Shown here in pieces: positions 1 to 64,000 of a stretch of DNA of 64,000 nucleotides (within the stretch, counting starts at the first letter, position 1; every line of letters begins with the position of its first letter). A program made the translations under genes and the position numbers. A model generated the notes under the pieces. It was not told the DNA's origin and searched no databases. It saw nothing but the letters and a program-made list of their open reading frames with translations. The DNA comes from a virus (lineage: Duplodnaviria > Caudoviricetes). Location of the stretch: positions 1-64,000 of IMG/VR virus record IMGVR_UViG_3300028534_000023; one strand, written 5' to 3'.

Positions 1-518
1 CATTTTTCAATAGAATGTTGTTGACAACCGATTGCTAAAAAGTGTTTATTAAAAACAATTAAATAAGTATCTAATTGCATACTTTTAAGCTCTTTCATAT
101 TTCCTATGCAGTATTGATAACTAGCCCGTTTGAAGTTAGCACCTCTGAAGTCAGCATCAATGAAGTTAGCACCTCTGAAGTCAGCATAACTGAAGCTTGC
201 ACCTCTGAAGCTTGCACCTCTGAAGTTAGCACCTCTGAAGTCAGTATCAATGAAGTTAGCGCCTCTGAAGTTAGCACCTCTGAAGTCAGCATCACTGAAG
301 TCAGCATCACTGAAGCTTGCATAACTGAAGTTAGCACCTCTGAAGTTAGCATCACTGAAGTTAGCATCACTGAAGCTTGCACCTCTGAAGTCAGCATAGC
401 TGAAGTTTGCACGATAAAAAGATATTTTAGCTCTTAATGCTCCTTTTAATAGCTCAAACCACGAATTACATTCCAACTCAAAAATAACCTCTTGTGTGTC
501 CCATCTTTTTAATTTCAT
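1..518 (-). CDS. Pentapeptide-repeat protein (3' end runs off the window; absent from the ORF track)
   Basis: Manual translation from ATG 518 (SD AAGGA): MKLKRWDTQEVIFELECNSWFELLKGALRAKISFYR, 19 A(N/D/S)F(R/S/I)(G/D/Y) repeats, then CIGNMKELKSMQLDTYLIVFNKHFLAIGCQQHSIEK; open to base 1. Confidence 0.92.
   Translation of the reverse strand, partial: MKLKRWDTQEVIFELECNSWFELLKGALRAKISFYRANFSYADFRGASFSDANFSDANFRGANFSYASFSDADFSDADFRGANFRGANFIDTDFRGANFRGASFRGASFSYADFRGANFIDADFRGANFKRASYQYCIGNMKELKSMQLDTYLIVFNKHFLAIGCQQHSIEK
126..410 (-). repeat. 15-bp tandem repeat array, 19 units, encoding the pentapeptides
   Basis: Units such as GCTAACTTCAGAGGT; every central codon is TTC. Confidence 0.95.
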
Positions 519-550
519 CTTATTCCTTTAATTTGTAATAAAGCCAAGCA

Positions 551-902
551 TTACTGCCCGACTTCATCCGGTCTCATACCATCTGCACTAATTCCATCAA
601 GTACGCCCATATCTGGTTTAGTCGGTAAAACCTCTCCTGTATCTGCATCAACATATTCATGTGCAACTTCTACTTCAATATCTTCTAAGAGATCTTTCTC
701 TTTTTCTTTTTTAGCTTTAGCAGCTCTTTTTTAGTAGATTTTTTAGGACTTGCTATAATTGCATTTAGATCTGCTGTTTCATCTTCATTTGATACTGTTG
801 TTTCTATAATGCGAGTATCTTCAAGCTCCTCGACTGTTTGCGTACCGAACTTAACTTCAAGTACTCATCTATATCGTCAATATTTGGTAGTTTTATTGCC
901 AT
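551..902 (-). pseudogene. Acidic/lysine-rich hypothetical protein (~117 aa) broken by two apparent 1-nt deletions
   Basis: ATG 902 with SD AAGGA; MAIKLPNIDDIDE / VLEVKFGTQTVEELEDTRII...KKSTKK / RAAKAKKEKEKDLLEDIEVEVAHEYVDADTGEVL...DEVGQ* lies in three frames; 352 nt is 2 short of 118 codons. Confidence 0.65.
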
Positions 903-956
903 TATACTTCCTTTTGTTTATCTGTGTTAATATTTTATCGCAATTTTTGTTACCTA

Positions 957-1328
957 TCAAAATAGACTTTTTTCTATCTCAAATTTTTTATTTACTTCTT
1001 TGCCTATAAAGTATATTACTACACCCCCAAACTGTATGGATAAATACTTTTTGTCAATAAGCTCTTTTCTAAATTTTTTTATTTGTCGTTCTGATGTACC
1101 TGTGTATTTTGCTATATGCTTGTCGTTAAATGTCCAACCGTCTCTTCTGCTATAATAATATAGTAATAACTTATACGCACCGTTAGACAATTCTGTCATA
1201 GCTTCTATAATTTCTTTTTGTGGTATTTTTACCATGTACCTAGATTCCGACTTTTTTAGTATCGATTTTTGTTCTCGCTGCATTATTTTTTGCCTAAAAC
1301 GTGTAAAAATCTGTGTTTTTTTGCACAA
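957..1328 (-). CDS. Winged helix-turn-helix DNA-binding protein (start may be 1283 or 1235)
   Basis: ELSNGAYKLLLYYYSRRDGWTFNDKHIAKYTGTSERQIKKFRKELIDKKYL pattern. Confidence 0.6.
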   Translation of the reverse strand: MCKKTQIFTRFRQKIMQREQKSILKKSESRYMVKIPQKEIIEAMTELSNGAYKLLLYYYSRRDGWTFNDKHIAKYTGTSERQIKKFRKELIDKKYLSIQFGGVVIYFIGKEVNKKFEIEKSLF

Positions 1329-1415
1329 AATGTGTAATTTTTGCTTTATTTTTACACGTTTTGTGTAATGCTAAAATCCTCTACATCTCCAGTATTTATG
1401 TGTTTGTAGAGGATT
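1296..1415. repeat. Two inverted-repeat pairs
   Basis: AAAACGTGTAAAAAT 1296-1310 / ATTTTTACACGTTTT 1348-1362 (perfect 15 bp); AATCCTCTACA 1375-1385 / TGTAGAGGATT 1405-1415 (perfect 11 bp). Confidence 0.85.
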
Positions 1416-1465
1416 CTTTACTTAAAGCTGTCTATAGTATCATAGTGTTATATAAGTACAGTTGG

Positions 1466-1861
1466 TTACATTAGTAATCTGCATTTACTAAAATTTGCTG
1501 CATACAACGTGTTCTTAGATTGGTTTTTATATTTTTTCCATTTCTCTTTTGTTTGCAGTGATGGGTCTTTTAACCAAGCTCTCTTTTGTTCCGGGTCTTG
1601 TTCACGTGATGTAATTGTTTTTACTACTTCGTTCAATACTTTGCTAGGGTCGTAACCTTTTTGTACAATGCCTCCCAATAACACTACAATACTATCTGCT
1701 GCTGCATCAAGAAACTCATTTGTATCATTATCATCTATTGCTTGATATAGTTCTTCTATCTCTTCTTCTAACGTTTTTTTAAACTTCCATTCGTCAAACT
1801 CTGTACCATATCTCGTAATATTTAAGTCTCTTACTTTATCTATCGAATCGTTTCTGCTCAT
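1466..1861 (-). CDS. MazG/PRA-PH-like NTP pyrophosphohydrolase
   Basis: LEEEIEELYQAI...EFLDAAADSIVVLLG all-alpha acidic motif. Confidence 0.7.
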   Translation of the reverse strand: MSRNDSIDKVRDLNITRYGTEFDEWKFKKTLEEEIEELYQAIDDNDTNEFLDAAADSIVVLLGGIVQKGYDPSKVLNEVVKTITSREQDPEQKRAWLKDPSLQTKEKWKKYKNQSKNTLYAANFSKCRLLM

Positions 1862-1865
1862 ATAC

Positions 1866-2087
1866 CTATTCTCCTTTGTTAATATTTATGTTATCTAATT
1901 TTATTAGTATGTCTTTTACTAAGCCTTTGCTTGCGTTTATTTTACTTTCCATCTTTTCTATAAACACAGTATCTTTTCCGTTTATTACAATCGTATTAAG
2001 TTCTCTTGTATCTATTACTAAATTTCTTACCTCATTTAACTTGTTTACTACATCGATAAATTTTTTATCTTCTATCAGTGTTTGCAT
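1866..2087 (-). CDS. Hypothetical protein (MQTLIEDKK..., 73 aa)
   Basis: ORF 1866..2174 trimmed to ATG 2087, which follows AAGGTGG. Confidence 0.6.
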   Translation of the reverse strand: MQTLIEDKKFIDVVNKLNEVRNLVIDTRELNTIVINGKDTVFIEKMESKINASKGLVKDILIKLDNININKGE

Positions 2088-2217
2088 CTCGGTTTCCACC
2101 TTTTTTGTTATAGTCATCAAACCATTTACGTTGAATAAAACAAGCGTTATAGCATGATGCAGTAGCTCCAACAACTGCCACTGCTAGTGTTATGATGTTT
2201 ATCGTATTGTCTATCAT
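2065..2217 (-). CDS. Small membrane protein (50 aa)
   Basis: SD AAGGAGG; MIDNTINIITLAVAVVGATASCYNACFIQRKWFDDY...; manual translation. Confidence 0.6.
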   Translation of the reverse strand: MIDNTINIITLAVAVVGATASCYNACFIQRKWFDDYNKKGGNRDANTDRR

Positions 2218-2234
2218 TACTATTATATACCTCC

Positions 2235-4448
2235 TTAGTTTGCGCAGCTTTCACACGCTGTTTCGCTCATGTAATATACTGCTTTAAGCTCGTTTTTTAA
2301 CATCAGTTCTATAACTTTATCTGAAAAAGGTATCATTTCGAACAAATCTGGATTTACTCCTATTTCATTGCTTACTCCAGTGTCTGTCCATTTCTGTATA
2401 GCTGCTGCTGCTTCTAGGAAAAATACTCCATCATACGTACCACGTGTTCTATAGTAACTAAAACGCTCATCTGAAAATGCAGGTACAATTATAGGTGTCA
2501 TTTTTTGCATATCTTTATAATGACATAAAGACGTTACAGGTAAGAAGTTTGGCGATGCTCCTGTAACTACCCCTGTACCTGTATTTGGTGCTGGAGACAG
2601 CAATAAAAAGTTCCGTACACCTGATGATGTTAGTCTACTATGTAGGCTTACCCAATCTAAATTGTTTAAAGAAGCTTCTGTTAACTCTTCTGGAGTTTTG
2701 TTAAACATTATAGAATAATCTGCTTTGTCAAATAACTTATAAGGACCATACTTTTCTGCCAATTCTATACTTCTCTCGTACGCGTAAAATGCTATAAGTT
2801 CTTGTACTCTTTCTAGTTCTTTTATCCCTTTTTTATTATAAGGTATTTTATTATACGCAAGATAATCTGCACCACCTAATAAACATATACCTACATTTCT
2901 TAAATGCTTTGCCGATTTTTCTGTTCTGTCTGTAGGGTACTTTGATATATCTATAATTGTGTTTAGCATGTCCACAGCTGCTCTAACGGCTATTTTTAAT
3001 TTACTGTTAAATTGTTTTTCATACTTTGCCAACTCTGTTAAATTTATACTCAATAAATTGCATGTATGGTCAAATTCTGTAGAGTTTATAGAGAAACTTT
3101 CTAAACATAGGTTTCCAGTCTGTGCTAAGTAGTGTTTACGTAAATAGTTGTTAGAGTTTAGTCCATCTTTGTTTGCGATGTTTATTTTTCCAACTTTAAA
3201 ATAAATATCCCACATAGTGGTCCACAATTTATACGCATTCACTTTTTTGTGCGCTACTTTATCTAAATTACTTACTACTGTATTATACGCATTTTTCCAA
3301 TCATCTCCTACAAGCTCCGTTAAGTCTATGTTTAAATTTTTTATGCAATCATGATTATTTACCAAATACACATCTTTTTTACTCTTTACTTGCTCCAGTA
3401 AATAGTTGTTTATCAAAAATTGTGGAATTATGTCAAACGATTTTGTTCTTATATCACCACCATCTTCACTGCCTACTTCCATAAATTCCATAAAATCTAA
3501 ATGAAACCAGTCGTTAGCTACAGATATTGCTCCTTTTCTACTACCTAATTGATCTACTGTACCTGCAACTACATCAAAGAATTTAACCCATTTATTTATA
3601 TTTGCAGCTACTCCGTGCACTCCTCTTATCGATGATCCGTCTGGTCTTATTTTTCCTACATATACAGCCAAACCTCCACCTTCTTTACTTACTAAAGCAG
3701 CTTCTTTTATTCTGTCAAAGATATTTTCTATGTTATCTTCTACAACCATGCTAAAACAACTTGCTGTATTTCCACCAATTCTTAGATTCTTATTTACTGG
3801 AGTTGATTCTACTATAATACGTGATTTCAATAAGTTGTAAAAATTTATACAGTCTTTAACATAGTTTTCTACATTTTCTTCTACGTTTGTATAATGCTTT
3901 GATGCATATACCATAGCATCAGCCATATTATGCCACTGATTATATTCTATATGGTTTCCGTTTACATCTTTTAGTAAATACATATTCTTTAGTGATACTA
4001 CGCTTTGTGTTGGCAGTGTAAAATCTACTTCAGTATCTATATATTTCTCTAATAATTGTAAGATCTTGTCTGATACATCAGTGAGTTTATAGTATCCTCT
4101 TGACACTAGCATTTTATACCCTGCTAAAAAATCCTTTTGGTCCAGCCCGTTAGTATTTTTATGTATTTCACTATGTAATGCAGCCATTTCCAATCTTCCA
4201 GATATTACTGCGTATTTATAATTGTTATTGTTACTTTCTACAATAAATAATTTACTCTCATATACTATAATGTTTTGAATATCTTTTGTTTCCATCCCAT
4301 CGTAAAAAGCTATATCTAGTTTTTGAAGCAATTCAGTATAAGGTAGATCTGATAACTCGTAACCAAATTTGCACATACTTTCTATTTTAGCTGTGTCTAA
4401 TTTCTCTTCACTGCCGTTACGTTTTTTTACTTTTATGTTATTCAGCAT
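2235..4448 (-). CDS. nrdA: Ribonucleotide reductase class Ia alpha subunit with ATP-cone
   Basis: VKKRNGSEE ATP-cone, ASCF, GGG...IRP, GNLCLE, APN..TG, C-terminal CESC. Confidence 0.96.
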   Translation of the reverse strand: MLNNIKVKKRNGSEEKLDTAKIESMCKFGYELSDLPYTELLQKLDIAFYDGMETKDIQNIIVYESKLFIVESNNNNYKYAVISGRLEMAALHSEIHKNTNGLDQKDFLAGYKMLVSRGYYKLTDVSDKILQLLEKYIDTEVDFTLPTQSVVSLKNMYLLKDVNGNHIEYNQWHNMADAMVYASKHYTNVEENVENYVKDCINFYNLLKSRIIVESTPVNKNLRIGGNTASCFSMVVEDNIENIFDRIKEAALVSKEGGGLAVYVGKIRPDGSSIRGVHGVAANINKWVKFFDVVAGTVDQLGSRKGAISVANDWFHLDFMEFMEVGSEDGGDIRTKSFDIIPQFLINNYLLEQVKSKKDVYLVNNHDCIKNLNIDLTELVGDDWKNAYNTVVSNLDKVAHKKVNAYKLWTTMWDIYFKVGKINIANKDGLNSNNYLRKHYLAQTGNLCLESFSINSTEFDHTCNLLSINLTELAKYEKQFNSKLKIAVRAAVDMLNTIIDISKYPTDRTEKSAKHLRNVGICLLGGADYLAYNKIPYNKKGIKELERVQELIAFYAYERSIELAEKYGPYKLFDKADYSIMFNKTPEELTEASLNNLDWVSLHSRLTSSGVRNFLLLSPAPNTGTGVVTGASPNFLPVTSLCHYKDMQKMTPIIVPAFSDERFSYYRTRGTYDGVFFLEAAAAIQKWTDTGVSNEIGVNPDLFEMIPFSDKVIELMLKNELKAVYYMSETACESCAN

Positions 4449-5535
4449 TTAAAAACTCCTTGTAATCTTTTATTTTTATCGCAGGGTCAAAGTAATTTAT
4501 TGAATGTGCCTCAAATATGCTAGTTTCTGTCGAACTAGCATTAACTTCTTCTCCGTCACTCACGTTTCCTACTCTTTCTAGGTGTAAAAACGGGTTTTGT
4601 ACATTTTCAAATTTTGTTCCTATGTCAAGCAATCTGAACACCTTATTCATCCTATGTTTAGTATACATTTCTATGTTTTCTGGAGAAAACCCTGGTATTC
4701 TTCTATCTATGATATAAGAACTATACTTACTTTCAGTTTTTGTTTGCTCTATTAAGAAGTTTACTATAAACTCTTCATCCCATACATCTGGATAATCTTG
4801 TTTGAATTTATTGAGTATGTCTGCAAATACGTCTATATGAGTTACTTCATCTTTTTTAATCCAAGCAATTACCGTAGCTACATTTATCATCTTCCCTCTG
4901 TATTTTAAGTAAAAGAAAAAATTAAATATTGAATAAAACATTACAGCCTCTAGTACAATATTTGTAAGCAGTATTTTTAGCATGCCTTCTACAGTATCTC
5001 CGTCTAATGCTGTATATGCATCTTTTAATTTAATTGCCCGTTCTCTCATCACTGGATCAGTTTTTATCATATCACGTATTTCACGTGCTTCTTCTTTAGT
5101 AAACAAAGAATTGTATATGTATGCGTATGAAAATGAGTGTAAACTTTCTTGCATTTCTTGAAATGCTAGCACACCAGCTATTTCTGGGTATCTTATTTTT
5201 GCAGCTATTCTAGGAAGGTTGTGTACTTGTAGACTGTCTAAGCTAGTTAAATGTGATAAAGCTTTTTTAAATGACTCTTTTTCAACCTCTGTCAATGTAT
5301 GATAAATTTTTGTATCAGATGTCACTGGATACTTGGTAGGATGCCACATATTTGCAAACATTTTTTCAGTGTGCTTTTGATAAAAATCTGGAGTTATTTG
5401 TTGATCTATCATATCTATCAATCCAGTAGTGTTTCCATGAAACATACTATTTGTGCTACCTTCAGCATTAGCTGCAGGATCGAACATAGGTACCTCTGCT
5501 ATTTTTTCATACTTTGAATGACGTTCCTTCATCAT
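4438..5535 (-). CDS. nrdB: Ribonucleotide reductase class Ia beta subunit
   Basis: LDSLQ, ESLHSFSY, EAVMFYSIF, DEVTH di-iron ligands. Confidence 0.95.
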   Translation of the reverse strand: MMKERHSKYEKIAEVPMFDPAANAEGSTNSMFHGNTTGLIDMIDQQITPDFYQKHTEKMFANMWHPTKYPVTSDTKIYHTLTEVEKESFKKALSHLTSLDSLQVHNLPRIAAKIRYPEIAGVLAFQEMQESLHSFSYAYIYNSLFTKEEAREIRDMIKTDPVMRERAIKLKDAYTALDGDTVEGMLKILLTNIVLEAVMFYSIFNFFFYLKYRGKMINVATVIAWIKKDEVTHIDVFADILNKFKQDYPDVWDEEFIVNFLIEQTKTESKYSSYIIDRRIPGFSPENIEMYTKHRMNKVFRLLDIGTKFENVQNPFLHLERVGNVSDGEEVNASSTETSIFEAHSINYFDPAIKIKDYKEFLNAE

Positions 5536-5860
5536 GTATCCTTTCTTTTGTCGTAGGCATAGTGTAAAATCGTAATATTTTACAATTTACTTTTGTGTTG
5601 TTTGTAGTTCCTACATACTTTGTTTTTAGTTCGTCACGTACTATGAATGTACCAAAATTTGCTATATGCAAAGCACCGTACGTTATAATAGTATCTTTCA
5701 TAGCTCTGACTACGGAATCGTACATAAGTTTTGCTTGAGTTAAACTTTTTGCATCTTTATTTTGTACTAATGTTTCTAGTAATATTCTTTCTGATATCGT
5801 ACTTTTAAAAGGTTTTCTTACAACTTTTCGTACTTTTTTAACATCTTTAGGTACTGCCAT
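5507..5860 (-). CDS. HU/IHF-like DNA-binding protein
   Basis: LHIANFGTFIV motif; basic N-terminus. Confidence 0.8.
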   Translation of the reverse strand: MAVPKDVKKVRKVVRKPFKSTISERILLETLVQNKDAKSLTQAKLMYDSVVRAMKDTIITYGALHIANFGTFIVRDELKTKYVGTTNNTKVNCKILRFYTMPTTKERIHDEGTSFKV

Positions 5861-5896
5861 ATCGTTTTTACCTTACATAGTTGTAGTATCTATCAA

Positions 5897-5917
5897 TATA
5901 GCACTATATGTGCTATA
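5897..5917 (-). terminator. Hairpin after the SSB-like gene
   Basis: TATAGCAC-TATAT-GTGCTATA immediately after stop 5924. Confidence 0.5.
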
Positions 5918-5923
5918 CTGATG

Positions 5924-6646
5924 TTAGATGTCATCCTCATCAACTTCCTCTGTATCTGCAGCTGCACTACTACCTGATGTATTTTTTAAAATCGCTAATA
6001 AAGCTTTACATGCTTTGTTGTTTTGATCTGAATATTTAATTTCAACACGTGATTTTGCTTCTTCATCCACTTGTTCTAGCGTTTTACCTACTTCTGCATT
6101 TTCTGCTATCTCTAAGGCATTTCTTTTTCTTGTATCGAAGAATTTAAACGTATCTACAACTTGCACTTTCCATGCTTTTTCTGCATTTTTACTGTCAGCT
6201 TGTATTTCAGTATACGTAGTTATATATAGATTTTTACCTACTATAGAAGGGTATCTTACTGCTTGTACTGTTTTGTCTCCATAAGTTATAGAATCTTCTA
6301 CAGTATTTGCCAATACCTTATTTCGCTCTACTCCAGCAGCGTTACATATCGCTGTTAGCTGGTTCATTACACGTGCAGTTGTACTTTCTTGTTTTTCTTT
6401 GTCATTTGCTTTTAAGAATCCTACATATGTAGCAGTTTGACCTAGAGCGTCTTCAAAATCTATTTTTAAAAATTTTCCATCTTCTACACGCATATCTTTT
6501 ACTTTTACACTATGAACACCAGGTTTATTGATTATGGATGATACTTTACCTAAGTTATTTTTAGTTTCCTGTGGAAGTTCGTTGTAAGCTTCTAACAATG
6601 GGTTTGACATTTTATTTCCTTTTATACATTTAAACAGTTCTTTCAA
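5924..6646 (-). CDS. Probable single-stranded DNA-binding protein (start probably ATG 6610)
   Basis: Position after the AAA gene as in N4-like phages; acidic tail ADTEEVDEDDI. Confidence 0.55.
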   Translation of the reverse strand: MKELFKCIKGNKMSNPLLEAYNELPQETKNNLGKVSSIINKPGVHSVKVKDMRVEDGKFLKIDFEDALGQTATYVGFLKANDKEKQESTTARVMNQLTAICNAAGVERNKVLANTVEDSITYGDKTVQAVRYPSIVGKNLYITTYTEIQADSKNAEKAWKVQVVDTFKFFDTRKRNALEIAENAEVGKTLEQVDEEAKSRVEIKYSDQNNKACKALLAILKNTSGSSAAADTEEVDEDDI

Positions 6647-6667
6647 TTAACGTATCGTATTATTTGT

Positions 6668-6949
6668 TTACTTATTTTTACGATTTTCTGCTATACGTAA
6701 TATCAGCAAGTATCCTATCAAATCTTGTAATACATCTTCATCTTCATTATTTGATGCATTTTTTAATCTGCTAAGTTTATCATCTATTCGTACTAGCAAT
6801 TGCTCTGTAGGATTTGCTTTACTGAACACTCTTATAGGATTTAGTGCAGAATCTCCGTATTTTATATTTTTTTGCATTAACATATTTTTTATGTATGCTA
6901 ATTCATTGTCCAGATCATTCTCAAACTCTGATTTTCCAGGTTGTATCAT
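6668..6949 (-). CDS. DUF1599 / nucleotide-modification-associated domain 1-like protein
   Basis: KNIKYGDSAL...VRIDDKLSRL...DVLQDLIGY. Confidence 0.75.
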   Translation of the reverse strand: MIQPGKSEFENDLDNELAYIKNMLMQKNIKYGDSALNPIRVFSKANPTEQLLVRIDDKLSRLKNASNNEDEDVLQDLIGYLLILRIAENRKNK

Positions 6950-7710
6950 TATTTTACTCTATTTTTGTTGATACGTGATGCAGCTAACGTTTCTTCTAGT
7001 TCTGCTAAACTGTTTTCAGAACTTTCGTACGGTGATAGTGAACGACGTATGCGTGTAGAATTTGTTTCATCAGCATTATCAGCTACGAATCTAAAGTTAT
7101 TCAGTGCTACCACTGTGTTGAAATTTGCTTCTACTAGTCTATAATGAGCGTTACCTTTTACTACCATGAAACTTTCAGCTTCTGGATCTTTTTTGTCTCT
7201 TGCAGGTCGATAGTGTCCTAATACGTATAAAAATTTACCGTGTGCTCTACATTCTTCTTTGATTGTTCTGAAAAAATCGTGCAGTTGTTGATTATAGTTG
7301 TTCCATACAGTGAAACCGTTTGATGTAGTTACGTAAAGCCGTTCAAGTTCTGCTACATAAGCTGTAAATGAGTCTAATACTACACGGTCAACATCATCAG
7401 ACTTCATAACTGCTCTTATGTATGGTATAATTTCATCCACTGTTTTATATTTTACGTTTCCGTAATCTTTGTATTTTGTACTCGAGTCTACGTATTTTAG
7501 TCTTACTATTCTAAAATACTCAGAGTCATCATCTTCTGGCAGTCCTTTATTTTCTGCATCGATTATAACTGTACGTTTTTTGTCTTCTTCTGACAACATT
7601 TCTACAGCTGCAGATTTTCCTGCTTTTGGATATCCAGTAATAACTACAGGGTAATCTTTTGTTGCTATACATCTCTCTTCTAAAGTCATGTTTTTTAAGT
7701 TCATTTTCAT
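6949..7710 (-). CDS. AAA_24 / Sak4-like ATPase (N4 gp44-like)
   Basis: Walker A GYPKAGKS; VVLDSFT; LYVLGH. Confidence 0.85.
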   Translation of the reverse strand: MKMNLKNMTLEERCIATKDYPVVITGYPKAGKSAAVEMLSEEDKKRTVIIDAENKGLPEDDDSEYFRIVRLKYVDSSTKYKDYGNVKYKTVDEIIPYIRAVMKSDDVDRVVLDSFTAYVAELERLYVTTSNGFTVWNNYNQQLHDFFRTIKEECRAHGKFLYVLGHYRPARDKKDPEAESFMVVKGNAHYRLVEANFNTVVALNNFRFVADNADETNSTRIRRSLSPYESSENSLAELEETLAASRINKNRVK

Positions 7711-7774
7711 CCTTTGTTTATTTTATTATGCGTTATTACGCATATAGCTTTTTCATATTTAATATCCTCCTTTG

Positions 7775-10159
7775 TTAAAATTTGAACTTTGTCTTAAATT
7801 GTTTTTCTAAGTTTTTTAATCTATACTGTTCTAACGGAGATGACCATGTAGTCATTACAAAATTTACTATATTTTTAGCTTCATCAAATGACATCACGTC
7901 ATTCATTGATGCTAGTTTATTCCATAGCTTAAATATACTTAATTGTCCCATACCGTTAGGTGCAGTTATAGCAAAGTCTAACTCTTTTAAAGGATCTGTG
8001 TTTATAGCTTTTTTTAGTTTGCTTTGTTCTGCTTTTGTCATAGTGTTGTTTTGTTGTAGTGTTACTATCATATCTTTATGTGTTTTACACTCCGACACAA
8101 AATCTGTACAATCATATAAATACCCGTTTTCGTTTACGTATACTTCTGCATTTTTATAACCATAAAACGGTTGTGCAGGATTAAACCCTGCCTTGTCTGC
8201 AGAAATAAGTAAGTCAGCTGCTATCTTAGATGCTATGCAACTGTATGTACTATCTCCATCTAGTTCTATATTTACTGCTAACAGTATTCTATATCTGTAT
8301 TTATTTTCTTTGTTTGATGTTGTTGCTATTATGTGTTTATATTCTATTAAGTACTCATGCATGTCTTTTATAGGTATATCAGATTTATCTACATCTATAC
8401 ACACAATTTTTGTAGATGACGTTATAGTATTTAAGTTTCTTTTATTTTTTACAAATGTTCCGTCTTTTTCTGTTACATCTTTATACTTAAATAAACTAAA
8501 TATAGTATCTTTAGTTAATACATTTTTTAATAATGTAAACGATCCTTTTTTTACATTTGTAAAGTTGTTTAGAAATTGTTTACGTCCATTTTTTGTCACA
8601 CCGTCTACTTTTGTGTATGAAACTAAGTACTTATCCGTTGTTTTTACTATGCTGTTGTCTTTACCAACACTTTCATCTAATTTTTTAAATGCAGAATAAT
8701 AGAATGTTTTATCTTCTTCAGAATAAGTTACTACGCCATTATTTCTAAGATATGAGTTTAAAGGTTCTAACAATTCTTTAAAATCTTTTGTCACTTTTGT
8801 AACATATCCTTGTGACATTGCTTGGTCCAGTGTTATGCTTGTTTCTCCTTCCATGAATAGATCACCTAGCAGTGTAAAACTTTTTGCAGATAGCATTACT
8901 GTCATTTTATCTAAATACTTTTCTACATACATTGCGTAATATATTGCTGATTCCATGTGATTTTTTTCTATTACGTTAGTTTCATCCAATAACGCAAATA
9001 AAGCAGCTATTCTACCTGTTTTAAATGCTAATCCGTTTATAGCTATAGCTTTTATACTGTCAGACGTATATAACTCTGCTCTTACTTTATTGTATTCAAA
9101 AAAATCTTGATACAGTAGACCAGCTTCTTCAGAAAACGACAATACTCTTTTTTGTGTATTTGTTAACATATTATCTACAACATTTGTTATTTTATCATGA
9201 AGTACTGTAGTTTTTATTGCTACTGTATTTCTACGCATGTTGTTTAACTCTCTTGCTTCTTGTATGGTTTCTGGAATTTTGTTATTTTCATAACTTTCTG
9301 CCACACCTGGATATACTAACCACGCTCGTCTACTCATAGCTGATGCAAACAATGTATTTATACTTTCTCTTACCTTAGCATCTCCAAATATAGATTTAGG
9401 AGAACTATGTAATAAAGCCGAAACATAACTATCGTAAATATCATCTACTTTCAGTTCTTCTGTTTTCAGTATCGATACAGATGTTTTTCCCATATCATAA
9501 AGTACTATAAGTAGTTGTAAAATTTCTTGTGCAGGTCCAGACGATTTTAGACTTGTTCCAAATTCAGTCATTTGTATAGATAAGGCTGATAACGAGTATG
9601 ATGCTATTTTGTTTAGTTCTGCAATCAATCCACTTTTTGTGCTCGTATCATCTCCTTCTGTTTGTGGTAATCTTCTCATAAATTGCTTACAATCATCTTC
9701 AGTAATTTCATCTAACTGAATACTAATATTATCTGCTTGTAGAGTTTTAAATGCTAATAATTTTGCTCTTTCTAACTCCTCTTCATATATATATTGTTTG
9801 ATTTTATTCATAGCAGTGTCACACGTTTTCATAATTGCCTGGTAGGCAGAATCTTTCCCTGATCCAGATGAGCTTAATACTACACCTATAAATGGAAGCC
9901 CTATGATGTCGTTACTGTAAACACTGTCATTTATACGTGGTCTTAATTGTCCTATAACATGGTTAAATCCATACATAGCAGTAGTAGCTGCAGCCACTGT
10001 AGAAAATGCAGGTGATTTGGCAGTAACTAATGCTATGGCATCTTGCATCACTTTAGTAAGTCTATTAGGTTCGAATGTATTTCCTACTTTTATTACGTCT
10101 TTTAAGATTTTTTCATATTCTATTACTAGTTTTTCTGCTTTTATTTTTCGTTGTTCCAT
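7775..10159 (-). CDS. N4-type DNA primase (N-terminal P-loop domain, C-terminal primase-like domain)
   Basis: SSSGSGKD, QMTEFG, LYDMGK, MSRRAW; C-terminal CIDVD...TTS...RYRILL. Confidence 0.8.
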   Translation of the reverse strand: MEQRKIKAEKLVIEYEKILKDVIKVGNTFEPNRLTKVMQDAIALVTAKSPAFSTVAAATTAMYGFNHVIGQLRPRINDSVYSNDIIGLPFIGVVLSSSGSGKDSAYQAIMKTCDTAMNKIKQYIYEEELERAKLLAFKTLQADNISIQLDEITEDDCKQFMRRLPQTEGDDTSTKSGLIAELNKIASYSLSALSIQMTEFGTSLKSSGPAQEILQLLIVLYDMGKTSVSILKTEELKVDDIYDSYVSALLHSSPKSIFGDAKVRESINTLFASAMSRRAWLVYPGVAESYENNKIPETIQEARELNNMRRNTVAIKTTVLHDKITNVVDNMLTNTQKRVLSFSEEAGLLYQDFFEYNKVRAELYTSDSIKAIAINGLAFKTGRIAALFALLDETNVIEKNHMESAIYYAMYVEKYLDKMTVMLSAKSFTLLGDLFMEGETSITLDQAMSQGYVTKVTKDFKELLEPLNSYLRNNGVVTYSEEDKTFYYSAFKKLDESVGKDNSIVKTTDKYLVSYTKVDGVTKNGRKQFLNNFTNVKKGSFTLLKNVLTKDTIFSLFKYKDVTEKDGTFVKNKRNLNTITSSTKIVCIDVDKSDIPIKDMHEYLIEYKHIIATTSNKENKYRYRILLAVNIELDGDSTYSCIASKIAADLLISADKAGFNPAQPFYGYKNAEVYVNENGYLYDCTDFVSECKTHKDMIVTLQQNNTMTKAEQSKLKKAINTDPLKELDFAITAPNGMGQLSIFKLWNKLASMNDVMSFDEAKNIVNFVMTTWSSPLEQYRLKNLEKQFKTKFKF

Positions 10160-12933
10160 TAGTTACCTTCTTCGTTCAATAGAATTTTTAACTGTTCCAA
10201 AGATATATCGTTTTGTATTTCTTTAACATCAGCCCAGTTAGAGTTTTTTGAAAAATCTACATCTAAGTTTGCATAGTTAGGTATTTTTTGTTGCACTATC
10301 CAATCCATCGTCATTAAATTTATTAATGTATTATTTACAAAATACAGTATCTTAGCGTCTTTTTTTACTTCTAAATATATAGAATCGTATATTGTAGCTG
10401 TTATTTTTATGTCGTCTTGTAACCCTGCTTTATCTATCGCTTTGTATAGTCTTGCATAAGCAATCGCAGTAAGTATACTCCAGAACTGCGAATTTGCATT
10501 GAATATTGTTCTAAATTCTTTATTTATATTACTGGATTTTATATAGCATCCTAAACCTAGGTATGATTCTCCAGTTTGTCTACATTCTGAAATAATACGT
10601 TCTTTCATTGTACCTATATCTTTGTATAACACATTCCAATAATTGTCGTAAATTTCTTGTGTAATTACACCACCTTTATCACTATCTGGCATACCTAAGT
10701 ATGCACATTTGAATGTAACTGGTTTAGAATTTTGTCTTAATTTTTTTAATGTACTGTTATTTTCTACTTCATTTTTAAATCGTATTACTTTTTCGTTGTA
10801 TGTTCCATCAGATCCTATTATCTTTTCAATCTGTTCTGTATAATACCCCAATGCATTATAACAATGTGCATCTAAATTATTATCAAAAATAGCTTTTTTT
10901 CCAGCATCCCCTGACAATTCTGTAATTATTCTATCTTCTAGTTGTGCGTAATCTGAACCACACACTAAAAAATCTTTCTCTGCTGTAAAGCAAGCTTTTA
11001 ACGGTTTAGCGTATTTACTATTAGATGATGGAGCATTTAACATGTTTGGATTAGAACTTGTATATCTAAACGATTTTGCCCCAAATAAATTATAGTTTCC
11101 GTATAATCTTCCATCTACCGTATACTTTTTAAATGCTGCTATGAAGTTTGTTTTTATAATGCTACTAAATGAAAATTCTATAAGCATTTGTGTTATTTCT
11201 CTTATATTCTCATCATTGGTAGTTTTGTTTACTATTTCTATAGCCTCTCTACCCCACGACGGTTCACCTGTTGTTTTTGAGTATTTTTCTGGTTTGACTT
11301 CCAAGTATTTAAACAGCTCTATTTTTTGTTTTGATGATCCAGGATTAAATTTTAATTTTATATCAATATCTTCTATCTTTTTATCGTATTTCTTGTTATA
11401 TATCTCTGCTTTGTCTTCTGCTAATTTTTGCATAGCTTGTTTTACGATAGTACTATCTTCGTTAAGAGTACCTTGTATCAAATCATTTAATATAGAAAGT
11501 TTTGTAGCCCTGTGTTTTTCATTTATGTTTATAAATTTTTTTATATCTGTTTTTGTCCATCGTATGGCTCCGTTTGGTAACTGTTTTTCTGGTATATACG
11601 AAAAATTTAGTGTAAGGTGTTCTAATACAGTGTTAGTTAAATACGATATATGATCTATTTTCTTACTGTTAAATTCAGTAGGTAGGAACGCTGTTGCCTG
11701 TTTTTTCTTGTTTTGCAGTTCGTTTATTGTACAGTCGTATAAATTTTTTTCTTTCATTTTTAGAAAGTTTTTTATTAATTCATTGTTATGAAGTGTTTCA
11801 TCAACTGTATTTAATACTTTTACTATAGTATTTTCAAGCTCTTCTACTTTATTTTCGTCTATTTTAATTCCAGTCATCATAAGACGTACTGTAGGGTAAA
11901 TTAGATGTTTTACTACATTTTCATAAAAATACCTTCTAGTTACTCTATTGTCTTTTTCTTTAGGGTTTGATGCAGGTAAAACACTATCTATTCCAACTGT
12001 ATAATCTTCTGTATCTACTTTTTTAAAGTTTTTGTGTCTATTTGCTTTATTAAACAAATAAAATGTAGCCATTGTATCTATACCAGCATAGTAAATCACA
12101 TTTTCGTTTAATATGTTATCTACTGTAAATAGATTTGATATACCTTCTCCCCAATTTCCGTATACTTCCTTTGCCAGTGTTTTTAGTCCTACTTCAGCTT
12201 TTTCTGAATTTGCATCATTTAATATAGTTTTCCACATTAGCATCGTATCATCTACTATAGTTTTTGGAAATTTTGAAGTTCTATCATATACTATTTTAAG
12301 ATCAAATGTAGCGTTATGCCATATTTGTTTTTTGTCTGTAGTAACTAACCAATTACATATTTCTTTATCTAATGTTTCTGATGTTACTGGCAGCACATAA
12401 GATGTTTCTTCATCCACAGCTATTGATATGTGAGTAATTGTTGTAAGTTTAGGGTACGATAAACCCGTTGCTTCTATTTTTTGTACTAATTTTGTTATTT
12501 CTTTATCATCAGTACATGTACTTAATTTTGTTTTCAGTTCTTTTTGACAACTAGTTGATGAATATTTAGATGCAGTTTCAAAATCACATGCAATTGTATC
12601 GTAGTCCGATATTTTTGTAATAAGTTCGTGCAACGAATTTACTTTAGTTACTGAAGTGTTTATTACAGCTCTGCGTATATCCAAGTGTGTTATATTAGCT
12701 ATATGATCTACATAAACTATTTTTTCGTAGTTCAGCGTATTAATATTTTTGTTATCTGTAATTAAAATTTTATTTGTAGTTATCTCTAGTAAATTATCTG
12801 TATATCCTACCAAGTGAGCTATTGATCCCCAATATTTTTTATATGACTTTAAAGCTAACATTAAATTATTTCGATATGTACTATGCATATATACTACTAC
12901 AGCAGGGTCTGCGCTTTGTTTGAACGTTGTCAT
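10159..12933 (-). CDS. Family A DNA polymerase with 3'-5' exonuclease (start ATG 12933 after GGAG)
   Basis: CDFET, WHNATFDL, YAGID exo motifs; motif A SDYAQLEDR, motif B RQNSKPVTFKCAY, motif C IYDS. Confidence 0.96.
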   Translation of the reverse strand: MTTFKQSADPAVVVYMHSTYRNNLMLALKSYKKYWGSIAHLVGYTDNLLEITTNKILITDNKNINTLNYEKIVYVDHIANITHLDIRRAVINTSVTKVNSLHELITKISDYDTIACDFETASKYSSTSCQKELKTKLSTCTDDKEITKLVQKIEATGLSYPKLTTITHISIAVDEETSYVLPVTSETLDKEICNWLVTTDKKQIWHNATFDLKIVYDRTSKFPKTIVDDTMLMWKTILNDANSEKAEVGLKTLAKEVYGNWGEGISNLFTVDNILNENVIYYAGIDTMATFYLFNKANRHKNFKKVDTEDYTVGIDSVLPASNPKEKDNRVTRRYFYENVVKHLIYPTVRLMMTGIKIDENKVEELENTIVKVLNTVDETLHNNELIKNFLKMKEKNLYDCTINELQNKKKQATAFLPTEFNSKKIDHISYLTNTVLEHLTLNFSYIPEKQLPNGAIRWTKTDIKKFININEKHRATKLSILNDLIQGTLNEDSTIVKQAMQKLAEDKAEIYNKKYDKKIEDIDIKLKFNPGSSKQKIELFKYLEVKPEKYSKTTGEPSWGREAIEIVNKTTNDENIREITQMLIEFSFSSIIKTNFIAAFKKYTVDGRLYGNYNLFGAKSFRYTSSNPNMLNAPSSNSKYAKPLKACFTAEKDFLVCGSDYAQLEDRIITELSGDAGKKAIFDNNLDAHCYNALGYYTEQIEKIIGSDGTYNEKVIRFKNEVENNSTLKKLRQNSKPVTFKCAYLGMPDSDKGGVITQEIYDNYWNVLYKDIGTMKERIISECRQTGESYLGLGCYIKSSNINKEFRTIFNANSQFWSILTAIAYARLYKAIDKAGLQDDIKITATIYDSIYLEVKKDAKILYFVNNTLINLMTMDWIVQQKIPNYANLDVDFSKNSNWADVKEIQNDISLEQLKILLNEEGN

Positions 12934-13041
12934 ATTAATCTCCATATTGTTTTGTTATACTGCCGTGTTGTAGTTATGTTTTTTATACGGTTCAGTTTAT
13001 TAAATACTGTCCATTCAAGCAGCTATGTAAAAATTTTATTT

Positions 13042-13255
13042 ATTATATATCTAGTCGGCATTTAACTTTATAGATTGTACAAGTATATTTCATAAGGAAA
13101 GATAGCTGTTAGCGTTAATTTTAATAGATATACACAATGTCTACTGAGTGAAATAACACCTGTGTTGTTTTGAATAAATGGTTGTTATGATAACGTTTAG
13201 AGAAAAATATTATCACTTGTAACAACCTAGGTTAAATGCCTACTAGATACATAAT
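13042..13255. repeat. Non-coding element bounded by 25-bp inverted repeats (23/25 match, extendable)
   Basis: ATTATATATCTAGTCGGCATTTAAC 13042-13066 vs GTTAAATGCCTACTAGATACATAAT 13231-13255. Confidence 0.9.
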
Positions 13256-13262
13256 TTAGTGT

Positions 13263-13305
13263 ACAAGTATATGCTAATTCATATTAAATTAGCATTAATA
13301 CTTGT
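13263..13305 (-). terminator. Long hairpin downstream of the helicase
   Basis: ACAAGTAT-ATGCTAATT...AATTAGCAT-TA-ATACTTGT. Confidence 0.55.
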
Positions 13306-13333
13306 TATATAATTTTTGGTATTTATTATTTTA

Positions 13334-14782
13334 TCATAGGTACGTAGCATTGTTTACTTGCACCCTTGCACGCGTCACTGCTACATAGTATGTATATAAC
13401 TTTGTTATTTCTTGTTCGTCCAATTGTTCTCCTATGGAATGTTTAAATACTACATCTTCTATCAATTCATTCATAGAGTCAGCTAAAGTTACTTTGTCAA
13501 ATGTAGCACCTTTACTGGTATGAGCTGTAAGTAATACTAATGATGCATTTGTGTTTTTGTGCTTTTTAGCGCTGTTGTACGCATTTATTATTGTTTGTGG
13601 ACCATGTACACGTATAAGTTTTACTGCTTGTTGCAGTTCAATATCATCAGGGATTTTTTCTGCTAGAAATGAAGTTTTTGGTAGTTTAGTATTTCCTAAT
13701 TTATATAGGCTATGCCATTTATTTACTATTTCTTGATATTCTTTAAATCTATCTCTCAATTCTACCATACCTGGTTTTGTTGAAATTACTGCTAAAGGTA
13801 CTTCAAACATTTGTTTTATTTTTGTTGCAGTGGCTAGTTTAAATTCGATGTCGTTTTTTTCACATTCTATCATCTTATTTATCAACCCTGCATTTGTGGC
13901 AGATATATAAGCCTCTGTTTTTATTTTGTAATTTTCGTCATAGTTCGTACCAGTAAAGGTAAAAGAATTGTCAAAATACATACGTGCAAAAATTTCAACT
14001 CTTTTTGCTATAGATTTCGAACATCTAAACGATTTGCTTAGTGGTAGTGTTTTAGCTTCAGGGAAATACTTAAACGCATCTACACAGCCAATAAAATCAA
14101 ATATTCGCTGTGCAGGGTCTCCAAGCAGTATTTTTTTATCTGCTGGATATTTTTTTACAATATCTAATGTAATTGGAGTAATGTCGTTTGCTTCGTCCAC
14201 TATCAATAGATCTACTTGATCTAGCTTTAATTTGTCTTTCATTACATAAATATGAAATTTTTTTAGATAAAAATCGTGAGTGCTTTGAAGTTCTCCTTTA
14301 CTCATAGCGTTTAGTATTTTTTGCCCTGCACTTATTGCAAACACGTTTTTTTCTCGTACGGCAATGCAATACTCTTTAAATGACAATTCTGTAGAAGAAC
14401 AAAACCCGTCTATAAGTTGTGTAGCACTCAAAAAGTGTTTCCAAGATATTTTAAACTCTTTTGGTATACTTTTCCATTGTACAAAAGGCGTTTTTGATAC
14501 AGTCATATTAGAACTTTTTACTATATAGTGATATGCTAATTGATGTAAATTACTTACTATCGCAGTGTTTGAAAAACCTTTTTTAGCTTCATCTGCAGCC
14601 ATTCTTCCATAAACAAGATAGCGTACCGTTCTTTTTGGATACGTATTTTTATACCTCTTTACTGCCTCAACTGATGTAGAACTTTTTGAAGTACCTGCCC
14701 GTGCTTTTATTAAAACTATTTTCTCAGTTCCGTATAAAATTTCTTGTATAATATTTTCTTGTTCTTCTGTCCAATCGTACAT
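13334..14782 (-). CDS. Superfamily 1 (UvrD/Rep-like) DNA helicase
   Basis: ARAGTSKS, LIVDEAND, GDPAQRI, SFRC, TAHTSKG, YVAVTRAR. Confidence 0.92.
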   Translation of the reverse strand: MYDWTEEQENIIQEILYGTEKIVLIKARAGTSKSSTSVEAVKRYKNTYPKRTVRYLVYGRMAADEAKKGFSNTAIVSNLHQLAYHYIVKSSNMTVSKTPFVQWKSIPKEFKISWKHFLSATQLIDGFCSSTELSFKEYCIAVREKNVFAISAGQKILNAMSKGELQSTHDFYLKKFHIYVMKDKLKLDQVDLLIVDEANDITPITLDIVKKYPADKKILLGDPAQRIFDFIGCVDAFKYFPEAKTLPLSKSFRCSKSIAKRVEIFARMYFDNSFTFTGTNYDENYKIKTEAYISATNAGLINKMIECEKNDIEFKLATATKIKQMFEVPLAVISTKPGMVELRDRFKEYQEIVNKWHSLYKLGNTKLPKTSFLAEKIPDDIELQQAVKLIRVHGPQTIINAYNSAKKHKNTNASLVLLTAHTSKGATFDKVTLADSMNELIEDVVFKHSIGEQLDEQEITKLYTYYVAVTRARVQVNNATYL

Positions 14783-14827
14783 TATGCACCTTATATATTA
14801 ATATATTTAGTTACGTTTATAGTGTAG

Positions 14828-15694
14828 TTATATTTCTTCATTCATAGGTTTATAAAGACAATGTAATGATTTAAGTCTATTGTCTTGACCTATTATTCCA
14901 CGATGTGACGGATTTTCTATATAATGTAACACTGCATCAGATATAGTTGAAAATATGTTATCCATCATTTCTAAATCCTTTTCAGTAATGTGTTCTTCTA
15001 GTACGTACGTTTCTGATGGGTATGACTTTAGTGGTTTACCTGTTCTTTCAGATAAACCTCCATCTATATTTGTAGAAATATACACTATACGATAGTGAGT
15101 CACATCAACTCCTTCATCTCTTAATATTTTTGCATAAGTTAAAGCTTGTAACTTATAACCATATGGTATTGATTTGATACGCTGTTTTGAAGAAGTAGTT
15201 TTATAGTCTACTATACAAGTACCTGGTTGATGTAATCCATTCACATCAATAAAATTTTTCACTGTAAGGTCTATTGAACCACCTATATACACTTGTTTAT
15301 TCATTTGTTTGATAACGAATTGTTCGGAAGTAGGTGATTGTTGTAAGATACCGTTAGAATCTATATATAGTTTAGCTACTTCAACCATGAAAGGTAATTG
15401 ATAATAAATGTAGTCAATATCTAAATCAGGTATTACTGCAGATTGTTCAGCTATGTATTTATCTATTTCTAGCTTTGATTCAGGTTGGTTGGTAACGTAA
15501 CATTCAAGATAATAATGTACTATAGTTCCAAGTACTGATGCAGTTGATCCAATAAACCCATCTTCTCCGTGCAAATTTTCTCTAAACCACTTTGATGTAG
15601 ATGTAAAGTATTTACTTATTTGCGAAGCACCTATACGTATTGTGTTTTTTGGCATAAGATGCTTTCCGTCGTTATATTCTAGCGTTGGTTTCAT
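14828..15694 (-). CDS. PD-(D/E)XK (Cas4/RecB-like) exonuclease
   Basis: GTIVH, GGSIDL, IVDYKT, QALTY. Confidence 0.88.
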   Translation of the reverse strand: MKPTLEYNDGKHLMPKNTIRIGASQISKYFTSTSKWFRENLHGEDGFIGSTASVLGTIVHYYLECYVTNQPESKLEIDKYIAEQSAVIPDLDIDYIYYQLPFMVEVAKLYIDSNGILQQSPTSEQFVIKQMNKQVYIGGSIDLTVKNFIDVNGLHQPGTCIVDYKTTSSKQRIKSIPYGYKLQALTYAKILRDEGVDVTHYRIVYISTNIDGGLSERTGKPLKSYPSETYVLEEHITEKDLEMMDNIFSTISDAVLHYIENPSHRGIIGQDNRLKSLHCLYKPMNEEI

Positions 15695-15925
15695 GTGTTC
15701 TCCTTTGTATTTATATGTACTGTTGTTTGATACTTATCTTATTGCAATAATATATTTAATCTGTTTTTAGAATTTTATCAGCTTTTATTGTACTTTTTAT
15801 TTAATTAATTGCACTTTTTATATAAATCTAATTTACAATGTATTTTATTCAGATAGTGATTTTTATAATAAATTTGAATACAAATTTTAATCTTTTTGTA
15901 AAATACGTTTTAGATCGATATACAT
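15695..15925 (-). pseudogene. Possible decayed ORF with nine in-frame TAA
   Basis: 77 codons from ATG 15925, no TAG/TGA, in frame with the nuclease ATG; weak SD, very AT-rich. Confidence 0.3.
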
Positions 15926-15958
15926 TTGTACCACACACTGCTAACACTGTAGTTAAAT

Positions 15959-16321
15959 TTATCTAAGTAAGTTAAATTTCTGTGAATTTAGAATATCACA
16001 TATTTTTTCTGCGTCTTCCTTTGTTTTAAAGTATACTTTTGTTGGAGAGCAGTATCTATAAGCATTGCTATTGTCTAAACACCAATAATCGTGATCTAAA
16101 TTTTTGATTATAGAAAAATTTGTCGCTCCATGAGAATATCTAAATTCATAGCCCCTACTGTTTGGACATTCTGCATCTCTAATAGCTAACAATCGAAGAA
16201 ACATTTTTATTTGCTTTATTGCTTTTTTTGTTGTCTCTATATCATTTCTAAAAATACCATCTTCTGTAAATATGTCAGATGAGATTAAAAATTTGTTTTC
16301 TTGTAGTTTTATTTGTTTCAT
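15959..16321 (-). CDS. Hypothetical phage protein
   Basis: 120-aa ORF with SD; C-terminal VYFKTKEDAEK motif common in phage accessory proteins. Confidence 0.75.
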   Translation of the reverse strand: MKQIKLQENKFLISSDIFTEDGIFRNDIETTKKAIKQIKMFLRLLAIRDAECPNSRGYEFRYSHGATNFSIIKNLDHDYWCLDNSNAYRYCSPTKVYFKTKEDAEKICDILNSQKFNLLR

Positions 16322-16450
16322 ACTTTGTTCCTAAAATAAGTTTTCACTATTATATGAAGCTGCTAGTGTTTATAAAAAGTTCTAACACCCAATAACTAAA
16401 TCTTTATTTTTATCATACTTTAAATCATCTTTCTAACCGTCTTATCATTA

Positions 16451-16582
16451 TTAATTCTCCTCTTTTTCACCATCTATAGTATTTTTCAACTCCTCTATCT
16501 CATCATTTGTTAGCATGGCTGCTCTACGCATGATAGTATCAATAGCTTCTACTGCAGAATACTTATCATATCTATTAATCAT
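16451..16582 (-). CDS. Small hypothetical protein (43 aa)
   Basis: SD GGAG; MINRYDKYSAVEAIDTIMRRAAMLTNDEIEELKNTIDGEKEEN. Confidence 0.55.
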   Translation of the reverse strand: MINRYDKYSAVEAIDTIMRRAAMLTNDEIEELKNTIDGEKEEN

Positions 16583-16615
16583 AATCACTCCTCCAAATCT
16601 TCTATTTATACGATA

Positions 16616-16909
16616 TTATGTTAATTTCTTTTCTTTTAAAAACTCATCCGTTTTTTCCATATTATACTTATCACTATATGGATCACACTCTTCATAAAGA
16701 GCCAACTTACAACATATTTTCACAATATCTTTATACCCCTCCTCATTTGCTATAGTTGCTATTTTTAACAATTTACTATGTAAGATAATCAAAGGCTGTT
16801 TCATCGCCCACATATTTTCATTATTATGCAAAATTTCTTCAAATAGAGACTTTACGTTTATTTTCCATTCTGCTTTTTTAAATTCACTGCTCATACTGTA
16901 ATTCTCCAT
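16616..16909 (-). CDS. Hypothetical protein (start possibly ATG ~16893)
   Basis: ORF track; GGAG precedes MSSEFKK. Confidence 0.7.
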   Translation of the reverse strand: MENYSMSSEFKKAEWKINVKSLFEEILHNNENMWAMKQPLIILHSKLLKIATIANEEGYKDIVKICCKLALYEECDPYSDKYNMEKTDEFLKEKKLT

Positions 16910-17102
16910 ATTTTACACTTACTAATACTCTTGTAAACCAGTGACTAAACATATCTAGTTTGTGTTTATCCATCTTGTATTCGTTGTTTTCTTTTCTCAC
17001 AGTTTCATATTCAAGATAAAACCCCTCACCAACTTATACTTTGTCACCTACATAAATAGGAACTCCTTTGCAATCAAAATATTGTGTAAATTCTATATCC
17101 AT
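16884..17102 (-). pseudogene. YopX-like ORF with one in-frame TAA
   Basis: SD AGGA; MDIEFTQYFDCKGVPIYVGDKV*VGEGFYLEYE...YEQ*; TAA at 17034-17036. Confidence 0.7.
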
Positions 17103-17112
17103 GTGTTATTTC

Positions 17113-17265
17113 CTATAAATTTATGTTGTCGTCAACACGTGTTTGAGTACTACTATTTTATAAAGTAATTTATTTCTTATATAGCGAGTAAACTATAATT
17201 TAATTATGTGGTTTATTTACTTCATAATCTGTTTTTAAAGTTGTGTTATAGTATATTTTAATCAT
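17113..17265 (-). pseudogene. 50-codon ORF with three in-frame TAA
   Basis: ATG overlaps the upstream stop; MIKIYYNTTLKTDYEVNKPHN*IIVYSLYKK*ITL*NSSTQTRVDDNINL; TAG overlaps the next SD. Confidence 0.55.
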
Positions 17266-17500
17266 TTAAGTTATTCTTTAAGCACCTGTATAGGTCGTAT
17301 GGTATGCCTAACACTTGTTCAATTGTTCGACGCTTATGATGTACAAGGTATCGTAAGATTGTAAATTCTCTCACTTCTTTACCTTGTTGTATATACCCAC
17401 CGTATTTTTTACCATCTATTTCTACTGCGTACGTAAATACGGGTAGTTCCTGTGCGAATTTAGGTAATGTTTTTATAAAAGTGTGTTTGATTTTTATCAT
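17258..17500 (-). CDS. Hypothetical protein
   Basis: 80-aa ORF with SD AGGA. Confidence 0.7.
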   Translation of the reverse strand: MIKIKHTFIKTLPKFAQELPVFTYAVEIDGKKYGGYIQQGKEVREFTILRYLVHHKRRTIEQVLGIPYDLYRCLKNNLND

Positions 17501-17520
17501 CAGTTATCCTATAATATGGT

Positions 17521-18015
17521 ATGAATTTATTAAATCAGATGGCTCAGTCTTATGAAGGAGCTGAAGAAAGATCGGTATATATTATGAAAGTTAAATTTCG
17601 TAAAGGTAAAAGTTATAAAGTACTATACAAAATAGGAATAGCTAAAGATGCTCCAAAAAGAGCTAGTCAAATATTATTGAGCTTTTTTCAAAAAAGAAGA
17701 TATTTTCCAGAACTTCAAATATTAAGATTTAGAAAAATAGCTAACTATTTTGAAATTGAGACTAAACTACATCAGATATACGCTGAGTATAGATACGATT
17801 TTAAAAAATTGCAGTTCGATGGTTCGAATGAGTTCTTTGACGTAAATGAAAACAAACTGCTAGAACTGTATGATGAAATTATACCTACTAAGAAAAATAA
17901 AATGTATGTAGCTAAGTTACCAGAATGGGCTTATTTAGACGAAGAGAAAGAGCAAATAAGTAACGAAGCAATACAAGAAGACTCAGATGGGTACGTTATT
18001 AACATGCATAATTAA
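17521..18015 (+). CDS. T5orf172/MUG113 (GIY-YIG-like) domain protein
   Basis: YKIGIAKDAPKR...IETKLH...FDGSNEFF; TATAAT at 17510-17515. Confidence 0.85.
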   Translation: MNLLNQMAQSYEGAEERSVYIMKVKFRKGKSYKVLYKIGIAKDAPKRASQILLSFFQKRRYFPELQILRFRKIANYFEIETKLHQIYAEYRYDFKKLQFDGSNEFFDVNENKLLELYDEIIPTKKNKMYVAKLPEWAYLDEEKEQISNEAIQEDSDGYVINMHN

Positions 18016-18030
18016 AATACTTTGTGTTTT

Positions 18031-18843
18031 TTAAAATGTAAATCCTAAAACTTCGATATCTTTTCTAAAATCTTCTATCAATTTTGGTAATCTTGCTTTT
18101 AAAAGCTCTTCGTTTTGTAATTGTTTAAGTGTAGCATCTTCCCATACTGCAGACTTTCTAGCTGCAGTTAAGTTCGGTTCAATTGCTTCACACCATTTAA
18201 TAGGAATTTTTATAAATTCGTATTCATATGTTCTTAGCGCTTCTAAAAATTCTTCTGCTTCTCTTAAACTATTAAACGGTGCTTTATACCATTTACTACT
18301 TTCGTTATCTTTTATAAACCCTGTTAATGAATATCTATCTGAATAAGTACAATTATTATTTCCATCGTATTTTATTGGTTTCGCTTCTATGTTATAAAAA
18401 TCACCCACACTGTTAAGATATTTCCAAAACCCTTTAGCCTGTTCTTTAAATGTAAATGGTGCTTTTTTAAATTTTAGTCTTGTGTCCCATTTTACAGCTT
18501 CTCCTATCTCTTTGCCTTGATGTGTTCTGTCTCTTGAATGGTAAAGTGTATTTGCTATATAGTGCATAGGTCCATCACTATTCATAAAATGCCATTTAAT
18601 AAGATGCTTAAATTCAGGATAGTATTTAACTATTTCTTCGTGGATACATCCACAAGTTAAAAGATGTTTGTCTGCTCTTGATGTTGGGTGTTCATAAAGA
18701 CTCCCTGTTATTGTAAATGTATTATGCCCATTCCTGCAGTTATCATCATATCTTATTTCAACCTCTATTCTCCCTCTTGCACCATCTACCATAACTTGCT
18801 TTGAAAACACTTTTTTTTGATCTCGTGTTAAAATTGATTTCAT
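18031..18843 (-). CDS. Conserved hypothetical phage protein
   Basis: IRYDDNCRNGHNTFTITG...CGCIHEEI...LIKWH...GPMHYIAN; SD AAGGAG. Confidence 0.8.
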   Translation of the reverse strand: MKSILTRDQKKVFSKQVMVDGARGRIEVEIRYDDNCRNGHNTFTITGSLYEHPTSRADKHLLTCGCIHEEIVKYYPEFKHLIKWHFMNSDGPMHYIANTLYHSRDRTHQGKEIGEAVKWDTRLKFKKAPFTFKEQAKGFWKYLNSVGDFYNIEAKPIKYDGNNNCTYSDRYSLTGFIKDNESSKWYKAPFNSLREAEEFLEALRTYEYEFIKIPIKWCEAIEPNLTAARKSAVWEDATLKQLQNEELLKARLPKLIEDFRKDIEVLGFTF

Positions 18844-18933
18844 ATTTAACTCCTTTTATTTTAGTTTTTTGTTTATCTGTAACCTATCTAGTATACCTAA
18901 GTTAAAATTTATGCAGTTACTGTGCAGTATATG

Positions 18934-19431
18934 CTATTCTAGTATACAACCTTCTATATGTTGATAACGGACTTTACGGTAGATTTCAATTCTAGTGTCT
19001 TTGTCCGAAAGTTGTTCTCTGGTGTGAGTGAGTTGTATTATTGAATGAATAGTATGGAATATAGATATATCTTGAGATTCTTTATACAACATAATGTTTA
19101 TTTTAGGTTCATAAAATATATTATTGATTTCATATATATCGATACACTTATGTCCACACGCTGAACCTCTGTAGCTTTTTTTGTTTGTACATGTATTTTT
19201 AAGATAGGTATTGTTAGCTTTAAGAAATTCGCGTAATTGTTTAGTGTCATTTATAATTATATCGTAGTCTGATTTGTCAGAATCTACTGTCAGTTAGTAT
19301 TCCACCGAAGTCATTTATGAGTACATTTCTAAGTAATTTCATACAATATCATAAATGTTTGTACATATGAGTATATGATTCATTATAGTTCTATATTTTG
19401 TCGTTTTCTGTAGAATGTTTGATCTAAACAT
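18934..19431 (-). pseudogene. 165-codon frame with in-frame TGA, TAA, TAA
   Basis: ATG overlaps the GIY-YIG stop, SD AAGGA; stops at 19339-41, 19315-17, 19294-96, then 119 open codons. Confidence 0.55.
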
Positions 19432-19972
19432 ATTGTTGTATTCCTTTTAGTATATTATCAATAAAGTATTTACCTGCTATGTTTTTGTTTATGTAGGTTG
19501 GTTTAGTCAAGGCATCTGTTTTGTGTAGGTAATTCTCTTCTAAATATGTCAGAGAAATAAGATTGTGTGCTACAGATAAGATTCGTTTAGATATTATTGT
19601 ATATCCAGCCAAATCTTTACTAGACCCTGTATATGACCTCCAATTAGATTCTGTGTATGTTACGTCGAACGGAGTACGCTCTGCTTTTATACCTTGCTTG
19701 CGTGCTAAGGCTTTGTCTTTTTTAGAGACTGCTATTTTACCATCTATTGTTATTACGTTTTTGTATATACGTTCTGAATTAGGACGAAGTTCTCCTGATT
19801 TAAGAGCAGGGAGAGTTTTCTTTGAGTATAGTCGTTTTTTACCTATATATAAGTATGTTTTGTTATTTTTAGTTGCCGTAATCTCGTACACAAAACCGTA
19901 TGGATTGGCTATGCCGGATTGTTGTTTTATATCGTCTATCGATGTAACTGGTTTGTGTAATGTCCAATACAT
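19424..19972 (-). CDS. GIY-YIG family nuclease
   Basis: YGFVYEIT...YIGKK...ESNWRSYTGSS...LTYLEE...YINKNI. Confidence 0.85.
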   Translation of the reverse strand: MYWTLHKPVTSIDDIKQQSGIANPYGFVYEITATKNNKTYLYIGKKRLYSKKTLPALKSGELRPNSERIYKNVITIDGKIAVSKKDKALARKQGIKAERTPFDVTYTESNWRSYTGSSKDLAGYTIISKRILSVAHNLISLTYLEENYLHKTDALTKPTYINKNIAGKYFIDNILKGIQQYV

Positions 19973-20054
19973 TTTTATACATCCTTTTTAAAAGTAAATA
20001 TATATATATTTAACAGTTAATTAGCTTATATTTTTATTTTATATTGTATCTAAA

Positions 20055-20525
20055 TTATCTATCAGGTAATCCTTCACTTATTAACATTAGCGTATAAAAT
20101 TTTTCGTGTAGAGGTATGTTGAATTTTTGTGATATAAATTTCATAGTACTAAGTAATTCTCGTATTTGTCGTTTATATGAACGTTTTCTAGCTCTTTTAT
20201 GAATATTTATTAAATGTTTTACGTTATGTAAATATTCGTCTAAGACTTTTTCTGCAATAAATGGATGTATATATTTAGCATATAATATAGTACCATCATA
20301 CGTATCTTTTAATATTTTAAGTTGTCTGTTTGTAGTTACACTTAAACAGTTATGTGACGTAATTGCTAAAAAGTCGTTGTATAGCACTGCTACTAAAGTA
20401 TTATACGAATACAGTACGTTGCCTTCAAAGTGTAATCTATTATTTGCTGTAGTACCTTCTGTATATTTATGTGACAAATAAGCTGACAACAGTCCACGAT
20501 AATCGTATGATGACCTGTATTGCAT
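20055..20525 (-). CDS. Hypothetical phage protein
   Basis: 156-aa ORF, SD AAGGA. Confidence 0.75.
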   Translation of the reverse strand: MQYRSSYDYRGLLSAYLSHKYTEGTTANNRLHFEGNVLYSYNTLVAVLYNDFLAITSHNCLSVTTNRQLKILKDTYDGTILYAKYIHPFIAEKVLDEYLHNVKHLINIHKRARKRSYKRQIRELLSTMKFISQKFNIPLHEKFYTLMLISEGLPDR

Positions 20526-20607
20526 AGTTTATCCTTAGTTTATTTTGTAAAAGTTGTTTTATATTTGATTATTTGAATACATTTGTTTTCAACTGACTTT
20601 TAAGTTG

Positions 20608-20889
20608 TTAATCTACTTTTTTCATACTCTCTATGTCAAAAATATTATACACTTTTGTATCACCGAATACGTTGCTTTTATATCTAAAATCAAATATACC
20701 GTGATTCTCTATAGCTATTCTAAACTCGTTATCTAATAACGGTTCTAACTCTTTTTCTATATAACTTAACAAATAATTGTGACTGGTAGCTCCGTCTTCA
20801 CACAAGCTATTCGTATCAGGCACTGTGTTATAGCAATGTAACAATGCTTCTATCAGTAAATCGTTATCTTTATAAGTTAGAGTTTTCAT
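20608..20889 (-). CDS. Hypothetical protein
   Basis: 93-aa ORF abutting the thyX stop. Confidence 0.7.
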   Translation of the reverse strand: MKTLTYKDNDLLIEALLHCYNTVPDTNSLCEDGATSHNYLLSYIEKELEPLLDNEFRIAIENHGIFDFRYKSNVFGDTKVYNIFDIESMKKVD

Positions 20890-21747
20890 TCAGCTGTCCT
20901 TGATTATTAGGTTTAAATATTTTTGTGGAGTTGCATTTTTAATTTGTTTAGCAGTTTCTCTCATTAGGAAGTAAGCAGCTCCAGAATCTCTTAAAGTTAA
21001 AAAATTTTTAAGCGATCGTAAGTTAATTGTAACTACTGCATCCACTTTCCAGTTATCTGTGACGATATGTTTGGCTGCATCTCCAACATTACGCTTTTGC
21101 TTAGATACTTCTAATGCTTTGAATATATTTTCTGGAGTTGATTGTTCTAGTGCACCATTGGTTCTCATATCTTTGGATGTGAATGTGTTTAGGAACTCTT
21201 CACGTCCTAGTAAATTATACTGATGCATTAATTTATGATAGATCATAGAATGTTCTATTCCATTATACTCGCCAGCAGTGACTAAGTAATCAATGTTTTT
21301 ATCAAGGAATATAGAAAATTCTTCTACATTTGAGCAAGCTTCCCTACTAGGAAGATGTGCTATGAATGCATTTATAATGCCTCCCATTGTGTATCTAGTT
21401 GACTGTACTGATGGTGATACCATCCTATGACGAGCCAGCTCTTGTAGTACACCTCTACTCATACCTCTTATATTGTACTGCAATACGGCATGTTCTAATA
21501 TCGAGTAGTGAAAATAAGTCCAAGATAAATCATCAAGTAGGTTTGAATGTTCTATATCGTTAACTTCTAAAATATCGTCGTTAGACAGCTCAGGTTCGAT
21601 GTTTAATCTACGTATGGCTTTGTTCTCACTATTATCGAACGAGTTATAACACGTTCTTGCTCCGAACTCTGCTACGCCTAGCCCTGTTTCATTCAATAAG
21701 TATACTTGTGGTAAAGTATATTCAATACCTGCTACAATTGTTGTCAT
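20890..21747 (-). CDS. thyX: Flavin-dependent thymidylate synthase
   Basis: HYSILEH, SRGVLQELARHRMVSPSVQSTRY (RHRX7S), TINLRSLKNFLTLR. Confidence 0.96.
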   Translation of the reverse strand: MTTIVAGIEYTLPQVYLLNETGLGVAEFGARTCYNSFDNSENKAIRRLNIEPELSNDDILEVNDIEHSNLLDDLSWTYFHYSILEHAVLQYNIRGMSRGVLQELARHRMVSPSVQSTRYTMGGIINAFIAHLPSREACSNVEEFSIFLDKNIDYLVTAGEYNGIEHSMIYHKLMHQYNLLGREEFLNTFTSKDMRTNGALEQSTPENIFKALEVSKQKRNVGDAAKHIVTDNWKVDAVVTINLRSLKNFLTLRDSGAAYFLMRETAKQIKNATPQKYLNLIIKDS

Positions 21748-21786
21748 TACTGTTCCTTGTATATAAATATATTTAGTTTACTGTAG

Positions 21787-22383
21787 TTATTGATGTTCTT
21801 TTGAATAGTGTAATACTAAGTCACATGTTTTTCTAACTTTTTCTACATTTTCAAACGATTGTATTTTACTCATTGCAGTATCTGCGTAATATTTTAATAG
21901 AGTATTATTTGTGTGTTGCTGCAAATCAAAAATACACCTACATGCTATATTTATATGACAATCTTCAAAATTGTTATATTTGTTACGTACATGAATTTTT
22001 GGCACATTAACAAAATTTAGTTCTCTATTACCATATTCAACAATAAAATCAAAAAATATGTCATAGTTTATTAATATTTGTTCGTCGCATTTGTTAAATA
22101 TATCTTCTATTAAAGGTATAGATTTTTCTTCTATATTCAAAAATATTGTATTTCTAAATATATAAAGTAAATCTACTTTTCTTTCTGTACTTATCAAAGA
22201 ATTATCTACTTTCATGTAGTACGTATGTAATGCTTTTATATTATTATACAGACTCGTATGTTTTTTGATTACTAAACTGTCTAGTGCGTCTATAGCATTA
22301 TATAACATACTTTTTAACTCGTTTATAGTTACTGACGGTTTATTAGCAAGTTTTATAAAATTGATAAGTTGATCGTCTTTCAT
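21787..22383 (-). CDS. Hypothetical protein
   Basis: 198-aa ORF, SD AAGGA. Confidence 0.75.
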   Translation of the reverse strand: MKDDQLINFIKLANKPSVTINELKSMLYNAIDALDSLVIKKHTSLYNNIKALHTYYMKVDNSLISTERKVDLLYIFRNTIFLNIEEKSIPLIEDIFNKCDEQILINYDIFFDFIVEYGNRELNFVNVPKIHVRNKYNNFEDCHINIACRCIFDLQQHTNNTLLKYYADTAMSKIQSFENVEKVRKTCDLVLHYSKEHQ

Positions 22384-22508
22384 GTAAATCCTTTGTAGAC
22401 ATTGTTAATTTTTCTAATTTGTTTGTATGTACTTTTGGTAGTTATTTTAAATATCAGTATTATAGTTTATACACCCCATGCTCGATAAAACAGTTATCTT
22501 ATTGCCAT
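22380..22508 (-). pseudogene. 42-codon ORF with two in-frame TAA, overlapping both neighbours
   Basis: TAATG overlap at start, ATGA overlap at end; MAIR*LFYRAWGV*TIILIFKITTKSTYKQIRKINNVYKGFT. Confidence 0.65.
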
Positions 22509-23200
22509 TACTTAGTTCTTATTTTAGTTTTTAAATTTTTTAAAGCTTGTTGTGTATATTCTATTTCTTGCGTATGGTCAATCGTACTTTTATCTATATT
22601 TAACATATTTTGCAAAATATCTATTATAGTATTGTTTTTATTTGCTTTGATATGTATTTTCAGTTTTTCTAAGTACAACCATTTGTTATAATTAGCTGTA
22701 CTGCTTCGACGTGTAGCGTTTTTAGTTTTAAACATATCTGTATCTAAAACAGGTGTTCTAGGTATGTTTATTAAAAATGTCTCATAGTCTATGTTTAATG
22801 TTTTGTCTTTTACTGTTAAGCATAGTATTTTTAAATCTTTAGCAAAGCAGTAACTATCTCTATATACATTTTTTTGTATTGTTAGTGGATAATACTCAAA
22901 AAGTACTTTAAGTTTTTCATAAGAAATATTATAGTTATCTATATTTGTGAAAAATAAGTTTGAAATATATTCTACAGTATTTTCTACTCGTCTTGGCAAT
23001 GCTGCTTTTGATTTACTTGTAAATAGTTTGTATGCTTTTGTCAATACTATAAATCTGAAATATATATCATCGAAATCGCTGTTACGAGAATTTTTATATT
23101 TAAGTAATTCTACATTTGTGTCTATGACTTCTTTTAAATACTTTATAGTAGATTTCTCACTTAGTGAGTCTTTTGTAATTATAAATGTTAATTCATTCAT
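22508..23200 (-). CDS. Hypothetical protein
   Basis: 230-aa ORF. Confidence 0.75.
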   Translation of the reverse strand: MNELTFIITKDSLSEKSTIKYLKEVIDTNVELLKYKNSRNSDFDDIYFRFIVLTKAYKLFTSKSKAALPRRVENTVEYISNLFFTNIDNYNISYEKLKVLFEYYPLTIQKNVYRDSYCFAKDLKILCLTVKDKTLNIDYETFLINIPRTPVLDTDMFKTKNATRRSSTANYNKWLYLEKLKIHIKANKNNTIIDILQNMLNIDKSTIDHTQEIEYTQQALKNLKTKIRTK

Positions 23201-23267
23201 TTTATACCACCCTGTTCTATATATATAGTGTTTGTACTATTATAATTAAGTACGTGATTCATATGTT

Positions 23268-24668
23268 TTATGGTAATTGTATATTTTTACCACCAAATAT
23301 AGTAGTATCTATCTCTCTACAGTTTGAAGGAGCTAGCCAGAATGTTGCGATATGTTTAAGAGTTTTTTTATATTTTGGAAATTCTGTTTCTATATCTGAG
23401 TACATATCTGACATACATATATAAATATATTTTTCTGGATTTTTTATTTTCATATCAGTAATGAACTTAAAAACTTTTGCGTGTGATGTACCACCTTTTA
23501 CGTAACGAGTGCCTACCATGTTTTTAATGTCATTTTTTGATACGTTTTCAATATTTTTTGTATTATTAGTATATACCAAATCTACATCATGGATAAGTAC
23601 TGTAAGTTCATTTATACGATGTTTGTTTTGTTGTACAATACCGTATACTTTAGCCATATCTTCTATGTGCATAGACCCAGATTGGTCAATAGATATAATA
23701 ATATTTACTTTATTGTCATAATATTCATTTGAAGGAGCATTAAATATATTACGATAAGTGTTAGATAGACGTTTCCACGTTTTAGCGAATTTTGTTGTTT
23801 TACGATGTGTCACAGAATTAAATTCAATTTTAAAGTCATCTAACCAGTATGTATTTACTTTAACTGCTTCAAAAGATTCAAGTATGGTATCTGCACCATG
23901 TACACCTTTTCCGTTCGAACGAATTACATCAAGTAAAGTTGTTGACATATTAGCTACTACGACGTTAATTTCACGTGTTTTATGTGCATCAATAGATGTT
24001 GGTGTATGGTATGTAAAACCGTTTATTTTTAATGTTACAAATCTTTTATTGTTAAAATACGCTGTAGGTTGAGGTGTATTTGAAGCAAGATCTTTTAATA
24101 TATCTATGTCTATATGTAAATTTTTGCGTGGCATAGGTACTACAGTTTTTATCTTTTCCCACTCTTTTTTAAATGCAGATTGTTTAAATAGTTTTTCCAT
24201 AAATTTATTTATAGTCATATCACATGTCAATTTTATAATAATATGAGGATCTTTTTGCGTAGGTATCGCTCTAATCATCATAGTTTGGTATTCTGCAGTA
24301 TAATGTTTACGTATAATATGTTGTACTTCTTTTATATAATAATAAGAAGCTAGTACATAATGTTTTTTTACTAGTTTTAACATACGTTTAAGATATTTTT
24401 CTTCTTTGTATAAAAAAGTAAATACTATTTCAGGGGTTTTAGTAAAGTCTGTTCTTACTACTAAGTTATTGAATAAATCATCAAAGCCTAGTTTTTCAAC
24501 TTGAATACTTTTCTCGTATTGAAATGCTTCAACTCTTATAGGGAGTTTTATAAACAACCCAATAGATAAAAATGCAGTTTTACTAGCTCCCATAAGTTGG
24601 TTATTTGCTGTTACTAGCTGTTTTTGCAGCTCGTTTGTCATCTTATTGATAAACTCATTGTGTTTCAT
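23268..24668 (-). CDS. vWA-domain protein (N4 gp25-like)
   Basis: MIDAS IDQSGS, GGTS, CMSD. Confidence 0.85.
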   Translation of the reverse strand: MKHNEFINKMTNELQKQLVTANNQLMGASKTAFLSIGLFIKLPIRVEAFQYEKSIQVEKLGFDDLFNNLVVRTDFTKTPEIVFTFLYKEEKYLKRMLKLVKKHYVLASYYYIKEVQHIIRKHYTAEYQTMMIRAIPTQKDPHIIIKLTCDMTINKFMEKLFKQSAFKKEWEKIKTVVPMPRKNLHIDIDILKDLASNTPQPTAYFNNKRFVTLKINGFTYHTPTSIDAHKTREINVVVANMSTTLLDVIRSNGKGVHGADTILESFEAVKVNTYWLDDFKIEFNSVTHRKTTKFAKTWKRLSNTYRNIFNAPSNEYYDNKVNIIISIDQSGSMHIEDMAKVYGIVQQNKHRINELTVLIHDVDLVYTNNTKNIENVSKNDIKNMVGTRYVKGGTSHAKVFKFITDMKIKNPEKYIYICMSDMYSDIETEFPKYKKTLKHIATFWLAPSNCREIDTTIFGGKNIQLP

Positions 24669-24678
24669 AACATTTCCT

Positions 24679-25845
24679 TTAAAGTAGATAATTACTAAAT
24701 ATACGTAAAATTTCTTTTCGTTTAGTTAGTGGTGTTTTTTTAAACATGTTTAATTGTTCTCTTGTGAGCGCAAACTCATTTAACGGTTTGTCCATAATAA
24801 TATTAATCAATATCTGTATTCCTTTTGTTATTGGAAGCCTTGCATTCTTACGTTGATACATAGTTACAAGCGTTGAAGCAAAAAATCCGATAAAGTTATC
24901 GCATAGATAGTTATGGTCTAAAAATTTTATCATAAATATAGTATCTTCAGGTGTTTCAATAGAAGATAGAATGTTTCCGTATAGTACCTGGTCCAGGAAA
25001 GGTCTGTCGGCTACAGTAAAAATATTGTGTGTTTTTATATCTGACTCGAAGTTAAGTTTGTGTAAATACTCTACATGTTCAGCAAATTCTACAGCTGTTT
25101 TAGTAGACATAAACCCTTTTGCAATGAGTAATGGATCTTGTTCTAAAATACCTTTAGGCAGATTGTATAAACATGTTGATAAATATTCCCAAGTTCTTGG
25201 AGTCGCATAAGGTGAAATAGTAGATTCATTTTCTTGTACTTTATCTAATTTGTTTTTAATAAATGAAGATACTTTTGGGTGAAATTTTGAAGCTATGTTT
25301 ACATACCAGTCTTCTACGTTAAACGGTATTTCTAGCCATTGTAAACGATTGATTATAGGTGACGGAAACCCTTCAAACCCTGCTTCAGATGAATTGTTAG
25401 CAGTACATACTATAGCTACTGAATCATGTAATTTATATTGTTTAAGCTTTCGTTCTAATAATAATTCATACATCGCTGTTGTTGTAGCTAAAGGCATTGC
25501 ATGTAAGTCATCAAGTAGGATCACCGTAGGTGTTTTTTCTGCTAGTCTGTTTGCTTGTAAGATAAGTTCTGGAACAGACCACTGAGTCCCTGTTATAGGT
25601 CCATCAATTTCGGCGCTTGAATATTTATTGAAATTTTTTATTTCGGTAAATTCTGGTATTCCACTAGCTTCTTCTAGTGTAAATGTAGCAGCGCTCACAT
25701 CTACAATAGCATATTCTAAATTTTTTACTAAGTTTCGTATGATAGTACTTTTGCCTATTCCAGGTAAGCCTAAACATACAATAGGAGCAGTTAATTCCCC
25801 TGTTAGCTGTGATTTTATATTTGTTTCTATGATTGTTTTAATCAT
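24679..25845 (-). CDS. AAA+ ATPase (MoxR/AAA_5-like, N4 gp24-like)
   Basis: GLPGIGKS, ILLDDL, CTAN, NRL, TPRTWE. Confidence 0.9.
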   Translation of the reverse strand: MIKTIIETNIKSQLTGELTAPIVCLGLPGIGKSTIIRNLVKNLEYAIVDVSAATFTLEEASGIPEFTEIKNFNKYSSAEIDGPITGTQWSVPELILQANRLAEKTPTVILLDDLHAMPLATTTAMYELLLERKLKQYKLHDSVAIVCTANNSSEAGFEGFPSPIINRLQWLEIPFNVEDWYVNIASKFHPKVSSFIKNKLDKVQENESTISPYATPRTWEYLSTCLYNLPKGILEQDPLLIAKGFMSTKTAVEFAEHVEYLHKLNFESDIKTHNIFTVADRPFLDQVLYGNILSSIETPEDTIFMIKFLDHNYLCDNFIGFFASTLVTMYQRKNARLPITKGIQILINIIMDKPLNEFALTREQLNMFKKTPLTKRKEILRIFSNYLL

Positions 25846-25857
25846 TTTTATTCCTTT

Positions 25858-26070
25858 CTATGCATAAATATCTAATATAACTCTTTTTAATCTTTTTTGT
25901 TTCAACATCTCAATAACTGTTTTTAGCCCATCTGCTTGTTTTTTACAGATTTTTAACTCTCTTTCTGCTTTCTGCATCCTCTGTATAACTTTTTGAAGTT
26001 GTAGAGCACTTACTGTCACTTCGTATTCTTCTTTGTAGAGTCCAGTTAATATGTCTTGCGCAGTAATCAT
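25858..26070 (-). CDS. Hypothetical coiled-coil protein
   Basis: 70-aa ORF with SD. Confidence 0.65.
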   Translation of the reverse strand: MITAQDILTGLYKEEYEVTVSALQLQKVIQRMQKAERELKICKKQADGLKTVIEMLKQKRLKRVILDIYA

Positions 26071-26098
26071 TTTTAACCCCTATTTTTGAAGTAGCAGT

Positions 26099-26536
26099 CT
26101 ATTTTAATGCAAAATCATGCATTTTACTGTTTTGTATATTTAAAAAAGTGTTAAGTATTGTTCTGGATTCTTTAATTGTATTTTTTTGTATGTTTTCATC
26201 AGATATTTTTATAACTACTTTAAATATGTCATCTAAAATAGTTTCTCCGAATGTGTCGATAAATATTTGTTTTTTGTCTAATGTTAACATATCTATAAAA
26301 TCTGCTGGTAGTAGTTTAGCATCGTCAGCAAATTGTTGTAGCGTTTCTGTCCATGCTTCGTTTGTAATATTTACTGCAACTAATCTAACTTTTTTTGATT
26401 GTTTTGTTACAAATTTGTTTAATTTTTGTTTTAACTTTATAACAGTGCTATACGTATGGATTTTTTTATTAGGTACTAAATTTAACATAAACAATAACAT
26501 ACTGATATGACTAAGTGTTTCTACATTATTTTTCAT
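26099..26536 (-). CDS. Hypothetical protein
   Basis: 145-aa ORF overlapping the upstream stop. Confidence 0.7.
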   Translation of the reverse strand: MKNNVETLSHISMLLFMLNLVPNKKIHTYSTVIKLKQKLNKFVTKQSKKVRLVAVNITNEAWTETLQQFADDAKLLPADFIDMLTLDKKQIFIDTFGETILDDIFKVVIKISDENIQKNTIKESRTILNTFLNIQNSKMHDFALK

Positions 26537-26864
26537 TATTAGTTTCCTTACTTATAAATTTTTGTAGTGTATATACATCTTTTATTGCTTTATCATAAGC
26601 TTTTAGATGTATTGCTCTTTTGTTACTCCCTGTAAATTTAGCTCCATTCATTGATGGTAGTTTTTGTTCTTGCAATTTATTTATAGCGTCTACATAATCA
26701 AAATATTTAATTAACTGTCTTGTTGCTATCCCTGCTTTATTTATCCCTATTTTTGTTTTAAATCTATTTTTTGTACCGATTCTGGTTAAAATGTTAAATA
26801 ATGAATTTGATCTTTTATATCCTAGACAGTCTTTAATGTCTTTTTTACAAAATTCGATATTCAT
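26526..26864 (-). CDS. Hypothetical basic protein
   Basis: 112-aa ORF, SD AAGGA. Confidence 0.7.
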   Translation of the reverse strand: MNIEFCKKDIKDCLGYKRSNSLFNILTRIGTKNRFKTKIGINKAGIATRQLIKYFDYVDAINKLQEQKLPSMNGAKFTGSNKRAIHLKAYDKAIKDVYTLQKFISKETNNEK

Positions 26865-26879
26865 ATACGTATCCTTTGT

Positions 26880-27068
26880 TTATAGCATTACAAGCTTATA
26901 ATTTACTACTAAGTATGGTGATTTAGGTACTTCTACAGTTACTTTAAATACGTTGTTAACAGAATTAGTATAATTGGCTATAATTCTACTTATTTCGTAT
27001 ACAGAGTATTTTGTAAGATCGATGAATTTTTCATCTTTTGATATTTTGTTAGTTACTTTCAGTACCAT
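26880..27068 (-). CDS. Hypothetical protein
   Basis: 62-aa ORF, SD AGGA. Confidence 0.6.
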   Translation of the reverse strand: MVLKVTNKISKDEKFIDLTKYSVYEISRIIANYTNSVNNVFKVTVEVPKSPYLVVNYKLVML

Positions 27069-27077
27069 AAGAAATTC

Positions 27078-27437
27078 CTAATACTTTGCTATTTTTTCTT
27101 CTATCAATCTGTAAGCAGCTTTAGCTACATCCTCATCTACGAAATAGTTTTTTATATAATTTTTTAAGTCGTTTTTGCATCTAGTTAATCCATTCAATAC
27201 ACTGAAATTAAATGTAGCATAAGCATTATAGATAAACCATAATCTAAACTTCAGTTCAATGATGTCTGACTTAAATTCTGTTTTATTCAAATTTTCTATA
27301 AAGACAGGTATTTCTCCTGTTTTAGGTATAGCCTTTAATTCAGCTATTGTTTTTACTATATAAAATTTTTTGTTACGTGCATTATATGCAGCGCAGTCTG
27401 CGATAAGATCTATTGCCATTCTTTCTGTTTTATTCAT
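27078..27437 (-). CDS. Hypothetical protein
   Basis: 119-aa ORF, SD AAGGA. Confidence 0.7.
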   Translation of the reverse strand: MNKTERMAIDLIADCAAYNARNKKFYIVKTIAELKAIPKTGEIPVFIENLNKTEFKSDIIELKFRLWFIYNAYATFNFSVLNGLTRCKNDLKNYIKNYFVDEDVAKAAYRLIEEKIAKY

Positions 27438-27447
27438 TATTATATCC

Positions 27448-27789
27448 TTATATTTTATACAAATTTAATATTTTGAATGAAGTAGGTTTTGGTTGTATTT
27501 CTAAACAGTAGTCATACTTTAGGCTCGATGCTCCTCGTTTACGTTTAATAAGTGTTATGCTGAATATTACTACAGTTCCGTGGTTTAGTGATAGATTGTT
27601 TGATACTTGTACCCATAAATGGTCTAATTTTATGTTATCGTTGAGGATTATCACACCAGATAAACATAAGGTTCGTCCTTTGTTACCATTTATTTTTGTG
27701 ATTCCGAATTTTTTTACGGTAGCACAACAGTAAATTTTTTTACCTAGCAAGTGTTTTGTTTTTTCGTATCTTTCTGTTGTTTCTATCAT
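27448..27789 (-). CDS. Hypothetical basic protein (possible OB-like fold)
   Basis: 113-aa ORF; TLCLSGV...DHLWV pattern. Confidence 0.65.
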   Translation of the reverse strand: MIETTERYEKTKHLLGKKIYCCATVKKFGITKINGNKGRTLCLSGVIILNDNIKLDHLWVQVSNNLSLNHGTVVIFSITLIKRKRGASSLKYDYCLEIQPKPTSFKILNLYKI

Positions 27790-27798
27790 TACATTTCC

Positions 27799-27966
27799 TT
27801 AATCAAAAACTTTTGTAAACACCCAATAGAACCCTAAAATAAAGCATCCAAAGAATATTACAGGTATTAAAATTGTTGTAAATGCAATAGTAGCTGCATA
27901 AAATAAACTTATACTAAGTATAACTATTATTAACAGTGTTAGAATTGTTAATGTTGAAGCGTTCAT
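27799..27966 (-). CDS. Small two-TM membrane protein (55 aa)
   Basis: SD AAGGA; MNASTLTILTLLIVILSISLFYAATIAFTTILIPVIFFGCFILGFYWVFTKVFD. Confidence 0.65.
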   Translation of the reverse strand: MNASTLTILTLLIIVILSISLFYAATIAFTTILIPVIFFGCFILGFYWVFTKVFD

Positions 27967-27977
27967 AATATTCCTTA

Positions 27978-28283
27978 TTATTTTATGTTATATTTCGTTT
28001 TATAGGCTGTTAGAATTTCGTCTATGTTTTCATTATCATTTTCTTCTACTTTTTCAAACGAAGGCAATATCTTTGGTTCGCTAAATAAAAAGTAGAGAGA
28101 TATTACAGCTGATGCAACAGTAGCTACCAGCATCCCACCTAACGACCCACCAAAGATAACTGTTAATGTTACTAACAGTGATCCATCAAAGAAAGCGTCT
28201 TGAAATCTCTTTTTTTCTATTTTTTTAAATATGATAAGTACATTAAAAGCTGTAGCAAATCCCATTATCAGTGACTGGTCCAT
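27978..28283 (-). CDS. Membrane protein
   Basis: Hydrophobic segments, SD AAGGAG. Confidence 0.75.
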   Translation of the reverse strand: MDQSLIMGFATAFNVLIIFKKIEKKRFQDAFFDGSLLVTLTVIFGGSLGGMLVATVASAVISLYFLFSEPKILPSFEKVEENDNENIDEILTAYKTKYNIK

Positions 28284-28363
28284 AACAGTAAGCTCCTTAA
28301 ATGTTGGTATATACGTGTTACTTTGTTAAACAAAATAACTATGATAGGTTATTACAAATCTCA

Positions 28364-28401
28364 AATAAAAAATAAAAGAGTACCACCATATGGCAGTACC
28401 C
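28364..28401 (-). terminator. Rho-independent terminator after the RNAP gene
   Basis: Minus strand GTACTGCC-ATAT-GGTGGTAC followed by TCTTTTATTTTTT. Confidence 0.75.
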
Positions 28402-28409
28402 TATATTCT

Positions 28410-30185
28410 TTATTTCAAAGCTGTATGACAGGCTTTAAAATTTCTTATTTTATCTACGGCTTTAAAGCATGCCTCAAAGTCTTTATCAGCTTTTTCTCCT
28501 ACAGCTCCTATAGATTCTCTATAATCTGTAAGTACTGCAGTTCTATTTTTATACAGTTTTGTTAAGTTGTCTGCATAAGCTTTCTTAATATGTAATGCCT
28601 TAGAAGGTAATGTTAAAAATGCGTCATGGATTGCAATGACATTACTACCTATATTTAAACAAACATTATCAGCTATTTTACTATCTAAATTATGTACTAA
28701 CCCTGTAGCTGTAAATAGCTTAAATCTTTCATAGTCTGGCACTTCAAGTACTTTGTGCAGATGAAACTTCTTGACAATTTTCTTTTTCTCGTCAAACACT
28801 TCATATACGTGTAGATCTGCCCCTGCAGGTACAAATTTATTTACATACACTTCGTACTGCTCTCCCCAACCATTTACAATATACTTAGGTGTATCTATAC
28901 TTGTATTCTTGATTATAGCATCTTTAAATCTTTTTACTACACCAAACTCACCACTACTAAAAGCCTTTCTTATAGCCAGTACTTCGTCTGGTTGAATGTC
29001 GATACCTGCATCTCTAAGTAGTTTTATAGTACTTTGACTGCTTCCGTAAAATACAGGTGTACCTACCTTCTTAGCTGATAGTCTTCTAACGCCTTCTACT
29101 TCCCAAGCATCTTTTAAATTACCTGCTCTAATTACGTTAGTTTTGTCCAACAGTCTTTCTTCTCCTAACAATACTCCAATGATCTGACCTAGCGACATCG
29201 TAGCATCTAGTTCTATCGGTATATCCCAATAAACTTGACCTACTTCTCTTAATAGATCTAATTTATCATACATGCGTTCCAACCAAATGTACTCATGTAT
29301 TGTTTTTCTGTCTAAACTGTCAGGTAATTCTCTATTTAAAGAAGCTATTACACCACTAAGTACTTTTTCTGCATATCTTTTACGTTTCTTTCCAAGCAAT
29401 TCTGCAATAAAAGCATAAACAGCATTTAACGAATCTTCATCGTGGCTATGTAGTATCTCGCCCTTGTTTAATACTAGACAAGCTCTAGCTCCTTTATCAG
29501 TAATTGGGTTAAATACTCTTTTTAACCCTTTGTATACTGCCCTTCCTCTTTGGTCCAGATATAGACCTTCTAAGTTGAATACTGTGTCTTTACCAGCAGT
29601 TATGACATTTTCTACTACTTGCTCTACTACTTTGCCGAAATGTAAAGTATTATTTATTGACGGGTACTTTTTAAGTATCTTTTTCATAGCATATACAGAA
29701 TTTTCTATTAAATGTTTTTTGTACTTTACTATATAATTTTTATCGTATCTATACGAAACTTGTGAAGACATCAGAAACCCCGGTCTGTTTAACCCTGTTT
29801 CTTTTATACCGTACGGAGTTTTAACTTCTGTGCTTATATCACTCGTAAAGTACTTAGGCATATACTTATTTACAAGTATATGTTTACGATATTCTAAAAT
29901 GCTTGTTTTTCCGTAGTAATCTTCAAGAGTACTTACATTAACACCGAACGAAGCATAAGAGTGTCTTATTTCTGTTACTAACAAGTTATAATGATCTAAC
30001 ACCATCATCAAATCTACTATGTATATTGTACCAAATTCGTCTTCTAACCCTGGTACTGACAATAACTTACCCGTAGCTATACTCCATTCTAATTTATGCA
30101 TTACTTTGTTGAATGTATCTGATCCATAAAACAGTGTATTTAATGCTTTGTCTGAAAATACTGTTTCTATATATTGTACTAACAT
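28410..30185 (-). CDS. Single-subunit T7/N4-RNAPII-type RNA polymerase, one 591-aa chain
   Basis: LDQRGRAVY (DxxGR), PIELDATMS (A), RRLSAKKVGTPVFYG (B), VHNLD, IHDAF (C). Confidence 0.93.
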   Translation of the reverse strand: MLVQYIETVFSDKALNTLFYGSDTFNKVMHKLEWSIATGKLLSVPGLEDEFGTIYIVDLMMVLDHYNLLVTEIRHSYASFGVNVSTLEDYYGKTSILEYRKHILVNKYMPKYFTSDISTEVKTPYGIKETGLNRPGFLMSSQVSYRYDKNYIVKYKKHLIENSVYAMKKILKKYPSINNTLHFGKVVEQVVENVITAGKDTVFNLEGLYLDQRGRAVYKGLKRVFNPITDKGARACLVLNKGEILHSHDEDSLNAVYAFIAELLGKKRKRYAEKVLSGVIASLNRELPDSLDRKTIHEYIWLERMYDKLDLLREVGQVYWDIPIELDATMSLGQIIGVLLGEERLLDKTNVIRAGNLKDAWEVEGVRRLSAKKVGTPVFYGSSQSTIKLLRDAGIDIQPDEVLAIRKAFSSGEFGVVKRFKDAIIKNTSIDTPKYIVNGWGEQYEVYVNKFVPAGADLHVYEVFDEKKKIVKKFHLHKVLEVPDYERFKLFTATGLVHNLDSKIADNVCLNIGSNVIAIHDAFLTLPSKALHIKKAYADNLTKLYKNRTAVLTDYRESIGAVGEKADKDFEACFKAVDKIRNFKACHTALK

Positions 30186-30230
30186 CTTCTTGTCTCCTTA
30201 TTTATAAATTATTTTATTGTATAAGAGAGC

Positions 30231-30833
30231 CTATACTAGCTCTCTTTGACGTTTTAATGACGCTTCTCTTTGCATCTGTACTTCTATAACTTTGTCCATA
30301 ATGCGTCTTTCTTCATCTTCCCAGTCTACTTCAGGTACTTCTACAATACTCAAGTTTAACTGATCTGCAATAATTGCTATAAGTAATTGCAGTTTTTCGT
30401 AATCTTGGGGATTACCTTCTATTACAACACCTTCATCATCCAGAAAACTGTGGTATCCGTACGCACCATTAATATCCAGTAGTGTATCTACATCTACACC
30501 TTTCTTTTCAAGCAGGTCTTTTACTATTGTAAAATTTGTTTCTATAAGCTCTTGATCCCACTGACCTACTACTGGGTTGTTTGCTATTTTAGACAATAAC
30601 ACAAGTAAGCCAACAACTTTACCTTGTGCTGCTTTCTTTGCAGTTTTGATACGCTTTTCTACTGTTGTTACATCAGCTTCAATAGCTATTGCAACTTCTC
30701 TTACCAAGTTTTCTAATGCCTTTACATCAGCCAGCTGCATAGATAAATCGATACCTGCAGTGCTTTCTAGTAGTGCTCTTCTTTTTTCTGCCAACTCTTG
30801 TTTTCTTTGTTCAACTCTCTCTTGAAATGTCAT
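30231..30833 (-). CDS. Early hypothetical protein
   Basis: 200-aa ORF, SD AAGGA. Confidence 0.8.
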   Translation of the reverse strand: MTFQERVEQRKQELAEKRRALLESTAGIDLSMQLADVKALENLVREVAIAIEADVTTVEKRIKTAKKAAQGKVVGLLVLLSKIANNPVVGQWDQELIETNFTIVKDLLEKKGVDVDTLLDINGAYGYHSFLDDEGVVIEGNPQDYEKLQLLIAIIADQLNLSIVEVPEVDWEDEERRIMDKVIEVQMQREASLKRQRELV

Positions 30834-30870
30834 GTTCTTTCCTTTGAAATTTATTTAGAACCTGTATAGG

Positions 30871-30905
30871 CTCTTTAGAACAGTAGAATTTACTGCTCTA
30901 AGAGA
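30871..30905. terminator. Long hairpin in the early region
   Basis: TTAGAACAGTA-GAATT-TACTGCTCTAA, flanked by CTCT/GAG. Confidence 0.5.
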
Positions 30906-31001
30906 CTATGTATCTATATCATTTGACACTATTACTAACGTAATAGCTACAATCAGAATAACTAAAATTTGACACATAATTATTTTACTTTGTACATCCA
31001 T
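30906..31001 (-). CDS. Small membrane peptide (31 aa)
   Basis: SD AGGAG; MDVQSKIIMCQILVILIVAITLVIVSNDIDT. Confidence 0.55.
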   Translation of the reverse strand: MDVQSKIIMCQILVILIVAITLVIVSNDIDT

Positions 31002-31305
31002 CAGTAATCTCCTAATTCTAAATTCACACTATGTATATAGCTCCTATTATAATAAAAGTTTTTGTGTATTGCAAGTAGTCACCCAATACCATAAAAATAT
31101 TTACTGTCTGTTTACCAAATCGTCCAAACAATATATATATTATATATACTATACTGCTGTATTGGTAATTAATGAATCTGTATAAAACATACAAAAACGT
31201 CCATTTCTGTACTATCGTTCTTTAATACGGATTAAATCTGGACTGATACACTTGAATTATGTACAAAAATAGTATATAATATTGAGAATTTAAAGGAGTT
31301 AAAAT

Positions 31306-32004
31306 ATGGAGTACACTATAACTAAAAAGCTTAAAGCAGGTAAAACTTTCCCTGTAAACCAAAACTTGGCTGGAATAGTACCTATGGCTACAGAAGATGA
31401 GCAAGCTTTACTTACTGATGATATAAAACAGAATGGTTTAATACATCCTATAGTACTGTACAAAGGACAGGTTGTTGATGGAAGGTGTAGACAAAAAGCT
31501 TGTCTTACTCTTAGCATACCTGTAGAAGCCGTTGATCTTGATGACAGTCTATCTGAGGATGATGTTAAAACATATGTCAAAGCAGTTAACACTAGAAGAA
31601 ACTTGACTAAATCACAACAAGCTATGATTGCAGGTAGAGAAAGTTTAAAACCAGGACATACACTATCTGCTGAAGCCAAAGCTTGGGGAATTGGTAGATC
31701 TGTTGTAGCTAATGCTAAATGGTTATGGAAAAACTACAATGATGTAGCACAACAGCTATTTGATGGCAAGGTAGTGCCTATAGGAGATAAACTTACTACT
31801 TCTAGGGTTACTGTTGCCTATGCTTATTATAAGTCATTGTCTGAAAATGTTAAAGAAAACATTGAGCACGGTTTTGAAGAAGGTACAGTAATTAAAACAC
31901 AGGCTGGAAAAGAGTGGTACTATAAACAAGTAAAAAACTTACATGATGATGTTAGAGTAAAAATACTTTTAGCTGAACTAGCTAACTATAAGTTCAGTAG
32001 GTAA
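31306..32004 (+). CDS. ParB/sulfiredoxin N-terminal domain protein with HTH
   Basis: LTDDIKQNGLIHPIVLYKGQVVDGRCR...NTRRNLTKSQQAM; TATAAT 31275-80 and SD AAGGAG. Confidence 0.85.
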   Translation: MEYTITKKLKAGKTFPVNQNLAGIVPMATEDEQALLTDDIKQNGLIHPIVLYKGQVVDGRCRQKACLTLSIPVEAVDLDDSLSEDDVKTYVKAVNTRRNLTKSQQAMIAGRESLKPGHTLSAEAKAWGIGRSVVANAKWLWKNYNDVAQQLFDGKVVPIGDKLTTSRVTVAYAYYKSLSENVKENIEHGFEEGTVIKTQAGKEWYYKQVKNLHDDVRVKILLAELANYKFSR

Positions 32005-32028
32005 GTTCTTTGTTACACAAAAATAAAT

Positions 32029-32054
32029 AAGTACCCGACTTTAATCGAGTACTT
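32029..32054. terminator. Hairpin between convergent genes
   Basis: AAGTACCCGA-CTTTAA-TCGAGTACTT. Confidence 0.6.
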
Positions 32055-32274
32055 GTAGTTTTTTACGTTTGGTTGGAGCTGCAATCTCTAACCCTAACAT
32101 TATGTTTACTATCGCAGTTGCAGTAACTGCATATGTTTTGTCGTTTATTTTTACTTTATACCCATTTTGTTTTAGGTTGTTTAGTACATCTGTTCTGCTA
32201 AGACCTTCTCTAAACCATCTTATAGCTAACCATTGGTGTAATGCATCACCTGCTTCTGTTTTTATTATAGTCAT
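32041..32274 (-). CDS. Small early protein (possible HTH)
   Basis: 77-aa ORF, SD AAGGAG. Confidence 0.7.
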   Translation of the reverse strand: MTIIKTEAGDALHQWLAIRWFREGLSRTDVLNNLKQNGYKVKINDKTYAVTATAIVNIMLGLEIAAPTKRKKLQVLD

Positions 32275-32364
32275 AACTATCTCCTTATTTATAAATTTTA
32301 TCCTATTCTAATAAAAGCTAGTTCTTTCTTATTTGTGTAATGTGTAAAAAATAAACTAGACTCC

Positions 32365-32625
32365 CTACAGGGAATCTAATAAGTCTTTCATGAATTGTTC
32401 TTTTACAGCTTTCTGCAATTCTTTTTTATTTGCCGTCAATACTTCTAACTCTGCTTCTCGAATTAGTCTTGACTTAACAAGCTCATGCTCTGCATCCTCT
32501 TCGAAGTTTTTAGCGTATTTACTAACCCCTAACACTACACTATCTACCATTCCTACAGTTGTATCTACTGCACCTAAACCTTTTACCAGCGTATTCTCTA
32601 CGCTTTTAGTTAATTTGTTTGCCAT
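32365..32625 (-). CDS. First early-strand hypothetical protein
   Basis: 86-aa ORF, SD AAGGA. Confidence 0.75.
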   Translation of the reverse strand: MANKLTKSVENTLVKGLGAVDTTVGMVDSVVLGVSKYAKNFEEDAEHELVKSRLIREAELEVLTANKKELQKAVKEQFMKDLLDSL

Positions 32626-32738
32626 TACAGGTCCTTATTTTTAATGTACATATTTTTATATGCCTGTTATAATAAAAGTGGGGGGGCTATTGTGTAATGT
32701 GTATTGTGTGGTGTGTACTACAAAACCCTCAGAAAATT

Positions 32739-32747
32739 TGTTATAAT
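32739..32747 (+). promoter_or_regulatory. Extended -10 promoter TGTTATAAT, 6 nt before the GGDEF ATG
   Basis: TGnTATAAT consensus; no SD before ATG 32754. Confidence 0.7.
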
Positions 32748-32753
32748 TCCTAT

Positions 32754-33182
32754 ATGAATTGCAAAAAATGTGAAGAACTGTTAAATAAGTACAGGTATGA
32801 CTCGCTTACTGGTATGAAGTTAAGACATGACTATGAAGAGGAGATACAGAAACTATTAGATAACGATATAAAGTTTTATTATGTTCTATGGGATGTAAAT
32901 AACTTACATAAAGTTAATCGTGATCTTGGGTATTCTGCTGGTGATAAGTTAATAAAAATGTGTTCTAATATAATAAAAGATACAGATTTTCTGATAGAGT
33001 GTTACCGTATAGGTGGTGATGAGTTTGTTTCTACTCACAGTAACAACCCTGTACTAATACCTAACAAATTGATGACATCTGTAACTGTGTTAAGTGGTAC
33101 AGCTAACTCTGTATCTGAGTTAGTTGACATAGCAGATGTACTGCTTACTAAAAGTAAATACCGTAGACGTAGTGATAGGTAA
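32754..33182 (+). CDS. Stand-alone GGDEF (diguanylate-cyclase-like) protein, 142 aa
   Basis: DSLTG, WDVNNLHKVNRDLGYSAGDKLI, YRIGGDEF, ELVDIAD..L.K.K. Confidence 0.9.
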   Translation: MNCKKCEELLNKYRYDSLTGMKLRHDYEEEIQKLLDNDIKFYYVLWDVNNLHKVNRDLGYSAGDKLIKMCSNIIKDTDFLIECYRIGGDEFVSTHSNNPVLIPNKLMTSVTVLSGTANSVSELVDIADVLLTKSKYRRRSDR

Positions 33183-33185
33183 ATA

Positions 33186-33194
33186 TGCTATAAT
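33186..33194 (+). promoter_or_regulatory. Extended -10 promoter TGCTATAAT
   Basis: AATATGCTATAAT is identical to 35904-35916. Confidence 0.75.
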
Positions 33195-33223
33195 TGACTT
33201 AATATAAATATTGGAGGTATTTT

Positions 33224-33964
33224 ATGGCAGGTAGTGACTATATACCAATGTCTAAAATTATAGCACCTAAACCACTTGGGATAACTAGAGAAGAGCTACA
33301 GAGTCGTATGCCTAAAGGATCTAGTGCTAAAATAACTGATGAAATAATTGCATTGCTTAATTCTATGGAAGATGACACTGGACTAGATCAAGGATTGCTT
33401 GAGGAACAGTTTCTATCTAACTTACATCTTATAGAAAATACTACGTTTAAGAAACTTATAGCTGCAGTAAAATTCGTAAACTTGAAAAGATTTATGGAAA
33501 ACAAAGATGCTTACTCTATAGTGTTTAGAGAAAAATATAATAGGTTGATAGCAGAAGGCAGGGATGTAAACAATTATGTATCTATGTATAATAGATCTCC
33601 ACTTATTGTAGAAATAGAAAAAAAGACAATACTACCTGCTCATTTAGAGTATAGTAAAACTAGGCACAATATGATAATGAGACTAGAGTCTCTAGCCAAT
33701 GGTGTGTGTGCTAATGGAGGAAAAGTCAGTCCTATGGTGCAAGCAACTGCAGCGTCTAAATTATTAGACCAGCTAGCAATCCCTGCTGAACATACAGTAA
33801 ACTTAAATTTCGGGCTTACTGATAAAGCAGTTAGTGTACAAGAACGTCTTATAGAACAACTAAATACAATGACAGAGAAACAATACAATGAACTTATAAG
33901 TGGGGCTGATTTGAACGATGTGCAGCAGTTAGGTATTAATGTTATTGATACAGAAACAGTGTAA
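33224..33964 (+). CDS. N4 gp69-like protein (putative terminase small subunit)
   Basis: AVKFV...NKDAYSIVF...YVSMYNRSPLIV...AASKLLDQL; precedes the large terminase; SD GGAGG. Confidence 0.75.
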   Translation: MAGSDYIPMSKIIAPKPLGITREELQSRMPKGSSAKITDEIIALLNSMEDDTGLDQGLLEEQFLSNLHLIENTTFKKLIAAVKFVNLKRFMENKDAYSIVFREKYNRLIAEGRDVNNYVSMYNRSPLIVEIEKKTILPAHLEYSKTRHNMIMRLESLANGVCANGGKVSPMVQATAASKLLDQLAIPAEHTVNLNFGLTDKAVSVQERLIEQLNTMTEKQYNELISGADLNDVQQLGINVIDTETV

Positions 33965-33978
33965 CTGGTGATACGCAT

Positions 33979-35898
33979 ATGAGTAATAATATTACGGCAA
34001 TCGCTGACGACGACACACTTTATAGTACGTTGTCTGACGATGTAAATCCTAGTGACATAGAAAGAGTCAATAATACAATAAAAAATAATGAAAATTCTTA
34101 TACTTTTGACTTAGACAAAGCGCTTGACACTTATGATCCTACATTTCCTAGATACACTCCTAGCAAAAATGCACTAGAATACTTTAACATAATGCGTCTA
34201 GTACAAGGCAAGGATTTTGAGTTCAACACACCAAAAGCCCATTACTTTATGGCTGATTTATTACTAAATGAGATTACTGATCCTATGGTGTTTCCATACA
34301 GTGAAGAAGTCTGTAAGACAATATCTATAGATACGTTACGTCTAGCTTTTATGGAGAGCAGGGGTATGTCTAAATCAACTGTAGTAGTGTCTTTCTTTGG
34401 TGTATACAGTGCCATAAAAGGAGAACTACCTAACGGTATAGGAAAAGTATATTTTTATCTTGTTGTAGCAGCAGCAAGTAAAGGTGGTGCTAGAGTAAAT
34501 GCCTTAGCCGTAAGAGCTATGTGTGAAGACAGTCCTTTTATAAAGGAATACTTTGAAGAAGTACGATTTACTGAAAGTGAAAGTGAGTTTGTACGTAGAG
34601 GATCTTCACCAAAAAAAGATCGTAGCTTCTTGTTAAGATACCAAGGTATAAGTACAGGTATCCGTGGTGTTAGGTACGGTGAACGTAGACCATGTGCGAT
34701 AATATTTGACGACATTATACTTAATGAGGCTGCAGCTTATTCAGTAACTGTGTCAAAGGCTCTTAAAACAGCTGTAGCATCTGACGCAGTATCTGCGCTA
34801 AAAGGTGGAGGTAAAGGAAGGATAATAAACTGTTTTACCCCTTTTCATTATGAAGATGTTAATACTTCTCTTATTATGACAGGTGCTTATACTCCTTGTG
34901 TTATACCTATAGCAAAGACGTTCGATATACCTAAAACTGTTTTTGCAGCTAGAAAAAATCTACTATCGTCAAACATAGAGAGCAGCTGGGAGTCGATGCA
35001 TCCAAGCAATAGTATACGTGCTATGGTAATATCAGCTATGCAAGCAAAAGAGTTACGAAGTTTTTTACAAGAAAGAATGTTACGGTTATCATCAGATTCT
35101 GATAGGCTTGTTTCAGACTCGTCTATACAGTACTTCGACTTAAATGATGTATTAAGAAAAAAAGAAAACTACCACATATACATTACTACTGACTTCACTA
35201 CTACTTCAGGTACTGCTAGTGACTTTAGTGGAACTGCGTCATGGGCTGTAGGTAGTGATGACAAGTGGTATTTACTTAATGTAATATTGTCAAAGCGTGA
35301 CATGAAAACTCAGTATGAAGATACACTTAACGAAGCTATCAGATGGAGCAGCTATGGGTCACATACAGAAATAGGTATTGAAGTAGACGGCAATCAAAGA
35401 GCGCATTTATACAGCATGCGTAAATTGATGGAAGAGCGTAATACAGTATTTCCTTTATCAAGAGACAAATACACAAAACATCCAGAAGGTGGTGTATTGA
35501 GTAGAGGGTCTGGTGTAGGCAAACATGAGAGGTTCCGTATAGCTGTTCACCAATTATTCAATACACGTAGAATATTTTTTGCAAGACAGTTAATAGATAC
35601 TCAAGATTTTACGGAGTTTCTTGCACAAATAAGGGGAGCTACTCACGCAACATTTACAAGATCTGATGATGCCCCTGACCTTATAACAATGCTAACAGTA
35701 ATAGATTATATACTCCCTGACAAAAAAGGCAATGTATTATCTGATATGAGTTATACAGGTTCTTCATACATGTATGAAAAAGATGACGAAGAAGATGTTT
35801 TAAATTCTAACAATCCGTACGGTATGTATGGTGACACCGATAATATTAATGAAGCTACTAATTTTGACGATGATTTTTCTAATAATTACTGGTTTTAG
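33979..35898 (+). CDS. Terminase large subunit (N4 gp68-like)
   Basis: ESRGMSKST, IIFDDI, TTDFT, SDDAPD nuclease motif. Confidence 0.92.
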   Translation: MSNNITAIADDDTLYSTLSDDVNPSDIERVNNTIKNNENSYTFDLDKALDTYDPTFPRYTPSKNALEYFNIMRLVQGKDFEFNTPKAHYFMADLLLNEITDPMVFPYSEEVCKTISIDTLRLAFMESRGMSKSTVVVSFFGVYSAIKGELPNGIGKVYFYLVVAAASKGGARVNALAVRAMCEDSPFIKEYFEEVRFTESESEFVRRGSSPKKDRSFLLRYQGISTGIRGVRYGERRPCAIIFDDIILNEAAAYSVTVSKALKTAVASDAVSALKGGGKGRIINCFTPFHYEDVNTSLIMTGAYTPCVIPIAKTFDIPKTVFAARKNLLSSNIESSWESMHPSNSIRAMVISAMQAKELRSFLQERMLRLSSDSDRLVSDSSIQYFDLNDVLRKKENYHIYITTDFTTTSGTASDFSGTASWAVGSDDKWYLLNVILSKRDMKTQYEDTLNEAIRWSSYGSHTEIGIEVDGNQRAHLYSMRKLMEERNTVFPLSRDKYTKHPEGGVLSRGSGVGKHERFRIAVHQLFNTRRIFFARQLIDTQDFTEFLAQIRGATHATFTRSDDAPDLITMLTVIDYILPDKKGNVLSDMSYTGSSYMYEKDDEEDVLNSNNPYGMYGDTDNINEATNFDDDFSNNYWF

Positions 35899-35907
35899 CT
35901 TGCAATA

Positions 35908-35916
35908 TGCTATAAT
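35908..35916 (+). promoter_or_regulatory. Extended -10 promoter TGCTATAAT
   Basis: Consensus match, intergenic. Confidence 0.75.
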
Positions 35917-35947
35917 ACTAAATCTAATATTATAGGTGTAAATAAGT

Positions 35948-36577
35948 ATGACATACCAACAATTTATAGACATGGCAAAAGCAGGTGAATTAAAATCTTT
36001 AGCTATTAAAACAGATACTGAAGCTATATTATCATTTGTTAATTTAGGTCTTTTAGAGTTATATAAAAGATTTCCTATAAAAACTGTAGAACATATAGTT
36101 GAGTATGACGAGAATAATATTACACAAGAATATAAAATGCCTGCTGATTACATGTGGTTAGTAGCTGCTTATTGTGAAGTACCTTCAAATTATTCTGACA
36201 ACACTATGTCACTTCCTATTAACAGTGTAGACGATCCTTACACTGTAAACACTGTAAGTTATAATACAATACAGATACCTATGATGGCTTCGCAGGAACG
36301 TGTATCGCTAATATACGCTGCTTCTCCAGACATTGTTACAGAAACTGACATATTATCTGAGTTAGATTTACCTATACCACCTCAACTTATAGACTCGCTA
36401 ATGTTATATGTAGCGTATAAAGCAAATGATACTGTTGCTGGCAATAAAACAGATATAGAAAGCAATGTACATTATACTAGATACGAATTAAGTATAAAAC
36501 GTGTAGTGGCTGAAGGTATGTTTAATGAAGAGAGCTTAGATATGTCTGGAAGACTTTATCAAAAAGGATTTATATAA
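35948..36577 (+). CDS. Head-tail adaptor (N4 gp67-like)
   Basis: GELKSL...NLGLLELYKRFPIK...LMLYVAYK; synteny. Confidence 0.8.
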   Translation: MTYQQFIDMAKAGELKSLAIKTDTEAILSFVNLGLLELYKRFPIKTVEHIVEYDENNITQEYKMPADYMWLVAAYCEVPSNYSDNTMSLPINSVDDPYTVNTVSYNTIQIPMMASQERVSLIYAASPDIVTETDILSELDLPIPPQLIDSLMLYVAYKANDTVAGNKTDIESNVHYTRYELSIKRVVAEGMFNEESLDMSGRLYQKGFI

Positions 36578-39500
36578 TGGGAAGAAGTTCTACATTCTGC
36601 AATTCGTCTACTATCCCTATATCTCAGTTTATAGGAAGCAAGTACGACGATGTAAAAGAAGTTGCAGACAAGCTCGACATGCTAACAGAAATAGCAAATA
36701 TTGATTATAATGCTTTATTAAGTGCTTTAGAAGAAGCTCAAGATTTTACAGGTATAGTTGTAGTTCCTACTACTACAGAATCTAGGTGGGATGCAGAAAC
36801 AAAAACACTGTATGTAAAAACAGTTGAAGGTATACAAGGCGAGAAAGGTATACAAGGAGAGAGAGGAGAGAAAGGAGAAAGAGGAGAACGTGGGTTACAA
36901 GGATTACAAGGATTAAAGGGCGACACTGGTGACAAGGGTGATAAAGGTGATAAAGGCGATGACGGGAAACCTGGAGTAAGTATCCATCACATAAAACCTG
37001 TAGGCACTACAGAACCTAATGGTCAGTTTACTACCCCTGGATACGTAGATACTTATAATTTATTTGCAGATGCAGATGAGACTTTGGTTCTTGGAAGTTT
37101 TTCTGTAGCAAACCCTGACCTTTCAATAGCACCTGAAGTTATGACTAAGAGTACATATGACTCTAACAGCAGTGGCGTTGTAGACAATGCAGAAAAACTT
37201 GACGGAAATACTGTAGATGATGTTATAAATGCAGTAGTAGAAAAAGTACCTACAAGCTACGCTGCATCTAACATTACGTTAGATACGTCAGAATTTGATG
37301 GAAACTTTGATAATAGCGTAACTGACGTACAGGCAGCTATAAATTATTTAGATAATCTTATAACATCTGGTGGTAACGTGACTATAGAATCTGGTGATAC
37401 TCCTCCAGTAACTGCTGAAGATGCTACGTTGTGGCTAAACACTAAAAACAATAGTGTGTATATTTACGTCAACGGTGTATGGGTAAATGCTACAACTAGT
37501 TTATCAGTAACTACAATATCTACTGTACTGTCAGTTATATTAGACACTGCTCCTTTTTCTGCAACTTCTACCACACATGTAGACACTGTAAAAGTATGTG
37601 TAGTAAGAAATGAGAACTTGTTTACAGATATTACGTTAAATGGAAACGTACTTACCTTCAACAAAGCTACTGAATATACAAACATGATTAAAAAAATAGT
37701 ACCGTGTTATAGAAGTTCTGTATTACTGACTAATGATGGTACAATCATGGAAGCAGGGTATGATGTCTCTTCGAATGTGTTTGTACCTGTAAATGTAAAT
37801 GGCTTCGTGCGTGATATTTTCTATGGACATGAGGCTGTATGGTTATTGATGTACGACGGAAGTGTAATGTACAAAGGACTGAACACATCGTACACTGCAG
37901 GTCTTGGACATTCATCAGAAGTTGCTTCTTTTACAAAAGTTCCTTATATAGAAAACATTAAAAAAATAGCTAGTACTAGAGATTTTTCTGTAGCACTCAC
38001 TGAAAGTGGTAACGTATTTGTTGTAGGAGATGCTGAAAAAAACAGTACGTACCTTCTTAATGGAGATAGTTCTATTACAAGTAGATTTACATATGTAGAC
38101 AATTTAGGACATACAGTCATTGATATAGCTGTATCTAGTATGTCTACGTTTATTTTAACATCTAGTAATGAAGTATACGGGATAGGTCTTGCTTACGGTC
38201 TTTACGAAAATCTTACCGACGCGTACAATCTAGGGTTAGTAAATAACATGGCAGTGTCTAACAAACTTGTAAAAGCTGTAGGAATACCTAACGGAGACAT
38301 AGTAAGCATACATGGTCCATCATATGTAGGCTCTGTAAGTATAGCGTGCATTGACAGCAGTAATATTATATACGGTAATAAAGAAGACAGCTCGTATAAC
38401 GAGCTAGGTGGACTAAAAGATACAAGCACGCATGGATTTTCTAACTTGCATATAACAGGCACTGACATAGTTATAGGGTACTATTGTTCGTTTTATATAG
38501 ATTTAGATGGTATTGTATGGGCTAGTGGTCTGGATTATGGAGGTCAGTTAGGTACTTCTGGTAGTGTTACTGAATATACAAATACTGGTATAAGTAATGT
38601 TTCTTATATCTCAAGTATTCAGTACAACTCGTTTATGGTATTAAATACCGATACCTTTTTATGTGTAGGAGACAACTCATCAGGCGAACTCGGTATAGCA
38701 AGTGATGACTCATCTACAAATGAATGGTCTCAGTATTCTGTAGATATTGCTAACTCGTCAGGGTATATAGCATGCACTGACGTTATTAAAGTAGATATGG
38801 GTGTAGACTTTGAAGTATCTACAGTATCTGGTGACACTGCAGGTATAGATGAAGTGCGTATATTAGGATACGTAGTTACAGATGACAATATACATACTGT
38901 AGATACTACAGACTACTTAAAAATTGACGGTAGTAGAAATCTTGACAGTAGCTATACTCCAGTAGACGATTATTCAGTTGCTACAAAACTGTACGTAGAT
39001 TCTATTAGCAAAGTAATAGAAGTGTCAAATGTAACTGATTTAGACTCTATTGATGGCAATATTGTACACTCTGTATGTGTAACATCTTCAACATTAGGTG
39101 GCATATACGTATATGATCCATACTATACTGGAACAGCTTATAGTTATAATGGGTGGGTACGGCAAAGTAACTCTGGAAACAAACCTGCAGTAGACGTTTA
39201 TGTTGATACAACAAATTTTGGAGGAGAAGTTTTAAGTAGTGAAGATACAAATCTACAACTAGCGTTAAACACGCTAGACAAACTTGTAAACACTGGAGGG
39301 TCGGTAGAAGTAGTAAAACAAGATTACCCACCAGCGTCGTTAAAAGAAGGTAGTATATGGTATGATACTAAAAATAACATGATATTTTTCAGTATAAATG
39401 GTTCTTGGGTAAATGCTAGCAAGACAGTAAAAGTACCTTTTTATAACAATATTCTAACTACTATATTAGAAAACAGTACTGAATATCCTTTGAGTATCAA

Positions 39501-40950
39501 AAGTGACACTGCTGTTGGAGCTGTCAGATTACTTGTAAGACGTACAGAAGATAAGTTTACAGATATAACCATAAATGGCAGTTTGGTAGAGTTTAAAACG
39601 TCTGAGCAGGATATTCCAAGCATAGTAAATATAGCATCAGGCAATAAAGAAACTGTTATATTACTAAATGACGGAACTGTGTTTACGTCTGGAGATTTTT
39701 CAGACAGTGCAGTATTCGTTCAAGATACTACCGTTACTGACTTTATAACTGATTTGTTTGACGGTGTAAGAGGTGTATGGATAAAGAAAGTAGATGGAAC
39801 TGTTTTATATAGAGGTGCAAATTATAATTTTACTGCAGGGCTTGGTCATAGAAGCACTGTTTATCAGTGGACAGAAATACCGTACTTGAAAAACGTAAAA
39901 AAGATAGTAAGTACTACAAACTTCTCTGTAGCATTAACTGATTTAGGGTTTGTACACACTGTAGGATATGTAGTATCTGCAGACAGCTATCTACCTAACG
40001 GTACTACTGCGACAACAGATAAATTTACTTTAGTTGACGGCATAGATAACGTAATAGATATAGCAGTATCTTCTACTTCAACATTCATGCTAAAAGCAGA
40101 CGGAAGTGTGTACGGCGTAGGTAAGGCTTATGGTTTGTTTGAATCTATATCAGATGCACATCAAAGTGGTTTAGTTAACGATTATTCAGCTGTGCTAAAA
40201 CCTACTAAAGCTGTAGGACTTCCTAACGACATAGTTAAGATATTCGGAGGTTCAAGTTCTTCAGAATCAATAGTATGTGTTTCAGCTGACGGAAGTATGT
40301 ACTGTAACTATGAGAATACTACGTATAACGATATAGGTGGTTTGAAAGATTTATCTACTGATGCTTTTACTTACTTAGGTATTAAAGGAAAATATTTTAC
40401 TACTGGGTATCACTGTTCGTTCTACATAGACGTTGACGGCAACTCGTTTGCAAGTGGTTATAACTACGGAAATCAATTAGGGCTTTCATCTAGTGTAGAC
40501 TCGTATACTGAAATAGATGTACCTACAGGTGTATCTAAAATAGTTACAGCCTATAATCAATCATTGTGTATAACAGATACAGATATTATAGGAGTAGGCG
40601 AAAATAGTGTAGGTGAGTTAGGTGTTGATGATACAACTGATAAAGATACATGGGCAACTGCTACCATAAGTATAGACTCTAACTTTAACGGATTTAGGGC
40701 TTTATCAGAATATATTCCGTTAAACAACATTACTGACATATTTATAGATGTGATAGGTAGTAATAGTATTGATAGTATATACGTGTCTTTGTATAACATT
40801 ACAGAAGAATATGTTTTTATGGAAGATACTACTTCGTACCTATACTCTAACGGCTCTGTTCTTCTTGACGAGGATTATACACCGTTTACTGAAAGAAGTA
40901 TAGCAACTAAAAAATACGCAGATGATTTAGTATCTGTTGTAGAGTGGTAA
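36577..40950 (+). CDS. Tail fibre / appendage with a collagen-like segment and two RCC1-like modules
   Basis: (GXY)16; duplicated AGLGH...KKI.ST..FSVALT..G modules; ATK.Y.D motifs. Confidence 0.85.
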   Translation: MGRSSTFCNSSTIPISQFIGSKYDDVKEVADKLDMLTEIANIDYNALLSALEEAQDFTGIVVVPTTTESRWDAETKTLYVKTVEGIQGEKGIQGERGEKGERGERGLQGLQGLKGDTGDKGDKGDKGDDGKPGVSIHHIKPVGTTEPNGQFTTPGYVDTYNLFADADETLVLGSFSVANPDLSIAPEVMTKSTYDSNSSGVVDNAEKLDGNTVDDVINAVVEKVPTSYAASNITLDTSEFDGNFDNSVTDVQAAINYLDNLITSGGNVTIESGDTPPVTAEDATLWLNTKNNSVYIYVNGVWVNATTSLSVTTISTVLSVILDTAPFSATSTTHVDTVKVCVVRNENLFTDITLNGNVLTFNKATEYTNMIKKIVPCYRSSVLLTNDGTIMEAGYDVSSNVFVPVNVNGFVRDIFYGHEAVWLLMYDGSVMYKGLNTSYTAGLGHSSEVASFTKVPYIENIKKIASTRDFSVALTESGNVFVVGDAEKNSTYLLNGDSSITSRFTYVDNLGHTVIDIAVSSMSTFILTSSNEVYGIGLAYGLYENLTDAYNLGLVNNMAVSNKLVKAVGIPNGDIVSIHGPSYVGSVSIACIDSSNIIYGNKEDSSYNELGGLKDTSTHGFSNLHITGTDIVIGYYCSFYIDLDGIVWASGLDYGGQLGTSGSVTEYTNTGISNVSYISSIQYNSFMVLNTDTFLCVGDNSSGELGIASDDSSTNEWSQYSVDIANSSGYIACTDVIKVDMGVDFEVSTVSGDTAGIDEVRILGYVVTDDNIHTVDTTDYLKIDGSRNLDSSYTPVDDYSVATKLYVDSISKVIEVSNVTDLDSIDGNIVHSVCVTSSTLGGIYVYDPYYTGTAYSYNGWVRQSNSGNKPAVDVYVDTTNFGGEVLSSEDTNLQLALNTLDKLVNTGGSVEVVKQDYPPASLKEGSIWYDTKNNMIFFSINGSWVNASKTVKVPFYNNILTTILENSTEYPLSIKSDTAVGAVRLLVRRTEDKFTDITINGSLVEFKTSEQDIPSIVNIASGNKETVILLNDGTVFTSGDFSDSAVFVQDTTVTDFITDLFDGVRGVWIKKVDGTVLYRGANYNFTAGLGHRSTVYQWTEIPYLKNVKKIVSTTNFSVALTDLGFVHTVGYVVSADSYLPNGTTATTDKFTLVDGIDNVIDIAVSSTSTFMLKADGSVYGVGKAYGLFESISDAHQSGLVNDYSAVLKPTKAVGLPNDIVKIFGGSSSSESIVCVSADGSMYCNYENTTYNDIGGLKDLSTDAFTYLGIKGKYFTTGYHCSFYIDVDGNSFASGYNYGNQLGLSSSVDSYTEIDVPTGVSKIVTAYNQSLCITDTDIIGVGENSVGELGVDDTTDKDTWATATISIDSNFNGFRALSEYIPLNNITDIFIDVIGSNSIDSIYVSLYNITEEYVFMEDTTSYLYSNGSVLLDEDYTPFTERSIATKKYADDLVSVVEW
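36829..36975 (+). repeat. Collagen-like GXY repeat (16 triplets)
   Basis: GIQGEKGIQGERGEKGERGERGLQGLQGLKGDTGDKGDKGDKGDDGKPG. Confidence 0.95.
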
Positions 40951-40974
40951 TTAACACTATATTGGAGAATATAA

Positions 40975-43900
40975 ATGAGTATTATTAGAAAACAAGACAC
41001 TGACGGAGAAAAAACAAGTAATTTAGGTGTAGGCGAGTTTGGGTTTGATGCAAACACGGACAGTTACGATAAAAATAGAGTATATATAGGTACGTTAGAG
41101 GCTAATGATGTAAAGCTAGCTACTTTATCTGACGCTATTGCACATAACCGTGACAGTATAAACAATACTATTGCTTATGGTATGGTAGCTGCAGAAAAAT
41201 CGAAAAACAACTACTTTATAGATGTAAACGATGGAGGTATCTGTACAGTCGACCCTGCATCGAGTAAGTTTTTTGAACTCGACAGCAATGGAAATATGTT
41301 AGGAGAGTGCATACATATACTCGGCACTGATGGTGACGAACTCAATACATTTTCATGTGAATCTGGTTTAGGTGTAATAACATTAAGAAATACAGAAGTT
41401 GATGATACATCAGTGTACGGTTTAAAACTTAACAGTGTTTCCAACGTAGGAGTTGTGTCAAACATTAACGATAATTATCCAACAGAATGTACTAGACAAG
41501 GTGATATGTTAATTATAGATGATGTAGATGTAGAGTTATCTCCAGACCCCGATTTTGACAATGGGATATATACTTGGAGCACATCTACTCCAGTTACATC
41601 TGTCAATTACGACAGTGATAACAAAATGCTTGTCGTACGTTCTGATGGAGAAGATAGTACGTATTTCCCTGCTATAGCAGTACTACAGTCACTTTCAGGT
41701 GACATGCCAGGTAAGTACGAAATAACTGTATCATACAATAGTGGAGACGCTGGTGGTATAAAAATATATTGTGGAGATAGCGATGTTATCGTAGATACTG
41801 ACAACGACAACGAAGAGGCTACTGTAACAAAGGTAGTAAGTTCTGCTTCTGTATACCTAGAATTTAAAACAGTAGGTAATACTGACAAGTATGCAGAAAT
41901 ATCATACATGTCTATAAAACGCGTAGAACCTTTATTCTTGATACGTAACACATCAGACACATCTTCTAGTATTTTATCAAATTACTCTCCTGACACTTTA
42001 AACTACAGTCCTAAAATATTCACAGAAACAAAGAATGCAGTTAGAGAAGATTTTGTATTTTTAGAAATTTTTGAAGAGGATGTAATCGACAAAGATTTTG
42101 TACACGTGTTTGGGAACGTTTCTTTTGAAGGTAGTTATTGTGGTAGTTTTCCAACTCTTGAAACACCTACATTCGATGGCTATGATACATACTCGTTGCC
42201 TAGTGTTAATGCTGACACCAATGTAATAGGAAAAGGCGTACGTTGGAGTTCTATCAGTGATGACGATAGATTACGAATTGTGTCAGACAAAAGAAATAAC
42301 ATTACAATTTCAGATAACGGTAGATACATACAAACTAAATTTAGGCTTCGTACTGTATCAGGTAACGGAAGTTCATGGAGTAACGTAGAGTATAGCACTG
42401 GTACGAACCTGTCTTACAACTATGCGTATGGGTATAACGGACGTATAATGTCTCAAGGCTCTAAAACTACACCGTACTATGAAGCAGATCTGTACGGTGT
42501 CGATACCGGTAGTTATAGTATACATTCAAGTAATAGTAAATTGTTAGGGTCTTTTTCTCCTAAATACGGTACTGAAATAGATACAGTAGCTGTTCCTATA
42601 GCTCTAGTTCAACGCAGAAATATAGGTGTGTATCATGTAAAATACAATCCACATGGCACTGCAAAGTATTGCTACATAAATGATGATGGTACATTTTCAA
42701 TGATAGAATGGTATGAACTAGGCTCAAACTCGTATCCTGAAAACTCGTTGAACAATATAAGTAAATCTGCTATGTTTAGCCCTGACCATATTTCTTGTAT
42801 AAATGACGATGGGTCTGTAATAGGAAATCTAAATAGTAATGACAGTAGTTTAACAAGAACTGGTAGTGTTAAATCTACAGTGTGTGGAAGACCTGACGGT
42901 ATGTTTTACGACGGTGTGTATGATTGTGATATTACAGACCTAAGAAAGTATGCTACAGATATAGACTTTGAACGTGTAATGGATGATTATCATACAAAGG
43001 TAAGAAATGGCAGTGTAAGAGGTAAAGAAAAAGCAATAGTAGTAAACGACTATACAAGTATAGATTCTATAAATGAACGATATACAGATGCTTATGGAAG
43101 ACTAAACACTGGTACGTACACTGAAAGTGATTATACGTACAATAATTACGGAACTGCGTGTAGTATTTTAGGCGATCCTAGAAAACTTTCAGACAGAGTA
43201 TCTATAGTTACAGTATCTGGCGATGGTCTATCATATGATGTATTTAAAGGCATGTATATCAAAGCTGATGAAGAATACTATAGAAGTTTGTCAGACAGAG
43301 GATTAATAACAGTTGACCCTGACACAGAAGATTACACAGATATAACTAACTGGATTTCTTTAGGCTCTGATGGTACTATTGGGTCTATGCCTATAAACCT
43401 TTCTAATGGTACTGAGTGTATGTATGACTTTATACTTGATGATGTAAATAAATCATATAACGGGTTTTCTACCAAAGTATCTGGACATGCTTCTTATAGA
43501 GGGTATTTTAAAGTATGTAAAAAAATATACAATAACATAACTGCATACTATCAAGTAGTATACGAAGTTTTAGCCATACTCCCTGACGGAGAAGTACGAA
43601 AACTGACATTTGATGCAAATTACGGCAATGCTATTACAGGTGACTACGACATTTACTGGACCAGAAATTATGATAACAGCATATCATTCGGAATAAGTGG
43701 TGTAGACGAAAAAGATTGGGATCTTATAAAAATACTGGTATTTTATAAGACTAAAGTATCTACAGCTATACCTACAAAAAATTCTAAAGTTATATCATAC
43801 AGCAATATTGCGATGACAGAATGTTCATCGTTTAAAGATTCTTTCCCAAGAAATAATATAGTATACCCTCTATTAGGCAAGGTAAATACCTCAACTATAA

Positions 43901-44253
43901 ACGGAAATTATGGAATAGCTTTGTATAATCTAGGTTTTGATGCCAATAGAATTATTGACCCTACATACGGAATACCTTTTACAAATACGTTTTTTTCTTA
44001 CATGGTAAATTTCAATCTTCTTGAAAATGCTTCTAGCCCTACTTTGAAATACATACACTATCTATCTGAAAATAACGGCGTGCTACAACTTGTTTTATTG
44101 TTCAAAGAACTTGCTTTTACTAACGGTAGTTGGGGAGAGGATGTTCTAATACCTGTTACTGATTATGTGGATTTAATAGCAGATACTAATGGTACTTATG
44201 TGATGTTTGGTCAAAAATCTATAGAACTTCCATACTATTTTAAAGGAGATTAA
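40975..44253 (+). CDS. Second large tail / receptor-binding protein
   Basis: 1092 aa, beta-rich; PIALVQRRNIGVYH..YNPHG and GRPDGMFYD motifs recalled from phage tail proteins. Confidence 0.7.
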   Translation: MSIIRKQDTDGEKTSNLGVGEFGFDANTDSYDKNRVYIGTLEANDVKLATLSDAIAHNRDSINNTIAYGMVAAEKSKNNYFIDVNDGGICTVDPASSKFFELDSNGNMLGECIHILGTDGDELNTFSCESGLGVITLRNTEVDDTSVYGLKLNSVSNVGVVSNINDNYPTECTRQGDMLIIDDVDVELSPDPDFDNGIYTWSTSTPVTSVNYDSDNKMLVVRSDGEDSTYFPAIAVLQSLSGDMPGKYEITVSYNSGDAGGIKIYCGDSDVIVDTDNDNEEATVTKVVSSASVYLEFKTVGNTDKYAEISYMSIKRVEPLFLIRNTSDTSSSILSNYSPDTLNYSPKIFTETKNAVREDFVFLEIFEEDVIDKDFVHVFGNVSFEGSYCGSFPTLETPTFDGYDTYSLPSVNADTNVIGKGVRWSSISDDDRLRIVSDKRNNITISDNGRYIQTKFRLRTVSGNGSSWSNVEYSTGTNLSYNYAYGYNGRIMSQGSKTTPYYEADLYGVDTGSYSIHSSNSKLLGSFSPKYGTEIDTVAVPIALVQRRNIGVYHVKYNPHGTAKYCYINDDGTFSMIEWYELGSNSYPENSLNNISKSAMFSPDHISCINDDGSVIGNLNSNDSSLTRTGSVKSTVCGRPDGMFYDGVYDCDITDLRKYATDIDFERVMDDYHTKVRNGSVRGKEKAIVVNDYTSIDSINERYTDAYGRLNTGTYTESDYTYNNYGTACSILGDPRKLSDRVSIVTVSGDGLSYDVFKGMYIKADEEYYRSLSDRGLITVDPDTEDYTDITNWISLGSDGTIGSMPINLSNGTECMYDFILDDVNKSYNGFSTKVSGHASYRGYFKVCKKIYNNITAYYQVVYEVLAILPDGEVRKLTFDANYGNAITGDYDIYWTRNYDNSISFGISGVDEKDWDLIKILVFYKTKVSTAIPTKNSKVISYSNIAMTECSSFKDSFPRNNIVYPLLGKVNTSTINGNYGIALYNLGFDANRIIDPTYGIPFTNTFFSYMVNFNLLENASSPTLKYIHYLSENNGVLQLVLLFKELAFTNGSWGEDVLIPVTDYVDLIADTNGTYVMFGQKSIELPYYFKGD

Positions 44254-44254
44254 A

Positions 44255-45202
44255 TTGAACAAGTATGAACATTTGCGAGATATGGCGTATGAAACTTTAG
44301 TAAATATGCCAACAACAAAAAACTTTTCTGCTACACTGCATGTGTCTGTAGATTACATAAAAAACAAACTTATTGCAAAAAATGTACGCTCTTTATCTAC
44401 TTTTTACGACGTAAACTATTCAGTAGATCAAGTTACAGATATAAAAGATAGAACAGGGGCTACAATATTTACAACAACTACTAAATTACCTTGTATAGAA
44501 TACTCTGTAAATTCCGAAGGCAGCAAAGTGTATGATAAGTATTCGTTTACTATTGATGGTACAGAGTATGTATGTGATAGTCATTCAAATAAATTAGATG
44601 ACACTGTTATGGATTTAATAAACACTGATAGAGTTGTTGTACGCATGTCCAAAAATAGTTTTATAACAGAGAAGATAAGTTCAGTACGTGTAAATTACGT
44701 AGATTTTGCTGATGATACTCTTATAGATGTGTTACTTAATACAGTAATACCAGCAATGGCTGATGAAAGTACTGACAAAGCATTAGCATACATAGCCAGC
44801 AAGCCTAAGGTATCAGAGCAGCAAAGGTATAGATATACAGTAAAAGCCAAAATAGCAGAAAAAGCAATATCAGGAGATAAGCAGTGTTATTCTATGTTAG
44901 ACCTAGAAGCCAAAATAAAAGAAATAGATACAGATGTGTATATAAACGACATAATCAAAATGTCGTCAATATGGAGTACTACTGCAGATGAGTTGGTAGT
45001 AAAAATAGAAGCAGTGCGTACAGCAGTGTGTGAACTTTTAAAGTACGATAGCGCAAAATCGCAAGATGCAGCATATGTTACAAACGTAGGTAAACGTGTG
45101 CATAAAGCAATAAATATAATATCTTTGGGATCGAATTTAACAGCATACTCGTCTGTTGACAGTATACTTAAATTGTTCGATAACGACTATAACATACAAT
45201 AA
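44255..45202 (+). CDS. Tail-associated protein (possible fibre chaperone), TTG start
   Basis: SD AAGGAG; follows the tail gene. Confidence 0.65.
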   Translation: MNKYEHLRDMAYETLVNMPTTKNFSATLHVSVDYIKNKLIAKNVRSLSTFYDVNYSVDQVTDIKDRTGATIFTTTTKLPCIEYSVNSEGSKVYDKYSFTIDGTEYVCDSHSNKLDDTVMDLINTDRVVVRMSKNSFITEKISSVRVNYVDFADDTLIDVLLNTVIPAMADESTDKALAYIASKPKVSEQQRYRYTVKAKIAEKAISGDKQCYSMLDLEAKIKEIDTDVYINDIIKMSSIWSTTADELVVKIEAVRTAVCELLKYDSAKSQDAAYVTNVGKRVHKAINIISLGSNLTAYSSVDSILKLFDNDYNIQ

Positions 45203-45218
45203 TAGAGGAATTTAGCGT

Positions 45219-45557
45219 ATGAGCAGTAAGAAATTTTCAGACCTCAGTTTAGAATAAAGAAACAACATATGTAACGGATGTGGTGGAAAAGGGTCAATTA
45301 TAAATGTGCCAGATTTCTTGTTCAAAGTAAGTTGCGATCATCACGATTATTTGTACTACGTAGGTGGTACTTAAAAAGATAGAGCAGTGGCAGATAAAAA
45401 GTTTTTAAGATACATGCTTGAAGACGCTAGTAGTAGTATATGCACTATAGATGTAATATATTATAAAATTTGGGAGTATTCTTACTATTATGCAGTTAGG
45501 TTGTTTGGTAAAAAGTATTTTAACTATAAACAATTTACATTAAGTACTGTATTATGA
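45219..45557 (+). pseudogene. PLA2-like/DUF1353-like gene with two in-frame TAA
   Basis: SD GAGGA; ICNGCGGKG...SCDHHDYLYYVGGT*KDRAVADKKF...YYAVRLFGKKYF; TAA at 45255-57 and 45372-74. Confidence 0.85.
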
Positions 45558-45563
45558 TATAAT
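45555..45563 (+). promoter_or_regulatory. Extended -10 promoter TGATATAAT upstream of the lysis cassette
   Basis: Consensus match. Confidence 0.7.
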
Positions 45564-45611
45564 CACAGCATTTAATATATTATTTAGGCTACTAAAAAGG
45601 AAATTTTGTTT

Positions 45612-46007
45612 ATGGTAGAAAGTTGGATGGTAAGTGCAATAATTGCAATCACTGGTGTTATAGCTACATACGCTACAACAAGAACGACATTAAGTAAGCA
45701 AGTAGAGGATTTTAAAGATCATCTAAAAGACGATAGTACATATCACAGAGACATGGACCAAAAGTTGAATGCACAATTTAAACGTATAGATGATCTTACA
45801 AATAGATGTACAGTACTTGAACAAGAAAATAAAGCATTGCTTGACCTTGCTACAGCTGAAGCAAAGTTTGTTTCAAGAAAGGAATTTGACCTTCATTTAA
45901 AAACTATAGAGTATGTATCTAAAAATACACAGAAATCGGTAGAAAGGGTGGAGGGAAAGTTAGAGGACATAGCAGACGCTATAAACACATTAAGCAACAA
46001 GAGGTAA
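45612..46007 (+). CDS. Lysis-cassette membrane protein (N-terminal TM plus coiled coil)
   Basis: MVESWMVSAIIAITGVIATYA; next to holin and endolysin. Confidence 0.65.
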   Translation: MVESWMVSAIIAITGVIATYATTRTTLSKQVEDFKDHLKDDSTYHRDMDQKLNAQFKRIDDLTNRCTVLEQENKALLDLATAEAKFVSRKEFDLHLKTIEYVSKNTQKSVERVEGKLEDIADAINTLSNKR

Positions 46008-46010
46008 AAA

Positions 46011-46400
46011 ATGTTTGGATCATTATTTAAAATTTTTTCAGGAAGTGCGTTAAACTCTATAGAAAATATTGCTAAAGAGTGGATAGAAACAGACACTGAA
46101 AAAGCAGAAGCAGGTAAAATCGATGCAGAGGCTAAATCGCTTTTTATAAAAACGTTAGATCCTAACGGTCTTATGAGACGTGAACTGTCTAGGTTTGCAA
46201 GCAAAATGTATGGAGTATATTTGATTACTACTTTATCGTTACTTATAGTTGTATATTTTGGGTACGGTGATAGTAACGCTGCACAACTTGTTACTGACAA
46301 AATAACAAAGTTGTTCATGCCTATAACAACTGCATGGGGTGCTATAGTATCTGCATCTTTTGGAGTAAATGCAGCAAACACTATAAAAGGAATTAAATGA
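46011..46400 (+). CDS. Holin (3TM/GTA-type-like)
   Basis: Amphipathic N-terminus plus two C-terminal TM segments; precedes the endolysin. Confidence 0.7.
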   Translation: MFGSLFKIFSGSALNSIENIAKEWIETDTEKAEAGKIDAEAKSLFIKTLDPNGLMRRELSRFASKMYGVYLITTLSLLIVVYFGYGDSNAAQLVTDKITKLFMPITTAWGAIVSASFGVNAANTIKGIK

Positions 46401-46480
46401 TTAAGAATCTTGTATATACTTATGTAATATGTTACACTACATATTTAAAAGACACTATATAAAATACAATAGGAGATTTA

Positions 46481-46903
46481 ATGAAAAATTATTTTGAAAA
46501 AGAGTTGCAAGATAAACGACTCAGTTGTCCTTGTGGTTGTGGTGCAAAGGTATCTGATGAGCTACTAGAAAAACTAAACAAGTTACGTAACCTGTATGGA
46601 AAACCTGTATACATAGTTCAAGGTGCTACTTGTAAAGATTATAGTGTTAATCATGTAGGAAGAAAACCTACCAGTACTCATATCAGTACAGAAGAAGAGA
46701 ATGCCGTTGGTGTAGATATATCGAGTAAGACATTTGACTCCAAAGAAGATTACTTTAAATTCATAGCATGTGCTGTACAAGTAGGGTTTACAGGGTTTGG
46801 TCAAGGGTCTAAATGGGTAGGAGCAGGTAGTGATACTAGATTACATTTAGATATTAAAAGAAGTAATGCAGGTGATTTTAGAAGCTGGTGCTATGGCTGT
46901 TAA
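46481..46903 (+). CDS. Endolysin, peptidase M15A family
   Basis: CPCGCG, LNKLRNLYGKPVYI, STH, GVDI, LHLD zinc ligands. Confidence 0.88.
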   Translation: MKNYFEKELQDKRLSCPCGCGAKVSDELLEKLNKLRNLYGKPVYIVQGATCKDYSVNHVGRKPTSTHISTEEENAVGVDISSKTFDSKEDYFKFIACAVQVGFTGFGQGSKWVGAGSDTRLHLDIKRSNAGDFRSWCYGC

Positions 46904-46935
46904 ACCTGTACTAATACTGATGTGAGTGGTTTACC

Positions 46936-48903
46936 ATGAAAATAAATAAAAATAAAGTGCTTAAAGATCTTCAAAGCGATTACGAAAACTCTAAGACTCA
47001 TCAGGAAGCGTGGGTAGGCAAACGTGATTGTTGGATAAGAGAGACTTACGGAAAGCCTTACGGAAATGAAGTAAAAGGAAGATCGTCTATAGTAAGTAAA
47101 GATATAAAACGTCAACTAGAATGGCTTATACCTTCAATGACTGATCCGTTTCTAAGCACTCCAGATGTAATAAAATGTAACCCTGTTACTTATGAAGATA
47201 CTAACGCAGCTAAGCAAAATGAGCTATTGTTGAACACTCAATTTGCTAGATTTTTTGATAGGTACAATTTTATAAATAAAGCAGCTAGAGTACTAGCTAC
47301 TGAAGGTACATGCGTAGTGCAGACTGGGTGGGACTATAAATATGAAGAGGTTGAGGTAGAAACGGATGTTATGACTACTGATAATGAAGGAAATTCTATA
47401 GTATCAGTAGAAAAAACTACTCAATATAAAACGATAAAAAATAGACCTACTGCTAGAGTGTGTAGAGGCGAAGATGTGTTTATAGACCCTACTGCTATGG
47501 GAGAGTTTGATGATGCGCAGTTTATAATATATAGATACGAAACTACGCCTAGTAGTTTGCTTGAAGATGGAAGATATAAAAATATAAAAAAAGTACTACA
47601 AAAAATAGTAAGTAAGTATGATGATGATTATGACCCTGAAGATAGTACAGATTTCGAGTTTAACGACGCTGCTAGAAAGAAATTAGTAGTATATGAGTAT
47701 TGGGGAAACTATGACTTAAATGGTGACGGTATAGCTGAACCTATAGTATGTGTATGGACTGATAGCAATATCATAATACGTTTAGAAGAAAATCCTTTCC
47801 CTGATAAAAAACCACCTTTTATAGTAGTTCCGTTTACTCCTATACCTTTCCAAATGGAGGGCGAAGCTTTAGCAGAAAATATAAGCGATAATCAAAAAAT
47901 AAAAACTGCTATTGTACGTGGCATGATAGATAATATGGCAAGATCTAACAACGGTCAAGTAGGTATTCGTAAAGGTGCGTTAAGTCTTGCTGACAAGAAA
48001 AAGTTTATCAGTGGTAAAAATTTCGAGTTTAATGGTACTCCTAACGATTTCTGGCAAGGTAGCTTCAATCACCTCCCTGCCAGTGCTTTCAATATGCTAG
48101 AACTTATGAATCATGACATAGAAAGCCAAACAGGTGTGAGCAGTTTTAGTGGAGGTATCAACTCTAACAGTTTAGGCAGCACTGCCACAGGTGCTAGACT
48201 TGCTATGGACTCAACATCTATGAGAAAACTTAATCTTATAAGAAACATATCAGAAAATCTTGTTAAACCTCTTATGAGAAAATGGATGTCATATAACGCA
48301 GAATTTCTCGATGAAGAAGAAGTAATAAGAATAACAAACAACGAGTTTATTCCTATTAAACGTGACGACCTTGAAGGCAAGATAGATATTGACATAAGCA
48401 TCAGTACTACAGAAGATAACAGTGCAAAAGCACAGCAGTTAAGTTTCTTGTTGCAAACTATAGGTAATAGTATGGGCACAGAACTTATGCAAATAATCTT
48501 GTCTGATATAGCGTCATTACAAAAAATGCCTGAACTTGCTTATAAAATATCTAACTATAAACCACAGGAAGACCCTAATGCTAACACTGCCCGACAACTA
48601 GAAATGCAACGACTGCAACTAGAAAACGAAATGCTAAAAGCACGTATTGCAGATACTTATTCGAGAGCAGAGGAAAACTCTGTAGATGAAGAGCTTAAAC
48701 ATGCTAGAGCTAGGTTAGAAAATGCAAAAGCAGACAAATTGCTAAGTGACAGGGATTATGTAGATCTTAAGTTTGTTAAAGAAAATATAGGCATCGATCA
48801 CCAAAACCGTCTTGAGCTAGAAGACTTAAAAGCAAGACTAAACCTGCTTAGTATGCAGTATCAACATAAGGCAGGTGATACTAACATAGGAGTAATACAA
48901 TGA
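46936..48903 (+). CDS. Portal protein (N4 gp59-like)
   Basis: GRSSIVSKDIKRQLEW...PFLSTPD; EYWG.YD..GDGIAEPIV; GSTATG. Confidence 0.93.
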   Translation: MKINKNKVLKDLQSDYENSKTHQEAWVGKRDCWIRETYGKPYGNEVKGRSSIVSKDIKRQLEWLIPSMTDPFLSTPDVIKCNPVTYEDTNAAKQNELLLNTQFARFFDRYNFINKAARVLATEGTCVVQTGWDYKYEEVEVETDVMTTDNEGNSIVSVEKTTQYKTIKNRPTARVCRGEDVFIDPTAMGEFDDAQFIIYRYETTPSSLLEDGRYKNIKKVLQKIVSKYDDDYDPEDSTDFEFNDAARKKLVVYEYWGNYDLNGDGIAEPIVCVWTDSNIIIRLEENPFPDKKPPFIVVPFTPIPFQMEGEALAENISDNQKIKTAIVRGMIDNMARSNNGQVGIRKGALSLADKKKFISGKNFEFNGTPNDFWQGSFNHLPASAFNMLELMNHDIESQTGVSSFSGGINSNSLGSTATGARLAMDSTSMRKLNLIRNISENLVKPLMRKWMSYNAEFLDEEEVIRITNNEFIPIKRDDLEGKIDIDISISTTEDNSAKAQQLSFLLQTIGNSMGTELMQIILSDIASLQKMPELAYKISNYKPQEDPNANTARQLEMQRLQLENEMLKARIADTYSRAEENSVDEELKHARARLENAKADKLLSDRDYVDLKFVKENIGIDHQNRLELEDLKARLNLLSMQYQHKAGDTNIGVIQ

Positions 48904-49124
48904 CAGTATTAGAAAGAGCTGCCAGAACAGAAAAAAATGCAAGCACTTTAAGAAGCATTGAGGAATATAAAAATGCTATGGCTAGAATTGGTGAGCAATT
49001 ACTAGCATCAAGATCAATTAAAAGTGTAGAAGTAGACCCTCGTACAGAAATTAGCTATAACAGTACTAGTTATGGCAGTGACTACAATAATGATGGTCTA
49101 GCTTCTATGTTAATGCCTAACTAA
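48900..49124 (+). CDS. Small hypothetical late protein
   Basis: ATGA overlap with the portal stop. Confidence 0.6.
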   Translation: MTVLERAARTEKNASTLRSIEEYKNAMARIGEQLLASRSIKSVEVDPRTEISYNSTSYGSDYNNDGLASMLMPN

Positions 49125-49142
49125 AATAATAAGGAATACGAT

Positions 49143-49439
49143 ATGATTAATAACACTAACAACGGTCTTGCTGAACAACTTACTGCACCTACTGCAAACA
49201 ATGTAACTACTGCTGGTAATTACACTAACACAAAAGAAAATATTTCACAGCAGCAGATGATGGAATTTATTATGCAGATTGTAGAACTACTCAAACAAGG
49301 CGTTACAGAACAAGAGTTGATAAATAACGGAATACCTACAGAGTTTATAGATATAGCTAAAGAACAGATAGGAACATATAACAATGAAGTAAAACGCAGT
49401 GATGAAGGCATAGGACTAGCAGAATTAAGTACTATGTAA
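49143..49439 (+). CDS. Small hypothetical late protein
   Basis: SD AAGGA. Confidence 0.7.
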   Translation: MINNTNNGLAEQLTAPTANNVTTAGNYTNTKENISQQQMMEFIMQIVELLKQGVTEQELINNGIPTEFIDIAKEQIGTYNNEVKRSDEGIGLAELSTM

Positions 49440-49521
49440 GCTTAAGTTAAGTTTAAGTTAAATATAATTTCGTATTGATTACATTTTCTGTGTGTCGATA
49501 CAACATTTAAAGGATTCATTT

Positions 49522-49827
49522 ATGAACAACCAAAAACCAACTGAAGAACTGTTTACAGTTGATAATGAAAAGTATGTAAAACTTAACGAAGCATTATCAC
49601 GACTTAAAGAAAATGAAGATTTTCAAACTTTGATACTTAATGGTTACTTTAAGGATAAAGCTATAAGTAGTGTTAGTATGCTAGCAGCTCCTTACACGAT
49701 GCAAACAGGTGCACGTAAAGATGTTCTTGAGCAATTAATTGCTATTAGTTACTTAGAAGATTACTTTATCACTATCGAAAATCTAGGTGCTGTTACACCT
49801 GATGAAGATGAAGATGGAGATAGTTAA
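49522..49827 (+). CDS. N4 gp58-like protein
   Basis: EALSRLKENEDFQTLILNGYF; ATG 49522 after AAGGA; synteny. Confidence 0.75.
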   Translation: MNNQKPTEELFTVDNEKYVKLNEALSRLKENEDFQTLILNGYFKDKAISSVSMLAAPYTMQTGARKDVLEQLIAISYLEDYFITIENLGAVTPDEDEDGDS

Positions 49828-50972
49828 TGGCTAAGCAATATACAGACGACGAACTATTTACAATGAGTGATGAAGAGTTTGAACAAGTTTTAGCTGAAGA
49901 TGCTTCTGGTGTTGATGAGTTTATTGATGATTCTACAGATACGGAACAACCTGATGGTGTACAGGATTCCGACAATAATGCTGATTATGAAACTGATATT
50001 ACTGATGACTCAGATTCTAGGAGTACTGACGATATTGAAGACAACCCTGCTGAAGAGGGCTCTGATGTCTCTGAAGACCACCCTACAGAAACTGAAACTG
50101 ATGATGTCGATGAACAAACAGAAGAAAGTACTGATATTAATGAAGAAACCACTGCTGCTGAAAACACTAAATCTGACAAAAAAGTATTTAGAGCTAACGG
50201 AGTAGATTACGAGTTTACTCCTGAAGAGATTATGGAGAAGTTTCCTATAGTATTTGCTCAAGCTATGGATTATACTAAAAAAACACAACGTATAAAACCA
50301 TACAGTAAAACTATTGATGCTATAGAGCAGGCTGGTTTAACTCATGATGACATAAATTTGGCTATTGATGTACTTAAAGGAGACAAAGATGCTCTTACTG
50401 AGGTATTAAAAAGAACAGGTGTAGATGCCCTCGATTTAGACCCAGATAATAGTAAATACACTCCTAATGATTATGGTCGTGATGAACATACTCAAGCTCT
50501 TGAAGAGACAATTAAACAGATAAGTTTAGACCCTGAATACTCAGTTACGCAACGAGTACTTACTCAAGATTGGGATGAAACATCGTTTAACACTGTTACT
50601 CAAGATCCTAACATGTTACGTGGATTGCATATCGATGTTAAGACAGGTACGTATGCCAAACTCTTACCTGTAGCAGAGAAGCTTAAAGTATATGATAATG
50701 GTAGAAAACCGTTTATCGAGTATTATAAAGAAGCTGCTTCTAAGGTACTTAACAACACTGCAAAAGATGTACATGTAAATACAACACAAAAAGCCCCTGT
50801 ACAACGTACAGCAGTTGTAAACAAAAGTAAGGCACAGGCTAGAATTAAAGCAGCTCCTACACGTAAGGCTGTTACTAATTCAAACAACTCTAGCAATAAC
50901 GGTTTTGACTATATCAATGGATCAGACGAAGAGTTTGAAAAATGGTATAACAACATAAGAAAGAATAGCTAG
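49827..50972 (+). CDS. Scaffold-like acidic protein (N4 gp57-like)
   Basis: Acidic N-terminus; FRANG, QAMDYTKKTQRIKP; directly upstream of the capsid gene. Confidence 0.8.
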   Translation: MAKQYTDDELFTMSDEEFEQVLAEDASGVDEFIDDSTDTEQPDGVQDSDNNADYETDITDDSDSRSTDDIEDNPAEEGSDVSEDHPTETETDDVDEQTEESTDINEETTAAENTKSDKKVFRANGVDYEFTPEEIMEKFPIVFAQAMDYTKKTQRIKPYSKTIDAIEQAGLTHDDINLAIDVLKGDKDALTEVLKRTGVDALDLDPDNSKYTPNDYGRDEHTQALEETIKQISLDPEYSVTQRVLTQDWDETSFNTVTQDPNMLRGLHIDVKTGTYAKLLPVAEKLKVYDNGRKPFIEYYKEAASKVLNNTAKDVHVNTTQKAPVQRTAVVNKSKAQARIKAAPTRKAVTNSNNSSNNGFDYINGSDEEFEKWYNNIRKNS

Positions 50973-50997
50973 GTTCTTTCTGTAAAGGATATAAATT

Positions 50998-52164
50998 ATG
51001 GCAACTAACTTTTATGGTGATGGTACTAACGCAAGTGCTGGCTCTAATGTAAACTTACACTTTTATGACCGTGTAGGTATCAAAGCAGCTAACAGATCTA
51101 GTATTTATTCTCAATTCGCTTCTCGTAAATACATGCCACAAAAACTCGGCAATGTTTATAAAATTAGTAAGTACTTACATATGTATGATAGATCTGTAAC
51201 AGATGCAGATTTTGCTTCAAAAGGTTATTTAACTGCTCGTACAGCTGCAGAGGTTTCTGCTTCATTGTCGTCTGCATTACTTGCTGAAGGCGCTGGCGCA
51301 GTAAATAAAAGAAAACTTCAAAAAGTTACTATGGAAACTCAACTCGCTCACTATGGAGAGATGGTTGATTATACTGATGAAGTAATTCTTTTCTCTAACG
51401 ATGATATGCAGGTGAAATATCATGAAGAACTTGGTGAGTTAGCAAACTCAAGGATAGAAGATCTTATCCAACTAGATATGTTGTCTACTGGTACTGTACT
51501 TTATGCTGGTACTGCTACGTCGTTAAGTACAGTAGGTAAGGACATCGCTGCTGATGGTTCTGAAGACGCTAACTGGATTGCTAACTATGATCTTATGCGT
51601 AAAGCTGTTCGTAAACTTGTTCGTAACCGTGCTAACAAAAATACAGAAATCGTAACAGGGTCAACAAAAGTGGACACTTCTACTGTACCAAAATCGTACT
51701 ATGCTATTATTGGTGCAGATGTTAAAGCAGATTTAGAGACAGCTACTCGTGGTTCTGGTTCTGAGACTGAATATGTGTTTACCCCTGCTTCACGTTACGC
51801 ATCTGCACGTACACTTGTTGATGGAGAAGTTGGTGCAATGCACGAGATTATTTTTATCGAGTCTGAAGGTGCAGTAGTTTATCGTGGTGAAGGTGCTGAT
51901 GTCCCTGCTGATTATGCAGGTACTTTACAAAACGATGGATCTAAGTTCGATGTATTCCCTATTCTTTTCCCTACTAAAGATGCTTTTGCGACAGTCGGTC
52001 TAAAAGGTCGTGGAAGAATCAAATTCAACAAACAATCACCTGAACAAGTTGATAGCAACAATCCTTATGGAACAAACGGGTTCTTCTCGTACAATATGTA
52101 TTACGGTGGTATCATCCTTGAAGAGGAAAAACTACTTAAAGTTCTAGTAGCTGCACGTAAATAA
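50998..52164 (+). CDS. Major capsid protein, N4-gp56 family
   Basis: YSQFASRKYMPQKLG, L.EGAGAVN, DSNNPYGTNGFFSY. Confidence 0.95.
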   Translation: MATNFYGDGTNASAGSNVNLHFYDRVGIKAANRSSIYSQFASRKYMPQKLGNVYKISKYLHMYDRSVTDADFASKGYLTARTAAEVSASLSSALLAEGAGAVNKRKLQKVTMETQLAHYGEMVDYTDEVILFSNDDMQVKYHEELGELANSRIEDLIQLDMLSTGTVLYAGTATSLSTVGKDIAADGSEDANWIANYDLMRKAVRKLVRNRANKNTEIVTGSTKVDTSTVPKSYYAIIGADVKADLETATRGSGSETEYVFTPASRYASARTLVDGEVGAMHEIIFIESEGAVVYRGEGADVPADYAGTLQNDGSKFDVFPILFPTKDAFATVGLKGRGRIKFNKQSPEQVDSNNPYGTNGFFSYNMYYGGIILEEEKLLKVLVAARK

Positions 52165-52181
52165 TAGAGTTATGCACAACC

Positions 52182-52211
52182 TAACCCATGCACAGCAGTG
52201 TGCTAGGGTTA
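52182..52211 (+). terminator. Stem-loop after the capsid gene
   Basis: TAACCC..GCACA-GCAG-TGTGC..GGGTTA; weak U-tract. Confidence 0.55.
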
Positions 52212-52322
52212 TGTAACGTATTTCTCACACACTACTCTTTCATACTCAATTGACACTTGATCTATATTTATTTTTACGGTATACTTCATTATTACATAAC
52301 ATAGATAAAGGACAATACTAAC

Positions 52323-52835
52323 ATGAGTAAAGTAGAACAATCATTAGAAACATTGAAGCAAGAGGCTGATGAATTAGGTATTAAATATAGTGGTAACATA
52401 GGAGTTACAGCTTTGCAAGCTAAGATTGACGCACACTATAAGAAAATAGAAGAAGGAGACTCTTCTAATAGTGTTAACGAAATCCCTGGAGTACCTACAA
52501 ACAATACAACTTTACCTACAAAAGCAAAGTCATTTTTAGAAAAAGCCAGAGATGCTGAAAAAGCAGCTCGTAAAACTCTTGTAGTTCGCATTCTTGATAA
52601 CGATCAAAGACAAAATAACCATACTACTACAGTTACTGCCCATTGTAGTAATGCTATGTTTGATCTTGGGTCTGTAGTACTTCCATTAAACATGCCTGTA
52701 GAAGTTATGCAAGGTCATATTGACACTCTCAAAGAAGTTCAGATACCTGCTCACGTAAAAGACTACAAAACTGGACTTGCTACAACAGAACTTCGTCCTA
52801 GATATACTATTTCTGTTGTTTCAGATACTAAGTAA
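52323..52835 (+). CDS. N4 gp55-like protein
   Basis: LKQEADELGIKYSGNIG N-terminus; LVVRI; synteny. Confidence 0.75.
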   Translation: MSKVEQSLETLKQEADELGIKYSGNIGVTALQAKIDAHYKKIEEGDSSNSVNEIPGVPTNNTTLPTKAKSFLEKARDAEKAARKTLVVRILDNDQRQNNHTTTVTAHCSNAMFDLGSVVLPLNMPVEVMQGHIDTLKEVQIPAHVKDYKTGLATTELRPRYTISVVSDTK

Positions 52836-52867
52836 ATATACTTACAAACACAATATAGTAGTGTAAA

Positions 52868-53221
52868 ATGCCTGTAAATATCGATTCACTTACGTCTAAT
52901 GTTACTGAAGATGTTTCTACATTCGAAGTTACTGGAGATGGTATTTTTGACAAATTAATGGAAACTATAACTAAACATATAAGTATTCAATACAAAGCAG
53001 GTAGAATATCTGGTAACGATTATGCTACAGTATACGTAACATCGTTACAAGCTGCTTTACAGCAGTCTATGGAATTTGTTCTTAAAGAGGAACTTACTAA
53101 TTTAGAGATAGAAAAAGCTATAAAAAGCAATGCTTTATTAGACTGCGAGTTAGATAAGTGTAAAAAATTACTATTCAAAGAAATGCGTGGTATTAATTAT
53201 ACAGATAGTACAGATGTTTAG
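52868..53221 (+). CDS. N4 gp54-like structural protein, N-terminal domain only
   Basis: GDGIFDKLM...YKAGRISGNDYATVY..LQAALQQS. Confidence 0.75.
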   Translation: MPVNIDSLTSNVTEDVSTFEVTGDGIFDKLMETITKHISIQYKAGRISGNDYATVYVTSLQAALQQSMEFVLKEELTNLEIEKAIKSNALLDCELDKCKKLLFKEMRGINYTDSTDV

Positions 53222-53242
53222 CGATAAGGAGTATAATAAATT

Positions 53243-54094
53243 ATGGCAGTTGTATACAACAAAGAAGTAGTAGGTTCTTTAGATGTAATTCCTACATTTA
53301 TAGCAATTATGCAAGAGTCTACTGGAAAAGATTCTGTTTATATTAGGGCTAAAGAGACTATGCAAAATTTCTTAGACTCTGCTAATATGTCTGACGTAGA
53401 GAAAGCTTCACAACTACAGCAAACACTTGTAAGCATAACTGCAAATCTTACAGACGCTGCATTAAACGCTTCTATACAAATAGCTAAAGAAGATAGAGAA
53501 GCTCCTTATAAATTGGCTGAACAGCGTGAGTCTACTTTACTAAAACAACAACAAAGAGAAAATCTTGCAAAAGAATATGATAACATGGTACTGCAAGGCG
53601 ATGCTATGGAGATTGATACACAGTTGAAAGTAGTTAAAGGGTGGGCAGAACAAGCTGCTATGGAGAAAGACTACGGCATTGACTTGTCTAATCTTCCTAC
53701 TACATCTACTGTAAAACTACCTGAAACAGCTATACGTGATAGGGGTACTAGATGGGAACAGATGCAGCAAACCAAAATGTCTGTGTATGCTACGTTAGCT
53801 AAATCGTATAGGGAGAACGGTGTGGTATCTTGGACTGTAGATGATGAAACAAACAAAATCAACACTATAACTGACTTAGCTCCAAACACACCTGGTCTAA
53901 CTAAAAGACAAGAAGACGTAGCTATACGACAAAAACAGTCATTTAATGATAATATGGCTCAACATGCTGCAAATTCAAGCGCTAATATGATAGGATTGTT
54001 ACTATCTGCAGCTGATGCAGGTGCTATCACTGATAATGACGTAGATAGATGGCGTAGAGCTTTAGATTACTTACTGTCAGGAACTACAAACTAA
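53243..54094 (+). CDS. Structural protein (second gp54-like paralog)
   Basis: C-terminal RQKQSFNDNMAQHAAN; SD AAGGAG. Confidence 0.6.
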   Translation: MAVVYNKEVVGSLDVIPTFIAIMQESTGKDSVYIRAKETMQNFLDSANMSDVEKASQLQQTLVSITANLTDAALNASIQIAKEDREAPYKLAEQRESTLLKQQQRENLAKEYDNMVLQGDAMEIDTQLKVVKGWAEQAAMEKDYGIDLSNLPTTSTVKLPETAIRDRGTRWEQMQQTKMSVYATLAKSYRENGVVSWTVDDETNKINTITDLAPNTPGLTKRQEDVAIRQKQSFNDNMAQHAANSSANMIGLLLSAADAGAITDNDVDRWRRALDYLLSGTTN

Positions 54095-54096
54095 TC

Positions 54097-54459
54097 ATGA
54101 TTACTGATTTTGTTGTACCTAAGGGAAAATATTTTCAATTTTACTTAAATATAAGAGAGGCAGATAGTTTTATCGCACAGAATTTAGATTCTTGCGACTC
54201 TGCTAACTTTACGTTGCTAGAATCTGATACGTTAAATAATGTATTTACAGAGGCGTTAGAAATAGTCGATTCTGCAAATGGTAAAGTAAAAGGGTCTATA
54301 GATTCTGCAGTTACTGATACATTAAAAGTAGATAGGGGAAATAAAGAAGATAACTATTACTTAAAGCCTACATATAAGCTTAACATATATCTAACTTTTT
54401 CAGATGACACTCCACCTATAACTGCATCTATAGACAAGGTTTACATACTACCTACATAA
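54097..54459 (+). CDS. Small beta-rich virion protein (BppU-N/gp52-like)
   Basis: 120 aa; FQFYLNI...GKVKGSI...YKLNIYLTF. Confidence 0.55.
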   Translation: MITDFVVPKGKYFQFYLNIREADSFIAQNLDSCDSANFTLLESDTLNNVFTEALEIVDSANGKVKGSIDSAVTDTLKVDRGNKEDNYYLKPTYKLNIYLTFSDDTPPITASIDKVYILPT

Positions 54460-54494
54460 GTTAATTCTTATGTATTGTGAAAAGGCATAAATAA

Positions 54495-57440
54495 ATGGAT
54501 ACAACTGTACACGTTGACGGCACACCAACAGTTAGCGTAGAATCTGCTAGTATAATAGATGCAGCTATACCAACTACATACAGTTCCAACAAGGCTATGC
54601 ACACTGTAGAATCTTCTACAAATGTATTTAGCGTAGTTCCTAAAGGGTTTTATTCTGGTAATTTGTCAGGTAATATACCTACATGGCTTGATGAAGCAGT
54701 TACTCAAGCAGTTGCTAATGGAACTGTGTCACTGTCGCAGGCTATAGCAGACCTTAACACATATGTAAACTCGATAGATGAGGGTGTACGTCAAAGTATC
54801 TCAAACATAAACAACGCAACTGAGAAACTTAACGGACTCATAACTACAGTGAAGACCGAATCTGAAGAAGGTATAGCTGCTATATCGGATGTGCTAGTAA
54901 CTAAAGTTACTGCAGACGAAGCCTCTGCTATATCGCAAACTGTAGTAGGCTCTGTTTTTTCTGGAGATGGTAATGAGATTGTAAACAGTTGGCTTATTAA
55001 TAGTATGAAAACATACACTGACGCTACTACTGCAAATACTACAACAACTAATATGTTAGTATCTGCTATAAACAACCCTAACACAGGGTTGGAAGCAACT
55101 GCAGCTAATATTGCTGCTGGGTATGCAACTGTAGGGCTAAACTCTGACGGTACTCTTAATTCTATGGCTGGAGAGCTTGGTAGATTGACTGCTACAGCGT
55201 ACGGAATAGAGGCTAGGCTTATTACATCTGACGGAGTAGCTTCAGGTAAATTTGAAGAATGGGATGAAACGTCAGACCCTAAAATAGGTATGATACACAC
55301 AGAGCCTGACGGTACTATATTTCAATATTTTGGTGGATCTTACGATGAAGGGTATCAAATAGGTTGGAAAAAGCTGGATAAAAATATATTTAGAATTACA
55401 TCTGATCTTAACGGTAAGATAGATGCTATAGCAGACGGTCTACAAAATCAGCTTGACGGTAATATAACTACTTGGTTTTTTTCTGGCTCTCCTGAATTTT
55501 CTGAAAATGATGCAGATTTTGTATCATCTAACAACGAAGCTGATTTAACTGCTGGATCTTTGATATGGAGTCTTGTTGATAGATGTATGTTTGTGTACAA
55601 CGGTGATGACAATACCGTTGATCTTACTACTGTAACCTTTGTTACTGATACTGACTATACACCTGTGTACAAGTTAAATAATGCAGATAAAGACTGGTAT
55701 GCTGATGACAACGTCGATACATCGTACGGGTACGTGTGGTATGTAGATGACTCTATACAACCAGTACTTGATACCACTGTTGACGTGTCTATTGTTACAA
55801 GGGTGCAACATGTAGGTGATTTGTACTACGATAGAATTACAGGATATGCTTATAGGTTTGCGTACGAAGATTTACCTGATGATACACCAGACAGAGGTAC
55901 TTATTTCAGTTGGATAAAAATAACTGACGTAGATATAACTAAAGCACTTGCTGACGCAGCTCAAGCTCAAGATACTGCTGATAGCAAGCGTAGAGTATTT
56001 GGTGGTTCATATTTAGTTGACGGACATCCTTATACTCCATACGACGAAGGCGATTTGTGGGCTAGAGAATTTACTGAAGGCACTGAGATGTGGAAGTCTA
56101 CTGTAAACAGGGCTAGTGGAGAGTCATTTAATGAAGTAGATTGGGTAAAAGTCAGTACTGATACAGTTGTTGCTGTATGGGCTGCTGGAGCTAGTAAACT
56201 TATTACTGACCCCAATACAGGTGCTATAACAGGTTGGAGTTTTGCTGACGGTAGTGCTATAGCTAGTGAATTTGTTATAAACGCAGATACTTTTTACATC
56301 AACAGCTCGTCAAACCCTTCTTATAAACCGTTTGTTGTTGATGGAGATCTGATTAAATTTAATGGATACGTGTCATTTGACGGTCTTGGAATAAATTCTT
56401 ACAGTACTACAATAGACGGTGGTCTCATTGAAACCAATACACTAAATGCTGATACAATAAAAGCAGGTAGTACAATAACTTCACCTGTTGTAGTAGGTGG
56501 TAAGTTTATAGGTGGTGTTGTGTCTGGAACTATACTTCAAACATCATATAAAGATTATAGAACATCCTTGTTACAAAGTTCACTTACTAATCACCAATTT
56601 TCAGAAATACCTAATTCGTTCGGATGGAAAGAAGAGTTAGAACGTTACGTATTCGCTAAAGATACTGAAGGCAACTTGTTAAAAGATTATGATGATATGT
56701 TTAGAATACCTACTACAGAATCATTTACAGCTCACGGTAGGAATATTGATGTTATCAGATCTCTATCCGAAGACAACGAAGGAACTGTTGTAGGTATTTT
56801 AGCTGGAATATACTCAAGCAGTGCTCTGTATCACTCTGGTATAGACGAAGATACTGAATTTTTTGAAGGTGCTATATTCGGAAATAGATTAATACATAAC
56901 AATCTATGCTATTTATCAAACTTTCCTACGTCTACATATATAGAACTGCAAGCAAATACCGGTAATGGAGAATATCAAGAACTTGAAACAGATGTAGTTC
57001 TAAACATTTTTGGTAAAACCTTGCACATACACTGTTTTGTAGAAAAAAAGCATTATGCAGACTTGACTACAAACAACGATACTGGATTTTCTATAAGTAT
57101 TGATGATTCTGTTATACATTCATATACTGTACAAGGCGATGAAACTGCTAATGAACATTTCGACCTAACTATAAATATTTCTGAATATTTAGCGTGTACT
57201 ATAAATGTTTCTGTACAAAACTATACTAGTACAGACGGTTCTACAAAAAACTGCGTTGTTATACTAGACATGAAATTTGCTGATATGGATTCAATTAGAG
57301 AAATTGAAGTTTATGGAGATGATTCAGAACTCTGTACATATTACTCATATAGTAGAGTTAAACGTGGTTCTGGAGATGCTCCGTTAGCATGCGTTCATTC
57401 AATAAATTGTGATGACTTTCTTGTTACAAACATAATATAG
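54495..57440 (+). CDS. Tail fibre / tail-tip-like protein
   Basis: VGDLYYD, DITKALADAAQAQDTADSKRRVF, PYDEGDLW, SEFVINAD.F, TTIDGGLI.T. Confidence 0.8.
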   Translation: MDTTVHVDGTPTVSVESASIIDAAIPTTYSSNKAMHTVESSTNVFSVVPKGFYSGNLSGNIPTWLDEAVTQAVANGTVSLSQAIADLNTYVNSIDEGVRQSISNINNATEKLNGLITTVKTESEEGIAAISDVLVTKVTADEASAISQTVVGSVFSGDGNEIVNSWLINSMKTYTDATTANTTTTNMLVSAINNPNTGLEATAANIAAGYATVGLNSDGTLNSMAGELGRLTATAYGIEARLITSDGVASGKFEEWDETSDPKIGMIHTEPDGTIFQYFGGSYDEGYQIGWKKLDKNIFRITSDLNGKIDAIADGLQNQLDGNITTWFFSGSPEFSENDADFVSSNNEADLTAGSLIWSLVDRCMFVYNGDDNTVDLTTVTFVTDTDYTPVYKLNNADKDWYADDNVDTSYGYVWYVDDSIQPVLDTTVDVSIVTRVQHVGDLYYDRITGYAYRFAYEDLPDDTPDRGTYFSWIKITDVDITKALADAAQAQDTADSKRRVFGGSYLVDGHPYTPYDEGDLWAREFTEGTEMWKSTVNRASGESFNEVDWVKVSTDTVVAVWAAGASKLITDPNTGAITGWSFADGSAIASEFVINADTFYINSSSNPSYKPFVVDGDLIKFNGYVSFDGLGINSYSTTIDGGLIETNTLNADTIKAGSTITSPVVVGGKFIGGVVSGTILQTSYKDYRTSLLQSSLTNHQFSEIPNSFGWKEELERYVFAKDTEGNLLKDYDDMFRIPTTESFTAHGRNIDVIRSLSEDNEGTVVGILAGIYSSSALYHSGIDEDTEFFEGAIFGNRLIHNNLCYLSNFPTSTYIELQANTGNGEYQELETDVVLNIFGKTLHIHCFVEKKHYADLTTNNDTGFSISIDDSVIHSYTVQGDETANEHFDLTINISEYLACTINVSVQNYTSTDGSTKNCVVILDMKFADMDSIREIEVYGDDSELCTYYSYSRVKRGSGDAPLACVHSINCDDFLVTNII

Positions 57441-57445
57441 GATGT

Positions 57446-59224
57446 TTGATGTATTTAGAGATAGACCTATACACTCCTAAACTTAATGAATACACTAGAG
57501 CTCTTAAAGTTAAAAACACTGTATTAAAATACTTTCCTAAAAAAGTACTAGATAATGGAGATACTGTGTTTGACAAACTTTATGTGTGGAAAGGGTATGT
57601 ACCTGACGATACTGGAAGTAAAGAGTTGTATAAGTTGTTTGGAACATCTGTAGATGAACTAAAGTCTAATAACTGGGACCATGTAGAATCTGCTTGGATG
57701 TATTTTAAACCATTCCATTTAGAATCTCCTACTCTGTCTACGTACAATGTAAATAATTTTATAGATACCAATATAGATACTGAACAAGAATATAAAGTAA
57801 AACTTCTATATACACAAGAGTTTATGACAGATCAAGTATCATCAGTAAATATATCAGACGAAGAAATACTAAAAATGTGCTCTTCTGGTTATACATCTAG
57901 CACATTATTCAATACTACTGTAAACCCATTTAAGTCTGGTATGATTTCTTTTGATAAAGAGGTATCTGCTTGTATTTTTATAGCATTGTTAGATTTGAAT
58001 AATGATATGTTTGACACGTCGTTTAGTATTCTTAGTAGAACAGTCACCGAAACAAGTAATAGACAAGCAAAACTAGGTAGAGGCAACTATAGACCTAACA
58101 TGCCAAACTCTGTAACACATACAGTGAAAGCTTCTGTTATTTTTAAATTTAGAATAAAAAATACTTCAAATAACGATAAGTTCTTGTCAAACGTAATAGA
58201 TATATCATTAACTGCATATAATGACAAATTTGACTTCGGTGCTCAATGTTCTAATTTAGTGCACAAATTTAACCCAGTTACTGATGATGAACTACTTACT
58301 GAATACAGTAGCTCTCCTATATTTTCTACAAGTTCTGATTCGTCTACCTATATAAGGTATGACGCTGCTAAAGAACTAAAACCACAAGACTTTTCCAGTA
58401 TGGTACTCAATAGTTTAGATACTGATTTTGAACAAGAATCTTGTCATGGGTTTAAATGTGCTTTAGGTGCTTTACTTATGATAATAGTCATTGTAGTATC
58501 TGTAGTACTTGCTGCCCCAACTGGAGGAGCTTCGTTAGCTAGCATACCTGCAGCAGCAGCATTCTTTGGTATGCTATCTCTGTATCTTACAGTAGGAATA
58601 CTTGCATTATCTTTAACTGCTAAGTGGTTGTCAAACCACGGTGAATATCAGATAGCTATAAGCTTCGGTAATAGTATAGTAGTGTTAAACAAGCTCGCTC
58701 AAATTACTGGAATACTTGCAATGGTTACTGGAGTATACGCTACTATAAAAACACTAACCGACAAAGTCATTCAGCTTGCTACTGAACGTGCGTTAAATAC
58801 TGAAGGTATTACTGTCTCAAATGCAGTTGTACAAGGTCAGGTGACAGCAGTAGATGCTGTAGTTAAACCTACCATAGTAAACTATACTGAAGCAGTTGTA
58901 GAACTATCTGTAGATTCTATTACATCCGTTTTTAGTAATTTTAGTTCTAATCCGTTAGCTGCTATAAATAGAATTACCGATATTGTTAATTACGGATTTA
59001 ATATATACACTAAATATATAAACCCTACAAATAATATTCCAGCAGGGTCTACAGAAGATTCGCAGGTTCTTGATACTAGTTCTACTTTTGAAATAGAGTT
59101 TAGACAAAAATTTAACGATGATTACATATACGCAGAACTCACTGACCAAATAGATATACAAATAGACAATATGTCTACACCTGGAGTTATTAGAAGTACA
59201 CTTGATAGATACTTTAAAGCCTAA
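57446..59224 (+). CDS. Virion protein with internal hydrophobic helices (N4 gp53-like position)
   Basis: IIVIVVSVVLAAPTGGASL segment; synteny. Confidence 0.6.
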   Translation: MMYLEIDLYTPKLNEYTRALKVKNTVLKYFPKKVLDNGDTVFDKLYVWKGYVPDDTGSKELYKLFGTSVDELKSNNWDHVESAWMYFKPFHLESPTLSTYNVNNFIDTNIDTEQEYKVKLLYTQEFMTDQVSSVNISDEEILKMCSSGYTSSTLFNTTVNPFKSGMISFDKEVSACIFIALLDLNNDMFDTSFSILSRTVTETSNRQAKLGRGNYRPNMPNSVTHTVKASVIFKFRIKNTSNNDKFLSNVIDISLTAYNDKFDFGAQCSNLVHKFNPVTDDELLTEYSSSPIFSTSSDSSTYIRYDAAKELKPQDFSSMVLNSLDTDFEQESCHGFKCALGALLMIIVIVVSVVLAAPTGGASLASIPAAAAFFGMLSLYLTVGILALSLTAKWLSNHGEYQIAISFGNSIVVLNKLAQITGILAMVTGVYATIKTLTDKVIQLATERALNTEGITVSNAVVQGQVTAVDAVVKPTIVNYTEAVVELSVDSITSVFSNFSSNPLAAINRITDIVNYGFNIYTKYINPTNNIPAGSTEDSQVLDTSSTFEIEFRQKFNDDYIYAELTDQIDIQIDNMSTPGVIRSTLDRYFKA

Positions 59225-59238
59225 CGTTTCAATAATTA

Positions 59239-59247
59239 TGTTATAAT
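59239..59247 (+). promoter_or_regulatory. Extended -10 promoter TGTTATAAT
   Basis: Consensus match, intergenic. Confidence 0.7.
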
Positions 59248-59282
59248 TATTGAAACAATACACTATTTATGAGGTGCTTATT

Positions 59283-59732
59283 ATGCAAAACCCTTACAGT
59301 AACCTATATAAAGTCGATCCACTTACAGGGTTCAATACTCCTAAGACTGATTATGACAATTTTGTAGACGGCGTAAACAATGAATTAGATTTATACGATA
59401 AAGGTATTCCTACAGTAAAAAACGCCAGCAACTTACACAGTGGTACTCAACTAAGTTTAGATGATTTAGATTTCAGTGTTAATGGACTTGGTGGCACATT
59501 ACTAGGTGTTGGACAACTCGGTCTTGGAGTAGCCAGTTATTTGAACAGTAAGAAAACTGCTGACGCTCAACGTAATCTCATGCAGCAGCAATACGACACT
59601 AATAAATATGCTTTGGACAAAACTAAAGCAGATAATCAACACTTATTGGAAGTATTCAATCCGTCACAAGCAAAACAGTCGAGCAATGGTATAGTTGCTA
59701 CTGGTGGTCTTGCTTCTATGTTATCAAAATAA
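59283..59732 (+). CDS. Small internal virion (ejection-type) protein
   Basis: ATG 59283 after GAGGTG; GLGGTLLGVGQLGLGVASY...QRNLMQQQY. Confidence 0.65.
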   Translation: MQNPYSNLYKVDPLTGFNTPKTDYDNFVDGVNNELDLYDKGIPTVKNASNLHSGTQLSLDDLDFSVNGLGGTLLGVGQLGLGVASYLNSKKTADAQRNLMQQQYDTNKYALDKTKADNQHLLEVFNPSQAKQSSNGIVATGGLASMLSK

Positions 59733-59745
59733 AAGGTTTATCGCT

Positions 59746-60984
59746 ATGGCAACACCAAGATTTAATTTTAATACACAGCGAGTAGAAGACCCTACTAAAG
59801 GTGCTACTGCAGCGTTAGGAAATATCGCTGCAGTTATGAAAGCAGCTAACGATAGTACATTAAAACAGCGAGAGGCTGATAATTCTGATATGTTACTTGC
59901 TTCAAACATTGCTTACACTGATAGTAAAAATAGTAGAGAACAGCAATTATTCGATCTAAAAATGAAAGAAGCTGCAGACAATGCTGACAGACAAGTAAAA
60001 AAGGACACTGCAAATGATGCAGTATTACAGCTTTATGCTAAATTCAACCCAAATAATATAGGAAGTAGTAAAGGTCTTGAAAAAGTTAGCGACAGAATAT
60101 CTGCATTTTATAACAAAGGTGTCAACAAAGCTGAACAAAGAATAGCAGAGCTTGGGTTAAACGCTGATAACGGAGATGGAGATGCTATAGCAAAAATTTA
60201 CCGTGAGTCTATATGGGGAGACGGGACTACAGAAGCCGAAGCATCTACAAAAAGGCAACAACTGCAAAAAATTTATGACTCTAACACACTAGGTAAGAAT
60301 GAAGCGTCTGCATACATTAGAGAAATGCTAGCATCAGCTGGCGCTGGTCCAAATGTTATAAACACTACTATCAGAGATCTCGCTGCAGGGTTACATGATT
60401 ACGACAAAGAAGATTCATTAACTGCAGATAGAGTAAACAAACAAAACGATAAACTAGCAAAGTTGGCTTTAGATGTAGCTAAAGTTAATATGACTGCTGC
60501 AAATAAACGTGGTAATATACTAGCTAAAAAGAAAAGATCTGGTGTAAGCAATTCAATAAAAACATCAGACTACCAGAAAATATTTAAAACTCTTAACGAT
60601 GATAGATACAGACTATCTGAAGATGCTACATCTACTCTAAAAAATCAGCTACTTAAAATGCAAGCTGCTGGGGTACCTTCGTACGAAGTCTCATCATTGC
60701 TAGAAGGTGTAATAAAACCTGGAAAAGAAGGAGTTTTATTTGATGATGCAGGTGGGTATCAGACAAAAACATTTTCATCTTATGCTAAACATCTTATAAA
60801 TAAATACGGAAGTAATAGAGGCAGATCTTCTAACGTTCACGTACCTGTAGTTCGTACACTAAACCCTGCAAACTTTATGCCTAAACATGTTACTAGTACT
60901 GACATCGCAGACGCTCGTAATACTGGCACAGAAGCTCGTGGTAACATGCTACTTGACATGATTCTGCGTAGAAAAAATAAGTAG
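59746..60984 (+). CDS. Internal virion protein (N4 gp51-like position)
   Basis: ATG 59746 after AAGG; helical; directly upstream of the giant ORF. Confidence 0.6.
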   Translation: MATPRFNFNTQRVEDPTKGATAALGNIAAVMKAANDSTLKQREADNSDMLLASNIAYTDSKNSREQQLFDLKMKEAADNADRQVKKDTANDAVLQLYAKFNPNNIGSSKGLEKVSDRISAFYNKGVNKAEQRIAELGLNADNGDGDAIAKIYRESIWGDGTTEAEASTKRQQLQKIYDSNTLGKNEASAYIREMLASAGAGPNVINTTIRDLAAGLHDYDKEDSLTADRVNKQNDKLAKLALDVAKVNMTAANKRGNILAKKKRSGVSNSIKTSDYQKIFKTLNDDRYRLSEDATSTLKNQLLKMQAAGVPSYEVSSLLEGVIKPGKEGVLFDDAGGYQTKTFSSYAKHLINKYGSNRGRSSNVHVPVVRTLNPANFMPKHVTSTDIADARNTGTEARGNMLLDMILRRKNK

Positions 60985-61000
60985 CTTACAAGGATATACC

Positions 61001-64000
61001 ATGGAGTACGATATTTCACAAGCAGGTTCTGCTGCTGTAGACAATTTTACTACTGCTGTAGAAAATGATTATTCGTCTTCTGCAACAGAAGAATACAAAA
61101 CAAATAAATTGTCTTCTGTTGCGCAAGATAAAGTATCAAGACTTTCTGGCAGATCTGTCGCACCTGACATATCTCCAGAAGCTGCATACGCTTTAAGCTC
61201 GTTTGACGAAGTACCAGAAGGTACATCTTTTTCTGATGACTACTCTTCTAACCTATCTGCACTCACTAATACTGTAAGGGGTGGTGTTGGAGCATTTGCA
61301 AGTACAGTAGTAAATCTTCCATTGCAGTTAGCTTCTACATTAGAATCTGCTGCTACTTACGGATCGTCTAAATACTTATATGGAAAATCTGATGAAGATG
61401 CTTACAAAGATGCGCAAGTCGCTAGTTTTTATTCTGCTGATACAGCTAACGATCTTACACATATGTTACAAGGAGAGCAATTTACTAGACACCATGCTGC
61501 TAAACAATCCGAGTTTGACAAGACATTCAAAGAGTCTGGGCTATCCGATTTTGACATTTTTAACCCATCAGAATCGTTAGATAAATTAGACGGAGGTAAG
61601 GTAGTAGATACTGTAAAAACTGCCTTTAGTGATGTAGATTCTACTGTGGATTCTTTAGGACATGTTGCAGGGTTTTTACTAGGTATACCTGAAAAAGGTT
61701 TAAGATACTTAATGTCATCATCTGTTGGAAAAGTCACAGCTCACCAAGCTGCTAAAAAAGAATTGTCTAAACTCATTGATAAAGCTGCAAAAACAGAAAC
61801 TAAAATAAGTACTGGTTCAATCAGTAAAAGTGATGTCCTTAACAAGGGTATTGTCATAAACTCTATAGATGATTTAAGTAAAGCAGCTAAAGCTAAATAT
61901 ATCACATTCGCAAACCCGTCTGTAGAAAAAGAGGTTACTAAACAATTAGCCAAGTCTACAAGAGTTTTAGATAATGTAGGTACAGGTTTAAAAACTAGGG
62001 CTTGGATTCTTAATAATTCAAACAACCTAGCACTAGCTTCTGATATGTCTTTACAAGATCTTGATGAATACCAGAAAAAATATGGTGACATGCCTACACT
62101 CACACACGCTTTACTTGGTTACGGCGCTAACTTTGTAGGAGCTAAGTTAGAGCTATGGAGTGATAAACTTGCTTTAGCAGGTACTCCACAAGGAGTATCA
62201 GAACTTGTTGCAGGTATGGGTAAAACGAAGGCTAAAAAATTCGTAACAGGGCTTGTTGCAGGTAGTCTTAGCATGCTTGAAGGTGGTATAGCTGAATTTC
62301 CTGCAGAATTTGTACAAAGTGCTATACAGAGTTTTGACTCTAGCTATAAAGACGAAAGTACTTTTACAGAAAGCGTAAAAAAGGCATTTAACGACGGTTT
62401 AAAAGGTTCTATATATGGACTATCTTCAGGTGTACATATGTCTACACCTAGAGCATCTATTAAACCATTTACTAACATGATAAATAGTGGTACATCAAAT
62501 ACGTATGATGCTGTAAATACTATAACTTCCGACAACGGAGTTTCACTTAAGCAGTCAATAGCCAACGAGACAGGTGTCCCTGCAGAAGACCATAATGTAG
62601 TTATAAATAGTATTGAAACTGCTATGAATACTGCTGACACACCTGTCAACGAACTGTTTACGCCAGATGAACTTAAAGCAAATCGAAATCTTGTTGATAA
62701 CTATGTGCTTACTCTAGGAGATGAAGTAAAGCGCATAGACTCTATTATTAGTGATGACAACAACGAGCTTACAGAAGAAGATAAAACCAATCTACTAAGT
62801 AAAAGAAACGATTACAGTGCAGGTATTGCCAAATTTATGGAAATGCGCGAATACCTAGAAGATCCAGATACAGGATATACGTTAAATAGTAGACCTGTCA
62901 GCTCTATAGAAAAAGATCTAATGTCAGTATCTGAGCAGTTGAAAGAAAGTCCATCAGACAACAAACTTAACAAGCTTAAAAGATACCTTGAAATCGAGAA
63001 ATATGTTGCAGAACACCCTGCTGTAAAATCTACAGGTGTAATTGGAGATAGTGGCGTAGATACTGTAGGAGATGACATAAAGTCTAGTATTAACACTACT
63101 CGTATTCAAGGATTGTTTGGTGGGTACACTGATGACGGATACCGTACAGGTATTATGCATATGATTAAACCGTTGCTTAATCAAGATAATACAAAAGAGC
63201 AAACTACAGCAGCTGTAAACAATATAAATAGATTTATAGGATCACAAGTAGCTAAATACGATGCTCTTATTAAGTCTAAAGATAAGTACGAGTCTAATGG
63301 GAATGTCCCTGTAAAGGTAAACTATAAAACACCAAAAGGTACTGTACATAACGTCGTATACAACGGAAAACAGTCTGATAGTTTTTTAAAAAATATAAAA
63401 ACAGATATAGATTTATACAACAACATACTTGAGATGGCGTTAGGCAAGCCTTCTAGCAATGGCATAGATAATAATACACGTACCAGTAGTACAGTACAAG
63501 CTACTAAATCAGTTGACAATTATGACAGTATACCAGATAATGAGAAAAATTCTATAAAACAGCTTTTGACTGAATCAGCTAACAACAACTCTTCATTATC
63601 GTTAAACAGTTTACTTACAAAATCAGCTGTGCATAGAAAATACACCAGAGAGCTAGCTAACAAACTTGGCATTAAGCTAAGTGTACGTGACGGTTCTATA
63701 TTTGTGAATACAGAAAAACCTACGTCTGGTAATACTGCAACTAAACCTGCTAATAATATTGTACAAAACAGTAGTAAAGACAAACCTAAGTCTGTTACAG
63801 ACAAAATAAGTACTTCCAATGTACAGTCATCCAATAAATTATCATCTCATGACGCTAAAGCAATTGAACAAGTTATTGATAACTTACTTAACGGTGGAGA
63901 AGATGTAGACGTAAAAAACAGCATAGTAGCAAAGACAAAATTACATAAAAATTATACAAAAAAAGTCGCTGATAAACGTGGTATAAAACTTTTTATTAAT
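61001..64000 (+). CDS. Giant ORF, open at the window end: probable virion RNA polymerase (N4 gp50-like), N-terminal 1000 aa
   Basis: SD AAGGA + ATG 61001 (MEYDISQAGSAAVDNF...); both ends read open in this frame and the ORF track lists no stop-terminated ORF in it; assignment by synteny only, no catalytic motif seen yet. Confidence 0.65.
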   Translation, partial: MEYDISQAGSAAVDNFTTAVENDYSSSATEEYKTNKLSSVAQDKVSRLSGRSVAPDISPEAAYALSSFDEVPEGTSFSDDYSSNLSALTNTVRGGVGAFASTVVNLPLQLASTLESAATYGSSKYLYGKSDEDAYKDAQVASFYSADTANDLTHMLQGEQFTRHHAAKQSEFDKTFKESGLSDFDIFNPSESLDKLDGGKVVDTVKTAFSDVDSTVDSLGHVAGFLLGIPEKGLRYLMSSSVGKVTAHQAAKKELSKLIDKAAKTETKISTGSISKSDVLNKGIVINSIDDLSKAAKAKYITFANPSVEKEVTKQLAKSTRVLDNVGTGLKTRAWILNNSNNLALASDMSLQDLDEYQKKYGDMPTLTHALLGYGANFVGAKLELWSDKLALAGTPQGVSELVAGMGKTKAKKFVTGLVAGSLSMLEGGIAEFPAEFVQSAIQSFDSSYKDESTFTESVKKAFNDGLKGSIYGLSSGVHMSTPRASIKPFTNMINSGTSNTYDAVNTITSDNGVSLKQSIANETGVPAEDHNVVINSIETAMNTADTPVNELFTPDELKANRNLVDNYVLTLGDEVKRIDSIISDDNNELTEEDKTNLLSKRNDYSAGIAKFMEMREYLEDPDTGYTLNSRPVSSIEKDLMSVSEQLKESPSDNKLNKLKRYLEIEKYVAEHPAVKSTGVIGDSGVDTVGDDIKSSINTTRIQGLFGGYTDDGYRTGIMHMIKPLLNQDNTKEQTTAAVNNINRFIGSQVAKYDALIKSKDKYESNGNVPVKVNYKTPKGTVHNVVYNGKQSDSFLKNIKTDIDLYNNILEMALGKPSSNGIDNNTRTSSTVQATKSVDNYDSIPDNEKNSIKQLLTESANNNSSLSLNSLLTKSAVHRKYTRELANKLGIKLSVRDGSIFVNTEKPTSGNTATKPANNIVQNSSKDKPKSVTDKISTSNVQSSNKLSSHDAKAIEQVIDNLLNGGEDVDVKNSIVAKTKLHKNYTKKVADKRGIKLFIN

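Follow-up and report, generated by a model that had tools for sequence, protein, structure and literature searches.

The six reading frames punctuated by in-frame TAA codons in this phage genome very probably represent three AT-rich spacers, one frameshifted pseudogene, and two accessory genes recently inactivated by nonsense mutations. The best explanation is recent, strain-specific pseudogenization through G:C>T:A transversions, recoding of the stop codon being disfavored, and the events are ordinary gene decay. All six frames, described as cryptic genes in the initial annotation, were recovered in the window (the 64,000-nucleotide stretch that was analyzed), five on the minus strand (15695-15925, 16884-17102, 17113-17265, 18934-19431, and 22380-22508; regions 1 to 5) and one on the plus strand (45219-45557; region 6). 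The tally of in-frame stops was also reproduced (9 + 1 + 3 + 2 + 2 + 2 = 19 TAA, 1 TGA, and 0 TAG), but its interpretation as a set of six TAA-interrupted genes was not, since 14 of the 19 TAA codons fell in regions 1, 3, and 5. Genuine in-frame TAA codons numbered three and were confined to regions 2 and 6; the other interrupting stops (n = 16) are chance or wrong-frame.

The source is an uncultured, AT-rich N4-like phage from a marine epibiont or vent setting. Its genome has a GC content of 30%, and the coding strand contains 42% A. Searching GenBank phages by megablast with 15000-23000 and 44500-46500 gave no near-identical match, and no terminal repeat was found between the ends of the record. 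The comparison with the 99% identical strain covered approximately 17 kb.

With this base composition, TAA would be by far the commonest random stop, and therefore the best frame through a spacer would often be interrupted by TAA only. More than 170 frames of at least 60 codons that were free of TAG and TGA and punctuated by TAA were present in the off-frames of the genome. Stop counts were evaluated as the probability that the best of the three frames in shuffled sequences had as few stops. For regions 1, 3, and 5, both stop counts and codon scores were no better than those of shuffles of their own sequence, shuffled DNA yielding equally punctuated TAA-only frames, and their proposed status as cryptic genes was discarded. 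Region 1 (15695-15925, minus strand), with nine TAA in 77 codons, is an A-rich intergenic spacer and not a gene; shuffles of its sequence averaged 8.3 stops per frame (P = 1.0), its codon score was unexceptional (P = 0.65), and no Pfam or PHROG match was found. Within it, TAA-A recurs in the same frame owing to a 21-nt tandem repeat (15784-15825). Contig L033, 99.84% identical, differed from the window at one position here (15876) and had no called gene. Region 5 (22380-22508, minus strand; two TAA in 42 codons) separates two genes as a 124-nt spacer; it had a shuffle P of 0.64 for stop count, a codon score of 0.08 to 0.10 (P = 0.96), no Pfam or PHROG family match, and no Shine-Dalgarno sequence. 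Look-ups of close relatives with both flanking proteins returned the identical ENA contig alone.

Region 3 (17113-17265, minus strand) forms the spacer between an 80-aa gene and region 2 and contains three TAA and a terminal TAG. Its stop count and codon score were those of shuffled sequence (P = 0.72 and P = 0.32, respectively), no Pfam or PHROG family matched, and contig L029 carried identical stops; two readings fit, a non-coding stretch or a far older remnant. The 99%-identical strain thus kept the same stops in both regions 1 and 3. Fusion of region 3 to region 2 as its N-terminal part was considered and ruled out: the two lie in different frames, and a relative with an intact region 2 has the same stops. 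Across the spacers, a promoter and terminator scan remained at background level, and no shared motif of at least 11 nt was detected. The reported preference for A after the TAA codons (A in 15, G in 2, and C in 2) was reproduced, but the bias is mostly background: A follows 53-55% of all TAA on that strand (P of 15 or more in 19, approximately 0.02), and eight of the 15 cases came from region 1, which holds the tandem repeat. Excluding this region left seven of ten (P = 0.23).

Region 2 (16884-17102, minus strand) is a real 72-codon accessory gene whose function is unassigned. It is preceded by an AGGA Shine-Dalgarno sequence, has few stops compared with its shuffles (P = 0.019), and showed a gene-like codon score (0.45-0.49). 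A word-based search for homologues gave no match; an exhaustive search of representatives returned two, P0006 (E = 1e-6) and P0007 (E = 2e-5). The gene contains one derived nonsense TAA at codon 23 (17036-17034). In L029, a 98.8% identical contig from a different run, the corresponding codon is TCA, encoding Ser, and the 72-aa gene is intact and called; Ser or Glu occupies this position in the distant homologues. Five of the six differences between the window and L029 were non-synonymous. At H17 and S23, L029 agreed with the distant homologues and the window did not, and the same was true of G45 with respect to P0006. For the 95% identical strain X3, a look-up over regions 1 to 5 with the intact 72-aa protein returned L029 alone. 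A TCA>TAA change in the lineage of the window would thus have inactivated a genuine small gene. A gene of the T5orf172/MUG113 type (GIY-YIG-like; 17521-18015, plus strand; precomputed Pfam PF10544 and PF13455) lies beside regions 2 and 3.

Region 6 (45219-45557, plus strand) is a 112-codon phospholipase A2 (PLA2)-like gene (PF09056-type, phrog_6098) located between tail and lysis-type genes. It matched phrog_6098 at 2.7e-7, and four homologues with 47-54% identity were found. Both derived nonsense codons are TAA, at 45255-45257 (codon 13) and 45372-45374 (codon 52). Contigs from runs X2 (approximately 99% identical) and X3 (approximately 95%) have G at 45255 and 45372, giving GAA at both sites, and the four homologues have E, Q, E, and a gap at the first site and E in all four at the second. 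Over 2.8 kb, the window and X2 showed approximately 26 differences, of which only those at the two stop sites were T>G. The strain comparison revealed two further changes derived in the window, A37V (45328) and A86E (45475), at positions occupied by Ala in all four and in three of the homologues, respectively. All four derived changes in this gene (E13*, A37V, E52*, and A86E) were non-synonymous, in contrast to the neighboring genes, where ten derived changes comprised five synonymous and five conservative ones. GAA>TAA mutation, occurring twice in the lineage of the window, would have inactivated this genuine small gene as well. Two nonsense codons in a single 112-codon gene without an indel are somewhat unusual.

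The window copy of region 6 scored 13.7 bits against PF09056, below the gathering cutoff of 29.4; homologue P0003 exceeded it (37.9 bits), and P0001, P0002, and P0004 scored 18.8-23.7. In the homologue alignment, S38, C39, H42, and D43 were invariant, placing a His-Asp pair in a C-x-x-H-D context, which in its PF09056 setting would be the putative catalytic dyad. Among the six regions, only region 6 resembles the prokaryotic and phage PLA2-like domain (PF09056 Phospholip_A2_3; phrog_6098), its C-x-H-H-D...Y...D-R...D..F..M core aligning with that of the family. It differs in that the window copy is interrupted twice and carries A37V and A86E, and enzymatic activity of the phage subfamily is itself putative. 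IMG/VR searches yielded one distant locus with the region 6 protein, 21 loci of at most 47% identity with the 270-aa neighbor, against which tblastn of the six frames was uninformative, and none with the 315-aa upstream gene. Scans for the exact pattern around the second TAA site, with N at the variable base, found it in no other JGI metagenome or IMG/VR record, and no RNA library was listed among the sequencing runs.

In region 4, the initial annotation had reported no frameshift over 18934-19431; that statement was overturned by homologue P0005 (59-65% identical), which produced two HSPs in tblastn, in frames -3 and -1. Residues 1-20 of P0005 match 19342-19283 and residues 22-139 match 19293-18937 in another frame, which places the TGA and two TAA originally noted in the wrong frame. 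The corrected feature (18934-19342, minus strand; start ATG at 19342-19340) is a pseudogene with a frameshift, belonging to a 154-aa protein family with unassigned function; one frame holds its N-terminal 17 codons and a different one the remainder (19293-18934), with a net length difference of -14 nt relative to the homologue near 19291-19288. For the N-terminal part, the codon score preferred the MKLLRN frame to the one originally chosen; the stretch 19343-19431, together with the three stops, belongs to a non-ancestral frame. The 99.9% identical contig L031 has the same lesion and no gene called there. Region 4 is an older pseudogene, and the initial annotation had followed an incorrect frame on the upstream side of the shift. 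Directly upstream lies a SegE-type GIY-YIG homing-endonuclease gene (19424-19972, minus strand; precomputed Pfam PF19835 in the identical ENA contig).

Intact orthologues and a derived lesion were thus found for region 6 (X2, X3, and the four homologues), region 2 (L029), and region 4 (P0005). Regions 2 and 6 also bear the signs of relaxed selection, although the numbers are small, and have probably drifted under it since their inactivation. Direct observation covers the six frames, the frameshift in region 4, the derived stops, the non-synonymous excess, and the sense codons that close relatives and distant homologues carry at the stop sites. The truncated products are presumably non-functional, and read-through is probably not occurring. 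Approximately 6.6% of the possible single-base changes in the two genes create a stop, TAA being the commonest outcome, and three nonsense changes among approximately 65 strain differences therefore match unselected mutation. All three are G:C>T:A transversions, as are three of the four derived changes in region 6, compared with one transversion in its flanks; this skew hints at a specific mutational process. Pseudogenization with a G-to-T flavor, one of the two readings originally offered, holds in kind for three of the six regions, with all three nonsense changes being G:C>T:A. The decay is not unusually extensive, amounting to two nonsense-hit genes and one frameshifted gene compared with the six genes and 19 TAA claimed. 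The affected genes resemble ordinary strain-specific phage pseudogenes of the nonsense and frameshift types in having intact orthologues in near-identical strains, derived stops, and a non-synonymous excess, and in being small non-core genes near mobile homing-endonuclease genes. Nothing essential sets them apart, the one oddity being that the three nonsense changes are without exception G:C>T:A transversions and that two of them hit a single gene.

It is unlikely that the nonsense alleles were themselves selected, for instance as an escape from a host defense that senses the PLA2-like or the small protein. Such adaptive loss would fit the two independent stops in one gene, the fact that both stop sites are the sole T>G differences in 2.8 kb, and the position of accessory genes beside homing endonucleases in a region of mosaic divergence; however, a single stop would be enough, any further one being expected to be neutral; a test of selection would need more than four derived changes; and no parallel loss was seen in other strains, X2 and X3 being intact. 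We consider it very unlikely that the three TAA codons arose as errors of sequencing or consensus calling in the source library, such as oxidative G>T damage, in genes that are in fact intact. All three are of the G:C>T:A type, the classic 8-oxoG artefact, and the TAA alleles occurred only in assemblies that may share a single sample. Nevertheless, damage artefacts are of low frequency and do not reach the consensus at three sites, and the IMG/VR record, an ENA MEGAHIT contig (100% identical over 7258-27500, covering the region 2 site only), and a Logan contig (0 differences over 44000-47000, covering the region 6 sites only) agree, with a word depth of approximately 22x. Further derived non-synonymous changes, transitions (A37V and H17Y) among them, are present in both genes, as expected of genes under truly relaxed selection.

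Conditional read-through or suppression of TAA as Glu, by a suppressor tRNA or leaky termination that would switch on accessory genes, is extremely improbable. Both TAA codons of the PLA2-like gene are exactly at Glu positions, and its putative catalytic CDHHD motif is retained, so that TAA as Glu fits region 6; it fails for region 2, where the near-identical strain has Ser and the distant homologues have either Ser or Glu. Across relatives of 95-99% identity, all from contigs of another study, sense codons specifying two amino acids (TCA, GAA, and GAA) occupy all three sites, contrary to the conservation of the stop among relatives expected of programmed read-through, and the TAA-bearing copies have acquired damaging substitutions at conserved positions. 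Moreover, the 16 remaining stops are chance or wrong-frame. ARAGORN detected no tRNA, either in the window or across the entire 73,640-bp record, and thus none with the UUA anticodon that had been suggested; tmRNAs and Rfam matches were likewise absent from the 73.6 kb. With a CheckV completeness of 73%, a tRNA could sit in a missing part, but other pipelines gave assemblies of 72.5-73.9 kb, and these, like the N4-like gene set, point to a nearly complete genome. The observation that core genes lack internal TAA and use it as a real stop was confirmed: the ribonucleotide reductase (RNR), primase, PolA, helicase, TerL, portal, and MCP genes are single uninterrupted ORFs, and TAA, the main terminator, ends 64 of the 107 ORFs of at least 80 aa.

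Known phage recoding affects TAG and TGA, and TAA continues to be favored as a stop (Borges et al., bioRxiv 10.1101/2021.08.26.457843). TAG is read as Gln in code 15 and TGA as Trp in code 4 in crAss-like, Lak, and other phages (bioRxiv 10.1101/2021.08.26.457843; Peters et al., PMC9523058). The present genome resembles these in its low GC content and in having some genes with in-frame stops. In recoded phages, however, the reassigned codon is TAG or TGA, is found across many genes (conserved late genes among them), is avoided at gene ends, and is conserved among relatives, often together with a suppressor tRNA, whereas here the codon is TAA, is limited to three sites in two accessory genes, serves as the main terminator, is absent at these sites in relatives, and is accompanied by no tRNA. 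None of the marks of stop recoding was present, whether in-frame stops in many genes, a depleted terminator, a suppressor tRNA in the record, or a single amino acid at sites conserved as stops in close relatives. TAA read-through, if real, would have been the first for phages; the near-identical strains rule it out here.

It appears highly improbable that the nonsense-bearing strain persists through leaky termination or suppression of TAA in its natural host (probably a low-GC vent epibiont), with low-level PLA2-like and 72-aa products, or that a lineage-specific G:C>T:A mutator drives gene loss. If true, the former would mean host-dependent conditional expression, and the latter could reflect, for example, oxidative damage or the absence of 8-oxoG repair from the host. 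With strain-specific pseudogenization as the preferred account, the results mainly counsel caution: TAA-only punctuated frames in AT-rich spacers arise by chance and are no basis for recoding claims, and assembling frames by eye can mask a frameshift. The real content is modest, namely that two accessory genes, including a PLA2-like gene beside lysis genes, were lost very recently at the strain level and that a third, adjoining a homing endonuclease, was lost earlier.

The initial annotation had described six frames as cryptic genes interrupted by TAA and had explained them by either ochre read-through or extensive pseudogenisation: regions 1 to 5 on the minus strand (15695-15925, 16884-17102, 17113-17265, 18934-19431, and 22380-22508) and region 6 on the plus strand (45219-45557). 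All six were present at these coordinates and the arithmetic was right, with 9, 1, 3, 2, 2, and 2 TAA codons in regions 1 to 6 (19 in all), one internal TGA (region 4), no TAG, and A, G, and C following TAA 15, 2, and 2 times, respectively. Only three of these TAA codons proved to be genuine in-frame interruptions.

Because the leftward coding strand contains 41.5% A and 28% T, TAA is its dominant random stop. The whole record contains more than 170 stretches (≥60 codons, with at least two open pieces of ≥25 codons) that TAA punctuates but that lack TAG and TGA; most were off-frames of, or antisense to, real genes. Shuffled DNA, the control named in the initial annotation, matched regions 1, 3, and 5: the best of three shuffled frames had as few stops as observed with a probability of 0.997, 0.72, and 0.64, respectively, while regions 2, 4, and 6 gave 0.019, 0.0002, and 0.005. 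The same split came from a log-odds score of codon usage that was trained on genes of this phage and tested against own-composition shuffles (P = 0.65, 0.32, and 0.96 for regions 1, 3, and 5); region 2 was gene-like (P = 0.011). No matches to regions 1, 3, or 5 were found in Pfam, PHROGs, or related loci. The preference for A after TAA is mostly background: A follows 53-55% of all TAA on the same strand, the probability of at least 15 of 19 was ~0.02, and omitting region 1 left 7 of 10 (P = 0.23). On the strength of the shuffles, the codon score, the absence of homologues, and this background, 14 of the 19 TAA codons lie in frames indistinguishable from non-coding spacer.

Region 1 contains a 21-nt tandem direct repeat (15784-15825; copies 86% identical), and TAA-A recurs in one frame because the unit is a multiple of three. 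The repeat is located in the spacer upstream of a PD-(D/E)XK nuclease gene, with several AT-rich inverted repeats at 15704-15965, and this spacer may be a regulatory region. The three TAA codons and the TAG of region 3 occur identically in L029, a near-identical strain's contig from another run, so these stops are not particular to the window strain.

Region 6 matched phrog_6098 (2.7e-7) and aligned collinearly, in a single frame, with four homologues (47-54% identity), one of which passed Pfam PF09056 (prokaryotic phospholipase A2, PLA2). The first TAA column held E, Q, E, and a gap (codons GAA, CAG, and GAA), and the second E in all four (GAG, GAA, and GAA). The deciding evidence came from public contigs compared over 44000-47000: run X1, possibly the source sample, was identical to the window; run X2, from a different study, showed 26 differences in 2.8 kb; and run X3 was ~95% identical in a 37.5-kb contig. 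At 45255 and 45372, where codons 13 and 52 begin, X2 and X3 each have G, so that both codons read GAA; no other T>G difference separated the window from X2 in the compared stretch. When changes were polarised with X3 as outgroup, four in region 6 fell to the window lineage (E13*, A37V, E52*, and A86E); the distant homologues have Ala at residue 37 (all four) and at residue 86 (three). The ten derived changes in neighbouring genes were five synonymous and five conservative, a contrast pointing to relaxed selection in a dead gene. Region 6 is a real gene that has recently taken two nonsense mutations. Downstream, at 45606-46400 (+), lie a 133-aa gene (N-terminal TM and coiled coil; weak holin-like PHROG matches) and a 129-aa gene (phrog_31219), in the same frame with only TAA and one codon between them. 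The three genes look like a lysis cassette, and in the homologue contigs, too, a membrane or coiled-coil protein comes after the PLA2-like gene.

An exhaustive profile search with region 2 found P0006 and P0007 (39% identity; E = 1e-6 and 2e-5), with Ser and Glu, respectively, in the TAA column. L029, 98.8% identical and indel-free over 16805-18526, has TCA (Ser) at this site, and its 72-aa gene was called intact. The window and L029 differ at six positions in region 2, five of them non-synonymous; L029, not the window, agreed with the distant homologues at H17 and S23, and with P0006 at G45. Region 2, too, is a real gene, and a single nonsense mutation has recently interrupted it. The proposed reading of TAA as Glu holds for region 6 but fails here.

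Region 4 was said to lack a frameshift, yet its sole database homologue, P0005 (154 aa), aligned in two frames by tblastn: residues 1-20 at 19342-19283 (80% identity, E = 3e-7) and residues 22-139 at 19293-18937 (65%, E = 5e-53). P0005 starts MKLLRDVLIEDFGGILTGSQLFGVATDKSDYDII; in the window, MKLLRNVLINDFGGILT, encoded from the ATG at 19342, and the sequence from VDSDKSDYDIII onward lie in different frames. From T17 to V24, six codons in P0005 correspond to 4 nt in the window, a net change of -14 nt that shifts the frame. The TGA and both TAA codons fall within the N-terminal 46 codons as originally drawn, in a frame not used by P0005, and the codon score there favoured the MKLLRN frame. Contig L031 (another run, 99.9% identical) carries the same lesion with no gene called; region 4 is an older pseudogene shared with the L031 strain. 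Its start is 81 nt downstream of the stop of a SegE-type GIY-YIG homing endonuclease gene (PF19835; 19424-19972, minus strand), directly upstream. This gene and a homing-endonuclease-type T5orf172/MUG113 gene (PF10544/PF13455; 17521-18015, plus strand), both free-standing, flank the cluster of decayed small genes.

Measured against the related strain (contigs L029, L031, and L033, and run X2), divergence was 0.16% over 5959-16604 and 1.2% over 16805-18526, with 12 differences clustered at 18169-18486 within a 270-aa gene; 18792-20971 differed by one substitution and a 2-nt indel (~0.1%; AT at 20008-20009 relative to L031, in the 82-nt spacer 19973-20054). Over 44000-46793 it was 0.9%. This mosaic suggests recombination patches. 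All three nonsense changes were G:C>T:A transversions, as was one of the two other derived changes in region 6 (C>A at 45475), making three of four in that gene. In a manual tally of the compared segments, polarised only for 44-47 kb, transversions with A/T in the window and G/C in the relative exceeded the reverse ~9 to 2, which fits the universal AT-biased mutation spectrum showing where selection is off; given a comparison of ~17 kb, a lineage-specific oxidative or mutator component may also contribute. Since ~6.6% of possible single-base changes in the region 2 and 6 genes create a stop, most often TAA, three nonsense changes among ~65 strain differences in ~17 kb are expected of unselected mutation.

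The window covers bases 1-64000 of a 73,640-bp IMG/VR virus record with ~30% GC. Its genes point leftward to ~31 kb and rightward thereafter, and it encodes RNR, primase, family-A DNA polymerase, helicase, large terminase, portal, and major head protein. This gene set and the genome size are consistent with an N4-like phage. Other pipelines produced assemblies of 72.5-73.9 kb, suggesting that the record lacks only a little of the genome. Same-frame genes of 1457 and 1092 aa (36577-44253, plus strand) are separated by TAA, seven codons, and TAA, with an ATG immediately 3' of the second TAA, and are probably separate genes. Run X1 is labelled epibiont metagenome, and X4, with a small share of words, hydrothermal vent metagenome; these labels and the 30% GC hint at a vent epibiont host.

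Ochre read-through is refuted by the close relatives, which have sense codons at all three genuine TAA sites. These codons are derived, do not occur in near-identical strains, and replace two different amino acids; the copies carrying them have taken further damaging substitutions. The core genes are uninterrupted, and among the 107 ORFs of ≥80 aa, 64 end in TAA. The suggested UUA-anticodon tRNA was not found: ARAGORN detected neither tRNAs nor a tmRNA, whether in the window or in the complete record, and Rfam gave no matches at gathering score. Known phage recoding, by comparison, reassigns TAG or TGA and keeps TAA as the preferred stop. Consensus error behind the three TAA codons is unlikely, since three assemblies agree, word depth is ~22x, and changes other than nonsense accompany them. 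Pseudogenisation was right in kind but far smaller in extent, with 14 of 19 TAA codons at chance level and region 4 frameshifted.

The best explanation has three parts: regions 2 and 6 reflect recent, ordinary pseudogenisation of dispensable accessory genes, region 4 an older frameshift, and regions 1, 3, and 5 chance frames in AT-rich spacers. The pattern first described, though correctly counted, is for the most part an artefact of base composition and of the frames chosen.
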